Shown: piece by piece, positions 1 through 64,000 of the stretch
How the letters are laid out: the number at the start of each line of letters is the position of its first letter
Numbering within the stretch: position 1 is the stretch's first letter
DNA from: a bacterium
GTDB lineage: Bacteria; Patescibacteriota; Microgenomatia; UBA1400; UBA12108
DNA length: 64,000 nt
Assembly: GCA_021788365.1 (NCBI GenBank)
Contig: JAJYKS010000001.1
Span: 3,887 to 67,886, forward strand
Direction of reading: 5' to 3'
The notes under the pieces: model-generated
Seen by the model: only the letters and a program-made list of their open reading frames with translations
Databases searched by the model: none
What the model was told of the DNA's origin: nothing
Program-made: the position numbers and the translations under genes

Positions 1-592
1 GGGGTAGGCCACCCACAAAAAATTGTGTGGCTTCGACGTTGGAGTAGCGATTGGTCTTTTCTACCATTTGCTCCAAAGAAGCATCTTTGTGGTGCTCCAT
101 ATGGCTACTCAGCGTACCGAACGTGCCTTTCACGAAAGGAAGAGCATGTATATCGTGCGGCCAGTCGACGAAATCAAGTTTATGGAAAAGTCGCGCAACA
201 AGATCGTTGCCGAAACCACCATGTCGGAGTGGGTATCCAAGAGAATAGTTGCGGCGGGGGAGATAAAACGCAGAGATACTAGAAGAGCGATGAGAGATTC
301 TAGAAATAATTTCCTTGGCGAGGGCGGGAGTCACAATCTCGTCGTAGTCCATAACCAGGACCCAGTCCCCTGCCGCTTCGCGCACCTGGCGGGCACGAAT
401 TTCTTCGACGACTTTTGGTGTTCGCACTTCTACAACCTTTGCGCGGTATTTCTTGAAAAGAGTGCGGGCGGCACTATCGCTGCGCTCCATATTGAAAATA
501 ATAAGCTCGTCGGCAAAACGTACTGATTCGAGCATCCTAGCAAAGATAGTGAGATCGTCCTCACGAGCTATCTGGGTGCTAACGGTGAGCAT
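1..592 (-). CDS. GT2-like glycosyltransferase, partial (C-terminus lies beyond the window start); not in the ORF track because there is no stop codon inside the window
   Basis: Manual minus-strand translation from ATG 590-592 (alternative ATG 533-535) is open to position 1. It reads MLTVSTQIAREDDLTIFARMLESVRFADELIIFNMERSDSAARTLFKKY...AAGDWVLVMDYDEIVTP...LPRRNYSLGYPLRHGGFGNDLVARLF. These are degenerate GT2 Rossmann and DxD-like (DYDE) motifs. The plus-strand ORF 23..526 is antisense to it. Confidence 0.4.
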   Translation of the reverse strand, partial: MLTVSTQIAREDDLTIFARMLESVRFADELIIFNMERSDSAARTLFKKYRAKVVEVRTPKVVEEIRARQVREAAGDWVLVMDYDEIVTPALAKEIISRISHRSSSISAFYLPRRNYSLGYPLRHGGFGNDLVARLFHKLDFVDWPHDIHALPFVKGTFGTLSSHMEHHKDASLEQMVEKTNRYSNVEATQFFVGGLP

Positions 593-2066
593 AGGCTGCC
601 CTTCGCACACCCACATACGTTGGCGTTGTGACAACAACGCGATCACCCGTGGGAATGTACTTTTCGTCTGCTGTGGCCATTAATGCGTTTACGTCGTGCG
701 CGCCAAGATAGGCGCGGAATTCGTCTATGTTGTAGAAGAACCGCACCGTCCCAGCCGTGTAGTAATAGGTAATGGCGGGCATCCCACCATAGCGAAAGCT
801 GCTTGATAAGCGTGCTGTAGTTGGCAAGACTGCCATTGCTTCCCGCTCCGAGGGAGGCACAAGGACGGCAAGCTCACCACTTCCCAATTTGCTCATCTCC
901 ATGGCAACTTCGATACGGTCTGGTGCGGGGACTGAGGCTTTTCCAAACTCAACAGATTTCGATGCGATAAATAGTGCTTGCACTGCAACGCCGACTGCAA
1001 GGATTGTGACAACACGGTGTGCAGCAACGCTTTCACCCCAACGGGCTATAGCCTCGGCTATAACGAGTGCGATGGCTGGGTATATGGGGAGAATGTACCA
1101 AAAGAGGCGAGTTTTGGCGAGGGTGAAGACAGCGAGTGGCATGAGGAGCCACCATAGTAAAGTTATTGGAAATAGATTACGGCGGACTGTATCAAAAAAT
1201 GGTTTTTTGCTACGGAGGCGTAGCAGCAAGCTGGCAACTCCAATACTAAGCACCGTGAGCGCCCCAATGCCAAGGTTTTGATAGAGATATACGAGATAGT
1301 ACCACCGCGATTCAAAGTGAAATTCTATTTGGGTACTGGCACGCTGAATGACTTGTTCTAAGAGGTATGGCTGGTAGAATTCCCGACCATACGCAAAAAG
1401 AGCATAAAGGTGCCAGGGAAGGGTGAAAATTAGTATATAGAATATCGTATTTCGTATATAGCGAAAACTTTTGGGGAAAAATAAAGGCGCGGCAATGATG
1501 ACTGCCAGGAAGCCATCGAGTCCCTTGAACCAAACGGCGCCGGCTACGGCTGCTGCCACCCACCATGCGGGCTTGTTTTCGAGGAGGAAAAGGACGGTAG
1601 TCGTAATACCAGCTAGTAGCGGCATGTCGGTATTGACTGCGCGTGTCCGCTGCAAAAATAACGATAGCGTCGCGAGTATCCCAGCGGCAAGCAGCCCGTG
1701 CCGCCAAGAGCCGAGGTGCGTACCAATGCGATAGACAATGTACAGTGTGTAGATTGCAAATAGTGGCATGAGGAGCCGGGCGCCAAGCGCGGTAGGGCCC
1801 GTGAGGGCAATGCCGATCGCAGAAACCCAGGCTATACCGGGCGGCTTTTCGAACCACACGGCACCATTCCAAAATGAGACAAAAAGATTTTTGCGGATGA
1901 GGAGCTCGCGGCCCAGTTCGCCGTAGATACCTTCGTCCCAATCGAAGAGATAATCGCGACCAAGATGGGTATAGAGGATGGCGGCTAGCGCAACGAGAAA
2001 TATGGCAAAAAACCAATAGTGCCAATTACTTTTTAGTTTTTGCCACAAGGGCGAAGATTTTGTCAT
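579..2066 (-). CDS. GT-C fold membrane glycosyltransferase (ArnT/PMT-like, GT39/GT83 family)
   Basis: 495 aa polytopic membrane protein. The first extracytoplasmic loop carries 'FDWDEGIYGE', resembling the DE motif of ArnT/PMT enzymes. There is a soluble C-terminal domain. ATG start confirmed at 2064-2066. Confidence 0.7.
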   Translation of the reverse strand: MTKSSPLWQKLKSNWHYWFFAIFLVALAAILYTHLGRDYLFDWDEGIYGELGRELLIRKNLFVSFWNGAVWFEKPPGIAWVSAIGIALTGPTALGARLLMPLFAIYTLYIVYRIGTHLGSWRHGLLAAGILATLSLFLQRTRAVNTDMPLLAGITTTVLFLLENKPAWWVAAAVAGAVWFKGLDGFLAVIIAAPLFFPKSFRYIRNTIFYILIFTLPWHLYALFAYGREFYQPYLLEQVIQRASTQIEFHFESRWYYLVYLYQNLGIGALTVLSIGVASLLLRLRSKKPFFDTVRRNLFPITLLWWLLMPLAVFTLAKTRLFWYILPIYPAIALVIAEAIARWGESVAAHRVVTILAVGVAVQALFIASKSVEFGKASVPAPDRIEVAMEMSKLGSGELAVLVPPSEREAMAVLPTTARLSSSFRYGGMPAITYYYTAGTVRFFYNIDEFRAYLGAHDVNALMATADEKYIPTGDRVVVTTPTYVGVRRAAYAHR

Positions 2067-2976
2067 TCTGATTACCCATTTTACCAGTAAGATAATCGAA
2101 AAACGCCATACGGCGAATGGGGCTGCTCCAGTTACGGGTTAGTGCTTCTTTTATGAGTGCCAAAAATAGGCGGAAGGTGCCATACCGGCGACCGATATAA
2201 AAGCGGTTGCGGGTAATGTAATAGTCGACGAGCGGGCTCCCCGCGACGGTGGAAGAAGAGTTGCGGTGGTATACCACGAGGGTGGGATTGTACATAACCT
2301 CTATCCCTGCTTTCTTGGCTTTGAGGCAGTAGTCGGAATCTTCGAGGTAGAGAAAAAAGGGCTCATCCAAGAAACCGATTTTTTTGAATACCTGTCGAGG
2401 GATAGCGATGAAACAGCCGGTAATAAAATCGACCGGCTTTGCATGATCGTACTGGCCATTATCCACCTCGTCTACACCGTAGTGGCGGGCGACAACACTC
2501 GTCCAGTCGAAGTAACCACCCGCGTACCAGATGATATTCCCCTGCCCTTTTTGCGGTTCATGGTATTCGAAACCCTTGGCGTAGTAGATCTTGCCACCTG
2601 CGATTCGATTCTTGCCGGCCACATACCGATAGGCGCGGAAAAAGAGATTGGGATCGACCACCGTATCGTTGTTTAAGATATAGACGACCTGGGCGCCCAT
2701 TTTCAATGCCTTCTTGGCTCCGATATTGTTGGCGACGGAAAAGCCGACGTTTTCGCCGACGATGAGGTCGATGTTGGGGCAGGCAGCTTTTAGTTCGTCT
2801 ACACACTCTTTGGACGAACCATTGTCTACCACGATTATGTAGGGTGCGTCTTTGCATTTCTCGATGCTACGCACGCAGAGGATGGTATCCTCGGCTTTTT
2901 TGTAGTTTATAAGGACAACGGCGTGTTTTGGGCCATGGGCCCATCGGCCTTTGGCCGATATTTTCTTTTTCTTCAT
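2026..2976 (-). CDS. Glycosyltransferase family 2
   Basis: 316 aa. 'VVLINYKKAEDT...IIVVDNGSS...YILNNDT' is a GT2 Rossmann/DxD-type signature. Overlaps the downstream GT-C gene by 41 nt (operon). Confidence 0.8.
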   Translation of the reverse strand: MKKKKISAKGRWAHGPKHAVVLINYKKAEDTILCVRSIEKCKDAPYIIVVDNGSSKECVDELKAACPNIDLIVGENVGFSVANNIGAKKALKMGAQVVYILNNDTVVDPNLFFRAYRYVAGKNRIAGGKIYYAKGFEYHEPQKGQGNIIWYAGGYFDWTSVVARHYGVDEVDNGQYDHAKPVDFITGCFIAIPRQVFKKIGFLDEPFFLYLEDSDYCLKAKKAGIEVMYNPTLVVYHRNSSSTVAGSPLVDYYITRNRFYIGRRYGTFRLFLALIKEALTRNWSSPIRRMAFFDYLTGKMGNQNDKIFALVAKTKK

Positions 2977-4628
2977 AGCCCCTTCGCTAGCTTTAGTGCT
3001 TTACGATGTGCACGGTGAAGAAGCTTGGTGGCGCCGGTGGTACTTTCAATCGCCAAAGTGGTAAGCCAGTAGGTGAGTTCGTTACCCTTGCCGCGAAGCG
3101 ACGCAAATAATGTTCGTGTTTCTTCGGTTGTCAGTTCTTTTCGCTTCCCTTGTAGCTCCCACAAGTAGACGTACGCCAATAGCGTCTGCGCTCCCATCAT
3201 GGCGGATAAGATGAGGCCATACATACCGTCTTTCCACCCCTCGGTGAGGAAGAAGCGGCGCATAAATTCACTCATGGGTTTCCCCAGCAGGTCGAGTGAG
3301 GTGAATTTCACCCCTTCGGTATTTAAGATGTTTGCGTACTCGCGGGGATACTCCACCATGTTCTTGACGACAAACTCCGACACCGTGTCGTAGTTGTGGT
3401 GGGCGAGATTTCCTGTTGCCGTTGCCGTGGTGCCGTTACCCTTTATAAAACCGGCCCGCTCGTGTACATCACCCGTGAACTGCACCATTTTGGGGCGGAA
3501 GAAGACAAGGCGATAATCGGGATACCAGTCGCTGTGCTCGATCCATTTCCCAAAGATTTGGTTCTTACGCGGGACTTTGACGCCGTCTAAGTAAATATCT
3601 TTAGCGAAAAACTGCAGTTCTTTGGCGAGTTGCTTCTCTACCACTTCGTCAGCGTCGACCATCAAGACCCAGTTGTAGGTGGCCACCTTCGACAGTGCAA
3701 AATTACGCTGCGCGGCGAAGGTATCCAGCTCGCGGGCAAGGATGGTAACTTTGGGAAATTTCTTTCCGCCATAGGCGGATCGGCCTATGGCCGAGGCTAT
3801 TGCCAGGGTCTTGTCCGTACTGCCCGAGTCGATTATGTAGATGTCCGATACCCAGGAAAGTGATTTGAGGCAGCTTTCCAGATCCTTTTCTTCGTTTTTG
3901 GTCAAAACAACGGCCGCAATTGTTGGCTTGAGCGTCTTTTTCTTCCATGAACTGGCCTGGAAGTGATAGGAATAAGAATCCTCTGCGGTCCCGAACTCGT
4001 AGCCTTTTTTGAGTGCGGCCTGCACGTAGAGATAGTCGTTTGACACGGCGGTACTCGTGCCAAACTTGCCGGCCGTGGGGTAGTGACCGAGTGCGTCGTA
4101 GTCTTCTCGCTTCTGCAGCATGGGGATAAAGAACCCATCCTCGACGAATCCTGTTGCTTTCCGCCCTTTGCACCAAGCTATGAACTCGCTCTCCTTAAAT
4201 TCCGAGGGGAGTACGCCAAAGTCTTTTTGGATGTTGGTTTTGTACACAGGGATGATCCCCGGCTCCACTAATCTGCCGGAAATGAGGCGTTTGGGTTGCC
4301 AATACTTTAAGAGATTACTGTCCCAGTGCGGGGCAAAATATTGGTCGTCGGTCGCGAATACTAGCCAGTCGGTCGTTGCGACTTCGGCGCCACGGTTCCA
4401 GTTCCCGTACGGCCCAAGATTGTCTTTGTTTACCCACGCCTTGACCCCATGTTTTTTGCAGACTTTGAGAATATCCTGATTTACTTTGCCGGTGTTCATG
4501 TCTGGGTCTACGACAATCACGAATTCCACTTCGCAATCGCTGTTCTTCTTGATACTTTCTATGGCAAGGTCCAATTCTTCCCAGGCGTTGACAGTGGGGA
4601 TAATGACGCTCACTTTTTCTTTTTTCAT
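2973..4628 (-). CDS. Two-domain GT2-like glycosyltransferase
   Basis: 551 aa. N-terminal 'VSVIIPTVNAWEEL...FVIVVD...DWLVFATDDQYF' and second module 'AAVVLTKNEEKDLESCL...YIIDSGSTDKT' each resemble a GT2 catalytic domain. 4-nt overlaps with both neighbours. Confidence 0.65.
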   Translation of the reverse strand: MKKEKVSVIIPTVNAWEELDLAIESIKKNSDCEVEFVIVVDPDMNTGKVNQDILKVCKKHGVKAWVNKDNLGPYGNWNRGAEVATTDWLVFATDDQYFAPHWDSNLLKYWQPKRLISGRLVEPGIIPVYKTNIQKDFGVLPSEFKESEFIAWCKGRKATGFVEDGFFIPMLQKREDYDALGHYPTAGKFGTSTAVSNDYLYVQAALKKGYEFGTAEDSYSYHFQASSWKKKTLKPTIAAVVLTKNEEKDLESCLKSLSWVSDIYIIDSGSTDKTLAIASAIGRSAYGGKKFPKVTILARELDTFAAQRNFALSKVATYNWVLMVDADEVVEKQLAKELQFFAKDIYLDGVKVPRKNQIFGKWIEHSDWYPDYRLVFFRPKMVQFTGDVHERAGFIKGNGTTATATGNLAHHNYDTVSEFVVKNMVEYPREYANILNTEGVKFTSLDLLGKPMSEFMRRFFLTEGWKDGMYGLILSAMMGAQTLLAYVYLWELQGKRKELTTEETRTLFASLRGKGNELTYWLTTLAIESTTGATKLLHRAHRKALKLAKGL

Positions 4629-6145
4629 ATACGGTGCTCCTCTTTTTCTAGCGTGGCTTCAAGTTCGGCGGCTTTGTTGCTTTTTCCAATCATCCCCCAC
4701 CAATTTACAAATTCGACTCTAATCCGCTCACGATCTATGGCAAGGATGACCAGTGTATATGTTACCACCCCTATAACAACGGTGGCTACCAGTGTCACCA
4801 GGTCGTGCGTGATCACCCTATTGGCGAGATAGGTGACCGCGGACATGACGAGTGCGGCATACAGCGGCTTTTTAACCGAGTTCCATGTTTCTACGTGTAC
4901 CACCCTATTCATTGCGTAGACGACGAACGGTAGGGTCGTGTAGGTAATAATGAGGCCTGCAATCGCGATACCCACAAAGCCGTAGCGGTGGATGAGCGGG
5001 AGCCCTAGTCCCCATGTCATGGCCGTGTAGACAACCATAAATAGGAGCACAATCTTGGGACGACCCAGGGCGTAGAGCGCGTTGGTGTATGTCGTCGTTA
5101 CAATAATCGGGAAGGCTCCCGCCAGGAAAAGAAGAAGTGTGGGCAGGGCCGGCAGCCATTTGGCGCTCTTGTCGGCGTACAAATACTGCAATATGCCAGG
5201 TGCGACTATGAGCAGCCCCGCGATCATCGGCATGTAGATGTACGCCATGAACGATACCGATTTTTCGATCCAGCGCTTGATACGCGGTTTATCATGCTGG
5301 ATGCGGGAGTAGGCGGGGAACATAACACGAGAAACAATATCGATGATCTCCATGGGACGTGTGGCAATATTTTCTGCGAGGGTCACGAAGCCAACTGCGG
5401 CAGGCCCAAACCAAAAGGCAATGACGGTCGGGGTTATGTTGTCTTTGAGGAGGGACAGCGCGGAGTTGAGCTGGTACGGGACGCCGAAATGCAGAAGCTC
5501 GTGAGCGGAGGTGCGCGAGATGTGCCACCCAATTTTCCATGGACGTAGTAGGTTCAAGGTCACCGCGCCTACAACGCTACGCACTACAACGGCGATGACC
5601 AGACTCCACACACCATAGCCAGAAAGCGCCATGACGACGGCGATCGCGTCGTACGTCAACGATTCGACGATGTCGGGGATTATGAGTATGTCGAATTTGA
5701 GCTGACGCTCGAGCATAATTGAAGGAATAGTCTTGAATGACGTCACAAACAGGGAAAGCGAGAGCACGCGGATGAGCCAGACACCTTGTGCTCCAAGGTT
5801 ATACGCGCCAGCCAGGTATGGTGCGGCGATCCATGCGGCAGCAAGGAGCGCAGTCACTAAAAGCTGTTGGATGGTAAAGGTAGTCTCCGCATCTTCCTGG
5901 GTAATCTCTTCTTTCTTTTGGATAAGGGCAGCACCGAAGCCGACGTCAGAGAAGAACGAAAGGAAGGTAAAGACGATAAAGCTGACAATACCAAAGATGC
6001 CATATGCACTTGTCGACAGGGCGCGAGCTAGAAATATGACGGCGACGGTGTCAAAAACTTTAAGGATGAGCCTACGAAATGTTAGGGTAAATACCCCCTT
6101 GAATGCGCGAGATTTAAGATGTTCTAGATCAATTGATTCTGCCAT
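4625..6145 (-). CDS. Wzx-like oligosaccharide/polysaccharide flippase (MOP superfamily, polysaccharide biosynthesis protein)
   Basis: 506 aa, about 12-14 transmembrane segments. N-terminus 'FKGVFTLTFRRLILKVFDTVAVIFLARALSTSAYGIFGIV...AALIQKKEE' is typical of Wzx/RfbX family proteins. Confidence 0.75.
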   Translation of the reverse strand: MAESIDLEHLKSRAFKGVFTLTFRRLILKVFDTVAVIFLARALSTSAYGIFGIVSFIVFTFLSFFSDVGFGAALIQKKEEITQEDAETTFTIQQLLVTALLAAAWIAAPYLAGAYNLGAQGVWLIRVLSLSLFVTSFKTIPSIMLERQLKFDILIIPDIVESLTYDAIAVVMALSGYGVWSLVIAVVVRSVVGAVTLNLLRPWKIGWHISRTSAHELLHFGVPYQLNSALSLLKDNITPTVIAFWFGPAAVGFVTLAENIATRPMEIIDIVSRVMFPAYSRIQHDKPRIKRWIEKSVSFMAYIYMPMIAGLLIVAPGILQYLYADKSAKWLPALPTLLLFLAGAFPIIVTTTYTNALYALGRPKIVLLFMVVYTAMTWGLGLPLIHRYGFVGIAIAGLIITYTTLPFVVYAMNRVVHVETWNSVKKPLYAALVMSAVTYLANRVITHDLVTLVATVVIGVVTYTLVILAIDRERIRVEFVNWWGMIGKSNKAAELEATLEKEEHRI

Positions 6146-7521
6146 TATTCCAAAATCCCCCGAGCCGATAGCGTAAACTCACCTGCTCTTGGCATATTCC
6201 CGTATTCTACCTGCAACGAGGCATTGTTGCATAGGACCCGTGGACCGTTTTCCCCTGATAGTGCGTAGGAGACTTCGAGCGGCGACGTGCCGGTGCCTAC
6301 AATATCCCAGGAACTTTCGCTACACGCGTGTGTTGCTTGTATCATTTGCTCTGCCCGCACCGCCATGTCGGCACGCTTTATTGTCCAGTGTGTTTTTATG
6401 GAGAGCTGCACGGCAACAGCCGAGACCACGACCATTCCTGTAGCGATCGCAAGTTGTCTCCAACCTTTTAGTGGCGAGAGCAATAATATGAGGAGTGGCA
6501 CTAAACCAACATCCAGGTAATGAGGATAGTAGTGAGCAGGAATAGCTACGACCGGCGCGATCCCGACGAGCCACCATAGGAAGAGTACGGCGCTTTGCCG
6601 GCGAGCCACTTCGTCCCCCCTTATTACCAAGAGCGCGGTCCATATCATTACAATGGACGAGATGACGAGGCTCCATACGGTGACGACTCCAGCCTCTATA
6701 CCAAAATCGCTAAAAAATTGGCGGAAATTTACCGCTAAGTGCGGGGCAGCGTAGGAGGTCACAAGTTCGGGGAGGCCAAACGGGAACCACCAATACCAAC
6801 GCAGACCGCCGATTACGTTGGTGCCAAAGATCATGTGGTAATCGGATTGGACGTGGATGCCGGCGGATAATCGGAGAAGTAGGTAGCAAGTAGCAAGAAT
6901 TATGTAAGGAACAAAATTGACAAAATATTTCTTATTGACGATGCGAAAGCCATTTTGATATTGGGTGAGGAGGAAGGCGACTACGGGTGTGACGATGGCC
7001 GTTTCTTTGGCAAGCAGTCCAATGCCAAAAAACAGGGCGGAGCGCCAGAATTTTTTATCGAGAAAGTAGTTTAACGAAAGGAGGCTGAAACAGGCCGCCA
7101 AAAGTTCTTGCGTGGCGGCGATGTAAAAAAGACTTAGAAAATGTACTGCCGAGGTCGCGTACAGAAGACCTACCAGAACCGCGAGACGTGAGTTTTTTGT
7201 CAATTTCTCTACTAACCGCAATACGAGGTAGGCATTTGCTGCTTGTATAAGCACCATGAAACCATGCATCGCGAGCGGGGCGCGGCTTAGACCAAAGAGC
7301 AGCACACTCAGATAATAGTAGAGTTGGGTACCTAAGGGACGATAGAAGGCAAAACCTGATTGTGCAAACGGCGAGAAAAACGCAAATACCTCACCGATAT
7401 TTTTGGCGTGACTAATGGAGAGAAAATAAAAATCATCCTGGGAAAAGCCATACTTTAGCGATAAGCCATACATGGCAAATGTCGCAAGTAGCATGAGCAA
7501 AAAACGCTTTATGTTAGACAT
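6145..7521 (-). CDS. GT-C-like polytopic membrane glycosyltransferase (PMT_2/ArnT-like)
   Basis: 458 aa integral membrane protein. Early loop motif 'FSQDDFYF' (DD/DE motif). About 11 transmembrane segments. Confidence 0.55.
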   Translation of the reverse strand: MSNIKRFLLMLLATFAMYGLSLKYGFSQDDFYFLSISHAKNIGEVFAFFSPFAQSGFAFYRPLGTQLYYYLSVLLFGLSRAPLAMHGFMVLIQAANAYLVLRLVEKLTKNSRLAVLVGLLYATSAVHFLSLFYIAATQELLAACFSLLSLNYFLDKKFWRSALFFGIGLLAKETAIVTPVVAFLLTQYQNGFRIVNKKYFVNFVPYIILATCYLLLRLSAGIHVQSDYHMIFGTNVIGGLRWYWWFPFGLPELVTSYAAPHLAVNFRQFFSDFGIEAGVVTVWSLVISSIVMIWTALLVIRGDEVARRQSAVLFLWWLVGIAPVVAIPAHYYPHYLDVGLVPLLILLLSPLKGWRQLAIATGMVVVSAVAVQLSIKTHWTIKRADMAVRAEQMIQATHACSESSWDIVGTGTSPLEVSYALSGENGPRVLCNNASLQVEYGNMPRAGEFTLSARGILE

Positions 7522-9049
7522 ATTCGCTATCCTCCCACCAAGCGTATAGCCAAATCAGTGTCACCGCCGAGACCGCAAGTCCGACCCACTCCAGGGTGGT
7601 GTGCCCCTGCCAGAGCGTTAGGGTGTGTGAACCCGTTGGCACGTAGAGCGCAATCAAGCCAGACGAATCCGGCGCGAGGGTGACTTGTGTGTTATCGAGC
7701 GAGGCAAACCAAGTGGGATAGTAGGCGCGTGGCAACGAGATCCAGCCTGGACCGGTTACTGTTTTGGGAATACTTCTGGCTGCTTGTGGCGGTGTCTCCG
7801 GCATCCATCGCGGCATATATTCGGGAATAACATTGGCGACAGTTGCGAGGTATACTGAAGACGTATACGCCGAATCTGAGCCAGCAAACGTTGTTTGTGG
7901 AACGAAATATTTATAGCCAAACCAGAAGCAGGAGCCGATCGTGAGGATTGCTACTATCCCTTTTACGGATCGTGGAAGGAGCGCTACTACCGCCCCGCTC
8001 GATACGGCGACACCGAGGCCAACAAGCGTCAGAAACCGCCACGGAAACTGCACCATAGGTAGGAATGGCACGTGATCCCACACGATCTGGGAATAGCTTG
8101 TTGTCATGTACGCGGCAAACGCTGAGAGCCCAACGAAAAACGCCGCTCTTTTTGACCTGCAAAATATCGCGAGTACAGCTGCTCCCGCAGTTGCCAAAAC
8201 CTGTACTTTGCCAATCTTGAATGACATGCCGTCTATCGGGCCGGGTGCGGAGCCCCCATAGCCCCACACACTATTCCACAACTGGCTGAGATAGACAAAA
8301 TGCAGGTGAAAGTCGGAGCGTAATGCGACTGTATCCACCTGTACGAATGAGCGCTCGAATACGAGACTTACCCAATACCAGGCTGTAATAAGCAGCGTAA
8401 TGGCGCCCGCAAAGAATAATCTCGACATACGTTTGCGGTTGCCCCCTATTGCCCATACTGCGAGAAATGGCGCAGCCATAATCGGAATGAGGTTGTGGGA
8501 CAAAATAAACAGCGACCCTACGACTATCGCGTTCCTTACATCGCTTCCCGAGCGAAGATGTTCCCAGGTGGCGAATACCCACGGCAGGAGTGCCATTGCG
8601 GCATATTCGGCGAAGGCACCACGGACATAGATATTTACTGCGGCGTACGGCAAGAGCATGTACGATGCGGCGGCAACCGTTGCTGCCCAGCTCCCCCACC
8701 GGCGAGTAAGGTACGCCGCGCCCGACCCGGCAGTCACAAGCAGTGCAAATAGTATTATTTTTAGCGCCACTATATAGCTCCCCACCAACATTTTTACCGC
8801 TAGCGTTAGGTAATAGACCAGGGGTGCATAAAACTGGAAAAGCGGATAACCGTAGCCGTTGTTTATGCCGAATGCCCATAGGGCTGGGATTTGACCGCTA
8901 TGAAGCGTTTGCTCTAAAAGGTAAGTTCGGGCGATGTGTGTGGTGTCGTGCATTGGGTACCAGGTGCTGTTGAGGAGCGGGCGCATGATAAGTAGTGCGA
9001 GCACGACTGCAGTTATGTATGGAAGGGACGATTTAAGACGTGCAAACAT
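7514..9049 (-). CDS. GT-C-like membrane protein, paralog of 14672..16360
   Basis: 511 aa. The N-terminal pattern 'YPMHDTTHIARTYLLEQTLHSGQIPALWAFGINNGYGYPLFQFYAPLVYY' is shared almost position by position with ORF 14672..16360 (HDD...GQIP.RW...GYGYP.FEFYAP). Confidence 0.5.
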   Translation of the reverse strand: MFARLKSSLPYITAVVLALLIMRPLLNSTWYPMHDTTHIARTYLLEQTLHSGQIPALWAFGINNGYGYPLFQFYAPLVYYLTLAVKMLVGSYIVALKIILFALLVTAGSGAAYLTRRWGSWAATVAAASYMLLPYAAVNIYVRGAFAEYAAMALLPWVFATWEHLRSGSDVRNAIVVGSLFILSHNLIPIMAAPFLAVWAIGGNRKRMSRLFFAGAITLLITAWYWVSLVFERSFVQVDTVALRSDFHLHFVYLSQLWNSVWGYGGSAPGPIDGMSFKIGKVQVLATAGAAVLAIFCRSKRAAFFVGLSAFAAYMTTSYSQIVWDHVPFLPMVQFPWRFLTLVGLGVAVSSGAVVALLPRSVKGIVAILTIGSCFWFGYKYFVPQTTFAGSDSAYTSSVYLATVANVIPEYMPRWMPETPPQAARSIPKTVTGPGWISLPRAYYPTWFASLDNTQVTLAPDSSGLIALYVPTGSHTLTLWQGHTTLEWVGLAVSAVTLIWLYAWWEDSEYV

Positions 9050-9054
9050 AGTTT

Positions 9055-10557
9055 CTATTTTGCAGCCGGTAGTACATGATACAAACGCATGGGGTTGTCG
9101 CGGAGCTTGGGGTATGAGGCTACGAGTTCTAGGCTGGCAGGAACGGACTTGGGTACCGTATTATTTAGGATAAAATATGTTTCCGGGTCTGTTTTGGCAT
9201 GCGCCGAGGCTACCTTTGGTGGAATTTCGTTTATTGGGTATATGCCAATTATAGAGAGTCCCTGAACTCTGCCATCGGTATATAGCTCCAACCCTTCTGG
9301 CAAAATGCCAAACGTGCCCTCGGTATAGATGGTCATCGGCCTGCCCGTTTCGTGAATGCGAGCAACCGCCCAGTCAGCAATTTGCTTGGTGCCGTTCCCC
9401 GCCGACCAGCCGTTCACGTACCCTTGGTCGACGTCGACAAAGGGAAAATGGATCGGGTCGGTAATGAGCTTTGTCATGAGTATTGCAGGATATATAGACA
9501 AAAGGATAAACACCCCTATTCGGAGGCGTACGGACTTTATCCAGCTGAGCGCGTATCCGACGAACATGAGCAAATATGGCGTTGTAAACACCATATAGCG
9601 GGGTGAATATAGGCGGGCGAGAAGAACCGTGCCAAGGAGTGGGAGTGCAAACCAAGCCTTGGCTACAACCATTTCTTTTGGCTGCTTTCGCCAAAATAGC
9701 CACATACCCCAGATCCCGAATAAAAAGACGGGGATGGTGGTGTAGGCGAAGTGCCAGCGAAAGGTGTCGAGAAGATTGTTCCACACTCTCATGGGGTCTT
9801 TAAAAATTTCGCTGTACGGGACCACAAAAAAGCTATTTTTGTCGGCGATAACATGCATCCAGGGAGATAGCCGCTGGACGTTGTAGATCACTCCTGCAAT
9901 CCCCCATCCAACGAGAACGAGAGCGATATATTTGGCGGTTTCTTTGGTGAAGATGTCTTTCGGCCGGCGAAGCTGTATAAGGTAGGCGGCGGGAATAAGG
10001 AGTAAAAAGAACAGTGACGGCGACTTTACGAGGAGCGCCAGACCCGTGACCATGCCAAGTATAAGCGCGACATCGAGACGACGCGTTTTGGCAAGGAGGA
10101 TCGCGCCGTCAAATACTAAAACCCCAAAGGCAATCATCATCGCTTCTACTACCGCGAAGCGATCGTAGAAAAAGAGAAATGGTGAGACCGAAATAACTAG
10201 CATGGTCCACCAAGATGCCGATTTTTTGCCAGTGAGGAGCCAGACGCCGTAGCCGGACGCCAGGATGGTAACCAAGCCGCAGAGTACGTTCATAAATCGG
10301 CCGGCGACGAGTGGGTCCTTAAAGATTTTCAGGAACGGGATCACCAGCCACATCCACAGCGGCTGTTTGCCGTCTGTCAGACTGATGAAACGCCACGAAG
10401 CGTCGTGCCAGGCGATTTGCGCCCAACGAAGGTACAAAGATTCGTCGACAAAAATGGGTAATCTTGTAAGGTTACGCGAAGCAACAAACAGAAACATTGC
10501 CGAGAGTCCAAGTATCCACACCCATTCTTTGCCTTTTAGCTTTGGAAACCACTGCAT
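9055..10557 (-). CDS. ArnT/PMT-like GT-C glycosyltransferase
   Basis: 500 aa membrane protein with loop motif 'LPIFVDESLYLRWAQ' (canonical DE motif of GT83/GT39) and a soluble C-terminal domain. Confidence 0.7.
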   Translation of the reverse strand: MQWFPKLKGKEWVWILGLSAMFLFVASRNLTRLPIFVDESLYLRWAQIAWHDASWRFISLTDGKQPLWMWLVIPFLKIFKDPLVAGRFMNVLCGLVTILASGYGVWLLTGKKSASWWTMLVISVSPFLFFYDRFAVVEAMMIAFGVLVFDGAILLAKTRRLDVALILGMVTGLALLVKSPSLFFLLLIPAAYLIQLRRPKDIFTKETAKYIALVLVGWGIAGVIYNVQRLSPWMHVIADKNSFFVVPYSEIFKDPMRVWNNLLDTFRWHFAYTTIPVFLFGIWGMWLFWRKQPKEMVVAKAWFALPLLGTVLLARLYSPRYMVFTTPYLLMFVGYALSWIKSVRLRIGVFILLSIYPAILMTKLITDPIHFPFVDVDQGYVNGWSAGNGTKQIADWAVARIHETGRPMTIYTEGTFGILPEGLELYTDGRVQGLSIIGIYPINEIPPKVASAHAKTDPETYFILNNTVPKSVPASLELVASYPKLRDNPMRLYHVLPAAK

Positions 10558-10564
10558 GAGCTCA

Positions 10565-11686
10565 TTATAGACGGTTTCGCCACGCTTTGGCGAGCGTCAT
10601 GCTCCCACCAATGAGGGCTACGACTGCCGGGAGTGTGAATGTAGATAGTACAAGGGTTAGCTGATTTGTCTCCCAGAATCCCGTACCCACATACGAGAGA
10701 TAGCGAGAGAGGACGGATAGCGAGTATGCAGCCACTGTCCACCGTACCCACTTGGTATCCACGAGAGCCGCAAGGGGAACGAGCCAGGTCACGTACCACG
10801 GCTGGTATTGCGTGGTGTAGTTATACAGGAGTGGAGCTGCAGCCAAGGCCGCCAATAATGTGTAGTTCGCAAGATACGTGGGAATTCTTTTTTTGAGAAT
10901 TATAAACGGTAGGTATAGCACCGTAACAAATTTGATACCGACAGAGAGCAACAGAGTAACGATAGATAGCACGCGCTTGCGGCGCGATAACAGGTAGTAC
11001 ATTGCTAAAAGAAGCAATGCAATCATACCCGCATCGTTGTGAGCATTTATCAGCCATTCAACGAGAACCAATGGGTTGAGGGCAAAAAAGAGCGCCGCTT
11101 TGTTATCGCTTAGCTTCCGTATACACCAGACCGTGAGTAGGTAGAATCCCCAGTTTTGTATTTTCAACAAGAAAAGTGCTGGAACAAACCTTCCAAGACC
11201 TAAGAGGTAGGGCGGGATGGCGAGGAGCGTCTCCACCGGCCCGTACGGCGAGGGGGTGTGTACCCAGCGCATAAAGCGAATCCAGAGATCATCGGGGAAG
11301 GCGTTCGGTGGCACGACGTGCGGATTGGCGTGATAGAGCAAAAGCTCTTTGGCAGCAAAAAGATACTTGAAACTGTCGGCGGAGAGCATGGGATAGGCAA
11401 AGACGAGTGGCAGTGAGATGGCTAGTAGCCATTTCCAGGAAAAAGTGAACGAATGAAAGAATGAAAAAATATACGCAGCAAAAGATATCGCGATAAGCAC
11501 CACAAAAATTTGCACCGACAGCGGTCGATTGAAATATATTAGGTGTTGCAAAGGCGAGAGGAGCGCGAGCCAGTAGTGGTTGCTGGAAATAGTGAGATTG
11601 AGATCAACAAAACCATATGAATAGATAAGCCAAGAAAATGCGAGGATGAGCCACGCTACATTAATCATATTTTCCGAGTAGGTCAT
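10565..11686 (-). CDS. Polytopic membrane protein, possible GT-C/DUF2029-like glycosyltransferase
   Basis: 373 aa with about 10 transmembrane segments. No catalytic motif recognised with certainty. Sits directly downstream of a polyprenyl-P-sugar synthase-like GT2. Confidence 0.45.
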   Translation of the reverse strand: MTYSENMINVAWLILAFSWLIYSYGFVDLNLTISSNHYWLALLSPLQHLIYFNRPLSVQIFVVLIAISFAAYIFSFFHSFTFSWKWLLAISLPLVFAYPMLSADSFKYLFAAKELLLYHANPHVVPPNAFPDDLWIRFMRWVHTPSPYGPVETLLAIPPYLLGLGRFVPALFLLKIQNWGFYLLTVWCIRKLSDNKAALFFALNPLVLVEWLINAHNDAGMIALLLLAMYYLLSRRKRVLSIVTLLLSVGIKFVTVLYLPFIILKKRIPTYLANYTLLAALAAAPLLYNYTTQYQPWYVTWLVPLAALVDTKWVRWTVAAYSLSVLSRYLSYVGTGFWETNQLTLVLSTFTLPAVVALIGGSMTLAKAWRNRL

Positions 11687-12413
11687 TTACACGGACGCGA
11701 AGGATCTCGAAGAGCATTTCTATGGATTCTTTTATAAAATTCCTCCGCTTACTCGAACTAGTGTCTTCGTCTCGCCATGCTACTCGTATTTCTTTAATAG
11801 GATTCCCTAGTTTTTTGGCGATGTGCAGGAGCTCGACGTCATACGCGGTTACCTTCCATCCTTTCACGTGATTTTCCCGTTTGAAAAGCATCATTTTACT
11901 GAAAATGGTCCTCGCAAGTTTGGTATCTAGTAACTTAAAACCGCACTGAGTGTCCTTAATTTCTGGTAAGAGAATTACACGACGAACTACAAGAAATATA
12001 ACTGACGCTGTTTGCCGGAGGAGAGATGCACCACCCCGACGTGCTCCGCGAGAGCCAATAACAACGGGAAATCCTTTGTTTGTCCACGGCAATAGCTTGC
12101 CGAGCTCTTCGATGGGGGTCGATTGATCCATATCGGTGAAGAGGACATACTGCCCTTTGGCAGCTTTAATCGCCGCACTAAGCGCGTATGGCTTGCCGGC
12201 ATGGGGAAGTTTGAGTACCCGTACCCGCTCGTCACGCGCCGCAAAACGGGATATCGCTGCGAGGGAACTGTCGGTCGAGCCATCGTCGGCTACAATCATC
12301 TCCCATTCGTAGGATTGTTTCTTTAGATAGGAGACAATGTGCAAAAGAACGCCGCGGGAGACGTTTTCTGCTTCGTTGTAATTGGGGAGGATAATGGAAA
12401 TTCTTGGTTGCAT
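11661..12413 (-). CDS. GT2 polyprenyl/dolichyl-phosphate sugar synthase-like glycosyltransferase (DPM1/ArnC/GtrB-like)
   Basis: 250 aa. 'ISIILPNYNEAENV...EMIVADDGSTDSS' then 'VLFTDMDQSTP'. Soluble GT2 of the type that charges polyprenyl phosphate. Confidence 0.8.
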   Translation of the reverse strand: MQPRISIILPNYNEAENVSRGVLLHIVSYLKKQSYEWEMIVADDGSTDSSLAAISRFAARDERVRVLKLPHAGKPYALSAAIKAAKGQYVLFTDMDQSTPIEELGKLLPWTNKGFPVVIGSRGARRGGASLLRQTASVIFLVVRRVILLPEIKDTQCGFKLLDTKLARTIFSKMMLFKRENHVKGWKVTAYDVELLHIAKKLGNPIKEIRVAWRDEDTSSSKRRNFIKESIEMLFEILRVRVNDLLGKYD

Positions 12414-12426
12414 AATGTGTATCTTA

Positions 12427-13950
12427 TCAGGGAGTGCCGGGATTCTCCAAGTCTATTTCGGCAACCCAGATACCGTACGAAACGTGTTCGTTGCTCACCA
12501 TTGTTCTTTTCCCACTAAAGGAATTGAGTTGTGGGTGCCCAAGGTACGAAGCGAGTGCCGGATGCGATGGACCGGTTAGGAAAAGGAGCGTTGTCGTCTC
12601 ATCGTCTTTGGGGCACGGCGCGCCAACACAAATGTCAAACACTCTCTTTTGCAAAGTATTTGATGGTGGATTGTCCGAGATTGCAAGAAAGTACTGGAAG
12701 GGAGAGGTGTAGGTCCCCTGGGTACTTACAACGTTGTAGGGCATTGACCCGGCGTGCGCCGTAATGTAGCCTGCTACGGCTTTGGCTTTTTCTGCTTGGT
12801 GGGTAGGACCGGAAGTAATGTAGCCGAGTGAGTATTGTACGGACAACACCAACACGAGTAGGAGTATCGCTAGGTTTAGTTTTTTTGCAAAGAGTGGCGA
12901 GATGAGCAGGATAACCAGCGGAATACCGAACTCTAGGTAATGCGGATGAATTGTCTCTTGGTAAAAGCCGAGTACTAACATACTGCCTATGAGCATGAGT
13001 ACGAGCGCTATGTACGCTCCGTGTTTTTTGCGACGCGTTACCCATAGCGACACCCCAACCACCAGTAGAAAACCGACGAGGGCGGGCAGGCCAGCCTTTA
13101 CGTTACCCATATCGGTTCCTACAAGGGTATTTTCGATAAGCATGGAACCCGTCCCTGCGAATTTTTGCCAGTAGAGCCATAAGGGAGGGTTGTAGCGTAG
13201 GTTGTGCTCGCGTGTTGCCGTCACAAACCCGACGAGCGCTTTGGTATCTACCCAATGGTTGCGGACCTCGAATAAAAAGAAGGGCGACATAATCATGGCG
13301 AATCCAACCAACGCGAGGAGTGTCCCTGCCAGCAAATGTTTGATCTCGCGACGCCCCGTCCATATGAGGCCGAGTGTGAGTATTCCACAGAAAACGAGCG
13401 CCATATAATGTAACTGCATCATGGTGCCAACACCGACCCCGAAGGCAAACCACCACCTACCGAGTCGTGATTTCTCAAATACGAGCTTGTCGAATACGAG
13501 GAGCATAAGAACGCTCGTCAGGGGCACCAGGTTTGGGTTCCATGAGGCACGCGTTACAGCCAAGGGGTATGGGAGAATCGCAAATAGTAGTGCAGCAACA
13601 TACCCTGCACTCCTTGAAAACCATTTTTTGCCAAGTACGTAGAGAAAATATGTGGTGAGCATGCCTGAGATGGCGATTGCGATCGCGGGCCCGACTGGAT
13701 CCATGTGCGACATGATGAGCGCCGGCGTGATGAGGTAGTAGTAAAGAGGCCCCAGGTACATATTCCCCGTTGAAGTTTGTGGGCCCAAGAGAACCGGCAG
13801 ATGTGTGTCGAGCATGCGCTTTACGATCAGCAGGTCGCGACCCTCATCCTCGAGAAATGTCATGGTGGCAGCGATACGATAGAGGCGTAGACCCAGTGAA
13901 ACTGCGAGGATTACTAAAAGAGGCCAGTTATTTTTGATCCACCGCATCAT
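12427..13950 (-). CDS. ArnT/PMT-like GT-C glycosyltransferase
   Basis: 507 aa. Loop motif 'MTFLEDEGRD' (DE motif). About 12 transmembrane segments plus a C-terminal soluble domain. Confidence 0.7.
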   Translation of the reverse strand: MMRWIKNNWPLLVILAVSLGLRLYRIAATMTFLEDEGRDLLIVKRMLDTHLPVLLGPQTSTGNMYLGPLYYYLITPALIMSHMDPVGPAIAIAISGMLTTYFLYVLGKKWFSRSAGYVAALLFAILPYPLAVTRASWNPNLVPLTSVLMLLVFDKLVFEKSRLGRWWFAFGVGVGTMMQLHYMALVFCGILTLGLIWTGRREIKHLLAGTLLALVGFAMIMSPFFLFEVRNHWVDTKALVGFVTATREHNLRYNPPLWLYWQKFAGTGSMLIENTLVGTDMGNVKAGLPALVGFLLVVGVSLWVTRRKKHGAYIALVLMLIGSMLVLGFYQETIHPHYLEFGIPLVILLISPLFAKKLNLAILLLVLVLSVQYSLGYITSGPTHQAEKAKAVAGYITAHAGSMPYNVVSTQGTYTSPFQYFLAISDNPPSNTLQKRVFDICVGAPCPKDDETTTLLFLTGPSHPALASYLGHPQLNSFSGKRTMVSNEHVSYGIWVAEIDLENPGTP

Positions 13951-14666
13951 GTGCTTTTGTGTAGTTCTTTGTAGAGCCGAAAACTCTCACGCGCAGCGCG
14001 GGCGATGACACGCCAGTTACCGCCCGTTTGGGCGCCAAATTGACGGGCATAGTGACGGACCGGGAGTTGTTTGATCCGATACCCTCTTGCTGTCGCTTTT
14101 ACCAAAAATTCGGTGACGGTGATGGCACTCTCTGTTTGGAGGGTGATACTGTCCCGCACTTTTCTCGTAAAGAGCTTGTATGCGCAATCAACGTCGCGGA
14201 CGGTAAGACCGAAAAGCACATAGTCCCAGACTTTGAGGAGTACTTGGGCGACGAAGACGCGGTGGAAGGGGTCCATGCGCTTTTTGCGATAGCCGATGAC
14301 GAGATCCGCGCTGTCTGCGGCTGCAATAAATTTCGGTAGTTCGTCGAAGCGGAATTGGCGATCGCTATCGGTAAAGAAGATCCAGTCGTATTTTGCCCCC
14401 TTCATCCCCGACTTTACTGCGGCGCCGTACCCTTTATTTTCCGTGTGGCTTATGAGGCGAATGTGCGCGTCTTTTTTGGCAAGCGAGCTAACAATCTTCG
14501 CTGTGTTGTCGCGGGAGCCATCGTTTACCACGATGATTTCGTATTGCCGTGCTACCTGGCGCGCGGCTACTGCTGCTTCGTTTACGACCGTCGCTATGTT
14601 CTCTGCCTCATTGTATGCGGGCATAAAAATCGAGAGCGAAGAAAGTTTTTCCTGCTTCTTTAGCAT
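13947..14666 (-). CDS. GT2 polyprenyl-phosphate sugar synthase-like glycosyltransferase
   Basis: 239 aa. 'LSIFMPAYNEAENI...EIIVVNDGSRDNT...IFFTDSDRQF'. 4-nt overlap with the downstream GT-C gene (ArnC/ArnT-like pairing). Confidence 0.8.
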   Translation of the reverse strand: MLKKQEKLSSLSIFMPAYNEAENIATVVNEAAVAARQVARQYEIIVVNDGSRDNTAKIVSSLAKKDAHIRLISHTENKGYGAAVKSGMKGAKYDWIFFTDSDRQFRFDELPKFIAAADSADLVIGYRKKRMDPFHRVFVAQVLLKVWDYVLFGLTVRDVDCAYKLFTRKVRDSITLQTESAITVTEFLVKATARGYRIKQLPVRHYARQFGAQTGGNWRVIARAARESFRLYKELHKST

Positions 14667-14671
14667 GAGGA

Positions 14672-16360
14672 TTATTGTACACGAGATTTTAGGAGATACG
14701 CGAGATAGCCAACCAGAGTGATCGCGGTAAGGTAATCGGCGAGTGCCCGAAGTGGAGTTTCACCAAAGTGGAGATCGACGGTACTTTTACCTGCTGGTAC
14801 GGTAATGGTTATGAGACCATACGCGGGATCGGGTGTAATAGTCGTTTTACGGCCATTTACGGTACCTGTCCACCCAGGGAAATAAAACTCCGATAGCGTG
14901 AGCGTAGCCGAGTGTTCGGCAGTTACGGTTACTACAAAATGGTTGGAGGTGCGCGCGTAAACTGGCGCGGCTGTCACCCCGTCTACTTTGGCGTAGAGCG
15001 GGCTTGATGCGTCGTTTTCTGGTACTTTGTGAACCGTGTCGGGAAGATAGTCGTACAAACTTGCGGACATCTGGTCTTTTGTTTTTGATCCTGCAAGGTA
15101 ATCCACATCGGTGTACTGGTCATAATAGCGCGGGAAGAAGAAACGGTAGGAATATATGGGAAGTGCAACGAACGTAGCAAAAAGCAGAACCATCGTCAGT
15201 TTTTTGGGTAACGTTGAGAGCAGCAGGATTATTGCGATCACCAAAGGTATACCAGCCCAAGCAACGAAGCGCCACGGGAACTGCACGTATTGCAATTCCA
15301 CGATATGTTTCCACAAAAATTCACTCTTGCCGTGGGTCAAGAATATGAGAAAACCGAACGCGGCAAGTGAGAACGCAACGAGGCCAAGTTTCTTGGTATT
15401 TTGTTTTTGATATTTTTTGTCACGTAGGAAGAAAAAGACCGTAAACATGAGTGCGACGCCAAGTAAGATCGTGTGGATATGTCCCACCATAAAGGGCATG
15501 TCATCTTTGGCAATACCCCAGACGCTCGCGTTGTAGTTCCATACATACCAGGTAAATAGCTGCCCTAGCGAAACAAAATGGTTGGAATAGGTAAAGTACC
15601 CTGAGATCAGAGATCCTGTCTGTACCAACTGTTTTTCTACTATGACTGGGATAAAGTAGAACGCCGCTATCCCGATACCCATCACGACGGCTGCCGTAAA
15701 GCGGATTATGTTACGGAACATTGGTTTTTTGTGTACGATGAGGAGCGCAATGAGCCACCCTGCTGCAATACCGGTCACTACAAACGATGAAATTATATGA
15801 GTCACGTAAATCGCTGCAAATAGGAATGGGAGCGATTTCTGCCACTTATTTGTACGTACCAGCCGGTAAATGCCGAGCATGATGAGGGGTGCCAGACTCC
15901 AGCATAAGTTCTCGGCGTACACACCGCGAATGAACGCGTTAATTGCATGGAACGGGTATAGCGTATAGAGCACCGAGGCAAGCGCGGCAAGATCATCACG
16001 CTTCGTTAGCTCTTTGGCGAACGCATACATTGCCCAGGCAGCAAGGAGAAATGTCAAAAACTCGAAAAGATTGAGACTCGCAACCAGCGAAAAGCCAATA
16101 GTGTGGAGGAGCGATGGGACTACATAGATCATGGGCGCATAGAACTCGAACCACGGATAGCCATATCCCTTGCCGAGATTTGCCGACCATCGGCAGGGAA
16201 TCTGCCCATCGCGGAAGCACTGCATAAATTCGTTCAAGCGAAAAATCTCTATGTCGTCGTGCGTATAGAAATGAAGACCTGTCAGGAGCATACGGCCAGC
16301 GAGTACGGCAACGATAAGCGCGAGAAGTAGCCATTTGTATTTTTTGACGAAATCCCACAT
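14672..16360 (-). CDS. GT-C-like membrane protein, paralog of 7514..9049
   Basis: 562 aa. 'YTHDDIEIFRLNEFMQCFRDGQIPCRWSANLGKGYGYPWFEFYAPMIY' then many transmembrane segments and a C-terminal beta-rich domain. Confidence 0.5.
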   Translation of the reverse strand: MWDFVKKYKWLLLALIVAVLAGRMLLTGLHFYTHDDIEIFRLNEFMQCFRDGQIPCRWSANLGKGYGYPWFEFYAPMIYVVPSLLHTIGFSLVASLNLFEFLTFLLAAWAMYAFAKELTKRDDLAALASVLYTLYPFHAINAFIRGVYAENLCWSLAPLIMLGIYRLVRTNKWQKSLPFLFAAIYVTHIISSFVVTGIAAGWLIALLIVHKKPMFRNIIRFTAAVVMGIGIAAFYFIPVIVEKQLVQTGSLISGYFTYSNHFVSLGQLFTWYVWNYNASVWGIAKDDMPFMVGHIHTILLGVALMFTVFFFLRDKKYQKQNTKKLGLVAFSLAAFGFLIFLTHGKSEFLWKHIVELQYVQFPWRFVAWAGIPLVIAIILLLSTLPKKLTMVLLFATFVALPIYSYRFFFPRYYDQYTDVDYLAGSKTKDQMSASLYDYLPDTVHKVPENDASSPLYAKVDGVTAAPVYARTSNHFVVTVTAEHSATLTLSEFYFPGWTGTVNGRKTTITPDPAYGLITITVPAGKSTVDLHFGETPLRALADYLTAITLVGYLAYLLKSRVQ

Positions 16361-16382
16361 GCAGTTATGCTACCATAAACAC

Positions 16383-17537
16383 ATGTGGAAACAGATGGGG
16401 ATCGTGGTAGCCGTTGCACTTGCCTCGCTCGCACTTTTTTGGCTACCCTTTTTTACCAAGACGGATACGTTCTGGGGTATCACCTTTGGTGGCCAAGGAT
16501 TACAGGTCATTTCGCAAAATTTTGACGGAGTGAACTTCCTTATCGTTGCCAAGACCCTGTACGATCCCGCTAGTCTCTCTACCCTTACTCACGCCATGGG
16601 CGTTGCCAATACTCCCCTCTATTTTACTGCTCACTACCCCCTCTTCCCTTTGCTTATCCGATTATTTTTGACCATTTCTCGCGGGCCATACGCGCTTTTA
16701 TACGCGATCATCGTTTCCAATATCCTGCTCTCCGTGGGCCTCGTAATGTTTTTCCACACGGTGGTACCCAACAAAAGATTGGCGTTGTGGTTATCGCTTT
16801 TTGCGCTACTTCTTCCTGCTCGCATGTTATCTGACCGAGCGGTGGGAGCAAACGAGCCACTCTTTCTATTTTTCTCACTCACCTCCCTTGCTGCGGCATA
16901 TAAAGGAAAACACTTCCTCGCCGGTGGTTTGGGCGCATTGGCCGTCCTCACCCGGAGCCCTGGAATCTTACTTTTTGGTGGGTACGTCCTGGCAGCTATT
17001 GCCGCTTCACCCCGAGATATTCGCACCATCGTGAAACGAATAGTCCCCTATTTGACGATCCCGGTGGCACTTTTGGCGCTTGTCGCATTTTATGGATGGC
17101 GCTATGGCAGTCCCCTCGCCTATCTCAACTCCGGGGTGAGTCTTAACCTGGAACTCCCCCCTTTCCGCGCGTTTGGCACGAATGAATCGTGGGTCTCTGG
17201 CATGTGGCGAGATGACATCTGGTACGTATACCTACTGTTTGGCATGGGGATGCTGCCACTCGTCTCCAAACTAAAACTGGGAGAGCGCTTTGAGAGTTTG
17301 GTGATCCCGCTCTATGGTGCTATCTACTATGTATCGCTCTTTTTTGTAGCACATCGAGATATTGCACGCTACTCACTTCCCCTCGCGCCACTTGTTATCC
17401 TTGGATTCTCGCCGTGGATCGCGCGGCGCGAGGTGCGGTGGCTACTCCTTCTCCTTCTTATTCCCGTCTACCTATTGGGGTGGCAATTTGTTTTGCAAAA
17501 TATCCAGCCGATTGCAGACTGGACACCGCTGCTGTAA
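16383..17537 (+). CDS. Polytopic membrane protein, unknown function (possible GT-C-like)
   Basis: The ORF track starts at a TTG at 16335. The more likely start is ATG 16383 (MWKQMGIVVAV...) or 16395. About 11 transmembrane segments. Divergent from 14672..16360. Confidence 0.45.
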   Translation: MWKQMGIVVAVALASLALFWLPFFTKTDTFWGITFGGQGLQVISQNFDGVNFLIVAKTLYDPASLSTLTHAMGVANTPLYFTAHYPLFPLLIRLFLTISRGPYALLYAIIVSNILLSVGLVMFFHTVVPNKRLALWLSLFALLLPARMLSDRAVGANEPLFLFFSLTSLAAAYKGKHFLAGGLGALAVLTRSPGILLFGGYVLAAIAASPRDIRTIVKRIVPYLTIPVALLALVAFYGWRYGSPLAYLNSGVSLNLELPPFRAFGTNESWVSGMWRDDIWYVYLLFGMGMLPLVSKLKLGERFESLVIPLYGAIYYVSLFFVAHRDIARYSLPLAPLVILGFSPWIARREVRWLLLLLLIPVYLLGWQFVLQNIQPIADWTPLL

Positions 17538-17540
17538 CGA

Positions 17541-18725
17541 TTACTTCTTCCCTCGACCTTGCTCGGGACCATGAGCCTTCCAGATGATGCGGTCGTAGGC
17601 GAAGAAGTTCCAGAACATACCGACAAAGATGCCGACCACGGCGTACATGACACCGGTGTCGACCGCTAGGTGAATTACGGGAACGGTAAAGAGTGGGCGT
17701 AGACCTATTGTAAATTGGCCCACTATCGCGATGCCCTGTTGTATGAGAATGCTCCCAGCAGAGGCTAGGTTAAATTGGATAAATTTGGATGGTATATCGA
17801 TTGCTCGTAGTTTGCGATCTGAAAATGTGTAGAGATTGCTCCAAATGAAATTGCTTACGATGGATGTCTCTATGGATAGAAAGAAAGCCAACTGAAATGG
17901 CATAACCTTGCGATAGAGATATAGAAACGTAAACTGCACGAGCGCCCCAAAACCACCGACCACGACGAACTTGAAAAGACGATTGTTGAGAATGTCGTGG
18001 AGACGTAATTTCATAATAAAGAGTAAGTTGTTGATAATATATTCCGGCCCGAGTTTCGACTTTCCTTCTGTTCGATCCTTAAATACAAAGGGAACCTCCG
18101 CAACCTTAAAGCCTGACTGTAGTGACTTTACGAGAAAACCTATCTGCCACGTATAGCCGGTAAATGTTTGGCCGCCTAGCTCGGGGATAATCTTCTCCAC
18201 CACCTTGCGGCGGATGGCGCGGTAGCCACTGGTCCAGTCGCGGACGTGTGGGTTGAGCATGACTGTTTCTATAAAGAGATTGCCGACTACCGAAAGAAAT
18301 TTCCGGTGAAAACCCCAGTTTTTCGGGATACCACCACCGTGGATATACCGACTGCCAAGGACGAGATCTGCACCGCTCTCGATGGCTTCCAGCATGGCTG
18401 GAATACGGGAGGGATCGTGTTGCAGGTCGGCATCAAACTCGAAAACAACGTCTGCATGTAGTTTGTCGAGCGAATAAATCATTCCCTTTTTGTACGCATG
18501 ACCTAAGCCACCTTTTCTCTTGTTCATGAGGATGTGAACCCACTTGTACTTGAACATGAGATCACGTACGACCGCGGCGGTGCCATCGGGCGAGCTGTCG
18601 TCTACGAATAAAAGCTGCATGTTGTACGAGCTCAGCGACTTGAAGATGGGTGCAAGCGCCAGGACAAGTGCTTTTACATTGCCTGATTCGTTATAGGTGG
18701 GTACGATGACAACAACATTTTTCAT
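17541..18725 (-). CDS. GT2 polyprenyl-phosphate glycosyltransferase fused to a C-terminal GtrA-like membrane domain
   Basis: The ORF track begins at a TTG (18782). The first ATG is 18725, giving MKNVVVIVPTYNESGNV...LLFVDDSSPDGT. The C-terminal 120 aa are hydrophobic and GtrA-like (FVVVGGFGALVQFTFLYL...). Confidence 0.75.
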   Translation of the reverse strand: MKNVVVIVPTYNESGNVKALVLALAPIFKSLSSYNMQLLFVDDSSPDGTAAVVRDLMFKYKWVHILMNKRKGGLGHAYKKGMIYSLDKLHADVVFEFDADLQHDPSRIPAMLEAIESGADLVLGSRYIHGGGIPKNWGFHRKFLSVVGNLFIETVMLNPHVRDWTSGYRAIRRKVVEKIIPELGGQTFTGYTWQIGFLVKSLQSGFKVAEVPFVFKDRTEGKSKLGPEYIINNLLFIMKLRLHDILNNRLFKFVVVGGFGALVQFTFLYLYRKVMPFQLAFFLSIETSIVSNFIWSNLYTFSDRKLRAIDIPSKFIQFNLASAGSILIQQGIAIVGQFTIGLRPLFTVPVIHLAVDTGVMYAVVGIFVGMFWNFFAYDRIIWKAHGPEQGRGKK

Positions 18726-18729
18726 ATGA

Positions 18730-19695
18730 TTATTTGTTCCGATAATACTCAATAGTCTTGCTAAGACCGGCCTCAAAGTCAATTTTTGGTTCCCAGCCGA
18801 GCAAATTTATGGCTTTTGCTATATCAGGCTTGCGACGGGTAGGATCATCCGGGAGTATTGGCTTTTTCACTAGCTCCAGTTTTTCACCGGAGATTTTCTC
18901 GGCGAGTTCTATCGCCGACAAAATCGTGAATTCGCCGGGATTGCCGAGATTCACCACTTCGCCCACCATTTTTTCATTCTGAAAAACCCGAAAGATACCT
19001 TCAACGAGGTCGTCGACGTAGGTAAAAGAACGGGTTGCAGAGCCATCCCCGTAAAGGACAAACGGTTTTTTGTGTACAACACTGTCTACGAGATTTATGA
19101 GAAAGCGGCCGTCATCGAGGCGCATACGGGGGCCATAGGTGTTGAAGATACGAACAATCTTAATTTTCGTCCCGCGCGATCGGTAATAGGCAAACGCCAG
19201 GGCTTCCATAAAGCGCTTACCCTCGTCGTAGCAGCTCCGGACACCTGTCGAGGAAACGTTGCCCCAGTAGGTTTCTGGTTGTGGGTGGACTGCGGGATCG
19301 CCATATACTTCGCTTGTCGAGGCAAAAATGATGGGGCAGCCGGCAGTGGTTGCCAGATCCAGCATGTTTTTGGCACCGACACTATTGGCGAGCATGGTCT
19401 CCACCGGGTGATTGACGTAGGAGTCGGGAGCCTCGGGGTTTGGCGAGGCGGGCGAGGCAAAGTGGAGGATAGCGGTGAGAGATTCTAGGAGAGAGATTTT
19501 AGATTCTAGGGGAGTAGTTACGTCATGCTCCAGCAGGGTAAAGTGGGGATTGCCGACAAGGTGGGTGGTGTTGTCGCGGGAGCCACTCGAGAAATTGTCG
19601 AGACAGACGACGTCGTATCCCTCCTGTATAAACCGATCACACAGGTGGCTACCGATGAACCCTGCTCCGCCGGTTATCAAAATTTTATTCATCAT
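18730..19695 (-). CDS. UDP-glucuronate decarboxylase (UDP-xylose synthase)-like SDR
   Basis: 321 aa. 'KILITGGAGFIGSHLCDRFIQEGYDVVCLDNFSSG' and 'VRIFNTYGPRM' match UXS/ArnA-decarboxylase family hallmarks. Neighbour of ugd. Confidence 0.7.
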   Translation of the reverse strand: MMNKILITGGAGFIGSHLCDRFIQEGYDVVCLDNFSSGSRDNTTHLVGNPHFTLLEHDVTTPLESKISLLESLTAILHFASPASPNPEAPDSYVNHPVETMLANSVGAKNMLDLATTAGCPIIFASTSEVYGDPAVHPQPETYWGNVSSTGVRSCYDEGKRFMEALAFAYYRSRGTKIKIVRIFNTYGPRMRLDDGRFLINLVDSVVHKKPFVLYGDGSATRSFTYVDDLVEGIFRVFQNEKMVGEVVNLGNPGEFTILSAIELAEKISGEKLELVKKPILPDDPTRRKPDIAKAINLLGWEPKIDFEAGLSKTIEYYRNK

Positions 19696-19725
19696 AAAAT
19701 TTAATTTTCAATTTTCATTTTTTCC
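19696..19725 (-). promoter_or_regulatory. AT-rich AATTGAAAATTGAAAATT-type upstream element (UXS gene)
   Basis: Minus strand ...TGAAAATTGAAAATTAAATTTT directly abuts the ATG (19695). No SD. One of four near-identical elements. Confidence 0.35.
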
Positions 19726-19768
19726 GAGCGCGAGATCATTCCCTCGACTTCGCTCGGGATGGCTATAT

Positions 19769-20737
19769 CTATATTTTTTCTAATTGTAAGTCAGCTTCGA
19801 CCATTAAGCGAACGAGTTCGTCGAAGCTGGTTTTGGGCACCCAGCCCAGCTTTTCTTTGGCTTTGGCAGGATTGCCGATCAAATGGTCTACTTCTGCCGG
19901 CCTGGTGTAGCGGGGATCGTTCCAGACCACTTTGTCTTCCCAATTCTTAATACCTGCGACGGTAAAGGCTTTTTCGGCAAACTCACGAATGGCGTGCGTC
20001 TCGCCGGTCGCGATAACATAGTCATCAGCCTCTTGCTGTTGCAGCATGAGCCACATCATCTCTACGTAGTCGCGGGCATAGCCCCAATCACGTTTACTAT
20101 CAGGGTTGCCAAGGTATAGTTTGTCAGCTTTCCCGTATTTGATTTTGGCTACGGTGCTACTAATTTTGCGCGTCACAAACTCCAATCCTCGGCGGGGAGA
20201 CTCGTGGTTGAAGAGAATGCCGGAGACGGCAAATAGATTGTACGACTCGCGGTAGTTTACCGTGATCCAGTGACCGTAAACCTTGGCTACCCCATAGGGG
20301 CTCCGTGGATAGAATGGTGTTTTTTCTGTTTGTGGTATTTCCTGTACTTTGCCAAACATTTCACTACTACTCGCCTGATAGAACTTCGCATCCGGTTTTG
20401 CCATGCGCATAGCGTCCAACATTCTGGTGACACCGAGTGCAGTACTCTCACCGGTGTACCCTGGTTGTTCCCAGCTCGCTTTTACGAAACTTTGGGCGGC
20501 AAGATTGTATATTTCATCGGGACACGCCTCTTGTATTGCTTGGTAGAGTGAGTATTGATCGATGAGGTCGCCCGACAAAAGATGGATTTTGTCTACAATA
20601 CTCTCTATACGTGAGTAGTTTGGTGTTGATGTGCGGCGCGAGAGGCCGTAGACCTCATATCCTTTTTCGAGCAAGAACTCTGCGAGGTAGCTTCCGTCCT
20701 GGCCGGTAATACCGGTAATTAAAGCTTTCTTTGGCAT
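19769..20737 (-). CDS. gmd: GDP-mannose 4,6-dehydratase
   Basis: 322 aa. '[28 protein letters not shown]' is the classic Gmd N-terminus. Conserved throughout. Confidence 0.85.
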
Positions 20738-20738
20738 A

Positions 20739-21641
20739 TTACTGTTTTCTCCAAAAATCTAATACATTTATTATAGTCTTGTCTAGGGGTATTGTGGGTG
20801 TCCAGCCGGTTGCCGCTACAAATTTGCTATTGTCGGCTACTAGAATTGGCACGTCGGCAGTACGCTGGTTCCCGACATCTATACGTATAGGTATATCTAT
20901 TTTGGTAACTTTGCGGAAGAGTTCGATGACGTCGTGGATGCTGACCCCATGCCCTGAGCCTATGTTGTATACTTCGCCACTCTTACACTTCTCTCCGGCC
21001 AAAATATAGGCATCAACCATGTCTTCCACGTCGGTAAAATCCCGTATCGTGGCTGTATTACCGACAACTATTTCAGATATTTCACCTCGCTCGGCACTGA
21101 CAAACTGTTTTGCAAGGGCCGGGATCACGAAATTTGGCGTTTGACCAGGACCAGTGTGGTTGAACGGGCGCAAGATCACTATATCCATGTTGTATGCGAG
21201 GTAATATTCCTGTGCCAGGAGTTCTTGTGTTACTTTGGATACAGCGTACGGATTCAGGGGGCGCTGCGGACACGTTTCTTTTATCGGCGTATCGACAGCT
21301 GCGACTAAGCCGTACCCATTTGCTGAGCAGATCGCGACGATGCGGGTTCCTGGCGCGTGGAGTCGCACGGCTTCGAGTATGTTGTATTGCAACACACTGT
21401 TTGCGGTCAGGATTTGCGGCGCATTTCGCTCACTCCCCTCAACCACGGAGAGCGCCGCCAGCTGATACACAACGTCTGGCTTTGTCTCTTGTATAAGGCG
21501 CTCGGTGTAGGCAAAATCGGTGAGATCGGTTGTGGGACTATACACGGATTGACTGACGGTATATCCCTTTTTCTCAAGTTTCGCCACCAAATGTTTTCCT
21601 ACGAATCCCCCTGCGCCGGTGACCAAAATTTTATGCGTCAT
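20739..21641 (-). CDS. rmd: GDP-4-dehydro-6-deoxy-D-mannose reductase (Rmd-like NAD-dependent epimerase/dehydratase)
   Basis: 300 aa. '[15 protein letters not shown]', '[10 protein letters not shown]', 'FVIPALAKQ', 'YNIGSGH' parallel Pseudomonas Rmd motifs. Adjacent to gmd. Confidence 0.6.
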
Positions 21642-21643
21642 AA

Positions 21644-21680
21644 AATTTAATTTTCAATTATCAATTTCCAATTTTCAAAT
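21644..21680 (-). promoter_or_regulatory. AT-rich AATTGAAAATTG-type upstream element (rmd gene)
   Basis: Minus strand TTGAAAATTGGAAATTGATAATTGAAAATTAAATTTT immediately followed by ATG 21641. Possible -35 TTGGAA / -10 TAAATT and a leaderless start. Confidence 0.35.
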
Positions 21681-21682
21681 AC

Positions 21683-22972
21683 TTACCTTCCGATACCTTT
21701 ATACTGCAGGCCGGCGGCAGTAACGGCAGCGGGATCGTATTGGTTGCGGGTATCAAAAAAATATTTTGGTGCCACCATACTTGCTGCAATTTTCCCTAGG
21801 TCAAGTTTTTTATATTCGTCCCATTCTATAAGAAGCATAGCAATGTGTGCCCCACGGACTGCCTCGTAGGCATTTTCTACATAGGTTACGCTACTTGGTA
21901 GAAGTGGTTTGCTTTCGTCTATGGCTTTGGGGTCTGTTGCGCGTACTATTGCACCATGTTCTATGAGCCACGGAACTATTTTGAGTGAAGGGGCAACGCG
22001 TGTGTCGTTGGTGTTTGGCTTGAACGATAGACCTAAAATCCCAACCGTTTTTCCTGCAAAGCCACCTACCAATTTGTCGTATTTTTCCATGAGGCGCGGG
22101 ATTCGTTTTTCGTTGAGATCGTCGACAGCAATAAAGATACTTTCTGTCTCCCCCACAGTACGGGCATATGCGGCGATTTCCTTTACGTCTTTAGGGAAAC
22201 ACGATCCACCGTACCCCAAACCGGGATACCAATAGTGGGTGCCGATACGCTTGTCTTGACCAATACCAGCCAACACTTCTTGAACATCCGCGCCATTCAG
22301 CTCGCACAGATCAGCCATTTGGTTGGCAAAGGTTATACGCGAGGCAAGGTAAACGTTTGCTGCGTATTTTGCCATCTGTGCTGACTCTGGTCGTACAATA
22401 ACAACATTCTTGGTCAGCGACTCATGCAGTTTCGTGAGCGTCGCTATTGTCCGTTCGTTTGTCGCTCCTATTACCGCTCGATCTGGATGGAGCGTATCCT
22501 CTACCGCTGTCCCCTCTTTTAGAAACTCGGGTACCGAGGCGATATCAAAGAAAACTTTCGTACCTCTTTCAATGATCTCATGAACTTTGCTGTTGGTGCC
22601 AGGTGGAACGGTGCTCTTGACGATGACAATTGCCCCCTCTTTTAGATAAGGAGCCATCGCTTCTGACGCTGCGTATACATATTTGAGATCGGCCGTGCCA
22701 TCCGCGGCCGATGGCGTGCCTACCATAATCATTACGATGTCGGCACCCGATATCGCTAACTCGTATGAAGTAGTAAACGTGAGATGACCCTCTGCCTGCG
22801 TTTTTACCAACAGTTCCTGCAACCCTGGCTCATAAAATGGTACAACCCCATGCCGGAGTGAATCGATCTTTTTTTCGTCGATGTCGAGACCAACGACTTC
22901 GTTCCCTAGGCTAGCGAATACCGCGGCCGTCACCACTCCGACAAATCCTGTGCCGATACATGCGATTTTCAT
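21683..22972 (-). CDS. ugd: UDP-glucose 6-dehydrogenase
   Basis: 429 aa. 'MKIACIGTGFVGVVTAAVFASLGNEVVGLDIDEKKI' NAD-binding N-terminus and the UDPG/GDP-mannose dehydrogenase family architecture. Confidence 0.8.
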   Translation of the reverse strand: MKIACIGTGFVGVVTAAVFASLGNEVVGLDIDEKKIDSLRHGVVPFYEPGLQELLVKTQAEGHLTFTTSYELAISGADIVMIMVGTPSAADGTADLKYVYAASEAMAPYLKEGAIVIVKSTVPPGTNSKVHEIIERGTKVFFDIASVPEFLKEGTAVEDTLHPDRAVIGATNERTIATLTKLHESLTKNVVIVRPESAQMAKYAANVYLASRITFANQMADLCELNGADVQEVLAGIGQDKRIGTHYWYPGLGYGGSCFPKDVKEIAAYARTVGETESIFIAVDDLNEKRIPRLMEKYDKLVGGFAGKTVGILGLSFKPNTNDTRVAPSLKIVPWLIEHGAIVRATDPKAIDESKPLLPSSVTYVENAYEAVRGAHIAMLLIEWDEYKKLDLGKIAASMVAPKYFFDTRNQYDPAAVTAAGLQYKGIGR

Positions 22973-22984
22973 TAGCTTATGATA

Positions 22985-23518
22985 TCAGGATTGCAGTAAC
23001 TTGGCGACCGTGGCGGCGAAATCTGGGTTCTTTTTGATCTTTGCAACCCCTTCCTCAATTGGGAACCAACCAGCATCGTAGTACTCTTTTTCGAGATACT
23101 GGAATGGTTGCTCTGGTATGTGTACTAAGAACCACATGTCGTAGTGGACCATACAACCTTGTTCCGGCCGGTCGATGTTTTTGACCGAGAGAGAAAACGG
23201 TTCGAGCATAGACTTGATTATCGTAGTTGCGAGCTCCTCCCGCATCTCACGGATTGCGGTCATGCTGGGCGTCTCCCCAGGCTCGATGTGACCGCCAGGA
23301 GGGATCCAATCGTCCGCTTTTTTGTGATGGCCGAGATAGATCGTCCCTGAGTGTTTGTCGTATGGTAAGAAGAAGGCGCAGTAGTGTGCCTGGGCTCTTT
23401 CGCCCTTGGTGTGAAATGGTTGTTTTTGCTTAAATTCGCGAAATTGTTCTACTACTGTGGGAGTGACATGGGGAGCGATATAGAGGGATTCGATTTCGTC
23501 CCATGCATCCTGTAGCAT
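22985..23518 (-). CDS. NUDIX hydrolase
   Basis: Nudix box 'GGHIEPGETPSMTAIREMREELA'. The ORF track start (23695) overlaps trmD. The in-frame ATG at 23518 (MLQDAWDE...) is the likely start. Confidence 0.65.
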   Translation of the reverse strand: MLQDAWDEIESLYIAPHVTPTVVEQFREFKQKQPFHTKGERAQAHYCAFFLPYDKHSGTIYLGHHKKADDWIPPGGHIEPGETPSMTAIREMREELATTIIKSMLEPFSLSVKNIDRPEQGCMVHYDMWFLVHIPEQPFQYLEKEYYDAGWFPIEEGVAKIKKNPDFAATVAKLLQS

Positions 23519-23539
23519 AAGTGCATTATAATACGTCGT

Positions 23540-24205
23540 ATGCGGATTGATATTGTTACTTTGTTCCCCGAATTCTTTGACACACTGAAAACTCACAGCA
23601 TCGTGGGGCGGGCGTTGGCAAATAAAAAAATAGAACTGGTGACGCATAATATGCGCGACTGGTCGCACGACGCGTACAAAACGGTGGACGACCATCCCTA
23701 CGGCGGCGGTGTGGGCATGGTACTAAAAGTAGACGTCGTTGCACCCGCGATTGCCGATGTACGAAAGGAAAATCCTGAGGCGCCAGTACTCTTAACAACG
23801 CCGCAGGGCGTGCCGTACTCGCAACACGTTGCACGTACCTTGTCGAGTAAAAGCGGACTCATTATCGTTTGCGGACACTACGAGGGATACGACGAGCGGA
23901 TACGAGACTACGTGGACCTCGAGATCTCGGTAGGTGATTTCGTCCTCACCGGCGGAGAGATACCGGCGATGGCTATCGTTGACTCTGTCGCGCGGCTCCT
24001 GCCCGGCGTACTCGGGCATGACGAGAGCAGCCAGGACGAGTCGTTCTCCGAGGGACTATTGGAATACCCCCAGTACACGCGACCGCCCGAGTATGACAAT
24101 AAGAAAGTACCGGAAATACTCCTTGGCGGTAATCACAAAGAAATACAGCAGTGGCGAACTCAAGAGTCCAAACTTCGCACAAAGAGTCGACGACCTGATT
24201 TATAA
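23540..24205 (+). CDS. trmD: tRNA (guanine37-N1)-methyltransferase
   Basis: 221 aa. 'MRIDIVTLFPEFF...DHPYGGGVGMVLK...IIVCGHYEGYDERI' are canonical TrmD SPOUT motifs. One of the few plus-strand genes. Confidence 0.9.
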   Translation: MRIDIVTLFPEFFDTLKTHSIVGRALANKKIELVTHNMRDWSHDAYKTVDDHPYGGGVGMVLKVDVVAPAIADVRKENPEAPVLLTTPQGVPYSQHVARTLSSKSGLIIVCGHYEGYDERIRDYVDLEISVGDFVLTGGEIPAMAIVDSVARLLPGVLGHDESSQDESFSEGLLEYPQYTRPPEYDNKKVPEILLGGNHKEIQQWRTQESKLRTKSRRPDL

Positions 24206-24790
24206 CGGTTTGGCGACAACAACGAACCGCTGACTATCCAGGAATCCGGCGCAGGTGTAGAGCGTCAGCGTCTCTGTATTTGTTGGCGAGAGTAGTTTCG
24301 TGTTTGCGGGGTCTACTTGCTGCATCGATACGATTTTGTAGGAACGAGTGGTACCATCCGACAGTGTCAGTACGATCGTCTCGTTACCCTTTAGTGCGCG
24401 AATATTACCGAGGACGGTCCGTAGGTTGTGCCCGTAGATTATCATGTTGCCATCCGTACTGGGACGTGCAGATTGTGCGAGATAGGAAGCCTTGTCAGGA
24501 GAAATGGTCCAGTGATTGTCGGTGTACACCTCTTTCTCTATATCGACGTCCACGAACCATTTAATAAATATGTGCGTCGGCACTGGAAGCGGCGCGACGG
24601 CAGGCGCTGCGTGATATTCCGCAACAATTTTTTTGTCTATGGAAAGTGCGCGAAAACGCACGATGTTATGTACCGTGGAGACAGTCACCATCCCTATACC
24701 AAAAATAATTAATATTTCTGGAAGATATGAGAAGCGTGCACGATGAGACGATTTTTTAGCGGGAGGAGTGTGATTTCTTTTTCTTGCCAT
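24200..24790 (-). CDS. Sortase family transpeptidase
   Basis: 196 aa. N-terminal transmembrane anchor. 'MIIYGHNL' (catalytic His), 'LTLYTCAGF' (TLxTC Cys) and downstream R. Confidence 0.65.
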   Translation of the reverse strand: MARKRNHTPPAKKSSHRARFSYLPEILIIFGIGMVTVSTVHNIVRFRALSIDKKIVAEYHAAPAVAPLPVPTHIFIKWFVDVDIEKEVYTDNHWTISPDKASYLAQSARPSTDGNMIIYGHNLRTVLGNIRALKGNETIVLTLSDGTTRSYKIVSMQQVDPANTKLLSPTNTETLTLYTCAGFLDSQRFVVVAKPL

Positions 24791-25607
24791 AGAGCACCGA
24801 GCCTGATAGCGTCATGAGACCGCCGACGGAACCCAGCGCATTCATAATAACATCATCTACTACGCCAGTCTTTGCATAGGTTGAGGCACCTAGCACCTCA
24901 CCTTGCGGCTCGGGAGAATTACTTGAAGATGAGCTCGAGGAGTTGGAACTTGAGGAAGATGAAGAACTGGATGATGAGCTAGAGGAGCTGGGCGATGGCG
25001 AAGGAGATGACTCTACCGACGCGGATGGCGAGGGGGAGGCTGACTCGGAGGCCGATGGCGATGGTTCTAGCGAAGGCGACGGTGAGGGAGAGACACACTC
25101 TTCGTCTTCTACGCATGGGTCTACTGATGGACTTGGTGAGGGTGAGGGTGACAATTCTGGCGACGCGCTTGGAGATGGGGATGGGGAGGGACTTGGGGAG
25201 GGACTAAGACTAGGTGAGGGTGACGGACTGGCGGGAATATGACAGCCGTTGTTATAGATCTCCTGGCCTTCGCTTGTCCAGTTCATACCTGGATAGTTGA
25301 AACTACCATTGATATAGGGAGGAATGATATCTCCCCAATCGTGGCCTGGATAGATAGGTCCTGTGTGGTTGAGATGTCCACCAGAGAGCGAACCATCGTT
25401 TTGAATATTAGGGGTGTTCACTACGTAGGGATTGGAGTTGGAGTCAGATGCATGACAGATGGTTATTTTATCGTTGTCATTGTTATCATCATTATGGGCA
25501 AAGGCAGGGGAAGGGTTTACCGAAAAAAGATGCGATAACGATACGGCGGCAAAAACGATTGAGATAAAAACAAATAGCGACGTCAACCTTGCAAAATGCT
25601 TTCTCAT
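24756..25607 (-). CDS. Secreted Ser/Pro-repeat protein with C-terminal sorting-signal-like anchor (putative sortase substrate)
   Basis: The ORF track start is a TTG. ATG at 25607 gives signal peptide MRKHFARLTSLFVFISIVFAAVSLSHLFSVNPSPAFA. Long SPSPSP/SSSS linker. The C-terminus reads '...PEPQGEVLGASTYAKTG' + hydrophobic stretch + 'KKKKSHSSR'. Confidence 0.55.
   Translation of the reverse strand: MRKHFARLTSLFVFISIVFAAVSLSHLFSVNPSPAFAHNDDNNDNDKITICHASDSNSNPYVVNTPNIQNDGSLSGGHLNHTGPIYPGHDWGDIIPPYINGSFNYPGMNWTSEGQEIYNNGCHIPASPSPSPSLSPSPSPSPSPSPSASPELSPSPSPSPSVDPCVEDEECVSPSPSPSLEPSPSASESASPSPSASVESSPSPSPSSSSSSSSSSSSSSSNSSSSSSSNSPEPQGEVLGASTYAKTGVVDDVIMNALGSVGGLMTLSGSVLYGKKKKSHSSR
24900..25215. repeat. 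Low-complexity coding repeat (Ser-Pro / poly-Ser linker)
   Basis: Tandem degenerate short repeats encoding (SP)n and Sn inside ORF 24756..25607. They also generate spurious antisense ORFs (24943..25242, 24995..25207). Confidence 0.5.
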
Positions 25608-25650
25608 TGCGGCTATAGTACTATTTATAGGACTTAATGTCAAGAGGTGA

Positions 25651-26553
25651 TTAACTGGTTATATCCGTCAAACCTTCGTCTATAGTCGCAAAATGGAGGC
25701 CTAAATCTCGTGTCGCTTTTGCGTTGCTCATTTTTACCGTGCGAGCAAAGGGCCGCGCAGCGGTCTTTAGATATTCGGTGAGGCTCCCCTCTTTGACCAC
25801 CGCTGGATCAAATCCGTAGGCGACGGCGACTTTTTTTGCCAGCTCATAGGGCGAGAGCGAAGTGCTACCTACGACATGATAGATGCCGGATACTTTCCTC
25901 TCCGCCACAACGTCTAGGGCTCTTGCAATGTCATCGATGAAGGTTGGCGTTATTGCCGTATCGGTAAATTGTGGGTAGAGCTTGCCCGTCTCCAAACCTA
26001 TTTTTATCTTCTTGATGATATCGGGCTTGAGATCGTAAGCCTTGCGGTATGGATAGCTAATGCGAACGATAGTATACGACGCGCCGCTCTTTACCACTTC
26101 TTCCTCGGCCATTGCCTTTGTCTCACCGTACCACTCGATTGGGGATACTGCGTCATCCTCGGTGTATGGCGTTTCTTTTTTGCCATCGAAAACAAAATCA
26201 GTCGAAATATGGATGAGATGCATCCCACGGGCTTTGCATACTTCGGCAATATTTTTTGTTCCCATGACATTTACCCTGTAACAAATCCCCTCTTTGTTTC
26301 CCGCCTCGGCAAACGCTTTGTTTGTGTCGGTAAAGGCAGCCATGTGAATGAGGACTGGGGCTGGGCCCACCTTCGCTGAAGCTCCGGTGGGTAAATGTGC
26401 GTCGACAAACGACTCTACACTAGCCTTATCGGTGATGTCTACCCCGGTGGTGAGATCGATGTTGCCGACCTCGTATTTGTCCGCAAACATTTCTACGAAA
26501 CGAGAACCGACGAGGCCGGTGGCGCCGGTCATGAGAAGCGCTATTTTTGCCAT
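25651..26553 (-). CDS. rmlD: dTDP-4-dehydrorhamnose reductase-like (RmlD family)
   Basis: 300 aa. 'IALLMTGATGLVGSRF', 'YGETKAMAEE', 'SPYELAK' resemble RmlD/RfbD. Confidence 0.75.
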   Translation of the reverse strand: MAKIALLMTGATGLVGSRFVEMFADKYEVGNIDLTTGVDITDKASVESFVDAHLPTGASAKVGPAPVLIHMAAFTDTNKAFAEAGNKEGICYRVNVMGTKNIAEVCKARGMHLIHISTDFVFDGKKETPYTEDDAVSPIEWYGETKAMAEEEVVKSGASYTIVRISYPYRKAYDLKPDIIKKIKIGLETGKLYPQFTDTAITPTFIDDIARALDVVAERKVSGIYHVVGSTSLSPYELAKKVAVAYGFDPAVVKEGSLTEYLKTAARPFARTVKMSNAKATRDLGLHFATIDEGLTDITS

Positions 26554-26557
26554 ATTT

Positions 26558-26980
26558 TTACTCCTCTTTTAGTAACTTCTGAAACTCCTCGTAGTTCTCG
26601 CAATAATCCGCGCGGACGGGATCGTAGTTGGTACTCGTGATAGCTACAATCACGCAGTCTTGCGACATGTCCTTGAAGCCGTGCCACACCATGTGGGGGA
26701 CGGAGATGGCGTTTTGTGGACCAGAGAGGACCACGTCTTCCAGACCATGTCCGTCATCGACAACTATTGTCGACTGTCCCTGAAGCTGTACAAAGAGCTC
26801 ATCTTCTTCTGCTCTGTGGGCGTGGTTGCCGCTTTTCATCTCTCCCTTGGGACTGGTGATGAAATAGACTCGTTTTACGGTGAAGTTTATGTACTCCTTG
26901 AGCTCGAGAGCGGTCATGGTAAAGGTGGGCGCCTGAATATTCTTTAGCGTAAACACTTTGTAGCGACGATCGTCTGCCAT
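26558..26980 (-). CDS. FdtA/WxcM-like cupin (dTDP-4-keto-6-deoxy-hexose 3,4-ketoisomerase family)
   Basis: 140 aa. 'KRVYFITSPKGEMKSGNHAH' and '...VPHMVWHGFKDMSQDCVIVAITSTNYD' parallel FdtA motifs. No RmlC-like 'RGLHFQ' motif. Confidence 0.6.
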   Translation of the reverse strand: MADDRRYKVFTLKNIQAPTFTMTALELKEYINFTVKRVYFITSPKGEMKSGNHAHRAEEDELFVQLQGQSTIVVDDGHGLEDVVLSGPQNAISVPHMVWHGFKDMSQDCVIVAITSTNYDPVRADYCENYEEFQKLLKEE

Positions 26981-27007
26981 AGCTATCCCTTTTCGGCCAA
27001 AGGCCGA

Positions 27008-28078
27008 TCAGCCTTTGGCTGAAATGTGCTGATTAATCTCGCTCATGCGAGCGTGAATCTTGTGAACCCATTCGGAGTTGTCTAGGTACCATTGCACGGT
27101 TTCCTTTAGTCCCTGCTCAAATTTATCCCGAGTGTATACCGGCTCCCAGCCGAGCGCCAAGATCTTCGTGGCGTCTATCGCGTAGCGGCGGTCGTGGCCG
27201 GGTCTGTCTTGTACAAAGGTCATAAGACTCTCTGGCTTGCCCAAAATCTTCAAGACCATTTTGGTAATCTCCAGGTTATTTCGCTCATTATCTACGCCAA
27301 TGTTGTAAACCTCTCCTGGTGTACCTTTGTGAAGCAGGAGGTCGAGCGCACGGCTATGATCAACCGCATGGATCCAGTCACGGACGTTTAAGCCATCACC
27401 ATATACTGGGACGGGTTGGTCATCCATAGCCTTGAAAATGAAGAATGGGATCAATTTCTCTGGGTATTGGTACGGGCCGTAGTTGTTGCTGCAGTGGGTG
27501 ACGATGACCGGTGTCTTGTGAGTGACCCAGTAGGCGTGGCACATGAGGTCACCGCCAGCCTTGGCTGCGGCATAGGGCATGTTCGGCATAATGGGAGTGT
27601 CTTCGGTAAATTTCCTGTCCTCATCGAGACCAAGAGCTCCGTAGACCTCATCTGTCGAGACCTGCAACATGAGTTCGAGATTATTTGCTCGGGCTGCATC
27701 CAGGAGCATTTGCACGCCGAGACTATTTGTCAGGACAAAGTCTTTGATACCCCCGTGGATACTGCGATCTACGTGTGTCTCAGCGGCAAAGTTAATGAGG
27801 TGGGTGATGCCATATTTTTTTATAACTTCGTTTACGCGAGTCAGATCGGTGATATCGCCTTGCTCAAAGTGGTAGTGAGGATTTGTCTCGATTGATTTGA
27901 GATTATCTAGATTGCCTGCGTAGGTTAGTTTGTCGTAGTTGACGATCTCGTAGTCAGGGTACTTGCCCAGCATGTAGTGGATAAAATTGCTTCCGATAAA
28001 GCCGGCACCGCCGGCAACCATCAGCTTTACCGCTCCGCGGTATTTCGCACTATCTGTATTTTTTATTGAGCTCAACAT
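27008..28078 (-). CDS. rmlB: dTDP-glucose 4,6-dehydratase
   Basis: 356 aa. '(K)LMVAGGAGFIGSNFIHYML' and the conserved RmlB core. The real start may be the internal ATG at 28021. Confidence 0.9.
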   Translation of the reverse strand: MLSSIKNTDSAKYRGAVKLMVAGGAGFIGSNFIHYMLGKYPDYEIVNYDKLTYAGNLDNLKSIETNPHYHFEQGDITDLTRVNEVIKKYGITHLINFAAETHVDRSIHGGIKDFVLTNSLGVQMLLDAARANNLELMLQVSTDEVYGALGLDEDRKFTEDTPIMPNMPYAAAKAGGDLMCHAYWVTHKTPVIVTHCSNNYGPYQYPEKLIPFFIFKAMDDQPVPVYGDGLNVRDWIHAVDHSRALDLLLHKGTPGEVYNIGVDNERNNLEITKMVLKILGKPESLMTFVQDRPGHDRRYAIDATKILALGWEPVYTRDKFEQGLKETVQWYLDNSEWVHKIHARMSEINQHISAKG

Positions 28079-28086
28079 ACATTCTC

Positions 28087-28785
28087 CTATTTATGTACAA
28101 TTCTTTTATGCGTCAGTTTTTCGATCACTCCTAGACCGAGATGCGACAGCGCAATGATACCAAGATTTAGTGCGAGCGTCACCCCCAATACGATATTGAG
28201 CGAGGTGAGTGTTGTTGTGAGGACCGACCCCTCTGCTATCTGAAAAGAAACACCCGCACGGTAGAGCGCAAAGATAATGCCGCCGGACAAAACGAATATG
28301 ATGGGCCAGGACCGCCTATCTTCTTTCGAGATCATCATGCTGTTGCCAACTACCATGATCCCGTATCCTAAAAGTGCGAGCGACCACCACGGATACCCTC
28401 TTGCCCACCAGGCTGAAAAGAGATAGCCAAAGAGCGCCAGGAGCCCTAGTCCGCTTACAAATGGGGCTATGCCAATGACAAAACTACGAAGTGGGTCTGC
28501 CGAAGCAGTCATGACGTGCCCCAGTTTTTGCCGCTTTTCTTCACCGTTTGAAAAATCTGGAAGGATAGAGATTTCACCGGTCGGGACCTGTAGCACTTCG
28601 GCTACTATCCAGTGGGATAGCTCGTGAATAATGGTGCCGGGCAATACCATAACGCTGTATACAACAACGCCTGGGCGCGTTGAGCCGAAGAGCAACAAAC
28701 TAATTCCCGATAGCTCGAACACGAGCCGGCTGCGCACTGCCGAGAGGACGATTATCAGTACAATAAATAGTAGCGCGCTATACAC
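28087..28785 (-). CDS. Integral membrane protein with HExxH motif (putative membrane zinc metalloprotease)
   Basis: 232 aa, about 6 transmembrane segments. 'GTIIHELSHWIVAEV' HExxH lies in or near a transmembrane helix. Family not assigned. Confidence 0.45.
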   Translation of the reverse strand: MYSALLFIVLIIVLSAVRSRLVFELSGISLLLFGSTRPGVVVYSVMVLPGTIIHELSHWIVAEVLQVPTGEISILPDFSNGEEKRQKLGHVMTASADPLRSFVIGIAPFVSGLGLLALFGYLFSAWWARGYPWWSLALLGYGIMVVGNSMMISKEDRRSWPIIFVLSGGIIFALYRAGVSFQIAEGSVLTTTLTSLNIVLGVTLALNLGIIALSHLGLGVIEKLTHKRIVHK

Positions 28786-28787
28786 CT

Positions 28788-29525
28788 TTACAGGCCAAAT
28801 GTTTTAATACTCGCGTTTTTCTTCACCTCTGCGAACCAGGTGAGGAAGGCGCTCTGGAGCTTGTTCTGCTTCAACGTGTCTACGATCGTTGCTTTTGCCT
28901 GATCGAGTGTCTCGCCTTTATAAGTCGAGTCCTTGTTGGTGTCGTATTCTTTTTGTACCTCGGCGTCTGTCGGCGTCACCTTGTCTTTTAGGATCTCTTC
29001 GACTGCAAGCTGTGTGTACACCTGCTTCTGTAGATCACTTCTGGTCATACCGCGCTGTTTAAGGGCTATATCAAGGCCACCAACGTCTTTGAACTGATCT
29101 TCAAGGGTTTTCATCTGTGCGTCGACTGCCGATTGATCAATCTTTACCCCTGATTTGGCGATGGCGTCATCCAAGACCTGCTGGTTCGTCATGTCATCCA
29201 GCGTCTGAGCACCATAGCTAGACTCTAGTTTGTTCCAGAGCGCAAAACGGGTGATGGGATGGTTGTCCACTATGGCCGGCACCAACCATGGGCCTGCCTT
29301 ATAGGTAAGGAGCGCAACGGCGAGGATTACCACGGCAGCTGTTAAAACCTTTGTGTTGAGATGAAATTTCTTTGACGATGCCATGGGAGTAGCGGATATC
29401 GCAGCCATAGCTGGCGTGGAGGCGACCACTGGAGATACTTTCTTTGTCGATTTTACTGCGTGAGCAACGCGAGCAGACTTTGCCGTTGCTTTTGTTGTCT
29501 TGGTTGTTTTTTTCGCTGTGGCCAT
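28788..29525 (-). CDS. SurA N-terminal-domain-like membrane-anchored chaperone (PPIase domain absent)
   Basis: 245 aa. Lys/Thr-rich N-terminal tail, one transmembrane segment, then a helical domain resembling SurA_N/PpiD-N (DDAIAKSGVKIDQSAVDAQMKTLEDQF...). Confidence 0.5.
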   Translation of the reverse strand: MATAKKTTKTTKATAKSARVAHAVKSTKKVSPVVASTPAMAAISATPMASSKKFHLNTKVLTAAVVILAVALLTYKAGPWLVPAIVDNHPITRFALWNKLESSYGAQTLDDMTNQQVLDDAIAKSGVKIDQSAVDAQMKTLEDQFKDVGGLDIALKQRGMTRSDLQKQVYTQLAVEEILKDKVTPTDAEVQKEYDTNKDSTYKGETLDQAKATIVDTLKQNKLQSAFLTWFAEVKKNASIKTFGL

Positions 29526-29573
29526 GGTACTCCCTTCAATCGTCTATTGATAACTAGAATTGTAGCATAATTT

Positions 29574-30350
29574 TTAGCTAACCTTTTGCAAGGAATACCA
29601 TGTATACGACAAAGAGCGCGAGGAATGCGAATGCGAAGCGGTATGGGACGACCTTACCTCTTGACTAAAGACGCTTGTCAAAAGTTCGGGGAGTGATGTA
29701 GCTACCGCTGTTAGTGAGAGGCCGAGAACGGTAGTGGTAACGCTCAGCGACGTGGAAAGACCTTCCGTCGCGTTTACCGTCATAATGCCACCCACAACCA
29801 CCCCAATCACCGATCCCAAGAGCTCCAAAATACTCATAAACCCGTCATTCATTTTTTTCACTTTGCGAAAACGAAAATAGTCCTCGAATGATCTACCTGT
29901 AACCCCCCAGCGATACTCCAGGTAGGTAACCAGTACGGCTATAGAGAGTAGTAGCATACCGCTCCCAAACGGTGCGGGGCGCGGGGCGTAGAGCACAAGA
30001 AAACCGACGGTTACCCCGAGTAGTACCAAGACAGTTCGTTGCGTCTTGGTAGTACCTATGCGGAGTTTTCCCGCGAGGACGGCTGCGGGAAGCACGAGCG
30101 CGATGTTCACAACGTTAGATCCCACAATATTGGCTACAGCAAGGTTTACGTCGTGCTCGGCAATCGCGACTAGCGATACAACAAGCTCAGGTATGGAAGT
30201 ACCGATCGCAACTAGTGTAGAACCGATGACGAGGGGCGAGATACGAATGCCGCTACTAACTCGCTCTACCCATCGCACGAAGAAACGGGTGGAAACGAGG
30301 AGGATAGTGATACCGATTGCAAACTGGATCGCCGACGAAAGGATGGGCAT
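29574..30350 (-). CDS. CaCA-family Na+/Ca2+ exchanger (YrbG-like), apparently 3'-truncated or frameshifted (possible pseudogene)
   Basis: Alpha-1 repeat 'GTSIPELVVSLVAIAEHDVNLAVANIVGSNVVN' is intact. Alpha-2 starts 'ATSLPELLTSV' but the GNxxGSN part is missing and the tail (FSQEVRSSHTASHSHSS...) is non-membrane-like. An alternative frame encodes the hydrophobic 'VVPYRFAFAFLALFVVYMVFLAKG'. Confidence 0.6.
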   Translation of the reverse strand: MPILSSAIQFAIGITILLVSTRFFVRWVERVSSGIRISPLVIGSTLVAIGTSIPELVVSLVAIAEHDVNLAVANIVGSNVVNIALVLPAAVLAGKLRIGTTKTQRTVLVLLGVTVGFLVLYAPRPAPFGSGMLLLSIAVLVTYLEYRWGVTGRSFEDYFRFRKVKKMNDGFMSILELLGSVIGVVVGGIMTVNATEGLSTSLSVTTTVLGLSLTAVATSLPELLTSVFSQEVRSSHTASHSHSSRSLSYTWYSLQKVS

Positions 30351-30359
30351 AGTGCTAGT

Positions 30360-30695
30360 TTAGCGCGTTTTAACGTACTTTTGATGCATTTCTTCAACAC
30401 GTGCGACGATTGCTTGCTTCACATCTATTCCGAGCGCAAGGCCGAGAAGAATGAGCGAGTTGAAAACGTCGCCAAGCTCTTTTTCTATATTACTCTTATC
30501 GTGTCCTTCGTATTTTTCTGGCCGTTGCAAACCGAGTTTGAGAAGTACTTCCTCCATGAGCTCACCCACTTCTTCGTTGAGCTTTGTGGAACGAGCGAGA
30601 ATAACTTTTTCATTATCGCTTTCCAAATCTGGATGTATTTTTTTGAGCGCTTCTTCTATTTCCGCAAGCTGGCTAATAAGTTCATCGAGTTTCAT
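30360..30695 (-). CDS. MazG-like nucleotide pyrophosphohydrolase
   Basis: Likely start MKLDEL at 30695. All-alpha with 'EEVGELMEE' and 'EKELGDV' EExxE-type metal-binding motifs. Confidence 0.55.
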   Translation of the reverse strand: MKLDELISQLAEIEEALKKIHPDLESDNEKVILARSTKLNEEVGELMEEVLLKLGLQRPEKYEGHDKSNIEKELGDVFNSLILLGLALGIDVKQAIVARVEEMHQKYVKTR

Positions 30696-31230
30696 GTTTA
30701 CTCTTTCTGTACAGAGCATAGAGCAAGTACACGCTCATGGTGTAGCCACAATTTGCCGTACCTGCTTCTATCATGGATGGTAAGGCTGTTAGTTTTATTT
30801 TTTGTACTTCCATGTCGCTTTCCGTTTTTTCTCGATGGGCTGTGCCTACCGTAAAATCGGTAGCGAGGTATACGTGCATGTGGGCCGATGTCATTCCCGG
30901 ATCAGGCTTGAATGTGCCGAGTTTTACGAGCGTAGCGTGGGTGATGCCCGTTTCTTCTTCCAGCTCTTGCCGAGCTGCCTGTTCTGCAGATTGGCCTTTT
31001 TCTACACCCCCCATGGGAAATTGCCATATAGATTCGTGTATGGGATAGCGATATTGTCGTACCATGTAGACGCTGTCGCCAACTACCGGTAATATCGCAA
31101 CGCCATCTCTATTTGTTTTTGTGACGTACACTTGTTCCCACCGCGTACCGTTGAGCTCAACTTCGTCTACCATAATTTCGGCGTGAGGGTTCTTGTACAC
31201 TGAGCGGGTGGATATGAGCTTTGGCGGCAT
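30682..31230 (-). CDS. NUDIX hydrolase (ADP-ribose pyrophosphatase-like)
   Basis: 182 aa. Nudix box 'GGVEKGQSAEQAARQELEEETGI'. Confidence 0.7.
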   Translation of the reverse strand: MPPKLISTRSVYKNPHAEIMVDEVELNGTRWEQVYVTKTNRDGVAILPVVGDSVYMVRQYRYPIHESIWQFPMGGVEKGQSAEQAARQELEEETGITHATLVKLGTFKPDPGMTSAHMHVYLATDFTVGTAHREKTESDMEVQKIKLTALPSMIEAGTANCGYTMSVYLLYALYRKSKHETR

Positions 31231-31244
31231 GCGGTTATTTTACT

Positions 31245-31859
31245 CTATCGATTGTCGAGCGTGTGCCAGAGCGCAATGCTCCCATATGACTTATACGGGG
31301 ACCAGTGGTCAACGATTCGCTTTATTTGTTTGTCGGTAGGTTTGTCTTTGCCGTATAGTTTGCCAAAACCTTTACGAAGGCCGAGGTCTCCATACGAAAA
31401 AACGTTTTCTCGCTGGAGGGTAAAGAGCAAAAACATTTCGGCTGTCCAGCGGCCGATGCCCTTTACCTTCGTAAGTTCGGCGATTACGCTTTCGTCGTCC
31501 AATTCCTCGAGATTTGTGAGCACTACCTCGCGCGAAATGACCTTTGTCGCGAGGTCTTTTATATACATTACTTTGGCCCAGGAAAGTCCGACATCACGTA
31601 GTGACTGGTCGGGGACGGAGAGGACTGACTCCGGCGTTACTTTAGTGCCGATTAGGTTCTCGAAGCGGGTAAAAATAGCGGTCGCGGCGGCACCGGCAAG
31701 CTGCTGAGAGACGATCTCACGAGTGAGATTGTAGAAATGGTCAGATACTGGTCGCTCCTCCACCCAATCGCTCAGATTGACTATTGCGAGCACAGCGGCA
31801 ATTTTGGGGTCGTATTTCTCAAAATGTGCGTGGACTATGGAAAATGGAGTACGTGACAT
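31245..31859 (-). CDS. HhH-GPD DNA glycosylase (AlkA / 3-methyladenine glycosylase II-like)
   Basis: 204 aa. Helix-hairpin-helix 'LTKVKGIGRWTAEMFL' followed by a catalytic Asp region. Confidence 0.7.
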   Translation of the reverse strand: MSRTPFSIVHAHFEKYDPKIAAVLAIVNLSDWVEERPVSDHFYNLTREIVSQQLAGAAATAIFTRFENLIGTKVTPESVLSVPDQSLRDVGLSWAKVMYIKDLATKVISREVVLTNLEELDDESVIAELTKVKGIGRWTAEMFLLFTLQRENVFSYGDLGLRKGFGKLYGKDKPTDKQIKRIVDHWSPYKSYGSIALWHTLDNR

Positions 31860-31871
31860 AGCTACTCCGTT

Positions 31872-32831
31872 CTAATAGTCCGTCGTGAGCGTGAGGTGAT
31901 ATGGCTCATCTCGTGCTGTTTTCTTCTGGCTTTGCACCCACAATATGCCATCTATCGTCATGGCATTTGTTTGGATGCCTCTTTCCTGGAGTTTTTCAAC
32001 AATGAGATGAATCGCCCAGAGCATGCCGGCACGTATTTCTATCTCCGCCGTGGAGTCGGCTGGGAGCGTGGTGCGGGAGGCGATTATGCGAGACAGCTCC
32101 TCGTCGTACTTAAGTATGCCGAGCTTATGCAGCTGCCAGGGTATCTTGTAGTCTGCTTCACCGATAAGGTCATCTACCCCCGTGATGGCACCGTACGGTG
32201 TATCACCAAATCCAACCGAAAGGTCGTGAACTAACAGTTGTGCTTTCTTGTAAAAGGGAATTGTTTTCCCTTTGTAATGTGAAATATCGTTGAACGTTGG
32301 AAATGTGTCGGCGAGTGCGAGCGTGAGACGCGTTGCGTCACGCGGAGATGTGGCAAGAAAATTGTGAACACAACCATCGTAGTTGTCGGTCAATATCTTG
32401 CCGATTTGGCGAAGTGCTGCAATTCTCTCCTCAAATAGTGGAATTTGTGGAGTGCCGGCGAAAAGTATTCCTCCGTCTTTACTTGTGAGATTTGCGAGAT
32501 ATTTACCATCTGTAAACGGAACACCTGATTCTAGTGCTCGCTGCACTGCCGCCAGAAGGCCCCACCAACCATCAATTTTTTCTCCCTGATATTCAGTCGT
32601 CCATTTTGCTGGATAGCCCCAGAAACAAAAAGCCATGGCATCGGACAAGAACCAGCGTGCAACTTCGTCTTCCCTCTGCGGCAGCGGGTGATACGCAAAG
32701 GGACACGCTTTCATCCAGTGGTCGAGCGAAATCGGTGTGAAATCGGTAGCGTAGCGTTCAAGGGCCGCCTCATCTACAGTTACATGGTCGGAGTGGGTAA
32801 CAACATGGTGGATGGCGTCTATCCAGTTCAT
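31872..32831 (-). CDS. Conserved hypothetical protein, possibly DUF2419 / queuosine-salvage (QNG1-like) family
   Basis: 319 aa soluble protein. The assignment rests only on overall resemblance (N-terminal 'VTVDEAALERYA', 'AMAFCFWGYP'). The function is uncertain. Confidence 0.5.
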   Translation of the reverse strand: MNWIDAIHHVVTHSDHVTVDEAALERYATDFTPISLDHWMKACPFAYHPLPQREDEVARWFLSDAMAFCFWGYPAKWTTEYQGEKIDGWWGLLAAVQRALESGVPFTDGKYLANLTSKDGGILFAGTPQIPLFEERIAALRQIGKILTDNYDGCVHNFLATSPRDATRLTLALADTFPTFNDISHYKGKTIPFYKKAQLLVHDLSVGFGDTPYGAITGVDDLIGEADYKIPWQLHKLGILKYDEELSRIIASRTTLPADSTAEIEIRAGMLWAIHLIVEKLQERGIQTNAMTIDGILWVQSQKKTARDEPYHLTLTTDY

Positions 32832-33967
32832 TTGAGATACCTCTTCCCCTTTAGTTTTTCTGGCAAGTAGCTTGTTTCATCGTATTTTTTATACCCCTTA
32901 CCGTATCCGAGGTTTTTCATAAGGCGAGTTGGGGCGTTTCTGATGTGCAGCGGAATCTCGAGGTTACCATATTTTTTAACATCTTCGAGCGCAGTCATAA
33001 AAGCGTCATAGGCGGAACGATCTTTTTTGGCGAGGGCGAGATAAACAGCACCATGAGCCAAGTTCTCCTGACACTCGGGGTACCCAATGGTCTCCACCGC
33101 ACGGAATACTGCGTTGGCAACGACCAGCGCAGTTGGCTGAGCGAGGCCAATGTCCTCTGAGGCAAATATCACCATACGGCGGGCAATAAATACCGGATCC
33201 TCTCCTGCTGCGACCATGCGCGCGAGGTAGTAGAGGGCTGCGTCTGGCTGACTAGCCCGCATACTTTTTATGAATGCCGAAATAGTGTCGTAGTGTTCGT
33301 CACCAGCCTGATCATAGCGCAAGTAGGGTGATTGTAGTGTGGCAACTAGCGCGTCTTTGGTGATTTTTTTATAGAGTCCGGCGGTAGCTTCCAAAACGTT
33401 TAGGGCTTTTCGGGCGTCGCCTGAGGCGTACGTCACCAAAAATTCACGAGCTGCTTTGTCTATTTTTACCTTTACGGCAGCAGCACCTTCGTCTATGACT
33501 TTTCCAAGATGTTCCTCTGACAACCCTTTCAGCACGTACACGTGACAGCGTGATTGCAAGGGACCAATAACCTCAAAACTGGGATTCTCGGTGGTCGCGC
33601 CAATGAGTGTAAGTACCCCTGACTCGACATAGGGTAAGAGAAAATCTTGTTGGGCCTTGTTGAACCGGTGTATTTCGTCGAGAAAGAGTACCGTGCGATG
33701 CGTGGGGTCAGCGTGCTCCACTATCGTTTTAACGTCTTCTTTTTTTGCCGATACTGCGGATAGGTAGTGGAAGTCGGCACCCACCGAGCTCGCGATTATC
33801 CTGGCAAGTGTTGTCTTCCCGCACCCTGGTGGTCCCCACAATATCATTGAGTGGATATCCCCCTCCTCCACCATGCGGCGGATGGGAGCGTGCTCCCCCA
33901 CCAAATGTTCTTGACCAATATAGGCAGCGAGCGATGTGGGCCGAAGGCGATCCGCTAAGGGTTGCAT
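32828..33967 (-). CDS. rarA: Replication-associated recombination protein A (AAA+ ATPase)
   Basis: 379 aa. 'LADRLRPTSLAAYIGQEHLVG...MILWGPPGCGKTTLARIIA' Walker A and the MgsA/RarA C-terminal domains. Confidence 0.85.
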   Translation of the reverse strand: MQPLADRLRPTSLAAYIGQEHLVGEHAPIRRMVEEGDIHSMILWGPPGCGKTTLARIIASSVGADFHYLSAVSAKKEDVKTIVEHADPTHRTVLFLDEIHRFNKAQQDFLLPYVESGVLTLIGATTENPSFEVIGPLQSRCHVYVLKGLSEEHLGKVIDEGAAAVKVKIDKAAREFLVTYASGDARKALNVLEATAGLYKKITKDALVATLQSPYLRYDQAGDEHYDTISAFIKSMRASQPDAALYYLARMVAAGEDPVFIARRMVIFASEDIGLAQPTALVVANAVFRAVETIGYPECQENLAHGAVYLALAKKDRSAYDAFMTALEDVKKYGNLEIPLHIRNAPTRLMKNLGYGKGYKKYDETSYLPEKLKGKRYLK

Positions 33968-34005
33968 ACCACTAGTTTCGTCTATTATTCGGTAAATTGC
34001 AAGCT

Positions 34006-34785
34006 TTATACTTCGGGGATAGCGTTGCCGGCAACGACTGATTTATATTTTGTCCCGAGTCGTTTTTGTGCCCAGAAGCGGCTACTGCGAAATAGCGAAT
34101 GAAACGTCCCGGCGTCTGACCAAAAACCCTTGAGTTCTTGCCACATCAACTGATTTTTCCGGAGATACCAGTTGTTTACGTCGGTAATCTCAAGTTCCCC
34201 GCGGCCGGATGGTTTTAGGGTACGGATGACGTCGTAAACTTGCGCATCATAAAAATAAAGTCCGGTAACGGCATAGGGAGAGGTCGCTTTCTTTGGCTTT
34301 TCTACGATTTCTACGATTTTTTCTGGATTATTTTTGTCGAACACTGGGTTGCCGAAACGCTCGGGGTCTATCACTTTTTTCAGAAATACCATTGCTCCCT
34401 CACCAGCCTGTGTGTAGTGCTGGACAGCACCAGAGATATCGGCGTCCGTGGTGTTGTCTCCTAAGATTACCGCTATGGGTTCGCCGTCGGAAAATGATTC
34501 CGCATATTTTAAGGCATCGGCGATGCCAACCGATCCCCCCTCTTGGAAAGCGTACTCAACATGCGTGAGTCCCAAGTCCTTGCCGTTTTTGATCACATTG
34601 ATAAAGTCGCCAGCGTGAATGTCACCTGTTACAACCATGACTTCGGTGATACCGGCGTTGACGAGTGTTTGGATGGGGTAGTACACCATGGGCTGGTCAT
34701 AGACTGGTAGCAAATGTTTGTTTGTCGCGTAGGTCAATGGATATAGCCTCGTCCCTTTTCCACCTGCCAATACTACACCCTTCAT
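34006..34785 (-). CDS. rmlA: Glucose-1-phosphate thymidylyltransferase
   Basis: The ORF track starts at a GTG. ATG at 34785 gives 'MKGVVLAGGKGTRLYPLTYATNKHLLPVYDQPMVYYPI', a canonical RmlA. Confidence 0.85.
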   Translation of the reverse strand: MKGVVLAGGKGTRLYPLTYATNKHLLPVYDQPMVYYPIQTLVNAGITEVMVVTGDIHAGDFINVIKNGKDLGLTHVEYAFQEGGSVGIADALKYAESFSDGEPIAVILGDNTTDADISGAVQHYTQAGEGAMVFLKKVIDPERFGNPVFDKNNPEKIVEIVEKPKKATSPYAVTGLYFYDAQVYDVIRTLKPSGRGELEITDVNNWYLRKNQLMWQELKGFWSDAGTFHSLFRSSRFWAQKRLGTKYKSVVAGNAIPEV

Positions 34786-34804
34786 ACCCACACTCCTTTC
34801 ATAC

Positions 34805-35062
34805 TTATACGAGCAGCGTACTCACTATGACCACTGCTAGGGCAGCAACAAGGAAATATTCTAACACAACCTTGCTGTGTAATGACCGCGTGTGGTAGTG
34901 ATGCCATACCCCCCAGGCAAAATATGTCGTTGCGAAAACGGCGGTGGCAATAATGATATATATAGACTCTGTTTGATACTTTAGCACATAGAAAACATAT
35001 ACCGCGGCTCCTAGTGCAAGTACGCTGTAATCTGTCTTATATCTTCGAATGTCAATAAACAT
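34805..35062 (-). CDS. Small membrane protein, hypothetical
   Basis: 85 aa with two predicted transmembrane helices. Compact spacing between rmlA and the CAP-domain gene. Confidence 0.35.
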   Translation of the reverse strand: MFIDIRRYKTDYSVLALGAAVYVFYVLKYQTESIYIIIATAVFATTYFAWGVWHHYHTRSLHSKVVLEYFLVAALAVVIVSTLLV

Positions 35063-35065
35063 AGA

Positions 35066-36001
35066 CTAGAGTATCCTTCCTGCGTTTATGATTGTCGTGA
35101 CCAAGAGGATCACGTTGATAAACACGATGTGCGCCCAGTTCTTCCCAACCCGGCGAGAGAATTTTTGCGACTCGGCTATTGCCAAGTCTAGGACTAGCGC
35201 AAGGATAAACAGTGCGGTTGTTGCCAGATTGACAATCCGCTGTACCGAGAAGGTATTGTACTGCGAAACGAATTGTGGAGTGGTGTGTGTTGCCGTCTGC
35301 TGCACCTCGGCTATTACCGGTAATGCGGGGGTGGGCGCGGGTGTTGCGGCGGCTGGGACAGGGCTCGCTGCGGCGCCCGCTACCCGCGGAGCGGCGGAAC
35401 TTTCGCCACGTGGCGCAACTGATCCGCCCGCGGTTGTCCCAAATTCTTGCACCACGAGCACCGTGTCTGCTCCAAGGAGCGACCCGGGGGAGACGGCGAT
35501 GCCGATATCGGTGTAGTGGGTATTTAATATATTGTCCCGATGAGTGGGCGAGGCCATCCAGGCATCCATAAGCCGGTTGGTGTTTCCAAAGTCTTTGGCC
35601 AAGTTTTCACCAGCGTAGGTGTAGTTGTACCCAACTGCCTGGAACCAGTGCCATGGTGTCAAACCAGATGGTGAGTTGTGGGCCCAATAGTTCTCGGCAA
35701 ACATGTCGGCGGCTTTTCGCCGAGCAGCGTCTGATAACTTACTGCTCAGTGAGAGTGGGCCGAGTCCGTTTGCCGCGCGCTCTTGGTTTGTCGCGGACAA
35801 CACCTCGTCTACTGTCACCGATGAAGTAAACCCAAGAATGTGCAAGCTCGACCGGTCGAGGAGGCGGATAAAAAGGCTACTGCCTATGACAATACCGATA
35901 ACAAAAAAGATGCCTGAGTTATGGAGGAGGCGCGCGCGGAAATTGTTCGTATGGTGAGGGGCAAACCAATGATGAACGGCTCGGGCAATGCGGGCAAACA
36001 T
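35066..36001 (-). CDS. CAP/SCP/PR1-like domain protein (YkwD-like) with N-terminal membrane anchor and C-terminal transmembrane segments
   Basis: 311 aa. 'YWAHNSPSG...YAGENLA...ASPTHRDNILNTHYTDIGIAV' are CAP-domain signatures. Ala/Pro-rich linker. Confidence 0.6.
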   Translation of the reverse strand: MFARIARAVHHWFAPHHTNNFRARLLHNSGIFFVIGIVIGSSLFIRLLDRSSLHILGFTSSVTVDEVLSATNQERAANGLGPLSLSSKLSDAARRKAADMFAENYWAHNSPSGLTPWHWFQAVGYNYTYAGENLAKDFGNTNRLMDAWMASPTHRDNILNTHYTDIGIAVSPGSLLGADTVLVVQEFGTTAGGSVAPRGESSAAPRVAGAAASPVPAAATPAPTPALPVIAEVQQTATHTTPQFVSQYNTFSVQRIVNLATTALFILALVLDLAIAESQKFSRRVGKNWAHIVFINVILLVTTIINAGRIL

Positions 36002-36097
36002 ACCTCCATTATGCGAGGTTGTGTGGCGCGGCGCAAGTTTTTAAAATTCTATCTATATGATGCATTATTTCTATATACTGTAATATAGTCTGTACAG

Positions 36098-36126
36098 TTG
36101 ACTAGCCCTACGGCAACTACTATATT
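36098..36126 (+). promoter_or_regulatory. Sigma70-like promoter candidate for the secreted repeat-protein operon
   Basis: TTGACT (36098-36103), 17 nt spacer, TATATT (36121-36126). Strong SD AAAGGAGGTG lies 8 nt upstream of ATG 36295. Confidence 0.35.
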
Positions 36127-36294
36127 GAAACTGTATGCTACCGAAAATTGTTTGTAATCCTAGAGGGTGGCCATGCAAGGACTTATAAGTAGTTTTGAAG
36201 AGTGTATTCTCTCTGCCGTAAAGATCCCCGCCGTGAGCGGGTTTTTTGTAGCCGTTTATCTGTTTGAAGCATAGAGAAAGGAGGTGAAAACAAT

Positions 36295-36858
36295 ATGATT
36301 ATGCAAAAAATTTTGGCTGTGGCTGCGGCGGGTGGCATGATGCTGTCCCTTGCAGGAGCGGCAGGAGCGACTTCCTGCTTTGGGTGGTGGTGCCCAAGTC
36401 CCACACCTACTCCGACGAGCTCGATTACCATCAAAAACGAAGACGTAAAAGTCATCGCTGAGGTGCGCGCAGTTTCGAAGACGGGTGGTAATACCCAAAC
36501 GGTGACTGGAAGCGTCACACCGACCATGTCGTGGTGGGGATGGACAACGCCCAGCACAACGGTAAGCCAGAGTATGACCACTGGGCCAGCGGCGACACAG
36601 GCGTTGGTTGATAAAGTCCAGGTGGGTACGGCACTCTTACCAAGTTGCGGCTGCACGAACCCAATGGACGTATCGGTCACAAACGAAGATATGTTTGTGA
36701 AAGCCGAGTCCTCGGCGCTCAGCATGACCGGCGGTAGTACCCAAATGGTCGCGCCTATGGCAACCATGACCTCGCAGGCTATGGTGACCGGGGCGACCTC
36801 GTCGCTGTCGGGTGTGAATCTGGTTTCTGTCGGATACACCGATTTTAGCGTCAACTGA
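36295..36858 (+). CDS. Secreted small repeat protein (signal peptide; SKTGGNTQTV / SMTGGSTQMV repeats)
   Basis: 187 aa. Signal peptide MIMQKILAVAAAGGMMLSLAGAAGA. Two copies of the motif that recurs four or more times in the following gene. Strong RBS. Confidence 0.6.
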   Translation: MIMQKILAVAAAGGMMLSLAGAAGATSCFGWWCPSPTPTPTSSITIKNEDVKVIAEVRAVSKTGGNTQTVTGSVTPTMSWWGWTTPSTTVSQSMTTGPAATQALVDKVQVGTALLPSCGCTNPMDVSVTNEDMFVKAESSALSMTGGSTQMVAPMATMTSQAMVTGATSSLSGVNLVSVGYTDFSVN

Positions 36859-36929
36859 GATCGTCTCCAGGCATAGGGGGTGAGAGGCGAGGGCTTCCGC
36901 CCCTTTCCTGGAAGGAAAGGATACGGCAA

Positions 36930-39269
36930 GTGTACAAAAGGGCGAAGCATTTTTTTCGGGGGGCGGCGCGGAGAGCGTGTGTGGTGGCTTTGGTGTGGCT
37001 CCTAATCCTGCAGATGGTTTCGCCGGCACTCATACTTGCGGATGATTTGACTAGCACGCCTTCGGCGGATGTGGCAGCGAGTGTCTCTCCCTCCCCGAGC
37101 GAAGCTCCCACTTCCACCATGGATACGGGGGATGCGTATGCTACCGCTGTTGCCACCGTGCTCACCGATACCACGTTGATTGACTCTACTGTGTCGGCTG
37201 TCCAAGGAGACGTTGTGGACCCGAACCAAGGCGATATCGACCTCACCACCCCCTCCTCCAGTCCGTCTGCATCGCCTGAAGCGACAGAGAGCGGGACAAT
37301 ACCGACACCTGCCCCCGCGGAGATTGATATCGAGATCGATAATACGGCAACCAGCACGGCGAGCGTGGCAGCATCTGCCGTGACCGGCGGCAATAGCCAG
37401 GATACGCCCGGTGAGGCCGACATGCACGCCGGGGACGCGGCGGCATCTGCCTATGCAACGACTTTGACCAATACCACTCTCGTTAACTCCACCATCCAAG
37501 TAGCACTTCTCTCTATTTTTGCCAACTGGAACGGGAACATCCTCATAGACCCATCCTTGGCTACTCCCAGCGCAGTACTCTCACCCATGACCGGCTACCT
37601 GGAGATATCCAATACCGGCGACGTTATATTGACTGCGGATGCGAGCGCCCGGACGGGAGATAACTCACAGACGACCGGCGGTGACGCGACTACGCAGACC
37701 GGGAGTGCAATGTCTGTAGCTAGCGTTCACACACTGGCGGACACGACACTAGTAGATGTGGATATATTTGATTTTTTCGTCCAGAATCCATGGCTCTGGA
37801 CCGGTGGGGTATACAACTGGCTATTCCCCGGCAGTCGACAAAGTCCGGACGAAGTATTGGGTAGGAATATTGCCGCATCCGGAGGTAGCAGCTGCGACGG
37901 CTGCACCGTAAACCTGGCTATCTCCAATAGCGGTGATGTGGCCACAACAGTTACGGCAACGGCTGATACGGGCGGAAATACACAAACGGCAAGCGGCAGT
38001 GCCTATATGACCACGGGCGATGCCTATGCCTCTGCACAAGCGGCAGTCGTCGCCAATACGACACTCATAAACTCCAGATATCGGCTACTATCCATCAACG
38101 TCCTGGCGCCGTGGACCGGCAATCTCATCGTCCCCTATCCTGATCTAGCCCTCATGGTCTCGGCTCCCGATACGGTTGCGGAGGGCGAGGATATTCCCTT
38201 TACCGTCACCGTCACCAACCAAGGGTACGAGGCGGCGCGGCCGGTGCGGCTCGGATATGCCATAACCAACGACACCCATCCGGTGGTGACAAGCGCAGTA
38301 GACGAGCCAGACCTGCCACCAGGGGCATCGGTCAGCCAGACTTTTACGTTCCCCACCACCGGACGAGGCGGGGCCACCATTCTTTTCCAGGCAACGGCGA
38401 GTACCCCGATGGCCGAAGAGTCGACATCTAACAATACGGCCTCGGTGTCTACACTAGTACAGACGACGCCTGGTGGGGCGCAGCCGGCGGCGCCATCGGA
38501 CGAGATCCCCACCCTTTCTTTGACGGCAAAGAACAATATCGCTACCTTTATATATCCAGGAGACACGGTGCGCTACGAAGCGGTCATCACCAATGTGGGA
38601 CCGGGGATTGCACGCGACACGGTCTTTTCTCAGGCGATGGTCACGAAGGACGGGGAGATTGTACGCGGATTTGTCGGGGCTGTTGGTGATATACCCGCTG
38701 GGGGAAATAAGACTATACGGTTTTCGATGGTAACTTCACCCGAACTCTCGGCCGGCACGTACTATACGGAGTCTATCGTTCGCGGTCGTTCGGACAACAG
38801 CACGGCGATCGCCTCGAACGTGGTCGAGAACATCGTGCCCGTGCATGGCCGGGGAGGCGGAATCGTCCAGGGAGTGGGGGCTATATCTCCAGAGATCCTG
38901 GGGGTAAACCTAGCACGGCCGGGGGGTGCGCCGCCTATAACCTGTGCTTCGTGTAACCCTGGTATCTGGTACCTGCTCCTCACGACGGGGTCGCTATCTT
39001 ATCTTTTCTCACTGGAGCGGCTGCGACGGAAGATCCCCTTGCCCCGCCTTGTCGGCCTAGGACTGGTGTGGCCGCTTTTCGTCTATGGATTTTATCTTGT
39101 GGCCCATGCCGACTGCCGCAGCGGCATCGCCATAACTTCTCCCGATCCATGGTGCCGGTGGTTGCTCCCTGCGGCGATTGCTCTGTATCTCCTCATTACA
39201 GCCGGGGGGCGCGGACTACGCCACGCAGTACTTTCTAAGATAGAGAAACGTTTGGCCTATATCGGTTAG
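36930..39269 (+). CDS. Large secreted repeat protein with CARDB-like domains and C-terminal transmembrane region
   Basis: GTG start after SD GGAAGGAAAGG. N-terminal signal/transmembrane segment. Four repeats of 'TG[GD]N[ST]QT...GDA.A.A.A....T.L[IV][ND]S'. Two CARDB-like modules ('FTVTVTNQGYEAARPV...', 'YEAVITNVGPGIARDTV...'). C-terminal hydrophobic helices. Confidence 0.65.
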   Translation: MYKRAKHFFRGAARRACVVALVWLLILQMVSPALILADDLTSTPSADVAASVSPSPSEAPTSTMDTGDAYATAVATVLTDTTLIDSTVSAVQGDVVDPNQGDIDLTTPSSSPSASPEATESGTIPTPAPAEIDIEIDNTATSTASVAASAVTGGNSQDTPGEADMHAGDAAASAYATTLTNTTLVNSTIQVALLSIFANWNGNILIDPSLATPSAVLSPMTGYLEISNTGDVILTADASARTGDNSQTTGGDATTQTGSAMSVASVHTLADTTLVDVDIFDFFVQNPWLWTGGVYNWLFPGSRQSPDEVLGRNIAASGGSSCDGCTVNLAISNSGDVATTVTATADTGGNTQTASGSAYMTTGDAYASAQAAVVANTTLINSRYRLLSINVLAPWTGNLIVPYPDLALMVSAPDTVAEGEDIPFTVTVTNQGYEAARPVRLGYAITNDTHPVVTSAVDEPDLPPGASVSQTFTFPTTGRGGATILFQATASTPMAEESTSNNTASVSTLVQTTPGGAQPAAPSDEIPTLSLTAKNNIATFIYPGDTVRYEAVITNVGPGIARDTVFSQAMVTKDGEIVRGFVGAVGDIPAGGNKTIRFSMVTSPELSAGTYYTESIVRGRSDNSTAIASNVVENIVPVHGRGGGIVQGVGAISPEILGVNLARPGGAPPITCASCNPGIWYLLLTTGSLSYLFSLERLRRKIPLPRLVGLGLVWPLFVYGFYLVAHADCRSGIAITSPDPWCRWLLPAAIALYLLITAGGRGLRHAVLSKIEKRLAYIG

Positions 39270-42200
39270 GTGCGGTGCGAGCGGCGGAACCAGAGGTAAA
39301 GCACCAGCGAGAGGAGAACCGCGAGAAGGACCACAAGTGGCCAGAACCACCAGTTGTTGATGAGTGCCTGGAGGTAATTATTTGTCGTGGCCCCCAGCAC
39401 GCTCCCCATAGATTCGGGTGAGGGTGAGGCGGAGGGGGTGGCGACGGTTTGTGCGCCTAAGACTTGTGGTGCAGGGAGAAATCCGGCAGCGGGAGCCCCA
39501 GGAGCAACTCCGGCGGCACCGGCTATGGCACCGGTCCCAACCTCGTTGGAATTACCACTACTATTACCGGCCCCGTCTTTGGCGCGGACGACAAAGTAAT
39601 ACGTGCCGGCACCGAGGCCGTTCACAGTGTAGGTGGTTACGTTGCCAACATTGGCACCATAGATATAGTTACCCGGAGCCGTGCCGTACCATAAGGTATA
39701 GGCGGAAGCGCCGGCGACGGCTGTCCAGCCAAGTGTAGCGGAGCCGGCGGCGGCGCCGGTTAGCGTGAGCGTGGGAGCGGCAGGAGCAGTACGGTCTACC
39801 GTCAGGGTGACGGAGGCGTCTTTACTATGTCCCTCGCCGTCAAAGGCGATGACTTTGACGTTCCAGTCACCTTCAGCGGTCAACTGATCGATGGTGTAGC
39901 TACGAACATCGCTACCCACTGAGGCAGAGTGGAACGTATCGCCAAGCTTCCACTCGACTACGTAGTGGTCTATGCCCACATTGTCGGTTGCGGCGTCCCA
40001 TTTGACGGTCGCGGTCGTTCCGCTGGTCGGGTTTGGTGAGACGGAGACATTCTGGGGGCCATTCGTGAGCTCGGTCGCGTCGTACCGAATATTCTTGATG
40101 CCCGTGTCACTCCAGTTATCGGCCAAATCTTCGGCGCGATAGTAAAGGACGTGGCCGCCCTCTCCTGGAGTAAGGAACGGAGCGGTGTAGGTGGTCCAGG
40201 CTCCGGCCTCACTATCCCACTGGTACTGGATAGTCTGAATGTTGTTTACATCTGTCGCTGTGAGGGTAATCGTCGGATTTGTGACAAACCATCCGTTGCC
40301 TCCGTCGGGACTAGCGGGACTTGTAGCCAGCGCAACCTCGGGAATGGTATGGTCGTAGACCACGGTGAGGGTGTAGGTATTTTCGACGTTGCCGGCGAGG
40401 TCGGTCGCGTGGGATTTGAGCGTGTAGCTACCCTCTCCCGGGGAAGTCAAACCGTCATAGTACCACGTGCCACCCTCACTATTGTAGGTTGCAGGAAGAA
40501 GTATCTCTCCTTCGCTATCTACAAATGACTCACCGTCGAAATATTGTCCCGCGGAATTTTCGATCGAGATATTTACCCCGGTGACTCCACTAAGGTTGTC
40601 GGTGGCTGTTCCCTGGATGGAGCCGGTCCAACTATTGGTATAGACGGTGCTACCAGATCCCTCGTTGGTGGGGAAAGTGATGACACTGGTGGGCGCGGTA
40701 TTGTCGACGGTCACCGTTTTGGTCGTGACTGACCCGGCGTTTTTGTTTCCGGCGGCGTCACGTGCCTCGAGATCGATAGTATAGGTTCCGTCGCTGACGC
40801 CGAGGGTATTCCAGGTGAAGAGTAATTTGTTTACGAACGAGTTTGTGTCGGAAACGGTTCCTGGACCGGCGACAACATGGTTCGTAGAATTTGTAATAAC
40901 CGTATAGTAATGGTCGGGATTGGCGTCTTGGACGCTGCCACGAATGTCTACAGAGCCGCGAAGGAGAGAAATTACAGGGGCGGTGAGTGAAACGGTGGGG
41001 GCGGTGTGGTCGTACGTGACGACAAAGGGACTCGAATATGTGGAGCAGTTACCGGCGGCGTCGCAGGCACTAAACGCAAAGTAGTGCGTCCCCTCCCCCT
41101 GAGAGAAATGATCGTTATATACCCCCAAAGAACTGGAGTACGCACTAAGGTTGGTTGGATTCCATGGTGTTCCGATTTTGTAAACTGAACCGGTAATGTT
41201 ATTCCAATACTTTAGCTGGTAGCGGGTTGTGTCGGGTGAGGAGGAGAGGTTAAAAGTAAAGGTGGATGAACTGGTATATCCGTTTGGTGGCACGCTAATG
41301 CTATTTGCGGTGAGCGTGGCTGTTGGGATAACGGGCGCAACAGTGTCCAAAGTAACATTCCAGATTGGACTCCAGGCGCTCACGTTTCCGGCTGCATCAA
41401 TCGCTCTCACTTGCCAGTACCAAGTTCCGTCTGGTGCCCCCGAAGAGTGGATCATGTTGGTGGGGAGTACTCCGGAATGCCATAAACCAGTGGTCAATAT
41501 TCCCCCCACCTGGGTAGGGTTCATTGATGACTGAAATTCGTACGTAATCGGAGAAATATCCGACGAAGCGTTCCAGTTGAAATCAAAATTGTTTGTCGGG
41601 ATGGTCGTTCCGTTGGGTGTACCATTTGTGGGTACGGTGGGTGCGGTTCCGTCAATGGTTACTGCCCAAGGTCCAGACCAGTCACTACAATTGTCAGCGC
41701 TATCACATGCCTGTACTTGCCAGTAGTAGAGATGGTCAGCAGAACCCGAAGCGTTTATTTGTGAGACTGTTCCAGTATTTGCATTGTAAATCGGTGACGA
41801 TAAGCTGTTGTGTGCACCTGTAGCAGGGTTGTAAGAGGATTGATAACGATAAGTTACGGGCAGATTTAGGCTATCACTATCTGTCCAGTCGAGGAACAGA
41901 CCGGTTGGTTGTACGTGAGATCCATCTGCGGGACTAACCAAGTTAGGGACAGCTGGGGTAACATTGCTTGAAGAATCACTAAAGTTGTCGATCAAGAAAC
42001 CTTTACCACTATCGGCTGAGGTAGCGGTGCCACTCTCACGGAATAAGACGGTTTTGACAATTCGGGGACTTGGCTCAGCAGAAGCTTCGCTGTCATATCG
42101 ATAGTAGTTTTCCCACGAGGTGCCCGTATGCACGAGCGACCCGTCAACATAAACTTTCACAACATCGTTAGAAGGACCCTCTACAAAGTCCATCACAAAT

Positions 42201-44122
42201 TTGAAGGTATGGGGGATTGTACGATCCAGCCCTGAAGCAATTTGGGTTCCGACAAAATTGGCGGGATTAGACGTTCCTTGAACATCGTAAAAATAAACAT
42301 CCAGTCCAGAACTACCGTCTACAACATTTAAGTAACTCATGCGCGAGCCATCGCCGCGGTCTGGTGAAATAGAGAGGTGCATTCCTGGTTGTTGGGCATT
42401 GGGGACAGCAGAGGCAATGTCGAATTGCGCCTCGTAATGATTTTGACGGGTGCCGAGCGCAAATGAACCACTAGTAGCAGAGGTTTCCCCGGCACCATTC
42501 GCCGTAGGTGGGGCAAAAATTTGATCACCAAACGAGCCGCTGGTAATAGAGTCGGAGATACGCAAGGTTTTGCAACCAAAGCTAGGATAGCCATAGACGT
42601 TATCCACGACTGCTTGGTCATATGATCCGGTAATACTCCAGCCATTCTGACCATTGACTGAACCAAGTGTTGAAGTGTCGAAGCTGCCGGCGTTGCACGC
42701 AGGCATTGTTGCAAAATTGAACGTCTGGCCACCGAAAATGGCTTGGCTAACCCAAGCGACTGTCCCATTGGAATTGTCATGATAGGCATTGCCCATGCCA
42801 AGACGGAGATAAGCTCTCACAACATTAAGTCCTGAGTATTCTGTAGCAAGCGTACCGAGGGATACTAAAGGATTCCCCGTAGTGTCTCCGGACATGTTAT
42901 TCCATTTCTGCCACATTCCTGCCGCTGCATTTACGGTATGCCAACCAGTTGGATTTGAGGTTGGCACAAACTGGTAAGTTGTATTGTCAGATCTATCCCC
43001 AATAACTCCTGTGTCAATTTCAATTGTCATCCAGACGGGGAGAGTGCCATATTGATTCTGGACGTCGTAGCTCAACGTTTGTGAGGCAAAATTATTGATT
43101 GTATCTGTTAGTTGGAAGCCAAAAAGACCTTCGTCTTCATACACGTGATCGTTGGGATCAATAGTAAGTCCGGCTTTAATAATGCCAGCTTCTCGACCAT
43201 CATAAATGGTTGTAGTACCCGGAGACCCAGCGACATATCCATTATTTGGACCGTAATAGGCAGAGTAAACTCCACCGCCACCGGGTGCGGCATAGTTAGG
43301 CTGTAAGTTTGTCACTACAAAAATCGTGAAGTGGGTGAGGCCGGGGATGGTGACAATGGATGGGACGGCGGAGACGCTCGCTGCGGAGGTAAAAGTTTTG
43401 CCATCTTCGGAATACTGGACGCCAACGTTGGTTTTCTGTGAGGGGTTGGGGAGGGTGAGATTGTAGGTGAAGGAGCCATCACTCATCGTAGAGGTGATCT
43501 CATAGGCGGTCGACGTGAGCGCTCCCGATTCTTTTACCTGTGCGTCAGTTAGAGTTATTTCGTGAAAAGTAATGGTACCAGGAGTGGCGGGGAGCGAAGT
43601 AAAAGAGACGGAAACATCTTGATTAAATGGAGCGTGATAGGTGGCGCCGGTTACTAGGTCACCATAGGTCGCTGGGTCAGCGAGCCATGCAGTTTCGGAT
43701 GCGGTGAGATCTAGGCTAGAAGAGGTAGGAGTCGCCACGAGGCGAAGGGTGGAGCCATCAACGACAAAATACTGGGCAGTGGTGCCGGTCTTGAAGATAC
43801 CGCGCTCGACTGTTTCGGGCGTACCTACCCCTGCTGACTTTGTTCCGGCATAGACGGTCGCGGGTAGAGTTCCCTGCACCCCATCCATTTTTGTCGGTGT
43901 TTGGTAGTACAAATAATAGTTAGCGCCGGTGGGGCCGGAAAGCGTAAAGTCGTGAGCATCTGCACCATAGCTCACGCTCGGCGAGGAATCGGCCGCCATA
44001 ACCGGAGTTGCTAGAAGAAAGGCTGGAGCTATCGAATTGAAAATGGTGGCAAGAATGAGCAGACAACTGAGTGTGAAACGCGAAAAAAATCGATGAAAAC
44101 CCCGTACCATTCTGCTGTTCAT
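39266..44122 (-). CDS. Giant cell-surface protein (about 1620 aa): signal peptide, multiple Ig-like/FN3-like beta-sandwich repeats, LamG/concanavalin-like domain, C-terminal transmembrane anchor
   Basis: The ORF track start (44182) is a TTG. ATG 44122 gives signal peptide MNSRMVRGFHRFFSRFTLSCLLILATIFNSIAPAFLLATPVMA. Recurrent 'YYWQV.A.D.A[GD]N.S.WS' modules occur 7 or more times. Terminal FN3 module ('TLGWTAVAGASAYTLWYGT...YYFVVRAKDGAGNSS'). C-terminus 'WWFWPLVVLLAVLLSLVLYLWFRRSHRT'. Confidence 0.7.
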   Translation of the reverse strand: MNSRMVRGFHRFFSRFTLSCLLILATIFNSIAPAFLLATPVMAADSSPSVSYGADAHDFTLSGPTGANYYLYYQTPTKMDGVQGTLPATVYAGTKSAGVGTPETVERGIFKTGTTAQYFVVDGSTLRLVATPTSSSLDLTASETAWLADPATYGDLVTGATYHAPFNQDVSVSFTSLPATPGTITFHEITLTDAQVKESGALTSTAYEITSTMSDGSFTYNLTLPNPSQKTNVGVQYSEDGKTFTSAASVSAVPSIVTIPGLTHFTIFVVTNLQPNYAAPGGGGVYSAYYGPNNGYVAGSPGTTTIYDGREAGIIKAGLTIDPNDHVYEDEGLFGFQLTDTINNFASQTLSYDVQNQYGTLPVWMTIEIDTGVIGDRSDNTTYQFVPTSNPTGWHTVNAAAGMWQKWNNMSGDTTGNPLVSLGTLATEYSGLNVVRAYLRLGMGNAYHDNSNGTVAWVSQAIFGGQTFNFATMPACNAGSFDTSTLGSVNGQNGWSITGSYDQAVVDNVYGYPSFGCKTLRISDSITSGSFGDQIFAPPTANGAGETSATSGSFALGTRQNHYEAQFDIASAVPNAQQPGMHLSISPDRGDGSRMSYLNVVDGSSGLDVYFYDVQGTSNPANFVGTQIASGLDRTIPHTFKFVMDFVEGPSNDVVKVYVDGSLVHTGTSWENYYRYDSEASAEPSPRIVKTVLFRESGTATSADSGKGFLIDNFSDSSSNVTPAVPNLVSPADGSHVQPTGLFLDWTDSDSLNLPVTYRYQSSYNPATGAHNSLSSPIYNANTGTVSQINASGSADHLYYWQVQACDSADNCSDWSGPWAVTIDGTAPTVPTNGTPNGTTIPTNNFDFNWNASSDISPITYEFQSSMNPTQVGGILTTGLWHSGVLPTNMIHSSGAPDGTWYWQVRAIDAAGNVSAWSPIWNVTLDTVAPVIPTATLTANSISVPPNGYTSSSTFTFNLSSSPDTTRYQLKYWNNITGSVYKIGTPWNPTNLSAYSSSLGVYNDHFSQGEGTHYFAFSACDAAGNCSTYSSPFVVTYDHTAPTVSLTAPVISLLRGSVDIRGSVQDANPDHYYTVITNSTNHVVAGPGTVSDTNSFVNKLLFTWNTLGVSDGTYTIDLEARDAAGNKNAGSVTTKTVTVDNTAPTSVITFPTNEGSGSTVYTNSWTGSIQGTATDNLSGVTGVNISIENSAGQYFDGESFVDSEGEILLPATYNSEGGTWYYDGLTSPGEGSYTLKSHATDLAGNVENTYTLTVVYDHTIPEVALATSPASPDGGNGWFVTNPTITLTATDVNNIQTIQYQWDSEAGAWTTYTAPFLTPGEGGHVLYYRAEDLADNWSDTGIKNIRYDATELTNGPQNVSVSPNPTSGTTATVKWDAATDNVGIDHYVVEWKLGDTFHSASVGSDVRSYTIDQLTAEGDWNVKVIAFDGEGHSKDASVTLTVDRTAPAAPTLTLTGAAAGSATLGWTAVAGASAYTLWYGTAPGNYIYGANVGNVTTYTVNGLGAGTYYFVVRAKDGAGNSSGNSNEVGTGAIAGAAGVAPGAPAAGFLPAPQVLGAQTVATPSASPSPESMGSVLGATTNNYLQALINNWWFWPLVVLLAVLLSLVLYLWFRRSHRT

Positions 44123-44235
44123 TAAAACTCTCTTGGGCAGATTACTATTTATCGTCTGCGACAAGTATACACCTTTGTGCAACCCTCATAGCAACTACTA
44201 TAATCTTGATAGCTTCCGATATACTTCAGAGACTT

Positions 44236-44262
44236 ACAAAAAATCCCCCTTGCGGGGGATGT
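44236..44262 (-). terminator. Rho-independent terminator after 5S rRNA
   Basis: Minus-strand hairpin CATCCCCCGCAAGGGGGAT followed by TTTTTTG (plus 44237-44260), about 25 nt after the 5S 3' end. Confidence 0.5.
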
Positions 44263-44284
44263 TCTATTCATTGGCGACACTATT

Positions 44285-44405
44285 GCTCCGGCAATGACCT
44301 ATTTTCGCGGTGGGTTGCCCCACAACTATCGTCGGCGCTTTCGCGTTTCACGACTCTGTTCGGAATGGGAAGAGGTGGGACCACGAGGCTCCAATCACCG
44401 GAACA
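44285..44405 (-). rRNA. rrf: 5S ribosomal RNA
   Basis: Minus-strand sequence ...CCTCGTGGTCCCACCTCTTCCCATTCCGAACAGAGTCGTGAAACGCGAAAGCGCCGACGATAGTTGTGGGG... matches 5S consensus helices. Lies downstream of 23S. Confidence 0.8.
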
Positions 44406-44843
44406 ATACTGTCGCCAATGTTAATGTACTAACCCACGCCGCTACGCAAGCGGCGGGGTTTAATGGACGTTGTCCATTAAAAAGTGAAGAGTAAGATTGC
44501 AGTATCAAACTACTCGTTTGATCATGCGTCTCGTCCGAAGGACGAGCCGTCAATCACCATAATAAATTATGATGTTGGCGGACGGGTTAGCTAAACACTT
44601 TGCAGTGCGTACACTTCCCGCCGATAACCTGGTGGTCTCCCAGGGATCTATCGTCCACCCGAAGGTGGACAAGGAATCCTTATCTTGGGGTATGTTTCCC
44701 GCTTAGATGCTTTCAGCGGTTATCATGTATCAACGTAGCTACTCTGCGATGCGCCTGACGGCTACAACAGAAACACTAGCGGTTGACTCACTCCGGTCCT
44801 CTCGTACTAAGAGCGACTCCCCTCAAGATTCCAACGCTGGTAA

Positions 44844-44886
<43 letters not shown>

Positions 44887-44914
44887 ACGTAGCGCTTTAA
44901 TGGGCGAACAGACC

Positions 44915-44945
<31 letters not shown>

Positions 44946-44958
44946 CGCTGAGCCGACC

Positions 44959-45250
44959 AAAAACCTGATGTAGATAGAAATTATTGGTTGCGTCACGTAT
45001 TACTACGTGTTTGGACTATATCTTTATCACGGATATTCTTGTATTCCACGAATATCGTATGAATGTTGGCGTATGAATGCAGTATCTTCCGCATTCTCAT
45101 GCTGCAGGACGCAGCAATCAGTCTCTACGGGGTCTCATACTATCTATTTCTAGAAGGTATTCGACTTCCCACGGGGTTGACCTTAATTGTTCAAGTTAAG
45201 GCTTTCTCCGTTATTAGCCAAATTTACCCTCGACATGTTTGGGTGTTGTC
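44959..45250 (-). other. About 290 nt ORF-less insertion in 23S domain V (between ...ACCUCGAU and GUCGGCUCA, E. coli about 2500); candidate degenerate group I intron or expansion segment
   Basis: Eye-alignment to the E. coli 23S: exon sequence CTACCTCGATA | insert | GGTCGGCTCAGCGCATCCTGGGGCTG. The insert has no ORF of 60 aa or more. Confidence 0.4.
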
Positions 45251-45753
45251 TATCGAGGTAGCGAACTGCACCGTCGCTGTGGACGCTCAGGTGCAACTAC
45301 TCTGTTATCCCCGGAGTAGCTTTTATCCGATAAGCCCGGCACCTCCCACGAAGTGCACGAGGATCACTAGGTCCGACTTTCGTCTCTGCTTGACTTGTAG
45401 GTCTCACAGTCAGGCATCCTTTTGCCCTTGCACTATCATTCCGATTTCCATCCGGAATTAGGATACCTTTGCGCGCTTGCGGTACTCTTTAGCAAGCAAC
45501 CTCCCCAGTTAAACTGCCTCCCAGACAGTGTCCTCTCCCACGATCCAGTGGGATAAGTGAGAAACTCACGTTTCGAAGAGTGGTATTACATGATCGGCTT
45601 GCGCCTCCCACCTATGCTACACAGTCAAAACATAAATCTCAGTGTCAAGGTACAGTAAAGCTTCACGGGGTCTTTTTGTCCTGTTACCAGTAGGCCGCAT
45701 CTTCACAGCCATTTCAATTTCGCCGAGTCCCCCCTCAAGACAGTCTCGAAGTT

Positions 45754-46400
<647 letters not shown>

Positions 46401-48560
46401 TAACCATAGAACAGTTATAGTTACTGCTGCCGTTCACCGGGGCTTCGATCAAAGGCTATCCCGAACAAGTCGGGGTTACCCTCTCAATTAACCTTCCGGC
46501 ACTGGGCAGGCCTCAGCCCGTATACGTTGACTTGCGTCTTCGCACAGACCTGTGTTTTTGTTAAACAGTCACTTCGAGTTATTTATCTGCGTTCCATACA
46601 TTGATACAAGTACCAACATACAGAATAGGCATCTCCCTAAGTTACGCCTAGTTGATTTGCCGAGTTCCTTAAGGGAGGTTCTCTCGCTCACCTTGGTATT
46701 CTCTACCAGTTCACCTGTGTCGGTTTGCGGTACGGATATAGAACATTCTCGTTGCGAAGGTTTTCTTGGATCTAGAAAGTGGGCAGAGTCACCGCGGCCG
46801 AAACCGCAATTCCCCATCACGCCTCGGGTCATAACGCCGGCTACGGATTTGCCAATAGCCAACTACCTTAACGCTTGGACGCCAATTCAATAAGACGCCC
46901 TGCTCTTCCCTGACCGTCACTCCCCAACTAATAATGAACGCCCTATAGGACCGGAATATCAACCGGTAATCCATCGGCTACGCCGGCATTACACCAGCCT
47001 CACCTTAGGGCCGCCTCACCCCACGTCGACGAACGTTGCGTGGGAAACCTTGAACATTCGGTGTGGAGGATTCTCACCTCCATCTCGCTACTCATCCCGC
47101 CATTCTCACTTCTAACCGCTCCACCGCAGCTTACACTGCGACTTCACCGCTGTTAGAACGCTCCCCTACCAGTCATCTCGAATAAATTCGAGATAAATCC
47201 GCAATTTCGGTACATAGCTTGAGCCTCGATGAGTCTTCGGCGCCACTATCCATCGACTAGTGAGCTGTTACGCTTTCTTTCAAGGATGGCTGCTTCTGAG
47301 CCGACCTCCTAGCTGTTTATGGACAATGACTTCCTTGAACCACTTAGCTATGATTTAGAGACCTTAATTGGCGATCTGGGGTGTTTCCCTTTTGTGCCTG
47401 GAACTTAGCTCCCAGGCGCTGACTCCCGAGATAAACATGCGCAGTATTCGGAGTTTGATAAAGTGAAGCGCCTTGCGACGCCGCACCTTTTCAGTGCTCT
47501 ACCCCCACCCATGCATTACTCGAGGCTATACCTAAATATATTTCGGGGAGAACCAGCTATCTCCGGGTTCGATTGGTATATTGCCTCTAACCACAAGTCC
47601 TCCAAGACTTTTGCAGCAGTCACTGGTTCGGCCCTTCCCCCAATTTTACTTGGGGTTCAGCCTGCTCATGGTTAGCTCACTCCGGTTTCGGGTCTTGGCC
47701 ACACTGCTTGACGGACTATTCATCCTCGCTTTCACTACGCCTCCGTGACGATATCACTTAGACTAGCAGTATAGGCAAACTCGACGGGTCATTCTTCAAT
47801 AGGCACGACATCATCCCTTGCGGGACTTTGTCTGTTTGTTAGCACACAGTTTCAGGTACTATTTCATTGGGTGTCTCACCCTTCTTTTCACCTTTCCCTC
47901 ACGGTACTCGTTCACTATCGGTCATATTGTGTATTTAGCCTTACCCCGTGGTCGGGGTAGATTCCGCAGGGAGTTTGCCGTCTCCCAACGTACTCAGGTG
48001 CCAAATTAACGTTAGCTTGATTTCGTATACGAGATTTTCACTCTCTATGATCACCTATTCCACGGTGTTCTACTATCTTGCCAACATCGTATATCTGGTC
48101 CTACAACACCATAATAAATTATGGTTTGGGCTATTCCCTGTTCGCTCACCGCTTACTAAGGGAATCTCATTCGATTTCTTTTCCTTCGGTTACTTAGATG
48201 TTTCAGTTCACCGAGTTACCCACCCTAGATAAATCCAGGGTTCCGCACTATTGCTAGTGCAGGGATTACTCCATTCGGACACCGCCGGGTCACAGGATCG
48301 AGACTCCTCACCGACGACTTTCGCGGTCTTGTGCGTCCTTCTTCGGCACAATATGCCAAGGCATCCACTGTATGCTTTATTTGAGTAGCTTGATACAAAA
48401 TTCAATTCAATTCAAATTTTAGATGCTTTTCCTACTCTTCACTTGTTAATGTGCAACCTCTCGATTTTACTCGAGGTCATCAGGTATCTTGCGATACTTG
48501 AAAGACGAGAGCTTGAAAGCTCAGTTTTGCATTACTGAACTTTCAAACATGTCGTTTGTG

Positions 48561-48633
48561 TGGACCGTGCCGGGCTCGAACCGGCCACCTCTTCATTGCA
48601 AATGAAGTGCTCTACCAGATGAGCTAACGGCCC
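48561..48633 (-). tRNA. tRNA-Ala (anticodon UGC)
   Basis: Minus strand: GGGCCGT-TA-GCTC-ATCTGGTA-GAGC-A-CTTCA-TTTGCAA-TGAAG-AGGTG-GCCGG-TTCGAGC-CCGGC-ACGGTCC-A. The G3:U70 Ala identity pair is present. Lies about 165 nt upstream of the 23S 5' end. Confidence 0.9.
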
Positions 48634-48829
48634 TCCTTCGCTAAAGCTACGGAGGGCAAAGCCCGTCTTAGCTTACGAGGTACGATCTCTATTAAAGGTG
48701 CGAAGGGATTAAAAATCCCGCTCAGGCGGGACTTCACACGAGATACAAATGACGGCTAAAAAGGCGAGGTAGGTGGGACTATGTAGCGCGTTGTTTGCAT
48801 AAAGTGGAATTGACTCCCGAGCGGACGTA

Positions 48830-48859
48830 ATTGTAACCTACATATACCCTAGCGGTCAA
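48830..48859 (-). promoter_or_regulatory. Candidate sigma70-type promoter for the tRNA-Ala/23S/5S unit
   Basis: Minus strand TTGACC (plus 48854-48859), 18 nt spacer, TACAAT (plus 48830-48835). Located between the inverted tRNA-Ile and tRNA-Ala. Confidence 0.3.
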
Positions 48860-48894
48860 GGGGGGGAACGTGATAAAATCCACACTGTTGTTTT

Positions 48895-48970
48895 GGGCGA
48901 TTAGCTCAGCTGGTTAGAGCGCAGTCCTGATAAGACTGAGGTGCATGGTTCGACTCCATGATCGCCCACC
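48895..48970 (+). tRNA. tRNA-Ile (anticodon GAU), on the strand opposite to the rRNA genes
   Basis: Plus strand: GGGCGAT-TA-GCTC-AGCTGGTTA-GAGC-G-CAGTC-CTGATAA-GACTG-AGGTG-CATGG-TTCGACT-CCATG-ATCGCCC-A-CC. The reverse complement does not fold as a tRNA. Confidence 0.85.
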
Positions 48971-48980
48971 GATATGGCAG

Positions 48981-49451
48981 TTACTGTTTCCCCTGTGTGA
49001 TATCTGCAAGAACTTCTTTGGCGTGGGTGACAGGGTTTACCTTTTCGTAGACTTTGTAAATAATTCCTTGTGGATTTATGAGGAATGACGTTCGAGCCGT
49101 TCCTATATAGGTGCGACCCATAAATTTTTTCTCACCCCACACACCATAGTCGGCGACCGTCTTTTTCTCTGTGTCTGCTAGGAGAATAAAGGGAAGATTA
49201 AACTTGCGTGCAAATTTTTTATGACTTGCGACTGAGTCAGTACTGACGCCCAAAACGACGCAGGTGTGTTTGTCAAAGGTGGGAAAACTGTCGCGTAGAG
49301 AGCATGCCTCGGTAGTGCAGCCCGGTGTGTTGTCTTTGGGATAGAAATACACGAGAACCCATTGGCCTTTGTACTGGGAGAGGGATCGCGTTGTTCCATC
49401 TTGGTCAGCGAGCGTAATTTCTGGAGCAATGTCGCCGACTTTGAGTAGCAT
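48981..49451 (-). CDS. bcp: Thiol peroxidase / peroxiredoxin Bcp, located inside the 16S-23S spacer
   Basis: 156 aa. 'VLVYFYPKDNTPGCTTEACSLRDSF' peroxidatic-Cys motif and the Bcp/PrxQ fold throughout. Confidence 0.85.
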   Translation of the reverse strand: MLLKVGDIAPEITLADQDGTTRSLSQYKGQWVLVYFYPKDNTPGCTTEACSLRDSFPTFDKHTCVVLGVSTDSVASHKKFARKFNLPFILLADTEKKTVADYGVWGEKKFMGRTYIGTARTSFLINPQGIIYKVYEKVNPVTHAKEVLADITQGKQ

Positions 49452-49465
49452 ACTTACATTGTATC

Positions 49466-49494
49466 AGTAATTAGATACAAAAAATCCCACGGGT
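49466..49494 (-). terminator. Rho-independent terminator-like hairpin between the 16S 3' end and the bcp start
   Basis: Minus strand ATCCCACGTAACCCGTGGGAT followed by TTTTTTGT (plus 49466-49494). Lies 170 nt downstream of the 16S 3' end and 15-20 nt upstream of the bcp ATG. Confidence 0.45.
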
Positions 49495-49572
49495 TACGTG
49501 GGATTAGTTTGTTAGTACGTTTCGCGAAGTTCAACTTTTGCAAAGAGATGGTAGCACTCGAATTCTTTTAAG

Positions 49573-49602
49573 GTTCGGTTATGTTTAAACAGATAACCGA
49601 AC
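49573..49602. promoter_or_regulatory. Perfect 30-nt palindrome GGTTCGGTTATGTTTAAACAGATAACCGAAC in the 16S 3' trailer
   Basis: Exact inverted repeat centred on GTTTAAAC, seen directly in the sequence. Could be an rRNA processing stem or a protein-binding operator. Confidence 0.3.
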
Positions 49603-49663
49603 AAATGCTGTGGACGTATACAATTCCCCATACAGGGCGGGTCGTGATACCCTTTATACTCCT

Positions 49664-51150
<1,487 letters not shown>

Positions 51151-51337
51151 AAAAAAGTTTGATTCCTAAAGAATTGCTCAAAAGAAAAACGGTACTACCA
51201 TCTCTTTGAAAAGTTGATAGATTTTTTTCCAATTTACTGCTAAAAAATTGACTATTGTTTGCGTACTATTGTTGTCTATTTATATGTTAAGGAGCGAGTA
51301 TATGTGAGGCCCTTCGACAAGCTCAGGGTCGTAGACA

Positions 51338-51362
51338 CTAAAAAGCCCTGTCTCTGCAGGGC
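51338..51362 (-). terminator. Rho-independent terminator candidate downstream of ORF 51460..52134
   Basis: Minus strand GCCCTGCAGAGACAGGGC followed by TTTTTAGTGT (plus 51340-51362). Confidence 0.4.
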
Positions 51363-51459
51363 CTACCCTAAACGAGACATTAGGCAAAGTGTATTCACAT
51401 ATGTAGGATGCTATTGTAACACGAAAACCGGAGGACGCAATATAGATACTGTACGATTA

Positions 51460-52134
51460 CTACTTTGTTCTGTAGTCCTTTCCTCCGTCTAGTATGGTCT
51501 GAACGTTCATGAGCAATCTAATCGATTCGGGCTGATGAACTCCAATGGTCGCTTTTTCTTCATCGATTCTTTTTGCAAGATTCTTAAGCGCAAGCATGTC
51601 GGCTGGCACATTACTTTTACTTGAAAAGTCGACGATATATGCAACAAAGCCCCACAGTTCACCAACCTTTAACTCGCCGACAACGGCTGTTGCTTGCAAC
51701 GTTGAAAATTTCTCCGACCTGTCCCGTAGCTGTATGGCAAACTGCAGGAATGGGTCGCGGTTATCTTGAACGCGATCGTCCGTTGATAGATTTCCTATAA
51801 TAGTTTCTGGTAGATCTTTAAGTGGGTGACGGATACCATCGCTTCCTGTAGATACATCGTCTAAAAGTGCGTTGAATATGACAGCGGTCACTCCTGGCTC
51901 GACTGTTGCTTCCTCATTATCCTTCCCCACCTCATGCATGACACTCAGCAATACATTAAAATCGACCCCTGCCCTGTTTAACGTTGCTAGTTTCTCCGTA
52001 TCTATGTTTTCATGAATTAGTGTTAACCCTCTGGGTGACCTCGGTTCTACTCCGGACTCTGGAGCCCTCGTCAAGATTGTTCTGGCAACAAACTTTTGTA
52101 CATTGGTTAATTCGCCAGTATCAATAATTGTCAT
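51460..52134 (-). CDS. Hypothetical acidic cytoplasmic protein
   Basis: 224 aa, no transmembrane segment and no recognised motif. 14-nt overlap with the galE 3' end, so co-transcribed with galE. Confidence 0.5.
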   Translation of the reverse strand: MTIIDTGELTNVQKFVARTILTRAPESGVEPRSPRGLTLIHENIDTEKLATLNRAGVDFNVLLSVMHEVGKDNEEATVEPGVTAVIFNALLDDVSTGSDGIRHPLKDLPETIIGNLSTDDRVQDNRDPFLQFAIQLRDRSEKFSTLQATAVVGELKVGELWGFVAYIVDFSSKSNVPADMLALKNLAKRIDEEKATIGVHQPESIRLLMNVQTILDGGKDYRTK

Positions 52135-53149
52135 TTTTATCCTTGCTGTGCCAAGCGTAGGCGGTTTTTATAATCGTTTCGAGATCGCTATATTTGGGAG
52201 ACCAGGACAGCTCGGAGCGCAGGCGGGAGGAGTCGGCGACCAGCTCGTTGGCGTCTCCTGGGCGGCGCGGAGCGAATTTTACTTTAATTTTTTGTGATCC
52301 TTCGACATGCTCAGGATCTATCTGAGCATAGTCAGATGCGACTTTCTCCACCATTTTTACAATCTCGAGGTTGCTGTAGCCGTGGCCAGTGCCAGCGTTA
52401 TAACACGTGGTCATAGGTAATGGGTCATTTGTCATGAGGTGGACAGCGGCGAGGCGGAAGGCCTCGGCAAGGTCAAGGACATGGATGTAATCGCGTACAC
52501 AGGTGCCGTCCGGCGTGGGGTAGTCGTTACCAAACATCTTAAACTCTTTCCCTTCCATCTGGGCTCTGATCACGCTTGGGATAATGTGCGATTCGTCGTG
52601 ATGGTCTTCCCCGAGCGAGCTATCTAAAGTAGCGCCCGCGGCATTGAAAAAGCGGATACTGATACTCCGGAAACCGTACGCCTTGTCGTACCACTTGAGG
52701 AGGCGCTCGACCGTGAGCTTTGTTTCACCATAGGGGTTCTCCGGCTCCTTGGGATCATTTTCCGGGATCGGCACGTGTACCGGATTCCCATATACTCCGG
52801 CGGTACTCGCAAAGACTAGTTTGTGCACTCCTGCACCTATCATGGACTCTATGAGTGAAAGCGATCCCAACACGTTGTTGCCGTAGTATTTCCGGGGATT
52901 GGCGACCGACTCACCCATCTGGATGTAGGCTGCAAAATGCATAACGACGTCGGGGTGAAAATTGCGTAACGTCTTGTCTAGCGTTTTTTTGTCGAGTAAG
53001 CCACCTTTCACGTACGGAATATCTTTTAATTTTGTCGGCGTGTGCGAGACAAAATGATCGTAGACCAAGACGTTGTGACCTGCCTTCTCCAGTTCTTTAG
53101 CGGTAATTGCACCGATATAGCCCGCACCGCCGGTAATTAAAATTCTCAT
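52121..53149 (-). CDS. galE: UDP-glucose 4-epimerase
   Basis: The ORF track start is a TTG at 53164. ATG 53149 gives MRILITGGAGYIGAITAKELEKAGHNVLVYD. The YxxxK and GalE C-terminal domain are conserved. Confidence 0.85.
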   Translation of the reverse strand: MRILITGGAGYIGAITAKELEKAGHNVLVYDHFVSHTPTKLKDIPYVKGGLLDKKTLDKTLRNFHPDVVMHFAAYIQMGESVANPRKYYGNNVLGSLSLIESMIGAGVHKLVFASTAGVYGNPVHVPIPENDPKEPENPYGETKLTVERLLKWYDKAYGFRSISIRFFNAAGATLDSSLGEDHHDESHIIPSVIRAQMEGKEFKMFGNDYPTPDGTCVRDYIHVLDLAEAFRLAAVHLMTNDPLPMTTCYNAGTGHGYSNLEIVKMVEKVASDYAQIDPEHVEGSQKIKVKFAPRRPGDANELVADSSRLRSELSWSPKYSDLETIIKTAYAWHSKDKNDNY

Positions 53150-53195
53150 TTTTTCAGTTTCCAATTTTTATTCAATTTTCAATTAATCAATTTGC
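53150..53195 (-). promoter_or_regulatory. AT-rich AATTGAAAATTG-type upstream element (galE)
   Basis: Minus strand ...TTGATTAATTGAAAATTGAATAAAAATTGGAAACTGAAAAA followed by ATG 53149. Confidence 0.35.
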
Positions 53196-53543
53196 AAACT
53201 TGTTATATCTTCGCAAGATACAGACAAATAGTAAAGCGCTCAGGGTGTCGAGCGCCCAGTCGTACACACTCATGTGGCGGCCAGCGACGAAGGACTGGTG
53301 GATTTCGGTCGCTGCGCCGAGAGCCGAGGCGATAACCAGAGCATACCAAAATCTGGCTTTTGACTTTGAGAGTGCCAAGTAGGCGAGAACTCCCTCCATA
53401 CCGAAGAAAAAGATGTGACCGCCCTTGGAGATGACAAACTGTTCGAGCGAGTCGGGGGTGACGCGGAGATTGGGCACGCCGGTCAAGTACCACGTAAACC
53501 AAGTCCAGATGGCGAAGGCGACCCAAAATGAATACTTTTTCAT
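53187..53543 (-). CDS. VanZ-like family membrane protein
   Basis: Likely start MKKYSFW at 53543. Four transmembrane helices with the conserved VanZ pattern (…GGHIFFFGMEGVLAYL…ATEIHQSFVAGRHMSVYDWALDT…). Confidence 0.55.
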   Translation of the reverse strand: MKKYSFWVAFAIWTWFTWYLTGVPNLRVTPDSLEQFVISKGGHIFFFGMEGVLAYLALSKSKARFWYALVIASALGAATEIHQSFVAGRHMSVYDWALDTLSALLFVCILRRYNKFAN

Positions 53544-53595
53544 AATGCTAAGTATACCGTAAGGGTTCGACCTGCCCTTCGGGTTGGGCACTTCC

Positions 53596-54432
53596 TTACA
53601 GGTCGAACCCTTTTTGGCGCTGGCGGTATTTACGGTATCCAAGGAAACCGGCTACCGATGAGAGAGAAAGTCCAGAGCCTATCTCCACTACGATTTTTGC
53701 TCGTTCGCGGTTGAGGGAGGGTGACCTATCCTGCAAGGAATCTCCTTGTAGACTGGCCGGCGTGGGGGAACTGGTAAAGGCGGAGAGATCGACAATTGCT
53801 TCCCCTGCAACCGTTCCTGATCCAGTCGCCTCAAGCTCGGGAGATGGAGACGGATATATGCTTGCCATGGGGGAGGGAGTAACTATCGGGGACGGGGTGG
53901 GGGTGGACGACGGCGAGGGAGTGGGCGAGGGAGGGGGAGAGGGCGACGGAGAGAGTGAGGGAGATGGCGAGGGGGCGGGACATGGATTTATTTCGCCGGT
54001 GTTTGTGGCTTCTCTCGTTGCGGACGAGAACCGAACCCACGGGAGTTGTCCGTCACGTTCCCGTCCGATCGATTCACCACTCCCCGGCGCACAGATTGCG
54101 TCTTCATATCCATAGCTTATACTATCCACGAGACTTGTCCCCTCTTTTTCGAATAGCTCGACAATGTCGGCGTCTCTGTTTAACTTGTTGCTAAAGCTTA
54201 TGAGCACGTACTCAGCCGAGGGTGAACCTATTTTTGTGTCGGTCGGTATTATCTTTTTGTTCCCTGCTTCGTCTTGCAAAAACCAATCGCCGATATCCGT
54301 CTCCACGTCGGCAAATAGCTCCACCCAGTCGCCGGAGCTTTCATAGGAACTCACTTCGTTTATCGATACCGCAGCAAAACTTTTTTTGCAAAAGAAAACC
54401 GTGGCAAACGCCGCCAACAGCATCCATTTCAT
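53596..54432 (-). CDS. Secreted lamin-tail-domain (LTD) protein with Ser/Pro linker and C-terminal transmembrane anchor
   Basis: ATG 54432 gives signal peptide MKWMLLAAFATVFFCKKSFA. 'AVSINEVSSYESSGDWVELFA' is the LTD hallmark. (PS)n linker. C-terminal hydrophobic segment plus 'YRKYRQRQKGFDL'. Confidence 0.6.
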   Translation of the reverse strand: MKWMLLAAFATVFFCKKSFAAVSINEVSSYESSGDWVELFADVETDIGDWFLQDEAGNKKIIPTDTKIGSPSAEYVLISFSNKLNRDADIVELFEKEGTSLVDSISYGYEDAICAPGSGESIGRERDGQLPWVRFSSATREATNTGEINPCPAPSPSPSLSPSPSPPPSPTPSPSSTPTPSPIVTPSPMASIYPSPSPELEATGSGTVAGEAIVDLSAFTSSPTPASLQGDSLQDRSPSLNRERAKIVVEIGSGLSLSSVAGFLGYRKYRQRQKGFDL

Positions 54433-54460
54433 AAAAACAGTATAGCAAATTGGCTCGTTT

Positions 54461-55390
54461 TTATTTACAGGTTTTCGAGCAGTATGCCGGGCTATTACGC
54501 CTCCAGCCACATCGTAGGTTACAGATATACGTGCTTATGGGCCTCGTAATTATAGTGAGAATGGGTGGGCGGGGTGTCGGAGTTGGGGTGGGGGTGCGGG
54601 TGGGTACGGGAGTCGGTGTGGGACAAACTACAGTCTGGGAACAGGAGCCGCCGACAGCACAGACATTTTGGTAATAGCAGCCCTGGGGAAGTGGTTTGAC
54701 CGTGGGCACGGGGATCGCTGTCGGCACCGGGCACACGACTTGTGCGGGGCATGGTGCTTGAATACATTGGACTTCTTTTAGGTAACAGTTTGGTGGGATG
54801 GGTGAGGGTGAAGGCTTGAGCGAAGGAATCGGGGTAGCAGTCGGCATGATTGACGGTGCCGGGCACATATCAGGGGTCACCGGAATTAGGCATCGAGGGA
54901 TGGTATCTAGACACGCCGGGCGGGGTGTACATGTGGCAACGGGAGTGGAGGTGGGCGTCGGCACCGGTGTAGGAATTGGTGAGGGCACTGCGCAGCTTGA
55001 GCGGCACGACTGTTGCGCATTCGCCAGTGCCTGACTAATGTCGGTGCATACCCCCAAGGCTTGGACGGTGCTGTAGTTCCCTGAGGTTGTGCCACAAGAA
55101 TATGAGTATGTGCGGAAACTCGTACCGCCACAATAATCGCTCGCATTGAAGTTGGTTATGTTTTGGTTACACGTTATCGGCGACGGAACCGGCACACTTG
55201 AGCCGATGGGCGGAGTGACCGGAACTGGCCCTCCCTCGCTAACGTAGGCGATACGGGCTGGACGGGTGAATAAAAAATATCCGCCGAAAGCGATCGCGAT
55301 AATAGCCACGATGACGAGCGCTAGTTTTCCTGCGAGCGGGACGCGTCGTCTTGGGACCGCAGCTGATGGCAATAATTCTTGTTCATTCAT
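54461..55390 (-). CDS. Type-II-anchored Cys/Pro-rich extracellular protein, hypothetical
   Basis: 309 aa. N-terminal transmembrane segment (LALVIVAIIAIAFGGYFLF), then many C..C / CP.P motifs and Pro/Thr-rich repeats. Confidence 0.5.
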   Translation of the reverse strand: MNEQELLPSAAVPRRRVPLAGKLALVIVAIIAIAFGGYFLFTRPARIAYVSEGGPVPVTPPIGSSVPVPSPITCNQNITNFNASDYCGGTSFRTYSYSCGTTSGNYSTVQALGVCTDISQALANAQQSCRSSCAVPSPIPTPVPTPTSTPVATCTPRPACLDTIPRCLIPVTPDMCPAPSIMPTATPIPSLKPSPSPIPPNCYLKEVQCIQAPCPAQVVCPVPTAIPVPTVKPLPQGCYYQNVCAVGGSCSQTVVCPTPTPVPTRTPTPTPTPRPPILTIITRPISTYICNLRCGWRRNSPAYCSKTCK

Positions 55391-55410
55391 ACGATAGTAA
55401 TCATAGTAGA

Positions 55411-56601
55411 ATGAAAACTATGCGTACGTCAAGTAGGCCAGTACAGTGGTATATGGCCTTTGGATTTTTAGCCACCCCCCTATTCTTTTGGCCAACATAT
55501 TTTTCACCATACGAGCCACCAAAAGTTTGGTTTCTAGCGCTGTGGGTGGTCGGTGCACTGGGGCTTACACTACTCAACCACTACGGCCGCGACAATAGCA
55601 ATCGACTATTAGCCTGGCTCATTTTTGGGCTTTTTGCAGAGTTAACTATCACTTCGCTCGTGAGTGGTAGATTTTTTACTAGCGTATGGGGGAACCCATA
55701 TCGAATGGACGGGTTGATCGCACTTGCAGCGCTCGTCGTACTGGCGTTTATAGTTGCGCTCATTTGGAACGGTAAACTGGGAGAAAAAATCATAATGGCG
55801 ATCGCCATAGCTACCGGAGTTCTTTCGTTGTGGGCGGTGGGGGCGACATTTTATTCAGCACTCGTACCTGCTTCCGCATGGTGGCAGGGACGGGTGGCGT
55901 TGTCGTTCGGCAATCCTACGGCACTGTCCGGATATTTAGGAGTAAGTTTACCCTTTAGTTACTACGCCTATAAACATTTTTTTGAGAAACGCCGCACCCT
56001 CCGAGGAGCGTTACTTATACAGATAGCGGCGATTATTCTTACTCGGACGATTGGAGGGCTATTGTGCTTGGCGTTGTTCGGCATTTATCTGTTTCGTCAT
56101 CGTCTTTCGCGAGCGATCCTGATTATCATCTTTGGTATAGCCATTGCTGCGGCTCTCGGGTTTTATGAATACTTTTCTGTGCGTGTCCGAAATCCCGGAT
56201 ATATCGTTGCGGAAGACCGAGCACGGATACTTATGAAGGGGGTAATCGCTATTGCCGACAGACCGGTTTGGGGTTGGGGATGGGCACAGTTTTCCCGTGC
56301 GTTTAGCACAATCGATTGGCCAACTCATTACAATGTCGACGCGATGGTAGATCGGCCACATTCCAGTCTGCTGGATATGGGAGTTTCCGGGGGGATACCG
56401 GCGCTTGTTATATATGTGACGATACTGGCTATCAGTTTGGTAACGCTGGTCAAGCGACAAAATTTTCTTTGCACTACACTGGCTATGGTATTAATTATGT
56501 ACGTTGTACAAAGCCAAACCAACATCACATCAGTTGCGGAAGATATGCTTGCATGGTTTGTCATAGGGGTAGCACTTAGTTATAAATTTTCGCTTGGATG
56601 A
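55411..56601 (+). CDS. O-antigen ligase/polymerase-like membrane protein (Wzy_C / WaaL family)
   Basis: The ORF track starts at a TTG 55351. Start ATG 55411 or 55453. About 10 transmembrane segments. Large external loop with 'RARILMKGVIAIADRPVWGWGWAQF...HSSLLDMGVSGGIPAL', typical of the Wzy_C domain. Confidence 0.6.
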   Translation: MKTMRTSSRPVQWYMAFGFLATPLFFWPTYFSPYEPPKVWFLALWVVGALGLTLLNHYGRDNSNRLLAWLIFGLFAELTITSLVSGRFFTSVWGNPYRMDGLIALAALVVLAFIVALIWNGKLGEKIIMAIAIATGVLSLWAVGATFYSALVPASAWWQGRVALSFGNPTALSGYLGVSLPFSYYAYKHFFEKRRTLRGALLIQIAAIILTRTIGGLLCLALFGIYLFRHRLSRAILIIIFGIAIAAALGFYEYFSVRVRNPGYIVAEDRARILMKGVIAIADRPVWGWGWAQFSRAFSTIDWPTHYNVDAMVDRPHSSLLDMGVSGGIPALVIYVTILAISLVTLVKRQNFLCTTLAMVLIMYVVQSQTNITSVAEDMLAWFVIGVALSYKFSLG

Positions 56602-57832
56602 TGGCCCACGTGCTGTAGTGATCTTTTAGCGATACGTTCATGGCTCCTGGGTATTCAGGATCGTTGATCTTAAAGCTGTCTCCATCTACCGAACGCAAAA
56701 CCACCCAGTGATCGGAGTAGTGGGTGGGCGCAGGTCCGCCATTCATTGATAAGCCGGCTATTACCACTTTGCCGGAGTTTAGCGCGTCACGAAGGCTCTG
56801 CATGCTAGGGTTATTTACATCGGTCGCGTTATGGCCATTGGCAGACGGGCCGGGACTATTGAAAAGGGCGGTTATTGAGTAAAAATTACTTGAGTTGGTT
56901 GCGACATCTGAGGGAATGAGTGAGCCGCCGTAGTGAGAGACGACCATCGTGTAGGATGTAACCAGACATCCAACCCGAGCTATCGTACACGGACCACCAC
57001 AGTCATTGCTACCGTTGATGACTACATTTCCCCAATTGGCATCTCTCTGGTTGAAGTACTTGCCCCAGCTGTCTGACAAATCTTGGTGTGGCAGTAGCGA
57101 GACACCGACTGACTCGGCATAGTTTGAGAGGGCTGCCAGCTGCGCCTGGGCGGTCGAGAGGAGTTTTTGGTATTGTGATTCACTATTTTTTGTGGCCGTA
57201 AGAAGTTGGTTTTTGGTCGCGACCTGGTTGGCAAGGTCTGCCTGTTGATTATCCAGTTTTCGTTTTGCTGCCACGATCTGTGCTTGCAATGCTTCCTTTT
57301 GCGATTTTTGCGTGTTGTAATCGAGGCGCGCTGATTCAAGTTGCAGGAGTAGCTCCTGGTCATGGTCGCGTACACGTTTGGCGTATTCTAGGTTGCGGAT
57401 GAGATCGGGTATCCCCCCTGCTTCTGCGACAATGGTGAGCGGGCCATCAGCTTTGTACATATAGGTTTCGCGGACACGGACGACAAACAACTTTGTCAGA
57501 TCTGTGAGGGAATAATCGAGGCTCTCTATTTTGCCAGAAAGGTCAGTAATCTCGAGGTTTAGCGATTTTAGTTCTTGCTGGGTTTCGTATATTTGCGCTT
57601 GTGTCAGGCTAATTTGATTGTTTAGGTACGCGATAGCCGATGCAAGCGTTTTTTGCTGACCCTGACTGTCGGCGATTTTATTTTTACAATCGGTAATGTA
57701 ATCCCGCAAAACGCCAGGTGGGGCGCCGGTTGGATCCTCGCCACAGACGAGTGCATACGCGGGGCTCGAAACAGCGCGCAGCACACCGAACACAGCGAGT
57801 GAGAATACGATAGCAAACAAATACTTTTTCAT
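56576..57832 (-). CDS. PcsB-like secreted peptidoglycan hydrolase (coiled-coil domain + C-terminal cysteine-peptidase/CHAP-like domain)
   Basis: Start ATG 57832 (MKKYLFAIVFSLAVF...) forms an ATGA overlap with the ftsX stop. About 200 aa Gln/Leu-rich coiled coil. C-terminal 'CGGPCTIARVGCLVTSY...HYSDHWVVL' Cys/His pair. Confidence 0.6.
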   Translation of the reverse strand: MKKYLFAIVFSLAVFGVLRAVSSPAYALVCGEDPTGAPPGVLRDYITDCKNKIADSQGQQKTLASAIAYLNNQISLTQAQIYETQQELKSLNLEITDLSGKIESLDYSLTDLTKLFVVRVRETYMYKADGPLTIVAEAGGIPDLIRNLEYAKRVRDHDQELLLQLESARLDYNTQKSQKEALQAQIVAAKRKLDNQQADLANQVATKNQLLTATKNSESQYQKLLSTAQAQLAALSNYAESVGVSLLPHQDLSDSWGKYFNQRDANWGNVVINGSNDCGGPCTIARVGCLVTSYTMVVSHYGGSLIPSDVATNSSNFYSITALFNSPGPSANGHNATDVNNPSMQSLRDALNSGKVVIAGLSMNGGPAPTHYSDHWVVLRSVDGDSFKINDPEYPGAMNVSLKDHYSTWAIIQAKIYN

Positions 57833-58698
57833 CTTCCGTAACGGCGGGTCGCGATCATGCTGGCAAAGCCGCCCAATAGTATCCCCAACACTAATTCTCC
57901 CCCCAGCAGTGCGCCCATAATCCACAGTGGCACCGGCAAAAGCGGGATACCCTGGAGGAATGAGGCAAGAGGCGGCGTTGCATACAGGAGCGAAACGTAC
58001 GCGGCTCCCCAGCCCATCCCGGCACCAATAAGTCCATAGGCAATCCCCTCAAGAACAAACGGCCCGCGGATATACCACGAGGTTGCACCCAAGAGTGATA
58101 ATGTTTTAATCTCGGCACGACGGGCGGTGAACTTTAATCCTAGGATGACCACAATGGTCACGAGGGAAGCAAAAAGAAGTAATCCGGAGAGCACCACTCC
58201 AGCTATACGCACACCGTTTACCCACTTGGTCAAGGTGTCTACGACGTCTTTTTGGAATACCACTTCCTCGACCGTTGTATCTTTTTGCATAACTGTGGCG
58301 ATGGGCTCCAGATCTGTTGCGTTTTTAGCTGAAACTTCGAGGCTGGCGGGGAGGATGTCCGCTGTCACCATCTCTAGGAGTAGCGGGTTGTCTTTATTTT
58401 GCTCTTTGTAGATTTGTAGGGCCTGATCCTTGGAAATATAGTTCATGCTTTCGACAGTGCCGAGCGCAGAAACCGATGTTTTTAGCGTCTCTACGTCCGC
58501 TGCAGTTGCGCTATCTTTAAAAAATGCCGTGACCTGTGGGCGCGACTCAAAATAGGTGAGCATGCCGTGTGCACCCATGACAACCAGAGCAAAAACGCTC
58601 ACAACAAAAAAGGTAATCGTTGTCAGCACAGCCGCCGCAATGGACTGGTACGGCGAACGGCGCATGTGTTTTAAGGTGGTTCCTAGCTTACGACTCAT
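57829..58698 (-). CDS. ftsX: Cell division permease FtsX
   Basis: Likely start MSRKLGTTLKHMRRSPYQSIAAAVLTTITFFVV at 58698. Four transmembrane segments with a large extracellular loop. 11-nt overlap with ftsE. Confidence 0.8.
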   Translation of the reverse strand: MSRKLGTTLKHMRRSPYQSIAAAVLTTITFFVVSVFALVVMGAHGMLTYFESRPQVTAFFKDSATAADVETLKTSVSALGTVESMNYISKDQALQIYKEQNKDNPLLLEMVTADILPASLEVSAKNATDLEPIATVMQKDTTVEEVVFQKDVVDTLTKWVNGVRIAGVVLSGLLLFASLVTIVVILGLKFTARRAEIKTLSLLGATSWYIRGPFVLEGIAYGLIGAGMGWGAAYVSLLYATPPLASFLQGIPLLPVPLWIMGALLGGELVLGILLGGFASMIATRRYGR

Positions 58699-59377
58699 GG
58701 TGCTCCTTTTTACCCACGTCTTTAACAAGTGCTCCTTTGTCAAATTGTAGCCGGCGTAGTTTACGATTTTTAATGAGTTCAAGGTCGTGAGTTGCCATTA
58801 AGACTGTTGTCCCTTGGCTGTTAATATCTCCCAAAAGCTCAATTATGCTCATGGCAGTATGTCCGTCAAGATTACCCGTTGGCTCGTCGGCGAAGAGAAT
58901 CTTAGGCTGGGGAGCGAGTGCACGGGCTATCGCCACCCGCTGCATCTCGCCGCCGGAGAGCTGCACGGGAAAATCGCTCTCTTTTCCGGATAAACCGGTC
59001 AACTCCAAGAGTTCGTTGCGACGCTTTATAGCGGTCTCATCCTCTAACCCCAAAATATCGAGCGCCAAATCGATATTCTCGGCAACCGTTCTATCCATGA
59101 GCAGCTTGAAGTCTTGGAATACAACGCCAATTTTGCGACGTAGGAGGGGGATATCACGAGATTTTAGGGTAGCGAGATTTATGCCGTCTATTTCTATCAC
59201 ACCAGATGAAGGCGTAAAATCTCTGATCATGGCGCGCATAACACTTGTTTTGCCAGCGCCAGACGCTCCCTCGACGATCACAAATTCTCCTGGCTCCACC
59301 GCAAAGCTAACATCATTGAGAGCCACCGTGCCATTACCGTATTTTTTCGTAACGTTTGTAAAGACTATCATACTCAT
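58688..59377 (-). CDS. ftsE: Cell division ATP-binding protein FtsE
   Basis: 229 aa. Walker A 'GASGAGKTS', ABC signature 'LSGGEMQRVAIARAL', Walker B 'ILFADEPTGNLD'. Confidence 0.9.
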   Translation of the reverse strand: MSMIVFTNVTKKYGNGTVALNDVSFAVEPGEFVIVEGASGAGKTSVMRAMIRDFTPSSGVIEIDGINLATLKSRDIPLLRRKIGVVFQDFKLLMDRTVAENIDLALDILGLEDETAIKRRNELLELTGLSGKESDFPVQLSGGEMQRVAIARALAPQPKILFADEPTGNLDGHTAMSIIELLGDINSQGTTVLMATHDLELIKNRKLRRLQFDKGALVKDVGKKEHHES

Positions 59378-59422
59378 TTGACGTGCCTTGCGTGAACACG
59401 TGACACGTGCACACGAAACGAT

Positions 59423-59998
59423 TTATTCTGGCTGGCCGCTGGTGGACGGCGAATCTGCCGGAGCGGCGTTGAGCTCTAGAACTTTTAGTTTACCTACGTC
59501 CATGAGCCAGCCTGCTTTCTTACCGGTGTTGGTTTGACCCCATACGTGGACAGAATCACCGACAAACATATCGAGATCGACCACCGAGGAAGTGAGATAG
59601 ACCCACTGTGAAGCGTTTGCGCCGCGAACTAAGTGATGCGTCCCTTCGCCGCCGATACCACCTTTTTGGAGTACGCCTTCCACTTCATCCTTAAACGTTG
59701 TCGTGTCGTTGGTGCCAAAGGTGTCGCCGACGTGGATACTACCCTGGCTACTTGGGTTTTGCTGCAAGGCACTTGTTCCTGGTGCAACGGCGGCAGTACC
59801 GAGGCGACTCTTGGCAAAAAGGAATCCGGAAGTGGCACCAGCGACCACCCCAACAATAATCGCGATTATGAGAATTTTGCCTGTATTAGCCGACTTTGCG
59901 ACTGGTTCGACCGACTCCATAGGGGAAACCTCCTTCACTTGGGGAGCTGTGGTCCCCTCCTCTTGTAGATTGATTTGCTTGAGTTCGTCCATACACAT
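59423..59998 (-). CDS. Membrane-anchored hypothetical protein with extracytoplasmic domain
   Basis: Likely start MCMDELKQ/MDELKQ (59998/59992). The longer ORF overlaps prfB. One transmembrane segment (ILIIAIIVGVVAGATSGFLFA). No recognised motif. Confidence 0.4.
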   Translation of the reverse strand: MCMDELKQINLQEEGTTAPQVKEVSPMESVEPVAKSANTGKILIIAIIVGVVAGATSGFLFAKSRLGTAAVAPGTSALQQNPSSQGSIHVGDTFGTNDTTTFKDEVEGVLQKGGIGGEGTHHLVRGANASQWVYLTSSVVDLDMFVGDSVHVWGQTNTGKKAGWLMDVGKLKVLELNAAPADSPSTSGQPE

Positions 59999-60047
59999 GC
60001 CTCCGACGAAATATACGACCATTTCACTATACCATAGCCAGCGAAAT

Positions 60048-61091
60048 TTAAGAGAGCAACTTGAGCTCGGCTTGGATAAATCCATCGAGGTCACCATCTA
60101 GTACTGCATCGGCACTCGACGTCTCGTATCCTGTTCTCACGTCTTTTACCAGTTTGTAGGGGTGCAGCACATAGGAACGGATCTGATTACCAAAACTTGC
60201 CAGCTTGTGTTCACCCCGCTCTTCGGCTAGCTCGCGGCCCTTTTTGTCTTCTTCGATTTCCCATAGTTTGGCTTTGAGACGCGCGAGGGCTTTTTGACGG
60301 TTGCGCTCCTGATAGCGCTCCTCGGTACAGACAACGGCTATGCCGGTTGGCTTGTGAATGAGACGTACTGCTGTCGAGACCTTGTTCACATTTTGGCCGC
60401 CGTGTCCCCCTGCGCGGAAAAACTGCCACTCCAAGTCCTCGTCTTTTACCTGGACATCCGCATCCTCCTCCTCAACGGCTGGTGTTACCTCTACAAGTGA
60501 GAAACTGGTCTGGCGGAGGTTGTCGGCGTTAAAGGGTGAGAGGCGTACCAAACGGTGGGTTCCCGACTCGCGTTTTAGCATCCCGTACGAATTCTTGCCC
60601 TTGAAGCGAACCGAGACGGATTTTAACCCCGCCTCGTCTCCCGGCGTCTCTTCCAATACTTCGTAGCCCCACCCCTGCCGTTCACCGTAGCGCATATACA
60701 TGCGATAGAGGATACCCGACCAATCCATGGCCTCGGTGCCACCTGCACCAGCGTGAATACTCAGAATGGCTTCGAGGCCGTCATAGCGCCCCGAGAGGTA
60801 TGTCGCGAGCTCGAGCTTGCCCAAGGCCGATTCGGCGATGGCCGTGTATTTGTCCACGTCCTCACCAAGCTCTGCGGCAGTCTCCGCGTCGCCGATTACC
60901 CCCTCGACATGTTTGACACTGTCTAGGGTTTCGTCTATTTCTGACAAGCGTTGGCTTTTCTTTTGTGCGTCCGGACGACCCCAGAAATCACCCTCGGCCA
61001 TCTCGGCGAGGAGCGCGTTTTTTTCCACCGATAGATCGGCGAGACGTAGTTTGGTTCTTATCGCGTCTAAGCGACTCTGAAAATCGATCAT
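60048..61091 (-). CDS. prfB: Peptide chain release factor 2 (no programmed +1 frameshift site)
   Basis: Start [25 protein letters not shown] at ATG 61091. 'SPF' tripeptide (RF2-specific) and '[21 protein letters not shown]'. The N-terminus is collinear with E. coli RF2 through the position of the usual CUU-UGA-C shift site. Confidence 0.9.
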
Positions 61092-61368
61092 GAGCGTATT
61101 GTAACAGCCTATAGACACTAGGTGTAGAATTTTCCCATGGTCAATGCCGTGAGTGAGAATATGCATGGTAAGCCACCGGGTTTTTATCTTGGGTTTTATG
61201 GTACCAAAGAAGGTGACCTGATTGGTGGTACATTTATTCCACTCGCCGGTCCTGAGGATACACCAGATAGTTTTGTGCTAGGAACGGCCTCAACGATGGC
61301 GGTGGTTGCATCGCTTGTCGAATGGGATGGTACGAACCTGTCCCCTGTAGATACGTAAGCTATAGAGA

Positions 61369-61436
61369 GATTTTTTTCACTCGGTCGATATTCTCTTTAT
61401 CTGGACCTGTACCTTCGATCCCGGGGACTTCGAGGA
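61369..61436. repeat. 68-bp direct repeat, copy A (duplicated nfo 3' end fragment)
   Basis: Identical to 62557..62624 (GATTTTTTTCACTCGGTCGATATTCTCTTTATCTGGACCTGTACCTTCGATCCCGGGGACTTCGAGGA). On the minus strand it encodes ...LEVPGIEGTGPDKENIDRVKKISL*, the Nfo C-terminus. Confidence 0.8.
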
Positions 61437-61461
61437 AAAGTAACTGACTTACCTGGAAGCA

Positions 61462-62496
61462 TTAAACTGTGATCTCAATTTTCCCAGGAATGTTTACACT
61501 ACCAAACATATCAAACTCTTTGGCACCAAGCTTCTTTAGTAGATTCATGTCATTTTCAGCCAGGTCTGGCCTTCCGATTAGCGTTTGATTGGTCTTATCC
61601 ACTAAATTATACATGCTCGAAGATACTGCTCCCGTAAATTTATACCTATTGTCATCGGAATATATGCTCATGATCCTTGCCGAGTCTTCGCTTGAGAGGC
61701 CAAAACTTTTAAGCGTTTTTTCGGCCATATCATGAGATCTGTAAAATTGGTCGAACATCGTATCTGCAACTTTTCCTGTTGCTTCTGCAGCTTTTTCATC
61801 CAGGCCCATTCCAAAATCTAATTGCCAATAGTATCTATCTGTCGCAGTGATGCTTAATCCTTGCTCGAATGCAACACGTTCTAAATACTCGTCTCTAGAG
61901 ACAATTGTTGCTTCTGTTGTACGAAGCGTATATTTTGCCCCCCCAAACGCATTATAATTTTCCTCTGAAAGACTTAGCCATTCCCGAGCGTCTAGGCCTA
62001 CTTCTAGCCCCGTATCGCCTTCCATCTGTCTCAATGCCATCTTAGTGAATCTATCGTACATTTCGGGGGGAATTTTCTTTTGACCACTTACATAATCTCT
62101 TATATTGGCTATCGCTGTGGATATTAATACTCCAACAAAAGCCTCCGGATTGGTTTTTGCTGGTTTTTCCAACAAGAAAGAAATGTCAAAAGGCCGACCA
62201 TCACCGTATAAATAATGTTCCATTGTCAGGCCGGCACCACCAAGCCCCATCTCTTTACTATATTTAGCCGTAGTTTCTGCAAATAGCCAAACCATAGCCA
62301 GTTTTCGTGAATCGAGTATTCTTTGTGGATCTCTACTCATTTCGGCACTAGCTAGTTCCTTTATTACTTTTAAGCCGTTAATAACATGAGGATCTCCTGC
62401 CATTTTTTCTGCTTGGATGCCTAAGAACGCGGCGCCTACAGCTAGGCTACTTACCTTTAAGAAATCTCTGCGTGAAAATTTTTTTGTTTCTGACAT
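61462..62496 (-). CDS. Tat-signal-peptide secreted protein of unknown function
   Basis: 344 aa. N-terminus 'MSETKKFSRRDFLKVSSLAVGAAFLGIQA' is a twin-arginine signal. No recognised catalytic motif. Sits inside the repeat-flanked 1.1 kb segment. Confidence 0.65.
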   Translation of the reverse strand: MSETKKFSRRDFLKVSSLAVGAAFLGIQAEKMAGDPHVINGLKVIKELASAEMSRDPQRILDSRKLAMVWLFAETTAKYSKEMGLGGAGLTMEHYLYGDGRPFDISFLLEKPAKTNPEAFVGVLISTAIANIRDYVSGQKKIPPEMYDRFTKMALRQMEGDTGLEVGLDAREWLSLSEENYNAFGGAKYTLRTTEATIVSRDEYLERVAFEQGLSITATDRYYWQLDFGMGLDEKAAEATGKVADTMFDQFYRSHDMAEKTLKSFGLSSEDSARIMSIYSDDNRYKFTGAVSSSMYNLVDKTNQTLIGRPDLAENDMNLLKKLGAKEFDMFGSVNIPGKIEITV

Positions 62497-62544
62497 TGGT
62501 AGAATTCTATCTTATCTGCGTCAAAATATTAATAGGAATACCTG

Positions 62545-63390
62545 TTAGTTCTTGCAGATTTTTTTCACTCGGTCGATATTCTCTTTATCTGGACCTGTAC
62601 CTTCGATCCCGGGGACTTCGAGGAGCAGGGGTAAGGATGCGAGGCGGGGGTGATTAATCAATCGCTTCAATCCTTCGCTACCGATGTAGCCATCGCCAAT
62701 ATTTTGGTGCATGTCGTGAGCGGAGCCCAGTGGTGTTTTGCTGTCGTTTAAATGCAGTACGTCCAATTTGTCCCAACCTATGTATTTTTCGATATCTTTC
62801 ACCCACATCTCGAGACCTGCCTCGGTCACAAAATTGTAGCCTGCCTCGAACGCGTGAGCAGTGTCTAGACAGATTTTTAGCCTGTCGGATGTAACTGCGG
62901 AAAAGATATCGGCAAGTTCAGGCAGCGAGCCAATTTTGCCTTTTTGACCGGCAGAATTTTCGAGGATGAGTACGGAGCCATTTGGTGTTGCATCCAGCAC
63001 TTCTTTGATTACCGTTATTACCTGATCCTTTACCACCCTCCACCCGCGACCCTGATGGGAACCTATGTGGAGGATAACACCCGCCGCGCCGATTGCTGCG
63101 CCGTTCGTCATATCCATGATGAGCGCCTTCTTCGATTTCTCCAGAAGCTCGGCGTTGTCAGATGCGAGGTTGGTCAAATACAATGCGTGGATGTATATAG
63201 GTCGTAGGTCACGGATCATAGATTGCTCGCGAAAGGCCTCCGCAACCTTTGTCGGATATGGTGTTCGTGCCCACATGCGGGGAGAGCCGGCAAAAATCTG
63301 CATGCAGTTGCCCCCAATCGCGATAGTATTTTCGATCGCGTTTTGCAGGCCACCTGCTGTACTGACGTGTCCACCTATTCGGCGAGTCAT
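62545..63390 (-). CDS. nfo: Endonuclease IV (AP endonuclease, TIM-barrel)
   Basis: 281 aa. 'HVSTAGGL...ENSAGQK...LDTAHAF...DVLHLND...' metal-ligand blocks of the Nfo family. SD AAGGAG 7 nt upstream. Confidence 0.9.
   Translation of the reverse strand: MTRRIGGHVSTAGGLQNAIENTIAIGGNCMQIFAGSPRMWARTPYPTKVAEAFREQSMIRDLRPIYIHALYLTNLASDNAELLEKSKKALIMDMTNGAAIGAAGVILHIGSHQGRGWRVVKDQVITVIKEVLDATPNGSVLILENSAGQKGKIGSLPELADIFSAVTSDRLKICLDTAHAFEAGYNFVTEAGLEMWVKDIEKYIGWDKLDVLHLNDSKTPLGSAHDMHQNIGDGYIGSEGLKRLINHPRLASLPLLLEVPGIEGTGPDKENIDRVKKICKN
62557..62624. repeat. 68-bp direct repeat, copy B (authentic 3' end of nfo)
   Basis: Identical to 61369..61436. Encodes the last 23 codons or so of Nfo. Confidence 0.8.
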
Positions 63391-63402
63391 TTGTTCTCCT
63401 TA

Positions 63403-63450
63403 CTTTTCAAGTACCAATTTTCAATTTTCATTCAAACTCCAATTATCAAT
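63403..63450 (-). promoter_or_regulatory. AT-rich AATTGAAAATTG-type upstream element (nfo), here followed by a canonical SD
   Basis: Minus strand TTGATAATTGGAGTTTGAATGAAAATTGAAAATTGGTACTTGAAAAGTAAGGAGAACAA then ATG 63390. Confidence 0.35.
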
Positions 63451-63453
63451 GTT

Positions 63454-63873
63454 TTAAGGTAACGCAAGTGGCGAGGCTGCGGGCGACGCGGATGCAGATT
63501 CGTATTGGGTTACGACTGTTTTGCAGTAGTTGTACTGAATCTGCGCCGCTTCTTTGGCAGGCAAGTCTTTTACCTGATTTTGTAGGCTATTTAAGGCTTG
63601 ATTTATGATCGGTCCTCCCTGACCACCAGTCACTTGGTTGATAGCGTCGGTACCTGCACTTACCGCTCGAGTGACACTTTCCCCCAACACATTTGCCACT
63701 TGGCTCCAAGCATCTCCCGATTGGGCAATTGCCGCCGACGGGGAGATGGAGACGTTGCTGAGTGAGGCGGGCACACGGCGCGCGGACTGGCGATAGAAAA
63801 TGTAGCCGCCATACGCGATGCCGGCGAGTAGGAGGAGCGCGAGGAAGAGCTTCATGTCTTTAGTATAGCCCAT
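63454..63873 (-). CDS. Small membrane-anchored hypothetical protein
   Basis: 139 aa. N-terminal transmembrane segment (LFLALLLLAGIAYGGYIFY). Low-complexity Ala/Gln-rich periplasmic part. Confidence 0.4.
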   Translation of the reverse strand: MGYTKDMKLFLALLLLAGIAYGGYIFYRQSARRVPASLSNVSISPSAAIAQSGDAWSQVANVLGESVTRAVSAGTDAINQVTGGQGGPIINQALNSLQNQVKDLPAKEAAQIQYNYCKTVVTQYESASASPAASPLALP

Positions 63874-63894
63874 TCGACGTTGCTCAGGGCGGGC

Positions 63895-64000
63895 TTACTC
63901 GTAGCGGAGAGCTTCAATGGGACTGAGCTGTGCAGCTTTCCTCGCTGGGAACACGCCAAAGACGATTCCTGTTGCTAGGGACACGCCAAAGGCAAGGAGG
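63895..64000 (-). CDS. C-terminal end of an FtsX/MacB-type ABC transporter permease (partial; N-terminus beyond the window end)
   Basis: Manual translation ...[34 protein letters not shown] matches the conserved C-terminal helix and tail of MacB/LolE/FtsX-like permeases. Stop TAA at 63895-63897. Confidence 0.45.

Follow-up and report, generated by a model that had tools for sequence, protein, structure and literature searches.

A GT-C-rich surface-glycan locus in the Microgenomates group with a conserved core and a possible envelope-polymer acceptor

Introduction

Gram-positive bacteria carry transmembrane glycosylation systems, among them CsbB/GtcA/YfhO, CsdAB, CsdCD and CsdEF with CflA in Lactococcus lactis, and GacI/J/K/L in Streptococcus pyogenes, in which a GT2 enzyme of GT-A fold makes a polyprenyl-phosphate sugar; once a flippase has brought it across, a PMT_2- or YfhO-type GT-C enzyme transfers the sugar extracellularly (PMC8035078). 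This monoderm architecture is documented with adjacent GT-A/GT-C gene pairs and, in the GacI/GacK case, where the GT-A is soluble, with a flippase of Wzx type (PMC8035078). Protein O-mannosylation in Actinobacteria is reported to need just one Pmt and one Ppm (PMC5882110). Many GT-C enzymes take part in the assembly of mycobacterial and corynebacterial arabinogalactan and LM/LAM (Ppm1, PimE, MptA-D, Emb, Aft; PpgS/Rv3779) and in assembly in the eukaryotic ER lumen (ALG3/9/12, ALG6/8/10, PIG-V/Gpi18, STT3; DPM1, ALG5).

Here we describe a surface-glycan membrane-enzyme locus of more than 30 kb in a metagenome-assembled genome of the Microgenomates group (CPR/Patescibacteria), from an ultra-small bacterium. 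A preliminary description had proposed extracytoplasmic, lipid-carrier-dependent glycosylation, preferring protein O-glycosylation or S-layer decoration to classical LPS, with giant surface proteins encoded nearby as plausible acceptors.

Results

We analysed a window of 64,000 nucleotides (GCA_021788365.1, JAJYKS010000001.1:3887-67886). The window start cuts the locus, which runs at least 9 kb further; the next 9.4 kb of the contig add one GT4 gene, two GT2 genes and between two and four GT-C genes. GC content is 0.48-0.52 in locus and flanks alike, and no mobile-element genes are present at the locus. From 16360 down to 579 neighbouring genes are spaced or overlap by at most 41 nt, an operon structure. 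The GT-C block occupies 579-17537 and contains seven confirmed GT-C genes (C1-C4, C6-C8) and one probable one (C5), given here with their acidic loop-1 motifs.

1..592, minus: 3′ part of a weakly GT2-like gene (260 aa) that continues past the window start; under the Glycos_transf_2 cut-off at 21.4 bits; gene call at L002 11475-12257
579..2066, minus: C1, PMT_2 GT-C, 495 aa; PF13231 46.3 bits (cut-off 26.1); about eight TM segments; D42-W-D44-E45 behind TM1 (D42/D44/E45)
6145..7521, minus: C2, GT-C by AlphaFold2 model and Foldseek, 458 aa; D29-D30
7514..9049, minus: C3, PTPS_related/YfhO-like GT-C, 511 aa; PF10131 42.2 bits (cut-off 26.4); H34-D35
9055..10557, minus: C4, PMT/PMT_2 (GT39-type) GT-C, 500 aa; PF02366 32.3 and PF13231 30.8 bits; D38-E39
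10565..11686, minus: C5, probable GT87/MptA_B-like GT-C, 373 aa; GT87 18.4 bits (cut-off 25); D104
12427..13950, minus: C6, PMT_2 GT-C, 507 aa; PF13231 43.8 bits; E34-D35-E36
14672..16360, minus: C7, YfhO/PTPS_related GT-C, 562 aa; PF09586 41.5 and PF10131 26.5 bits; H34-D35-D36
16395..17537, plus: C8, Gpi18/PIG-V-like GT-C by AlphaFold2 and Foldseek, 380 aa; D44 (380-aa numbering)

A plus-strand ORF at 23-526 was rejected as spurious, the true gene there being the 260-aa one that leaves the window on the minus strand.

GT-C candidates make up 8 of 13 consecutive genes. This density, in an arrangement repeated in 80 related genomes, is not due to chance. Five exceed Pfam cut-offs (PMT_2, PMT, PTPS_related, YfhO), and the family assignments of the preliminary description stand. 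The loop-1 acidic motif is found in all eight and is invariant in homologues where tested. C2 is without a Pfam match; its AlphaFold2 model (pLDDT 94.3) is matched best in Foldseek by STT3, AglB, PglB and Pmt4, each with probability 1.00, and among its 84 homologues, a few of which match PMT_2, D29-D30 is invariant. For C8 (pLDDT 89.6) the best matches are ALG9, ArnT, AglB, PIG-U and PimE, with probability 1.00. TM-scores for both proteins are about 0.45-0.55, a range that cannot tell oligosaccharyltransferases from other GT-C enzymes. Both also weakly match an NCBIfam 'cell surface glycopolymer formation protein' family. C8, transcribed opposite to the neighbouring GT-C genes, lies in an ORF at 16335-17537 (plus) whose true start is most likely 16395, matching the NCBI gene call; its homologues are named 'Gpi18-like mannosyltransferase' and share 48 invariant residues, including N42-F43-D44-G45. 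C3 and C7 are paralogues (BLASTP E=3.8e-45). C4 has 985 homologues across Microgenomates, 45-65% identical and named 'glycosyltransferase family 39 protein'; most orthologues lack its PF02366 (PMT) match and match PMT_2 only. C5 is probably GT87/MptA_B-like, with a precomputed match to MptA_B_family (PF26314); its D104 is invariant, and it has no PDB match.

Interspersed among these genes are three GT2 enzymes of the polyprenyl-phosphate-sugar synthase type, two of them ArnC/GtrB-like without TM helices (s239, s250) and one a DPMS homologue.

11661..12413, minus: s250, synthase-type GT2; best PDB matches GtrB 57.2, ArnC 46.3 and DPMS 38.7 bits
13947..14666, minus: s239, synthase-type GT2, catalytic domain only, no TM helix; ArnC 80 bits
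17541..18725, minus: DPMS-type polyprenyl-phosphate-hexose synthase; GT2 92.7 and GtrA_DPMS_TM 59.2 bits

The NCBIfam matches of s239 are all under cut-off (ArnC 88, PgfS 72.6, Dol-P-hexose transferase 70.5, PpgS 59.5 bits); s250 also matches PgfS and ArnC and, unlike GtrB/ArnC enzymes, has no TM anchor at its C-terminus. For s239 and s250 there is neither a stand-alone GtrA flippase nor a GacJ-like partner. The third enzyme joins a GT2 to a GtrA-like 4-TM domain and matches Pyrococcus furiosus DPMS (5MLZ) over its full length (161.9 bits, E=2.4e-46). Each synthase gene adjoins a GT-C gene whose product would be its partner: the s239 stop and C6 start overlap by 4 nt, s250 lies next to C5 (26-nt overlap with the C5 start) and C4, and the DPMS gene is convergent with C8.

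Flippase, cytoplasmic transferase and nucleotide-sugar genes complete the locus.

2026..2976, minus: cytoplasmic GT2 (Leloir type), no TM helix; Glyco_tranf_2_3 54.4 bits; weakly rhamnosyltransferase-like (TIGR01556 71.8 bits, below cut-off)
2973..4628, minus: cytoplasmic double-GT2-domain protein, 551 aa, no TM helix; Glycos_transf_2 116.7 bits in two stretches
4625..6145, minus: Wzx/MOP-family flippase; Polysacc_synt_3 203.7, Polysacc_synt 77.3 and MurJ 47.6 bits; NF007773 169.5 bits, under its cut-off of 273
18730..19695, minus: UDP-glucuronate decarboxylase (UDP-xylose synthase, UXS); human UXS1 311 bits, E ~9e-92
19769..20737, minus: GDP-mannose 4,6-dehydratase (Gmd); TIGR01472 456.6 bits (equivalog cut-off 415)
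20739..21641, minus: GDP-6-deoxy-D-lyxo-4-hexulose reductase (Rmd-like); 2PK3 195.2, 6X3B 144.9, Fcl about 58 bits
21683..22972, minus: UDP-glucose 6-dehydrogenase (Ugd), three UDPG_MGDP_dh domains; TIGR03026 413.4 bits (cut-off 189.8)
22985..23695, minus: Nudix hydrolase gene that heads the nucleotide-sugar operon; NUDIX 49.7 bits
25651-26553, minus: RmlD-like reductase
26558-26980, minus: FdtA-type cupin
27008-28078, minus: RmlB-like dehydratase

The last three form a dTDP-6-deoxyhexose branch (25651..28078, minus). The product of the Rmd-like enzyme would be GDP-D-rhamnose or its C4 epimer. Its closest solved homologue, 2PK3, comes from Aneurinibacillus thermoaerophilus, whose S-layer glycan contains D-rhamnose. 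As seen, the polymer pathway is incomplete: a search of the window and of the 9.4 kb beyond it turned up no gene for an initiating phosphoglycosyl transferase, a Wzy polymerase, a chain-length regulator, an ABC exporter or an LCP ligase. The sole Wzy_C protein (55351-56601) is encoded 33 kb away and is unlinked to the core in relatives.

Much of the preliminary description is borne out by these assignments. All six GT-C genes that it listed stand (five by Pfam, C2 by model and fold), each with an acidic loop motif; its two further candidates are probably C8, confirmed by fold, and C5, and the description as a whole is slightly understated. The three GT2 enzymes of ArnC/DPM1 type are likewise borne out, and so are the Wzx flippase and the UDP-xylose and GDP-D-rhamnose synthesis genes.

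The comparison covered 80 related loci, which come from Woesebacteria, Blackburnbacteria and further Microgenomates. Their common core order is C4, s250, C6 (one to three copies), s239, C8 (plus strand) and DPMS, that is, a synthase followed by a PMT_2 GT-C, a synthase followed by a PMT-type GT-C, and a Gpi18-like GT-C adjoining DPMS. C6 comes immediately after s239 in 47 of 50 loci, a GT-C follows s250 in 54 of 61, and the DPMS gene is the first or second next to C8 in 63 of 65; a synthase gene precedes C4 in 28 loci. The pairing of donor synthases with GT-C enzymes proposed earlier is thus conserved across the 80 genomes. C6 is duplicated one to three times in Woesebacteria, and full-length loci (about 21 kb) have a median of five GT-C and three synthase genes. 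Core proteins are 34-58% identical across the class, and trmD, rmlABCD homologues, FtsEX/PcsB-like and ATP synthase genes (housekeeping and envelope functions) recur as neighbours. The accessory genes C1, C2, C3, C5 and C7 and the sugar genes differ among relatives. DPMS directly follows UXS here and in the closest relatives, but only 12 of the 68 DPMS genes found in related loci have this position; the Nudix gene is also retained in the closest relatives (loci L006-L023). The core arrangement common to 80 related genomes indicates, at the level of gene order, that the locus is lineage-conserved envelope machinery and not a variable island.

Genes for a sortase and a Ser/Pro-rich secreted protein lie about 1 kb from the locus, and larger surface-type proteins are encoded further away.

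24200-24790, minus: sortase; 66.7 bits
within 24200..25643, minus: 295-aa secreted protein with poly-Ser/Pro stalk, C-terminal TM segment and basic tail
36930-39269 and 39266-44182: giant surface-type proteins

The 295-aa protein is a possible glycan acceptor. Encoded 16 kb away is a 1638-aa protein that combines Ig domains with a Ser/Pro-rich region before the anchor. The giant proteins put forward as acceptors are indeed of surface type by their sequence features, but none of the 80 related loci encodes a homologue within 10 kb of the core, so the expected co-occurrence of the locus with large surface proteins does not hold at that distance. The poly-Ser protein is likewise absent from that interval in these loci, and a sortase is found there in only 3 of 80. 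Sortase is near-ubiquitous in Microgenomates (PMC6744442).

Discussion

The core order recurs in related genomes, and the enzymes would build a sugar coat on the cell surface. Extracytoplasmic, polyprenyl-phosphate-dependent glycosylation in general, as the preliminary description had it, is well supported by the predicted enzymes. More specifically, we give about an even chance to the locus being a Microgenomates-group machinery for assembling a surface glycan, with steps on both sides of the membrane and a non-protein envelope polymer as likeliest acceptor. In the cytoplasm, Ugd and UXS would supply UDP-GlcA and UDP-Xyl, Gmd and Rmd GDP-D-Rha, and the neighbouring dTDP branch a 6-deoxyhexose. 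Soluble GT2 and GT4 enzymes would assemble a short oligosaccharide on a polyprenyl carrier, while the three ArnC/GtrB/DPMS-type GT2 enzymes would load single sugars, presumably from these donors, onto polyprenyl phosphate. Wzx would carry lipid-linked material across the membrane, and the GtrA-like domain fused to DPMS may flip one donor. Outside, the eight GT-C enzymes of the window (C5 probable) and the two to four beyond it would transfer sugars from polyprenyl-phosphate donors to a secondary cell-wall polysaccharide or membrane-anchored lipoglycan, acceptors that do not appear in the preliminary description. Precedents come from mycobacteria, with arabinogalactan and LAM, and from streptococci and lactococci, which decorate their rhamnose polysaccharides. 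A polymer acceptor is favoured because Wzx is combined with five cytoplasmic GT genes, because characterised GT-C enzymes of the YfhO, PMT_2, GT87 and PIG-V types act on LTA, WTA, rhamnan, LM/LAM and GPI, and because eight to twelve GT-C enzymes, where one Pmt and one Ppm suffice in Actinobacteria, point to polymer building. Counting against this model, the polymer-pathway genes named above are missing from the window and the 9.4 kb beyond, the TM-less synthases have no GtrA- or GacJ-like partner and Wzy_C is 33 kb off.

It is possible, if rather unlikely, that the GT-C enzymes instead glycosylate Ser/Thr-rich regions of S-layer or sortase-anchored proteins from polyprenyl-phosphate sugars; such O-glycans may be extended outside by further GT-C enzymes, and a Wzx-flipped oligosaccharide may be transferred en bloc. 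In favour of this, C4 exceeds the cut-off of PMT, the protein O-mannosyltransferase family, the best structural matches of C2 are oligosaccharyltransferases and Pmt4, a sortase (near-ubiquitous in the group) and Ser/Pro-rich protein lie 1 kb and the Ig-domain protein 16 kb away, and 2PK3 comes from an organism with a D-rhamnose S-layer glycan; of these, the C4 match, the genes 1 kb away and 2PK3 also count against a polymer acceptor. Similar parts also occur in the S. mutans Pgf and actinobacterial Pmt/Ppm1 systems. Against protein acceptors, most C4 orthologues match PMT_2 without PMT, the TM-scores do not single out oligosaccharyltransferases, a WWDxG-type motif is not seen in the C2 sequence, candidate acceptor genes are missing from the 10 kb around the core in the 80 relatives, and the GT-C number far exceeds that of known bacterial protein O-mannosylation systems. 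The earlier preference for protein or S-layer glycosylation is weakened further because PMT_2/YfhO GT-C enzymes with GT2 synthases are standard for decorating LTA, WTA and rhamnose wall polysaccharides in monoderms, so that 'PMT-like' does not imply a protein acceptor (PMC8035078).

A lipoglycan of LM/LAM or GPI type, in which Gpi18-like, MptA_B-like and PMT_2 enzymes would extend a glycolipid anchor on the membrane's outer face, is a sub-case of the polymer reading and, taken by itself, improbable; its product would stand in for lipoteichoic acid in these lipid-scavenging bacteria. The likeness of C8 to PIG-V/Gpi18, PimE and ALG9, the MptA_B/GT87 matches of C5, the resemblance of the TM-less synthases to the catalytic domains of Ppm1 and PpgS, and the glycopolymer-family matches of C2 and C8 agree with it. 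Yet the matches to mycobacterial enzymes are all sub-threshold or structural only, neither PimA/PimB-type GT4 enzymes nor inositol chemistry were identified, and an LM-type pathway needs neither Wzx nor cytoplasmic GT2 enzymes. That the locus is a strain-variable, horizontally acquired island of O-antigen or capsule type is largely refuted and very improbable: such islands typically contain Wzx, several GT2 and rare-sugar genes, and the accessory and sugar genes here do vary, but the core order is kept class-wide at the identities given above, locus and flank GC are equal, the flanks are conserved housekeeping genes and mobile-element genes are absent.

The envelope-polymer reading can be set beside the known systems. 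ArnA/ArnC/ArnT likewise unite Ugd, a UDP-GlcA decarboxylase, an ArnC-like GT2 and an ArnT-like GT-C in one locus, but equivalog cut-offs are far off (ArnT 51.5 against 567, ArnC 88 against 529), the decarboxylase here is UXS and not ArnA, and there is no ArnB aminotransferase or formyltransferase. A host with lipid A is very unlikely, and setting classical LPS aside was reasonable, given the Microgenomates/CPR host, the sortase and the absence of a lipid A-type gene from the window. ER-lumen assembly resembles the proposed scheme in cytoplasmic building, flipping and extension by a GT-C battery from Dol-P-Man/Dol-P-Glc, and ALG9 and STT3 are the top structural matches of C8 and C2; identity is only 9-16%, a superfamily-level relation, and an oligosaccharyltransferase signature is not seen. 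Actinobacterial Pmt/Ppm1 and S. mutans Pgf also combine a polyprenyl-phosphate-sugar synthase with a GT39/PMT-type or other membrane transferase, and their targets are Ser/Thr-rich secreted or sortase-anchored proteins of a kind encoded nearby here; these systems have one or two membrane transferases each, and membership of C4 in PMT proper is not robust.

Mycobacterial assembly shares many GT-C enzymes, an extracellular polymer built and branched from polyprenyl-phosphate sugars, a lipid-linked primer from cytoplasmic GT2 enzymes that is exported first, and TM-less synthase catalytic domains (Ppm1, PpgS). The likeness is at fold level only, with GT87 below threshold and no sequence match to solved structures; UDP-Xyl and GDP-D-Rha genes are found instead of a DPA pathway, and the genes, contiguous here in a genome likely smaller than 1 Mb, are dispersed there over 4.4 Mb. 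P. furiosus DPMS is homologous to the fusion at 17541-18725 over the GT2 and GtrA-like TM domains. The Gram-positive systems share with the locus the synthase, flippase and GT-C scheme, adjacent GT-A/GT-C pairs and a monoderm envelope, but have single pairs scattered in the genome, whereas three synthases and 8-12 GT-C genes are co-linear here; teichoic acid or rhamnan backbone genes were not identified in this locus, which has one archaeal-type DPMS fusion, lacks a stand-alone GtrA or GacJ-like partner, and keeps a core order conserved across many Microgenomates-group lineages.

Organisation of the locus

From position 23695 down to 579, the minus strand carries all genes but one, and neighbours are separated or overlap by no more than 73 nt. 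They form two operon-like runs, A and B, separated by the single plus-strand gene, which encodes the GT-C candidate C8. Only 34 nt separate the divergent genes for C7 and C8; the C8 start used here (ATG at 16395) is that of the NCBI gene call and is consistent with homologues, while the alternative TTG at 16335 overlaps the C7 start. An ORF at 23-526 (+) was rejected as a gene, being the shadow of a genuine minus-strand gene of 260 aa that runs off the window. The window start truncates the locus, and the next 9.4 kb of the contig carries further glycosylation genes. The whole locus comprises 10-12 GT-C genes in ~33 kb, or ~5.7% of the 580-kb contig. That contig is DAHXIW010000001.1 (579,774 bp) of the metagenome-assembled genome GCA_027372535.1, on which window position p equals record position p + 18,572. 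GC content is 0.48-0.52 over the locus and its flanks.

Genes of the locus and its surroundings, listed towards and beyond the window start
55351-56601 (+): Wzy_C protein
34006-34791: RmlA-like gene
25651-28078 (-), after the poly-Ser/Pro protein: dTDP-6-deoxyhexose set of RmlB-like enzyme, FdtA-type cupin and RmlD-like reductase
Flank on the run A side: trmD, sortase, 295-aa secreted protein with a poly-Ser/Pro stalk
22985-23695 (-): Nudix protein, run A
21683-22972 (-): Ugd, run A
20739-21641 (-): Rmd, run A
19769-20737 (-): Gmd, run A
18730-19695 (-): UXS, run A
17541-18725 (-): DPMS-like synthase (DPMS), run A
16395-17537 (+): C8, between the runs
14672-16360 (-): C7, run B
13947-14666 (-): s239, synthase-type GT2, run B
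12427-13950 (-): C6, run B
11661-12413 (-): s250, synthase-type GT2, run B
10565-11686 (-): C5, run B
9055-10557 (-): C4, run B
7514-9049 (-): C3, run B
6145-7521 (-): C2, run B
4625-6145 (-): Wzx, run B
Next in run B (-): protein with two GT2 domains, then a GT2
579-2066 (-): C1, run B
End of run B in the window (-): 260-aa gene; the run continues off the window
Beyond the window start: GT4
Beyond the window start: 421-aa multi-TM protein without Pfam match
Beyond the window start: lipoprotein
Beyond the window start: 453-aa protein with a sub-threshold PMT_2 match and a 'DWDQ' loop motif
Beyond the window start: GT2
Beyond the window start: PIG-V-type GT-C (Mannosyl_trans2, 27.5 bits against 22.4)
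Beyond the window start: 553-aa PMT_2 protein (45.1 bits)

GT-C enzymes

The preliminary description had drawn attention to an exceptional density of GT-C transferases, and seven of the eight candidates are confirmed. C1 (PMT_2), C3 (PTPS_related), C4 (PMT and PMT_2), C6 (PMT_2) and C7 (YfhO and PTPS_related) pass Pfam gathering cut-offs. C2 and C8 have no Pfam match; their homologues were collected and aligned, and structures were predicted with AF2 (pLDDT 94.3 and 89.6, respectively) and searched against the PDB with Foldseek. The best matches of C2 were STT3, AglB, PglB and Pmt4 (probability 1.00), with DPY19, PimE and Emb also among its confident ones (probability ~1.0); C8 confidently matched ALG9, ArnT, AglB, PIG-U, AftB, ALG3, PimE and ALG6 (probability ~1.0), with ALG9, ArnT, PIG-U, AftB and PimE among the best. 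Every confident match of either protein is a GT-C enzyme, and the predicted structures thus place both in the GT-C fold. That these membrane proteins might instead be transporters, a possibility raised in the preliminary description, fails on the same comparison, since matches to MFS proteins had probabilities below 0.25 and TM-scores below 0.2.

All eight sequences carry an acidic motif shortly after TM1, as expected from the conserved DxD, DE or DD-type motif of GT-C enzymes in the first extracytoplasmic loop. D29-D30 is invariant in 44 homologues of C2, D44 in 42 homologues of C8 and D104 in 11 homologues of C5. C5 itself is a probable GT-C of GT87/MptA_B-like type, as judged from its sequence: it scores 18.4 bits against GT87 (E=0.002), under the 25-bit cut-off, with a match in 2 of 11 family members, and has a precomputed match to MptA_B_family (PF26314). 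Its assignment stays at probable because profile-profile comparison with the C2 and C8 families was uninformative (probabilities of 20% and 8.5%). The C5 family profile found no match in the PDB, PimE included, and neither did sequence searches of the PDB with C4 and C6; kinship to solved GT-Cs shows only at the level of the fold. C4 is a possible member of the PMT family proper: it exceeds the cut-off of PF02366 (32.3 bits against 22.7) but has no sequence match to the solved Pmt1, Pmt2 or Pmt4; PF02366 is found in ~8 of the 120 listed C4 orthologues, most of which have PF13231 only.

Synthases, flippase and sugar enzymes

The three GT2 enzymes described earlier as being of the ArnC/DPM1 type keep that assignment and are predicted polyprenyl-P-sugar synthases. 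s239 aligns to the ArnC catalytic domain (80 bits), s250 aligns best to GtrB and next to ArnC and DPMS, and the product of 17541-18725 is homologous over its full length, GtrA-like membrane domain included, to the Dol-P-Man synthase of Pyrococcus furiosus (E=2.4e-46). For each of the three, the closest homologue with a solved structure is ArnC, GtrB or DPMS. Their best NCBIfam matches were ArnC, PgfS, Dol-P-hexose transferase, PpgS and AglJ, all under the equivalog cut-offs. A GtrA_DPMS_TM domain is fused to DPMS; the locus, with intergenic gaps below 75 nt, has no stand-alone GtrA gene. s239 overlaps C6 by 4 nt and s250 overlaps C5 by 26 nt, which suggests that each pair is co-translated. Neither s239 nor s250 has TM helices or a GacJ-like partner, a hint that they may attach to their GT-C or to some other membrane protein.

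The flippase and the enzymes for uncommon sugar donors were likewise correctly named at the outset. Wzx matches Polysacc_synt_3 (203.7 bits), Gmd reaches 456.6 against a cut-off of 415, and Ugd reaches 413.4 on TIGR03026 against a cut-off of 189.8. UXS, whose gene adjoins DPMS, scores 311 bits to human UXS1, and Rmd, whose gene adjoins Ugd, scores 195 bits to 2PK3 and is predicted to yield D-rhamnose or 6-deoxy-D-talose. A tie between UXS and DPMS, which would suggest a polyprenyl-P-xylose donor, was tested in the related loci: UXS is a direct neighbour of just 12 of 68 DPMS genes, chiefly those of close relatives, and such a donor is retained only within the unlikely joint reading described below.

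Within the neighbouring dTDP-sugar set, the gene at 26558-26980 (-), between the RmlB-like and RmlD-like genes, encodes an FdtA/WxcM-type cupin (89.8 bits); members of the FdtA family act as sugar 3,4-ketoisomerases. Classical RmlC is present in 15 related loci; with the cupin in its place, the dTDP-sugar product here may not be L-rhamnose.

Conservation among Microgenomates

Homologues of the window proteins come almost only from genomes labelled 'Microgenomates group', 'Candidatus Woesebacteria', 'Blackburnbacteria' or 'Patescibacteria group', and the organism is here taken to belong to the Microgenomates group of the CPR. When the C8 family alignment was used to scan GTDB, each species being represented by one genome, 191 relatives emerged; the best 80 loci were kept with 10-kb flanks, and all window proteins were mapped onto their ORFs. 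These 80 loci share a core order of C4, s250, C6 (one to three copies), s239, C8 (opposite strand) and DPMS. The core is found in Woesebacteria, Blackburnbacteria and other Microgenomates, with C8 identities of only 34-58%, and the closest relatives (L006, L013, L016, L021 and L023) keep the entire order from Wzx to Nudix. Among the related loci, a C6-type GT-C comes immediately after s239 in 47 of 50 cases and a GT-C after s250 in 54 of 61, and DPMS occupies the first or second position next to C8 in 63 of 65. In the 36 full-length loci, the median content per 21 kb is 5 GT-Cs (range 1-8) and 3 synthases.

Accessory GT-Cs vary among relatives. A multi-TM family of ~560-620 aa, marked by a 'HDSLWH' loop motif and lacking any Pfam match, sits beside C8 on one side or on both and, for example as a 623-aa protein, replaces C7 in some loci. 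It was seen in the close relatives L011, L014, L016, L017, L019 and L023 (in L023 at 8263-10134) and is probably another YfhO/PTPS-like GT-C family. In 23 Woesebacteria loci, a 295-aa cytoplasmic protein of no known family lies between C8 and DPMS.

Recurrent neighbours of the core are trmD, rmlA/B/C/D, a CAP-domain protein, FtsEX/PcsB-like genes and ATP synthase. The locus belongs to the conserved backbone of the chromosome and is not a mobile or strain-variable island; horizontal acquisition as an island was rejected on GC content and synteny.

Proposed pathway and acceptor

GtrB, ArnC and DPMS make polyprenyl-P-sugars, which serve GT-C enzymes as donors on the external side of the membrane (PMC8035078). 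It is from conserved adjacency to synthase genes only that we infer the same use for the GT-Cs of this locus. Nucleotide sugars would be made in the cytoplasm, where the three synthases would load polyprenyl phosphate with three different sugars and soluble GT2 and GT4 enzymes would assemble a lipid-linked oligosaccharide. Wzx, and perhaps also the DPMS membrane domain, would move lipid-linked material outward, and the battery of GT-Cs would attach sugars outside the cell. The families, folds, tight operons and conserved synthase/GT-C adjacency are direct observations, and on families, folds and adjacency the extracytoplasmic, lipid-carrier-dependent mechanism first proposed for this locus stands; in its general form we consider it very probable.

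For the acceptor, the preliminary description preferred protein or an S-layer, with the giant surface proteins (36930-39269 and 39266-44182) as candidates. That preference is not supported. The number and mix of GT-C types (YfhO, PMT_2, GT87-like and PIG-V-like) fits systems that build or decorate polymers, and the combination of Wzx and five cytoplasmic GT genes implies that an oligosaccharide is built on a lipid, which also counts for a polymer. For protein O-mannosylation in Actinobacteria, by contrast, one Pmt and one Ppm are reported to suffice (PMC5882110). Within 10 kb of the core, the best 80 related loci contain none of the giant surface proteins, the poly-Ser protein or the Wzy_C protein (0, 0 and 0 of 80), and a sortase in 3 of 80. 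The full two-compartment model with a non-protein polymer as acceptor, either a wall polysaccharide or a lipoglycan, is favoured, and we put its chances at about even. Protein O-glycosylation is a serious rival, if a less probable one. C4 exceeds the PMT cut-off, Ser-rich proteins of sortase type are encoded nearby (candidates 24756-25643, poly-Ser, and 39266-44182), and D-rhamnose, a possible product of this locus, occurs in the S-layer glycan of Aneurinibacillus; however, neither candidate acceptor is linked to the core in relatives.

Both the polymer and the protein model are weakened by missing parts. No initiating phosphoglycosyl transferase, Wzy polymerase or chain-length regulator was found in the locus, the Pfam-scanned window ORFs (most of those of at least 150 aa, the remainder overlapping annotated genes) or the 9.4 kb beyond. 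An LCP ligase was not found in the window or in those 9.4 kb, and the recurrent neighbour families of related loci include neither an initiating transferase nor an LCP ligase. The plus-strand gene at 55351-56601 encodes a 416-aa Wzy_C membrane protein (38.7 bits) of the O-antigen ligase or O-oligosaccharyltransferase family, and adjoins genes for Ser/Pro-rich secreted proteins (53596-55390) and a VanZ-like gene. This protein, the only Wzy_C found, could be the missing ligase or polymerase; its gene is 33 kb from the locus and shows no linkage to the core in other genomes of the group.

There is a further, joint reading that we regard as unlikely when taken as a whole. The main envelope glycoconjugate of the Microgenomates group would be made almost wholly extracellularly, by 5-12 GT-Cs drawing on three polyprenyl-P-sugars; the donors might include polyprenyl-P-xylose or polyprenyl-P-D-rhamnose, which are not known from bacteria; the TM-less synthases would dock on translationally coupled GT-Cs as self-contained donor-transferase modules; and the glycan would be the surface layer by which these episymbionts touch their hosts. 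If true, this would be a functional parallel to the assembly lines of the ER lumen and of mycobacteria.

Other features of the window

The proteins encoded at 24756-25643 (-) and 39266-44182 (-) end in '(E/S)VLGA(S/T)T', preceded by poly-Ser or Ser/Pro stretches and followed by a TM helix and a basic tail; one of the two genes adjoins the sortase gene. In the relative L058, the protein at 8639-9112 has 'VLGASTELPATG' ahead of its TM helix. Such endings could represent a pre-anchor motif conserved in Microgenomates, or else a sorting signal of non-canonical type.

GC content rises to 0.54-0.59 at 36000-40000, against ~0.50 elsewhere, over the gene for a 779-aa CARDB/DUF11 protein and the 3' part of that for a 1638-aa Big_13/fn3 surface protein. 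The overlapping ORFs 36183-36950, 36851-37423 and 37002-37499 match no family and are probably spurious.

The 23S rRNA gene (44559-48381, -) is 3,823 nt long, compared with 2,925 nt for the model. Within it lie two group I intron-like insertions, at 44993-45316 (47.8 bits) and 45814-46019 (40.6 bits), which just miss the 50-bit Rfam cut-off, and a 133-aa ORF (45886-46287) with the LAGLIDADG-type motif 'GFVDGEGCF'. Intron-like insertions in 23S rRNA are a known CPR trait, and the sortase and this 3.8-kb gene with its insertions and LAGLIDADG ORF are typical CPR features. In the 16S-23S spacer (48560-49451), tRNA-Ala (tgc) is encoded on the operon strand and tRNA-Ile (gat; 48895-48970) on the other one; the spacer further includes a complete AhpC/TSA gene for a Bcp-type peroxiredoxin (48981-49451, 137 bits). 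It is unusual for an rRNA operon to enclose a protein-coding gene and an inverted tRNA.

Significance and comparison with known systems

CPR bacteria (Patescibacteria) have tiny genomes and do not make many basic building blocks. Despite the small genome, at least 33 kb of this contig is spent on surface-glycan assembly. This large share, together with the core gene order kept in relatives, points to a conserved, uncharacterised envelope glycoconjugate in a major uncultivated lineage, one that probably matters for envelope integrity and host contact. A full-text literature search found no paper tying Patescibacteria to GT-C clusters; a Microgenomates genome paper gives merely a count of 29 glycosyltransferases, and envelope glycans are not covered by a review of Patescibacteria biology. 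The conserved synthase/GT-C pairs are defined targets for heterologous biochemistry and could serve as a genomic marker of this envelope type.

The locus is not an Arn lipid A system, because the equivalog cut-offs are missed 6- to 11-fold (ArnT NF009784, 51.5 against 567; ArnC NF007986, 88 against 529) and no ArnA or ArnB, aminotransferase or formyltransferase was found; the decarboxylase here is also of UXS type. Nor is it a complete Wzx/Wzy-dependent pathway, although Wzx is present. Its predicted mechanism is that of the multi-component transmembrane glycosylation systems known from Gram-positive bacteria. Of the parts of three-component systems, a predicted synthase and a paired GT-C are both present, and the flippase part may fall to the fused GtrA_DPMS_TM domain or to Wzx. 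At larger scale, the locus resembles mycobacterial AG/LAM assembly and glycan assembly in the ER lumen. What is unusual is the packing of 8-12 GT-Cs and three synthases into one co-linear locus, the retention of its core across many Microgenomates-group lineages, the apparent translational coupling of synthases without TM helices to GT-Cs, and the setting in a genome that is likely smaller than 1 Mb.

Follow-up and report, generated by a model that had tools for sequence, protein, structure and literature searches.

Introduction

Integron gene cassettes and Xer-dependent pdif modules are single-gene modules that lack a recombinase of their own, the enzyme being encoded elsewhere. Campbell-type insertion-duplication, in which circular DNA enters a chromosome by homologous recombination, serves as a gene-disruption tool in Bacillus and Streptococcus. 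A cis-mobilizable element (CIME) is what is left of an integrative element after decay has removed its integrase and transfer genes but spared attL and attR (PMC5704250). At Rhs, CDI and T6SS effector loci, C-terminal displacement yields orphan modules and has been proposed to proceed via homology-facilitated illegitimate recombination (PMC5361080). Finally, elements of the IS1634/IS1549 group generate long direct repeats of variable length (8–514 bp) upon insertion (PMC2266710).

Here we analyse a 64,000-nucleotide stretch of bacterial DNA (the window) in which foreign DNA with a single gene interrupts the 3′ end of the DNA-repair gene nfo. The locus resembles a CIME in that direct repeats containing the target's 3′ end bracket foreign DNA, the target is intact and there are no recombination genes inside: one repeat copy completes nfo, the other is an orphan tail, and the insert holds an ORF with a Tat signal and no integration or transfer genes. 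It differs from a CIME in that the cassette is only 1.1 kb long, with one gene, and the 69-bp repeats are pure host sequence. Moreover, the nfo site has no known parent element or cognate integrase, and no integrase-bearing parent element at this site was found in 20 other ORFs of the window, in the nfo–prfB gaps of relatives or at 151 related nfo loci. Integron cassettes and pdif modules are likewise gene-sized mobile units without a recombinase of their own, but the cassette described here has neither an attC-like hairpin nor a pdif-like site (its ORF is followed by a mere 25 nt, and the repeat and its flanks fold no better than shuffled sequence; z from −0.16 to −1.17), and the repeats on either side of it are directly oriented stretches of host coding sequence.

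Anatomy of the nfo locus

Repeat and DNA searches identify a 69-nt direct repeat, R, with 100% identity between positions 61368–61436 and 62556–62624 (neither copy is assigned a strand) and a start-to-start distance of 1188 nt. R is the sole long perfect direct repeat of the window, and none like it is expected by chance (100 dinucleotide-preserving shuffles). A perfect repeat of 68 bp, starting at 61369 and 62557, had been noticed in the preliminary description; it is confirmed, and is one base longer at the low side. Copy 1 (62556–62624) is contiguous with the nfo ORF and encodes LEVPGIEGTGPDKENIDRVKKI, and copy 2 (61368–61436) is an orphan 3′ fragment of nfo. The borders of R are sharp around 1,119 bp of inserted, unique DNA (61437–62555, minus strand), which has a GC content of 0.41 compared with 0.46 for the repeat copies; both copies are identical to the host nfo tail, as a target-site duplication would be. 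R has no special secondary structure when its fold is compared with shuffled sequences (z −0.16), and it contains no recognisable recombinase site.

The nfo gene, the 344-aa cargo ORF and prfB all lie on the minus strand. nfo (62545–63390) encodes an intact endonuclease IV of 281 aa (Pfam AP_endonuc_2, 9.7e-36), and its homologues at 70–83% identity bear the source name deoxyribonuclease IV. The last 26 codons of nfo consist of repeat copy 1 and three codons supplied by the cassette (CKN), followed by the stop, and the present C-terminus reads DRVKKICKN. Within the insert, 59 nt precede the cargo ORF and 25 nt follow it. The first 59 nt comprise the 11 nt that complete nfo (GC AAG AAC TAA) and a spacer of 48 nt containing a promoter-like site. 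The junctions of the occupied site read nfo–R–GCAAG on the left and ACTTT–R–CTCTATAG on the right. Identity between the two copies ends at 61360–61367 (minus strand), where the displaced nfo end, probably the ancestral one, has its last codons (S and L) and stop. Together with 61368–61436, this segment reads LEVPGIEGTGPDKENIDRVKKISL followed by a stop, in agreement with the earlier observation that the orphan copy still encodes an Nfo C-terminal peptide. The 268-bp spacer before prfB contains no more nfo remnants.

The orphan nfo end lies tail-to-tail with orf73 (61137–61358, plus strand), a small antisense ORF. A homologous antisense ORF of 81 aa occupies the same place in the relative L140 (BLASTP 3e-8), where the intact nfo is arranged tail-to-tail with it just as the orphan copy adjoins orf73 in the window. 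Judging by this shared gene order, orf73 marks the native right-hand flank, which the insertion left unchanged. The C-terminal peptides point both ways: nfo of L099 ends in LSL, with codons homologous to those of the orphan end, and nfo of P0054 ends in LLCKG, similar to the current end. Since the peptides alone are ambiguous, it is the synteny of orf73 and L140 that leads us to regard the orphan copy as most likely the ancestral nfo end. The distal copy, previously taken for the real end of the gene, is its functional end now but probably not its ancestral one.

The cargo gene and its family

The cargo gene (61462–62496, minus strand; ORF and profile searches) encodes 344 aa with an N-terminal twin-arginine signal (SRRDFLK), which scores 21.9 bits with NCBIfam TIGR01409 (cut-off 16.7) and 20.6 bits with Pfam TAT_signal, slightly below the cut-off of 22.7. 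It is the one ORF of at least 60 aa with a family signal in the insert, and searches of Pfam, NCBIfam, PHROGs and PDB sequences returned no family match beyond the Tat signal; the earlier description likewise named a Tat-secreted protein as the sole cargo. A sigma-70-like promoter match (TTAATA-17 nt-TAGAAT; 62504–62532, minus strand) lies just upstream of the gene. This is a consensus match only, and the candidate is weak, since 4.1 such matches would be expected in the region and three occur. The GC and GC3 values of the cargo gene are 0.41 and 0.35 versus window means of 0.50 and 0.55 (GC3 of the 47 other window genes, 0.55 ± 0.05). Both are the lowest among the 48 window ORFs, and the gene is compositionally foreign.

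Homologs of the cargo form 38 clusters among 1.8 billion representatives, with an export signal in every case, and are found in at least six genomic contexts. Residues His94, Gly98, Gly100 and Asp220 (H94, G98, G100, D220) are invariant across the family and are all present in the window protein. Of two AlphaFold models, one was of low quality (pLDDT 60) and the other good (pLDDT 84.6), the fold matches of the latter being weak. Colicin M-like bacteriocins, which are marked by the ColM catalytic fold and a DxYD(x5)HR motif, were among the comparisons made for the protein. It is a candidate secreted effector. DNA homology among the family members begins some 50 nt before the ATG and ends at the stop codon, and the mobile unit of the family has tight, gene-sized borders. 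Searches of viral contigs and of phage and plasmid records found neither the cargo nor R.

The nfo site in relatives

The release factor 2 gene prfB (60048–61091, minus strand) is a conserved neighbour downstream of nfo in the family, and relatives carry it directly after nfo, uninterrupted. The nfo–prfB gap is variable among relatives, where it can hold unrelated inserts, among them a VTT-domain protein gene, an IS200-like gene and uncharacterised ORFs. An empty site had been proposed as a check on the insertion. There is no species-level empty site in public collections: scans for nfo across genome and metagenome contigs reach at best 72–73% amino acid identity. In a search of 5.8 billion proteins, the nfo allele ending in KKISL is absent on record (next best, 83%), and the 100%-identity cluster of nfo has a single member. 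At 151 other nfo loci we found neither the tail duplication nor the cargo at this site. Since none of the 151 has an orphan tail, the nfo 3′ end is not a recurrent or commonly used att site. The low GC and GC3 of the cargo, the uninterrupted nfo–prfB order of the relatives and the displaced tail adjoining orf73 demonstrate that foreign DNA was genuinely inserted into the 3′ end of nfo. The insertion is recent.

Search for a recombinase

As already stated in the preliminary description, there is no recombinase gene between the repeats. An integrase is also missing from the 20 other window ORFs tested and from the nfo–prfB gap of every relative. The repeats are at most putative attL and attR sites of a site-specific integrase. 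A target-site duplication explains two fully host-type copies around a foreign cargo as well as a copy carried on attP does. The anatomy of the locus, its compositionally foreign cargo, the ancestral gene order kept by relatives and the recombinase-free state of the cassette are established.

The recombinase closest to nfo, a large serine recombinase, lies about 9.5 kb upstream, outside the window. A block syntenic throughout the family, MacAB-up139, separates it from nfo: the order MacA-MacB-up139-nfo-prfB is found in dozens of relatives, from which the genes of the recombinase's island are absent. To our knowledge, large serine recombinases leave no long repeats. On the basis of the missing island, the intervening syntenic block and the mismatch with a long repeat, we ruled out this enzyme as the agent.

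A cargo homologue at dnaB

At the L091 locus, a homologue of the cargo (56% amino acid identity) lies between dnaB, which precedes it, and a second dnaB 3′ end. The tails are 75% identical, with differences at 17 of 66 nt and 3 of 22 residues that are mostly synonymous. When neutral decay was simulated with 13 or 17 random substitutions, so few residue changes were obtained in 0 of 20,000 cases; with only 8 substitutions placed, P was 0.03. This pattern indicates that the second tail evolved under purifying selection and that both tails diverged as functional genes. The small number of residue changes implies that the incoming DNA carried its own copy of the target's tail, and a target-site duplication, judging by the same comparison, cannot explain the pair. 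L091 differs from the window in its diverged repeats and in the presence of a third fragment, and it may represent a different process.

Origin of the insertion

The best explanation, which we hold tentatively and with less than even confidence, is that a small circle with an nfo tail integrated by a single crossover and that the recombinase acted in trans. Circular DNA of about 1.19 kb, bearing the cargo gene and 69 bp copied from the nfo 3′ end, would have recombined once with the chromosomal nfo across the 69-bp segment (Campbell-type integration, or insertion-duplication). The crossover would place one 69-bp segment on either side of the insert, rebuild nfo with three terminal codons supplied by the insert (CKN and the stop) and move the old nfo end (SL and the stop) 1.19 kb downstream, where it would still adjoin orf73. 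As the cassette lacks a gene for the enzyme, the latter would have acted in trans, either as a site-specific recombinase from another part of the genome or from the population, or as the host's homologous recombination system. Recombination between the repeats could remove the cassette again and restore the ancestral nfo. We infer the circular intermediate, the single crossover and the responsible enzyme. Such an event would account for the perfect 69-nt repeats with sharp borders around 1,119 bp of foreign DNA and for the native right flank, in which orf73 faces the orphan end as its counterpart faces nfo in L140. It would also leave the target intact and its old tail displaced, as observed for integrative elements that target 3′ ends and for insertion-duplication. 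In addition, the incoming DNA at L091 brought its own dnaB tail, and the cargo family's mobile unit is gene-sized with tight borders.

The product has the same form as that of Campbell insertion-duplication, a homology segment, heterologous DNA and a homology segment in direct orientation, and is likewise reversible via the repeats. A length of about 69 bp is reportedly near the minimum for Campbell integration in Bacillus subtilis, as Khasanov et al. are said to have found in 1992. However, insertion-duplication is known from the laboratory, with engineered plasmids, and there is no obvious natural source for a circle with a foreign gene and 69 bp of nfo; that such a gene should share a circle with a perfect copy of this host's nfo tail speaks against the model. 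Integration of a circle is also at variance with the failure to find an integrase in the cassette, the 20 other window ORFs or the relatives' gaps, with the absence of an orphan tail from the 151 other loci and with an R that has no special secondary structure or recognisable recombinase site, and the process at L091, with its diverged repeats and third fragment, may not be the same. We consider it a long shot that Microgenomates harbour a small family of recombinase-less single-gene cassettes (a promoter and the gene for a Tat-exported protein, possibly a toxin that degrades cell-wall precursors) that move from genome to genome, carry their own copy of the target's tail and integrate, with replacement of the 3′ end, into nfo or, in L091, dnaB through host recombination after DNA uptake. 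If true, this would be a homology-addressed mobile gene unit so far undescribed.

A single illegitimate insertion that duplicated 69 bp of the target is, in our view, rather unlikely. A break staggered by nicks 69 bp apart could have captured a 1,119-bp fragment and been filled in on both sides of it, or replication could have jumped to foreign DNA as its template and come back 69 nt behind the departure point. Identical host-type copies around foreign DNA (GC3 0.35 versus 0.55) are what a target duplication predicts. The lack of a nearby recombinase among the 20 window ORFs, a site unused at the 151 other loci and a variable nfo–prfB gap with unrelated inserts in relatives are all consistent with a single event. 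A variant would invoke a transposase acting in trans with long target duplications, like that of IS1634 or IS1549; bacterial elements with direct repeats of 8–514 bp are documented (PMC2266710), and in both cases the inserted element is flanked by duplicated target sequence tens of base pairs long. Unlike these elements, the cassette lacks a transposase gene, its terminal inverted repeats are not significant (at best 9 of 10 aligned bases with one gap, 11 columns; P = 0.16), and its ends recur nowhere else in the window. Furthermore, random capture would seldom yield such tight, gene-sized borders, and the analogous L091 pair cannot, on the evidence of its tails, be a target duplication.

Displacement of the 3′ end by homology-facilitated illegitimate recombination during natural transformation seems quite improbable for the window. 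Linear donor DNA in which nfo and the cargo were adjacent would have anchored by homology in nfo, and an illegitimate join would have linked its far end to a point 77 nt before the stop of the recipient's nfo, creating the orphan tail. An intact gene followed by new DNA and an orphaned 3′ end is the architecture proposed for T6SS and Rhs loci, where an incoming 3′ end supplants the resident one and leaves it downstream as an orphan (PMC5361080), and the L091 dnaB locus, with its diverged tails that both evolved as parts of functional genes, fits this scheme well. Rhs, CDI and T6SS loci, however, swap variable toxin tips within one gene family, whereas in the window an unrelated, complete gene is inserted and a housekeeping tail is duplicated in identical copies. 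Tails from different lineages are found in L091 (75% identity) but not in the window (100%), where the identical 69 nt would require a conspecific donor with a homologous downstream flank too. With such a flank, an ordinary double crossover would have inserted the cassette without a duplication, and the donor's own acquisition of the cassette would be left unexplained.

The chance of an assembly artefact, in which two populations, or nfo and a separate element sharing 69 nt with it, were misjoined, is very small. The source genome is metagenome-assembled and the repeat collapses in a k=31 unitig graph, in which the integrated form looks the same as a circle plus an empty site; Logan unitig L003 (window 61407–62585, the insert with 30 nt of R per end) breaks 30 nt into R at both ends. 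Nevertheless, the structure is identical over 21 kb in two separately assembled contigs that span both repeats, NCBI DAHXIW010000001.1 (580 kb) and ENA k141_1441074 (118 kb). The latter was built with 141-mers, longer than R and its flanks, and single reads therefore cross both junctions, which largely removes the concern over assembly raised at the outset. An old native arrangement, with a resident gene inside an ancient duplication of the nfo tail, has only the bare presence of the repeat in its favour and a negligible probability, being refuted by the 100% identity of the copies, by the GC and GC3 of the cargo, lowest of the 48 window ORFs, and by the 151 other nfo loci, which have neither duplication nor cargo here and no orphan tail, so that the ancient duplication envisaged in the preliminary description is excluded.

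Implications

The routes by which genes pass between the tiny CPR/Patescibacteria genomes are poorly understood. These bacteria have few plasmids, conjugative elements and integrases, and DNA-uptake genes are common in them. The nfo locus represents a clean, recent acquisition of a single gene, with intact junctions, in an uncultivated Microgenomates-type bacterium. It bears on whether genes are gained and lost via small circles and short homologies or via dedicated mobile-element machinery. Because the cargo family is very rare, always carries an export signal and occurs in at least six contexts, it is a useful tracer of such gene traffic as well as a candidate secreted effector.

Two copies of the nfo 3′ end flank a foreign gene

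The repeat R, a 69-nt direct repeat with 100% identity between positions 61368–61436 and 62556–62624, was recovered by repeat finding and by a mismatch-tolerant pattern search. The preliminary description had recognized this perfect repeat but made it one base too short (68 bp). No match of this kind is expected by chance, no other long direct repeat of the 64-kb window is perfect, and as a single strand R shows nothing unusual in its fold. Two neighbouring genes of the polysaccharide cluster share a 70-nt direct repeat with 83% identity (19652–19721 and 21598–21667) across their 5′ ends and the AT-rich sequence upstream; it looks like paralogous gene starts with a common promoter region.

The endonuclease IV gene nfo (62545–63390; Pfam AP_endonuc_2, 9.7e-36), the 344-aa cargo ORF (61462–62496) and the release factor 2 gene prfB (60048–61091) all lie on the minus strand. 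Copy 1 of R belongs to the intact nfo ORF, whose product now terminates in ...DRVKKICKN*. Copy 2, together with the adjoining 8 nt (61360–61367), encodes ...LEVPGIEGTGPDKENIDRVKKISL* and is an orphan, as first described, because no Nfo-coding sequence lies upstream of it; its end is 268 bp from prfB. The 1,119 bp between the two copies consist of 11 nt that complete nfo, a 48-nt spacer containing a weak match to a promoter, the cargo ORF and a 25-nt tail. The cassette ends do not form significant inverted repeats (P=0.16), and their sequences do not recur in the 64-kb window.

The insert is foreign DNA and its flanks are native. With a GC content of 0.411 and a GC3 of 0.348, the cargo ORF is the lowest of 48 window ORFs (means of the remaining 47, 0.504±0.025 and 0.548±0.046, respectively), and R has a host-like GC content of 0.46. 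The gene block MacA-MacB-up139-nfo-prfB is common to about 50 relatives fetched from genome and metagenome collections (labelled Woesebacteria or Microgenomates; nfo 60–73% identical). The preliminary description proposed seeking an empty site in related genomes. At the family level the uninterrupted arrangement is present, nfo and prfB adjoining in about 21 of these relatives (−4 to 25 nt from nfo stop to prfB start), but no empty-site allele (...KKISL) is on record, since the next most similar nfo has 83% identity and the cluster at 100% contains a single member; the collections hold no closer relative.

Within the family, the nfo–prfB gap varies from −4 to 1,444 nt (L013, L024/L117, L025/L100/L103/L118/L121, L029 and L101). 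Inserts in the gaps of relatives include a VTT-domain membrane protein gene in antisense orientation, an IS200-like Y1 transposase gene accompanied by one for a HAD hydrolase, an ORF with weak IS66 similarity and ORFs of no known kind; these gaps contain neither an integrase nor a duplication of the nfo tail. In locus L111 (about 4001–4874), nfo is split by an early stop (...GSLSEL*), with the remainder in a separate 88-aa ORF, which represents a frameshift, a pseudogene or a sequencing error.

The orphan copy is most likely the original end of nfo

The C-terminal peptides are by themselves ambiguous and cannot identify the ancestral end, because those of locus L099 (LSL*) and protein P0054 (LLCKG*) point in different directions. 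Beside the orphan tail lies orf73 (61137–61358, plus strand), a 73-aa antisense ORF whose homologue in locus L140 (BLASTP, 3e-8), an antisense ORF of 81 aa, is likewise placed between nfo and prfB. The window ORF has no Pfam match and is a small conserved gene of a kind that annotation may miss. Both in the window and in L140, the antisense ORF stands tail-to-tail with an nfo stop, and the orphan copy is therefore in the ancestral position. The orphan is most likely the original nfo end, and the new end, CKN*, came from the insert. The distal copy, initially taken for the real 3′ end of nfo, completes the gene now but most likely did not do so originally.

No recombinase accompanies the cassette

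The cargo ORF alone shows a family signal in the cassette, in agreement with the initial observation that no integrase lies between the repeats. None of 20 other window ORFs of suitable size that were compared encodes a recombinase; they encode glycosyltransferases, sugar-nucleotide enzymes and the like. In the sequence covered, the window plus a further 8.5 kb, the closest recombinase is a large serine recombinase of 514 aa, encoded past the window's edge some 9.5 kb upstream of nfo (L001 1–3200, about 6.7–9.9 kb past the window end at 64000). Its gene extends past the locus edge and adjoins four small ORFs without assigned function, one of which has weak HTH/terminase-small-like matches. We rejected this recombinase as a part of the cassette: its neighbouring genes are missing from relatives, and the intervening MacAB-up139-nfo block is conserved. 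Since the recombinase and all four small ORFs are absent from relatives, they probably form a separate integrated element. Large serine recombinases are not known to leave long repeats.

Elsewhere in the window, the 23S rRNA gene (44559–48381, minus strand) spans 3,823 nt versus 2,925 nt for the model. A 133-aa ORF within it (45886–46287, same strand) has a LAGLIDADG-type motif (WWIVGFVDGEGCF) and is probably an intron-borne homing endonuclease; such enzymes are common in CPR rRNA genes.

The cargo family occurs in differing genomic contexts

The cargo family is tiny, with 15 members among 5.8 billion proteins and 38 when 1.84 billion cluster representatives were searched with a profile; a Tat signal is present in 20 of the 28 members aligned. 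Homologues of 45–58% identity occur in differing contexts, in host genomes that all have 34–38% GC. In five loci (L008 7927–9040, L009, L010 856–1966, L177 and L178), the homologue lies just downstream of tRNA-Lys(CTT) and begins 1–135 nt from its 3′ end; this is probably the native place of the gene. Compared with L008 and L010, L177 and L178 have the tRNA–cargo pair in the opposite orientation with respect to the adjacent SAM-methyltransferase gene. Other homologues are found between a sigma-factor gene and a transketolase gene (L093), upstream of greA (L094), after dnaB (L091), and between large serine recombinase genes and tRNA genes (L006 7538–9506 and L007; ERZ25039499 / ERR12037365). 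At the DNA level, these loci are homologous from about 50 nt 5′ of the ATG as far as the stop codon, and the relocating unit is therefore gene-sized. Comparison of the loci thus suggests a family that moves between genomic contexts.

Perfect 99-nt inverted repeats enclose the 1.77-kb segment that contains the L006/L007 homologue. The surroundings of this segment contain several further long inverted repeats (100–121 nt), large serine recombinase genes (two complete, one fragmentary), and genes for tRNA-Lys, tRNA-Glu and tRNA-Gln; the region may be invertible or a much-rearranged mobile region. A conserved non-coding element of about 92 nt with stem-loop potential (CCTGCCCTGCACA...TGTGTAGGGCAGG) lies downstream of the homologue in L006 (8967–9058) and L094 (1078–1169), and another of about 90 nt, also with stem-loop potential, lies upstream in L006 (7724–7814, recurring at 5730–5820) and L175 (about 55–145). 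Both elements are absent from the window cassette.

A second locus of like architecture

Locus L091 (1960–3427; Logan SRR22387768) follows the same plan as the window, with an intact gene, a cargo-family gene and a duplicated gene tail. An intact, intein-containing dnaB is followed by a third short tail fragment (2092–2163, ending ...RDSKHKQ*) that abuts the dnaB stop, then by a cargo homologue (56% identical) and a second dnaB 3′ end. The latter, inside which this short contig ends, is 75% identical to the first in nucleotides, mostly with synonymous differences: 17 of 66 nt and 3 of 22 residues differ between the two long tails. When neutral decay of an orphan was simulated with 13 or 17 random substitutions, none of 20,000 runs gave so few residue changes; with only 8 substitutions placed, P was 0.03. 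This paucity of residue changes indicates that both tails evolved as parts of working dnaB genes and that one arrived with the cassette. L091 looks like a case of serial 3′-end displacement.

Origin of the insertion

Three processes can yield an intact gene followed by foreign DNA and a duplicated tail. In the first, which we consider plausible but somewhat short of an even chance, a circle carrying R would have crossed over once, reciprocally, with chromosomal nfo, through either a site-specific recombinase acting in trans or homologous recombination. Such a crossover accounts for the sharp borders, the rebuilt nfo, the displaced old end and the analogue in L091, but no integrase was found, nfo does not recur as an att site, and it does not account for a circle joining a foreign gene to a perfect host nfo tail. 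The repeats had been described as a classic footprint of site-specific integration; that idea survives, with the same reservation, in its general form of a single crossover with a circle.

Rather unlikely, although it is the simplest account of both R copies being identical host sequence, is a single illegitimate insertion event that duplicated 69 bp of target, whether by staggered-break fill-in, template switching or a transposase in trans. Long target duplications are documented for IS1634 and IS1549 (PMC2266710). Neither the tight cassette borders nor L091 would be explained. Homology-facilitated illegitimate recombination following DNA uptake, a process put forward to explain orphan modules of T6SS and Rhs loci (PMC5361080), is improbable here. 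It fits L091 well but the window poorly: identity of R would make the donor a member of the same species, from which clean recombination at either side would be expected. Direct repeats mediate deletion of the DNA between them by recombination; whatever its origin, the insert should be deletable via the two 69-bp repeats, 1.19 kb apart, restoring the ancestral nfo.

An assembly artefact, raised at the outset as a possible explanation, is very improbable: two contigs, NCBI DAHXIW010000001.1 (580 kb) and one from ENA assembled by MEGAHIT at k=141 (118 kb), reproduce the structure with every base identical across 21 kb, and single reads span both junctions of the ENA contig, since a 141-mer exceeds R plus flanks. 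A Logan unitig (SRR13170411) equals window 61407–62585, i.e., the unique insert with 30 nt of R per side, which is the outcome required of a k=31 graph at such a repeat; it confirms the sequence and would look the same for the integrated form and for a circle plus empty site. A native, ancient arrangement, likewise considered initially, has next to no chance of being correct, as 155 loci combining an nfo homologue with sequence downstream of it were compared and a second nfo tail occurs in only 4, all from the window's own genome, and in none of the 151 others.

The nfo cassette has the structural features of CIMEs, decayed integrative elements that retain attL and attR (PMC5704250). In the one trait of ancestry open to a test it departs from them, because no integrase-bearing element uses the nfo site in the 151 related loci. 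Laboratory insertion-duplication and 3′-end displacement in polymorphic toxin loci are among the closest known kinds. By analogy, the nfo cassette would work like a minimal integrase-less integrative cassette, as a candidate member only. The chief reason for following it up is L091, where a member of the cargo family sits in the same arrangement at a different housekeeping gene.
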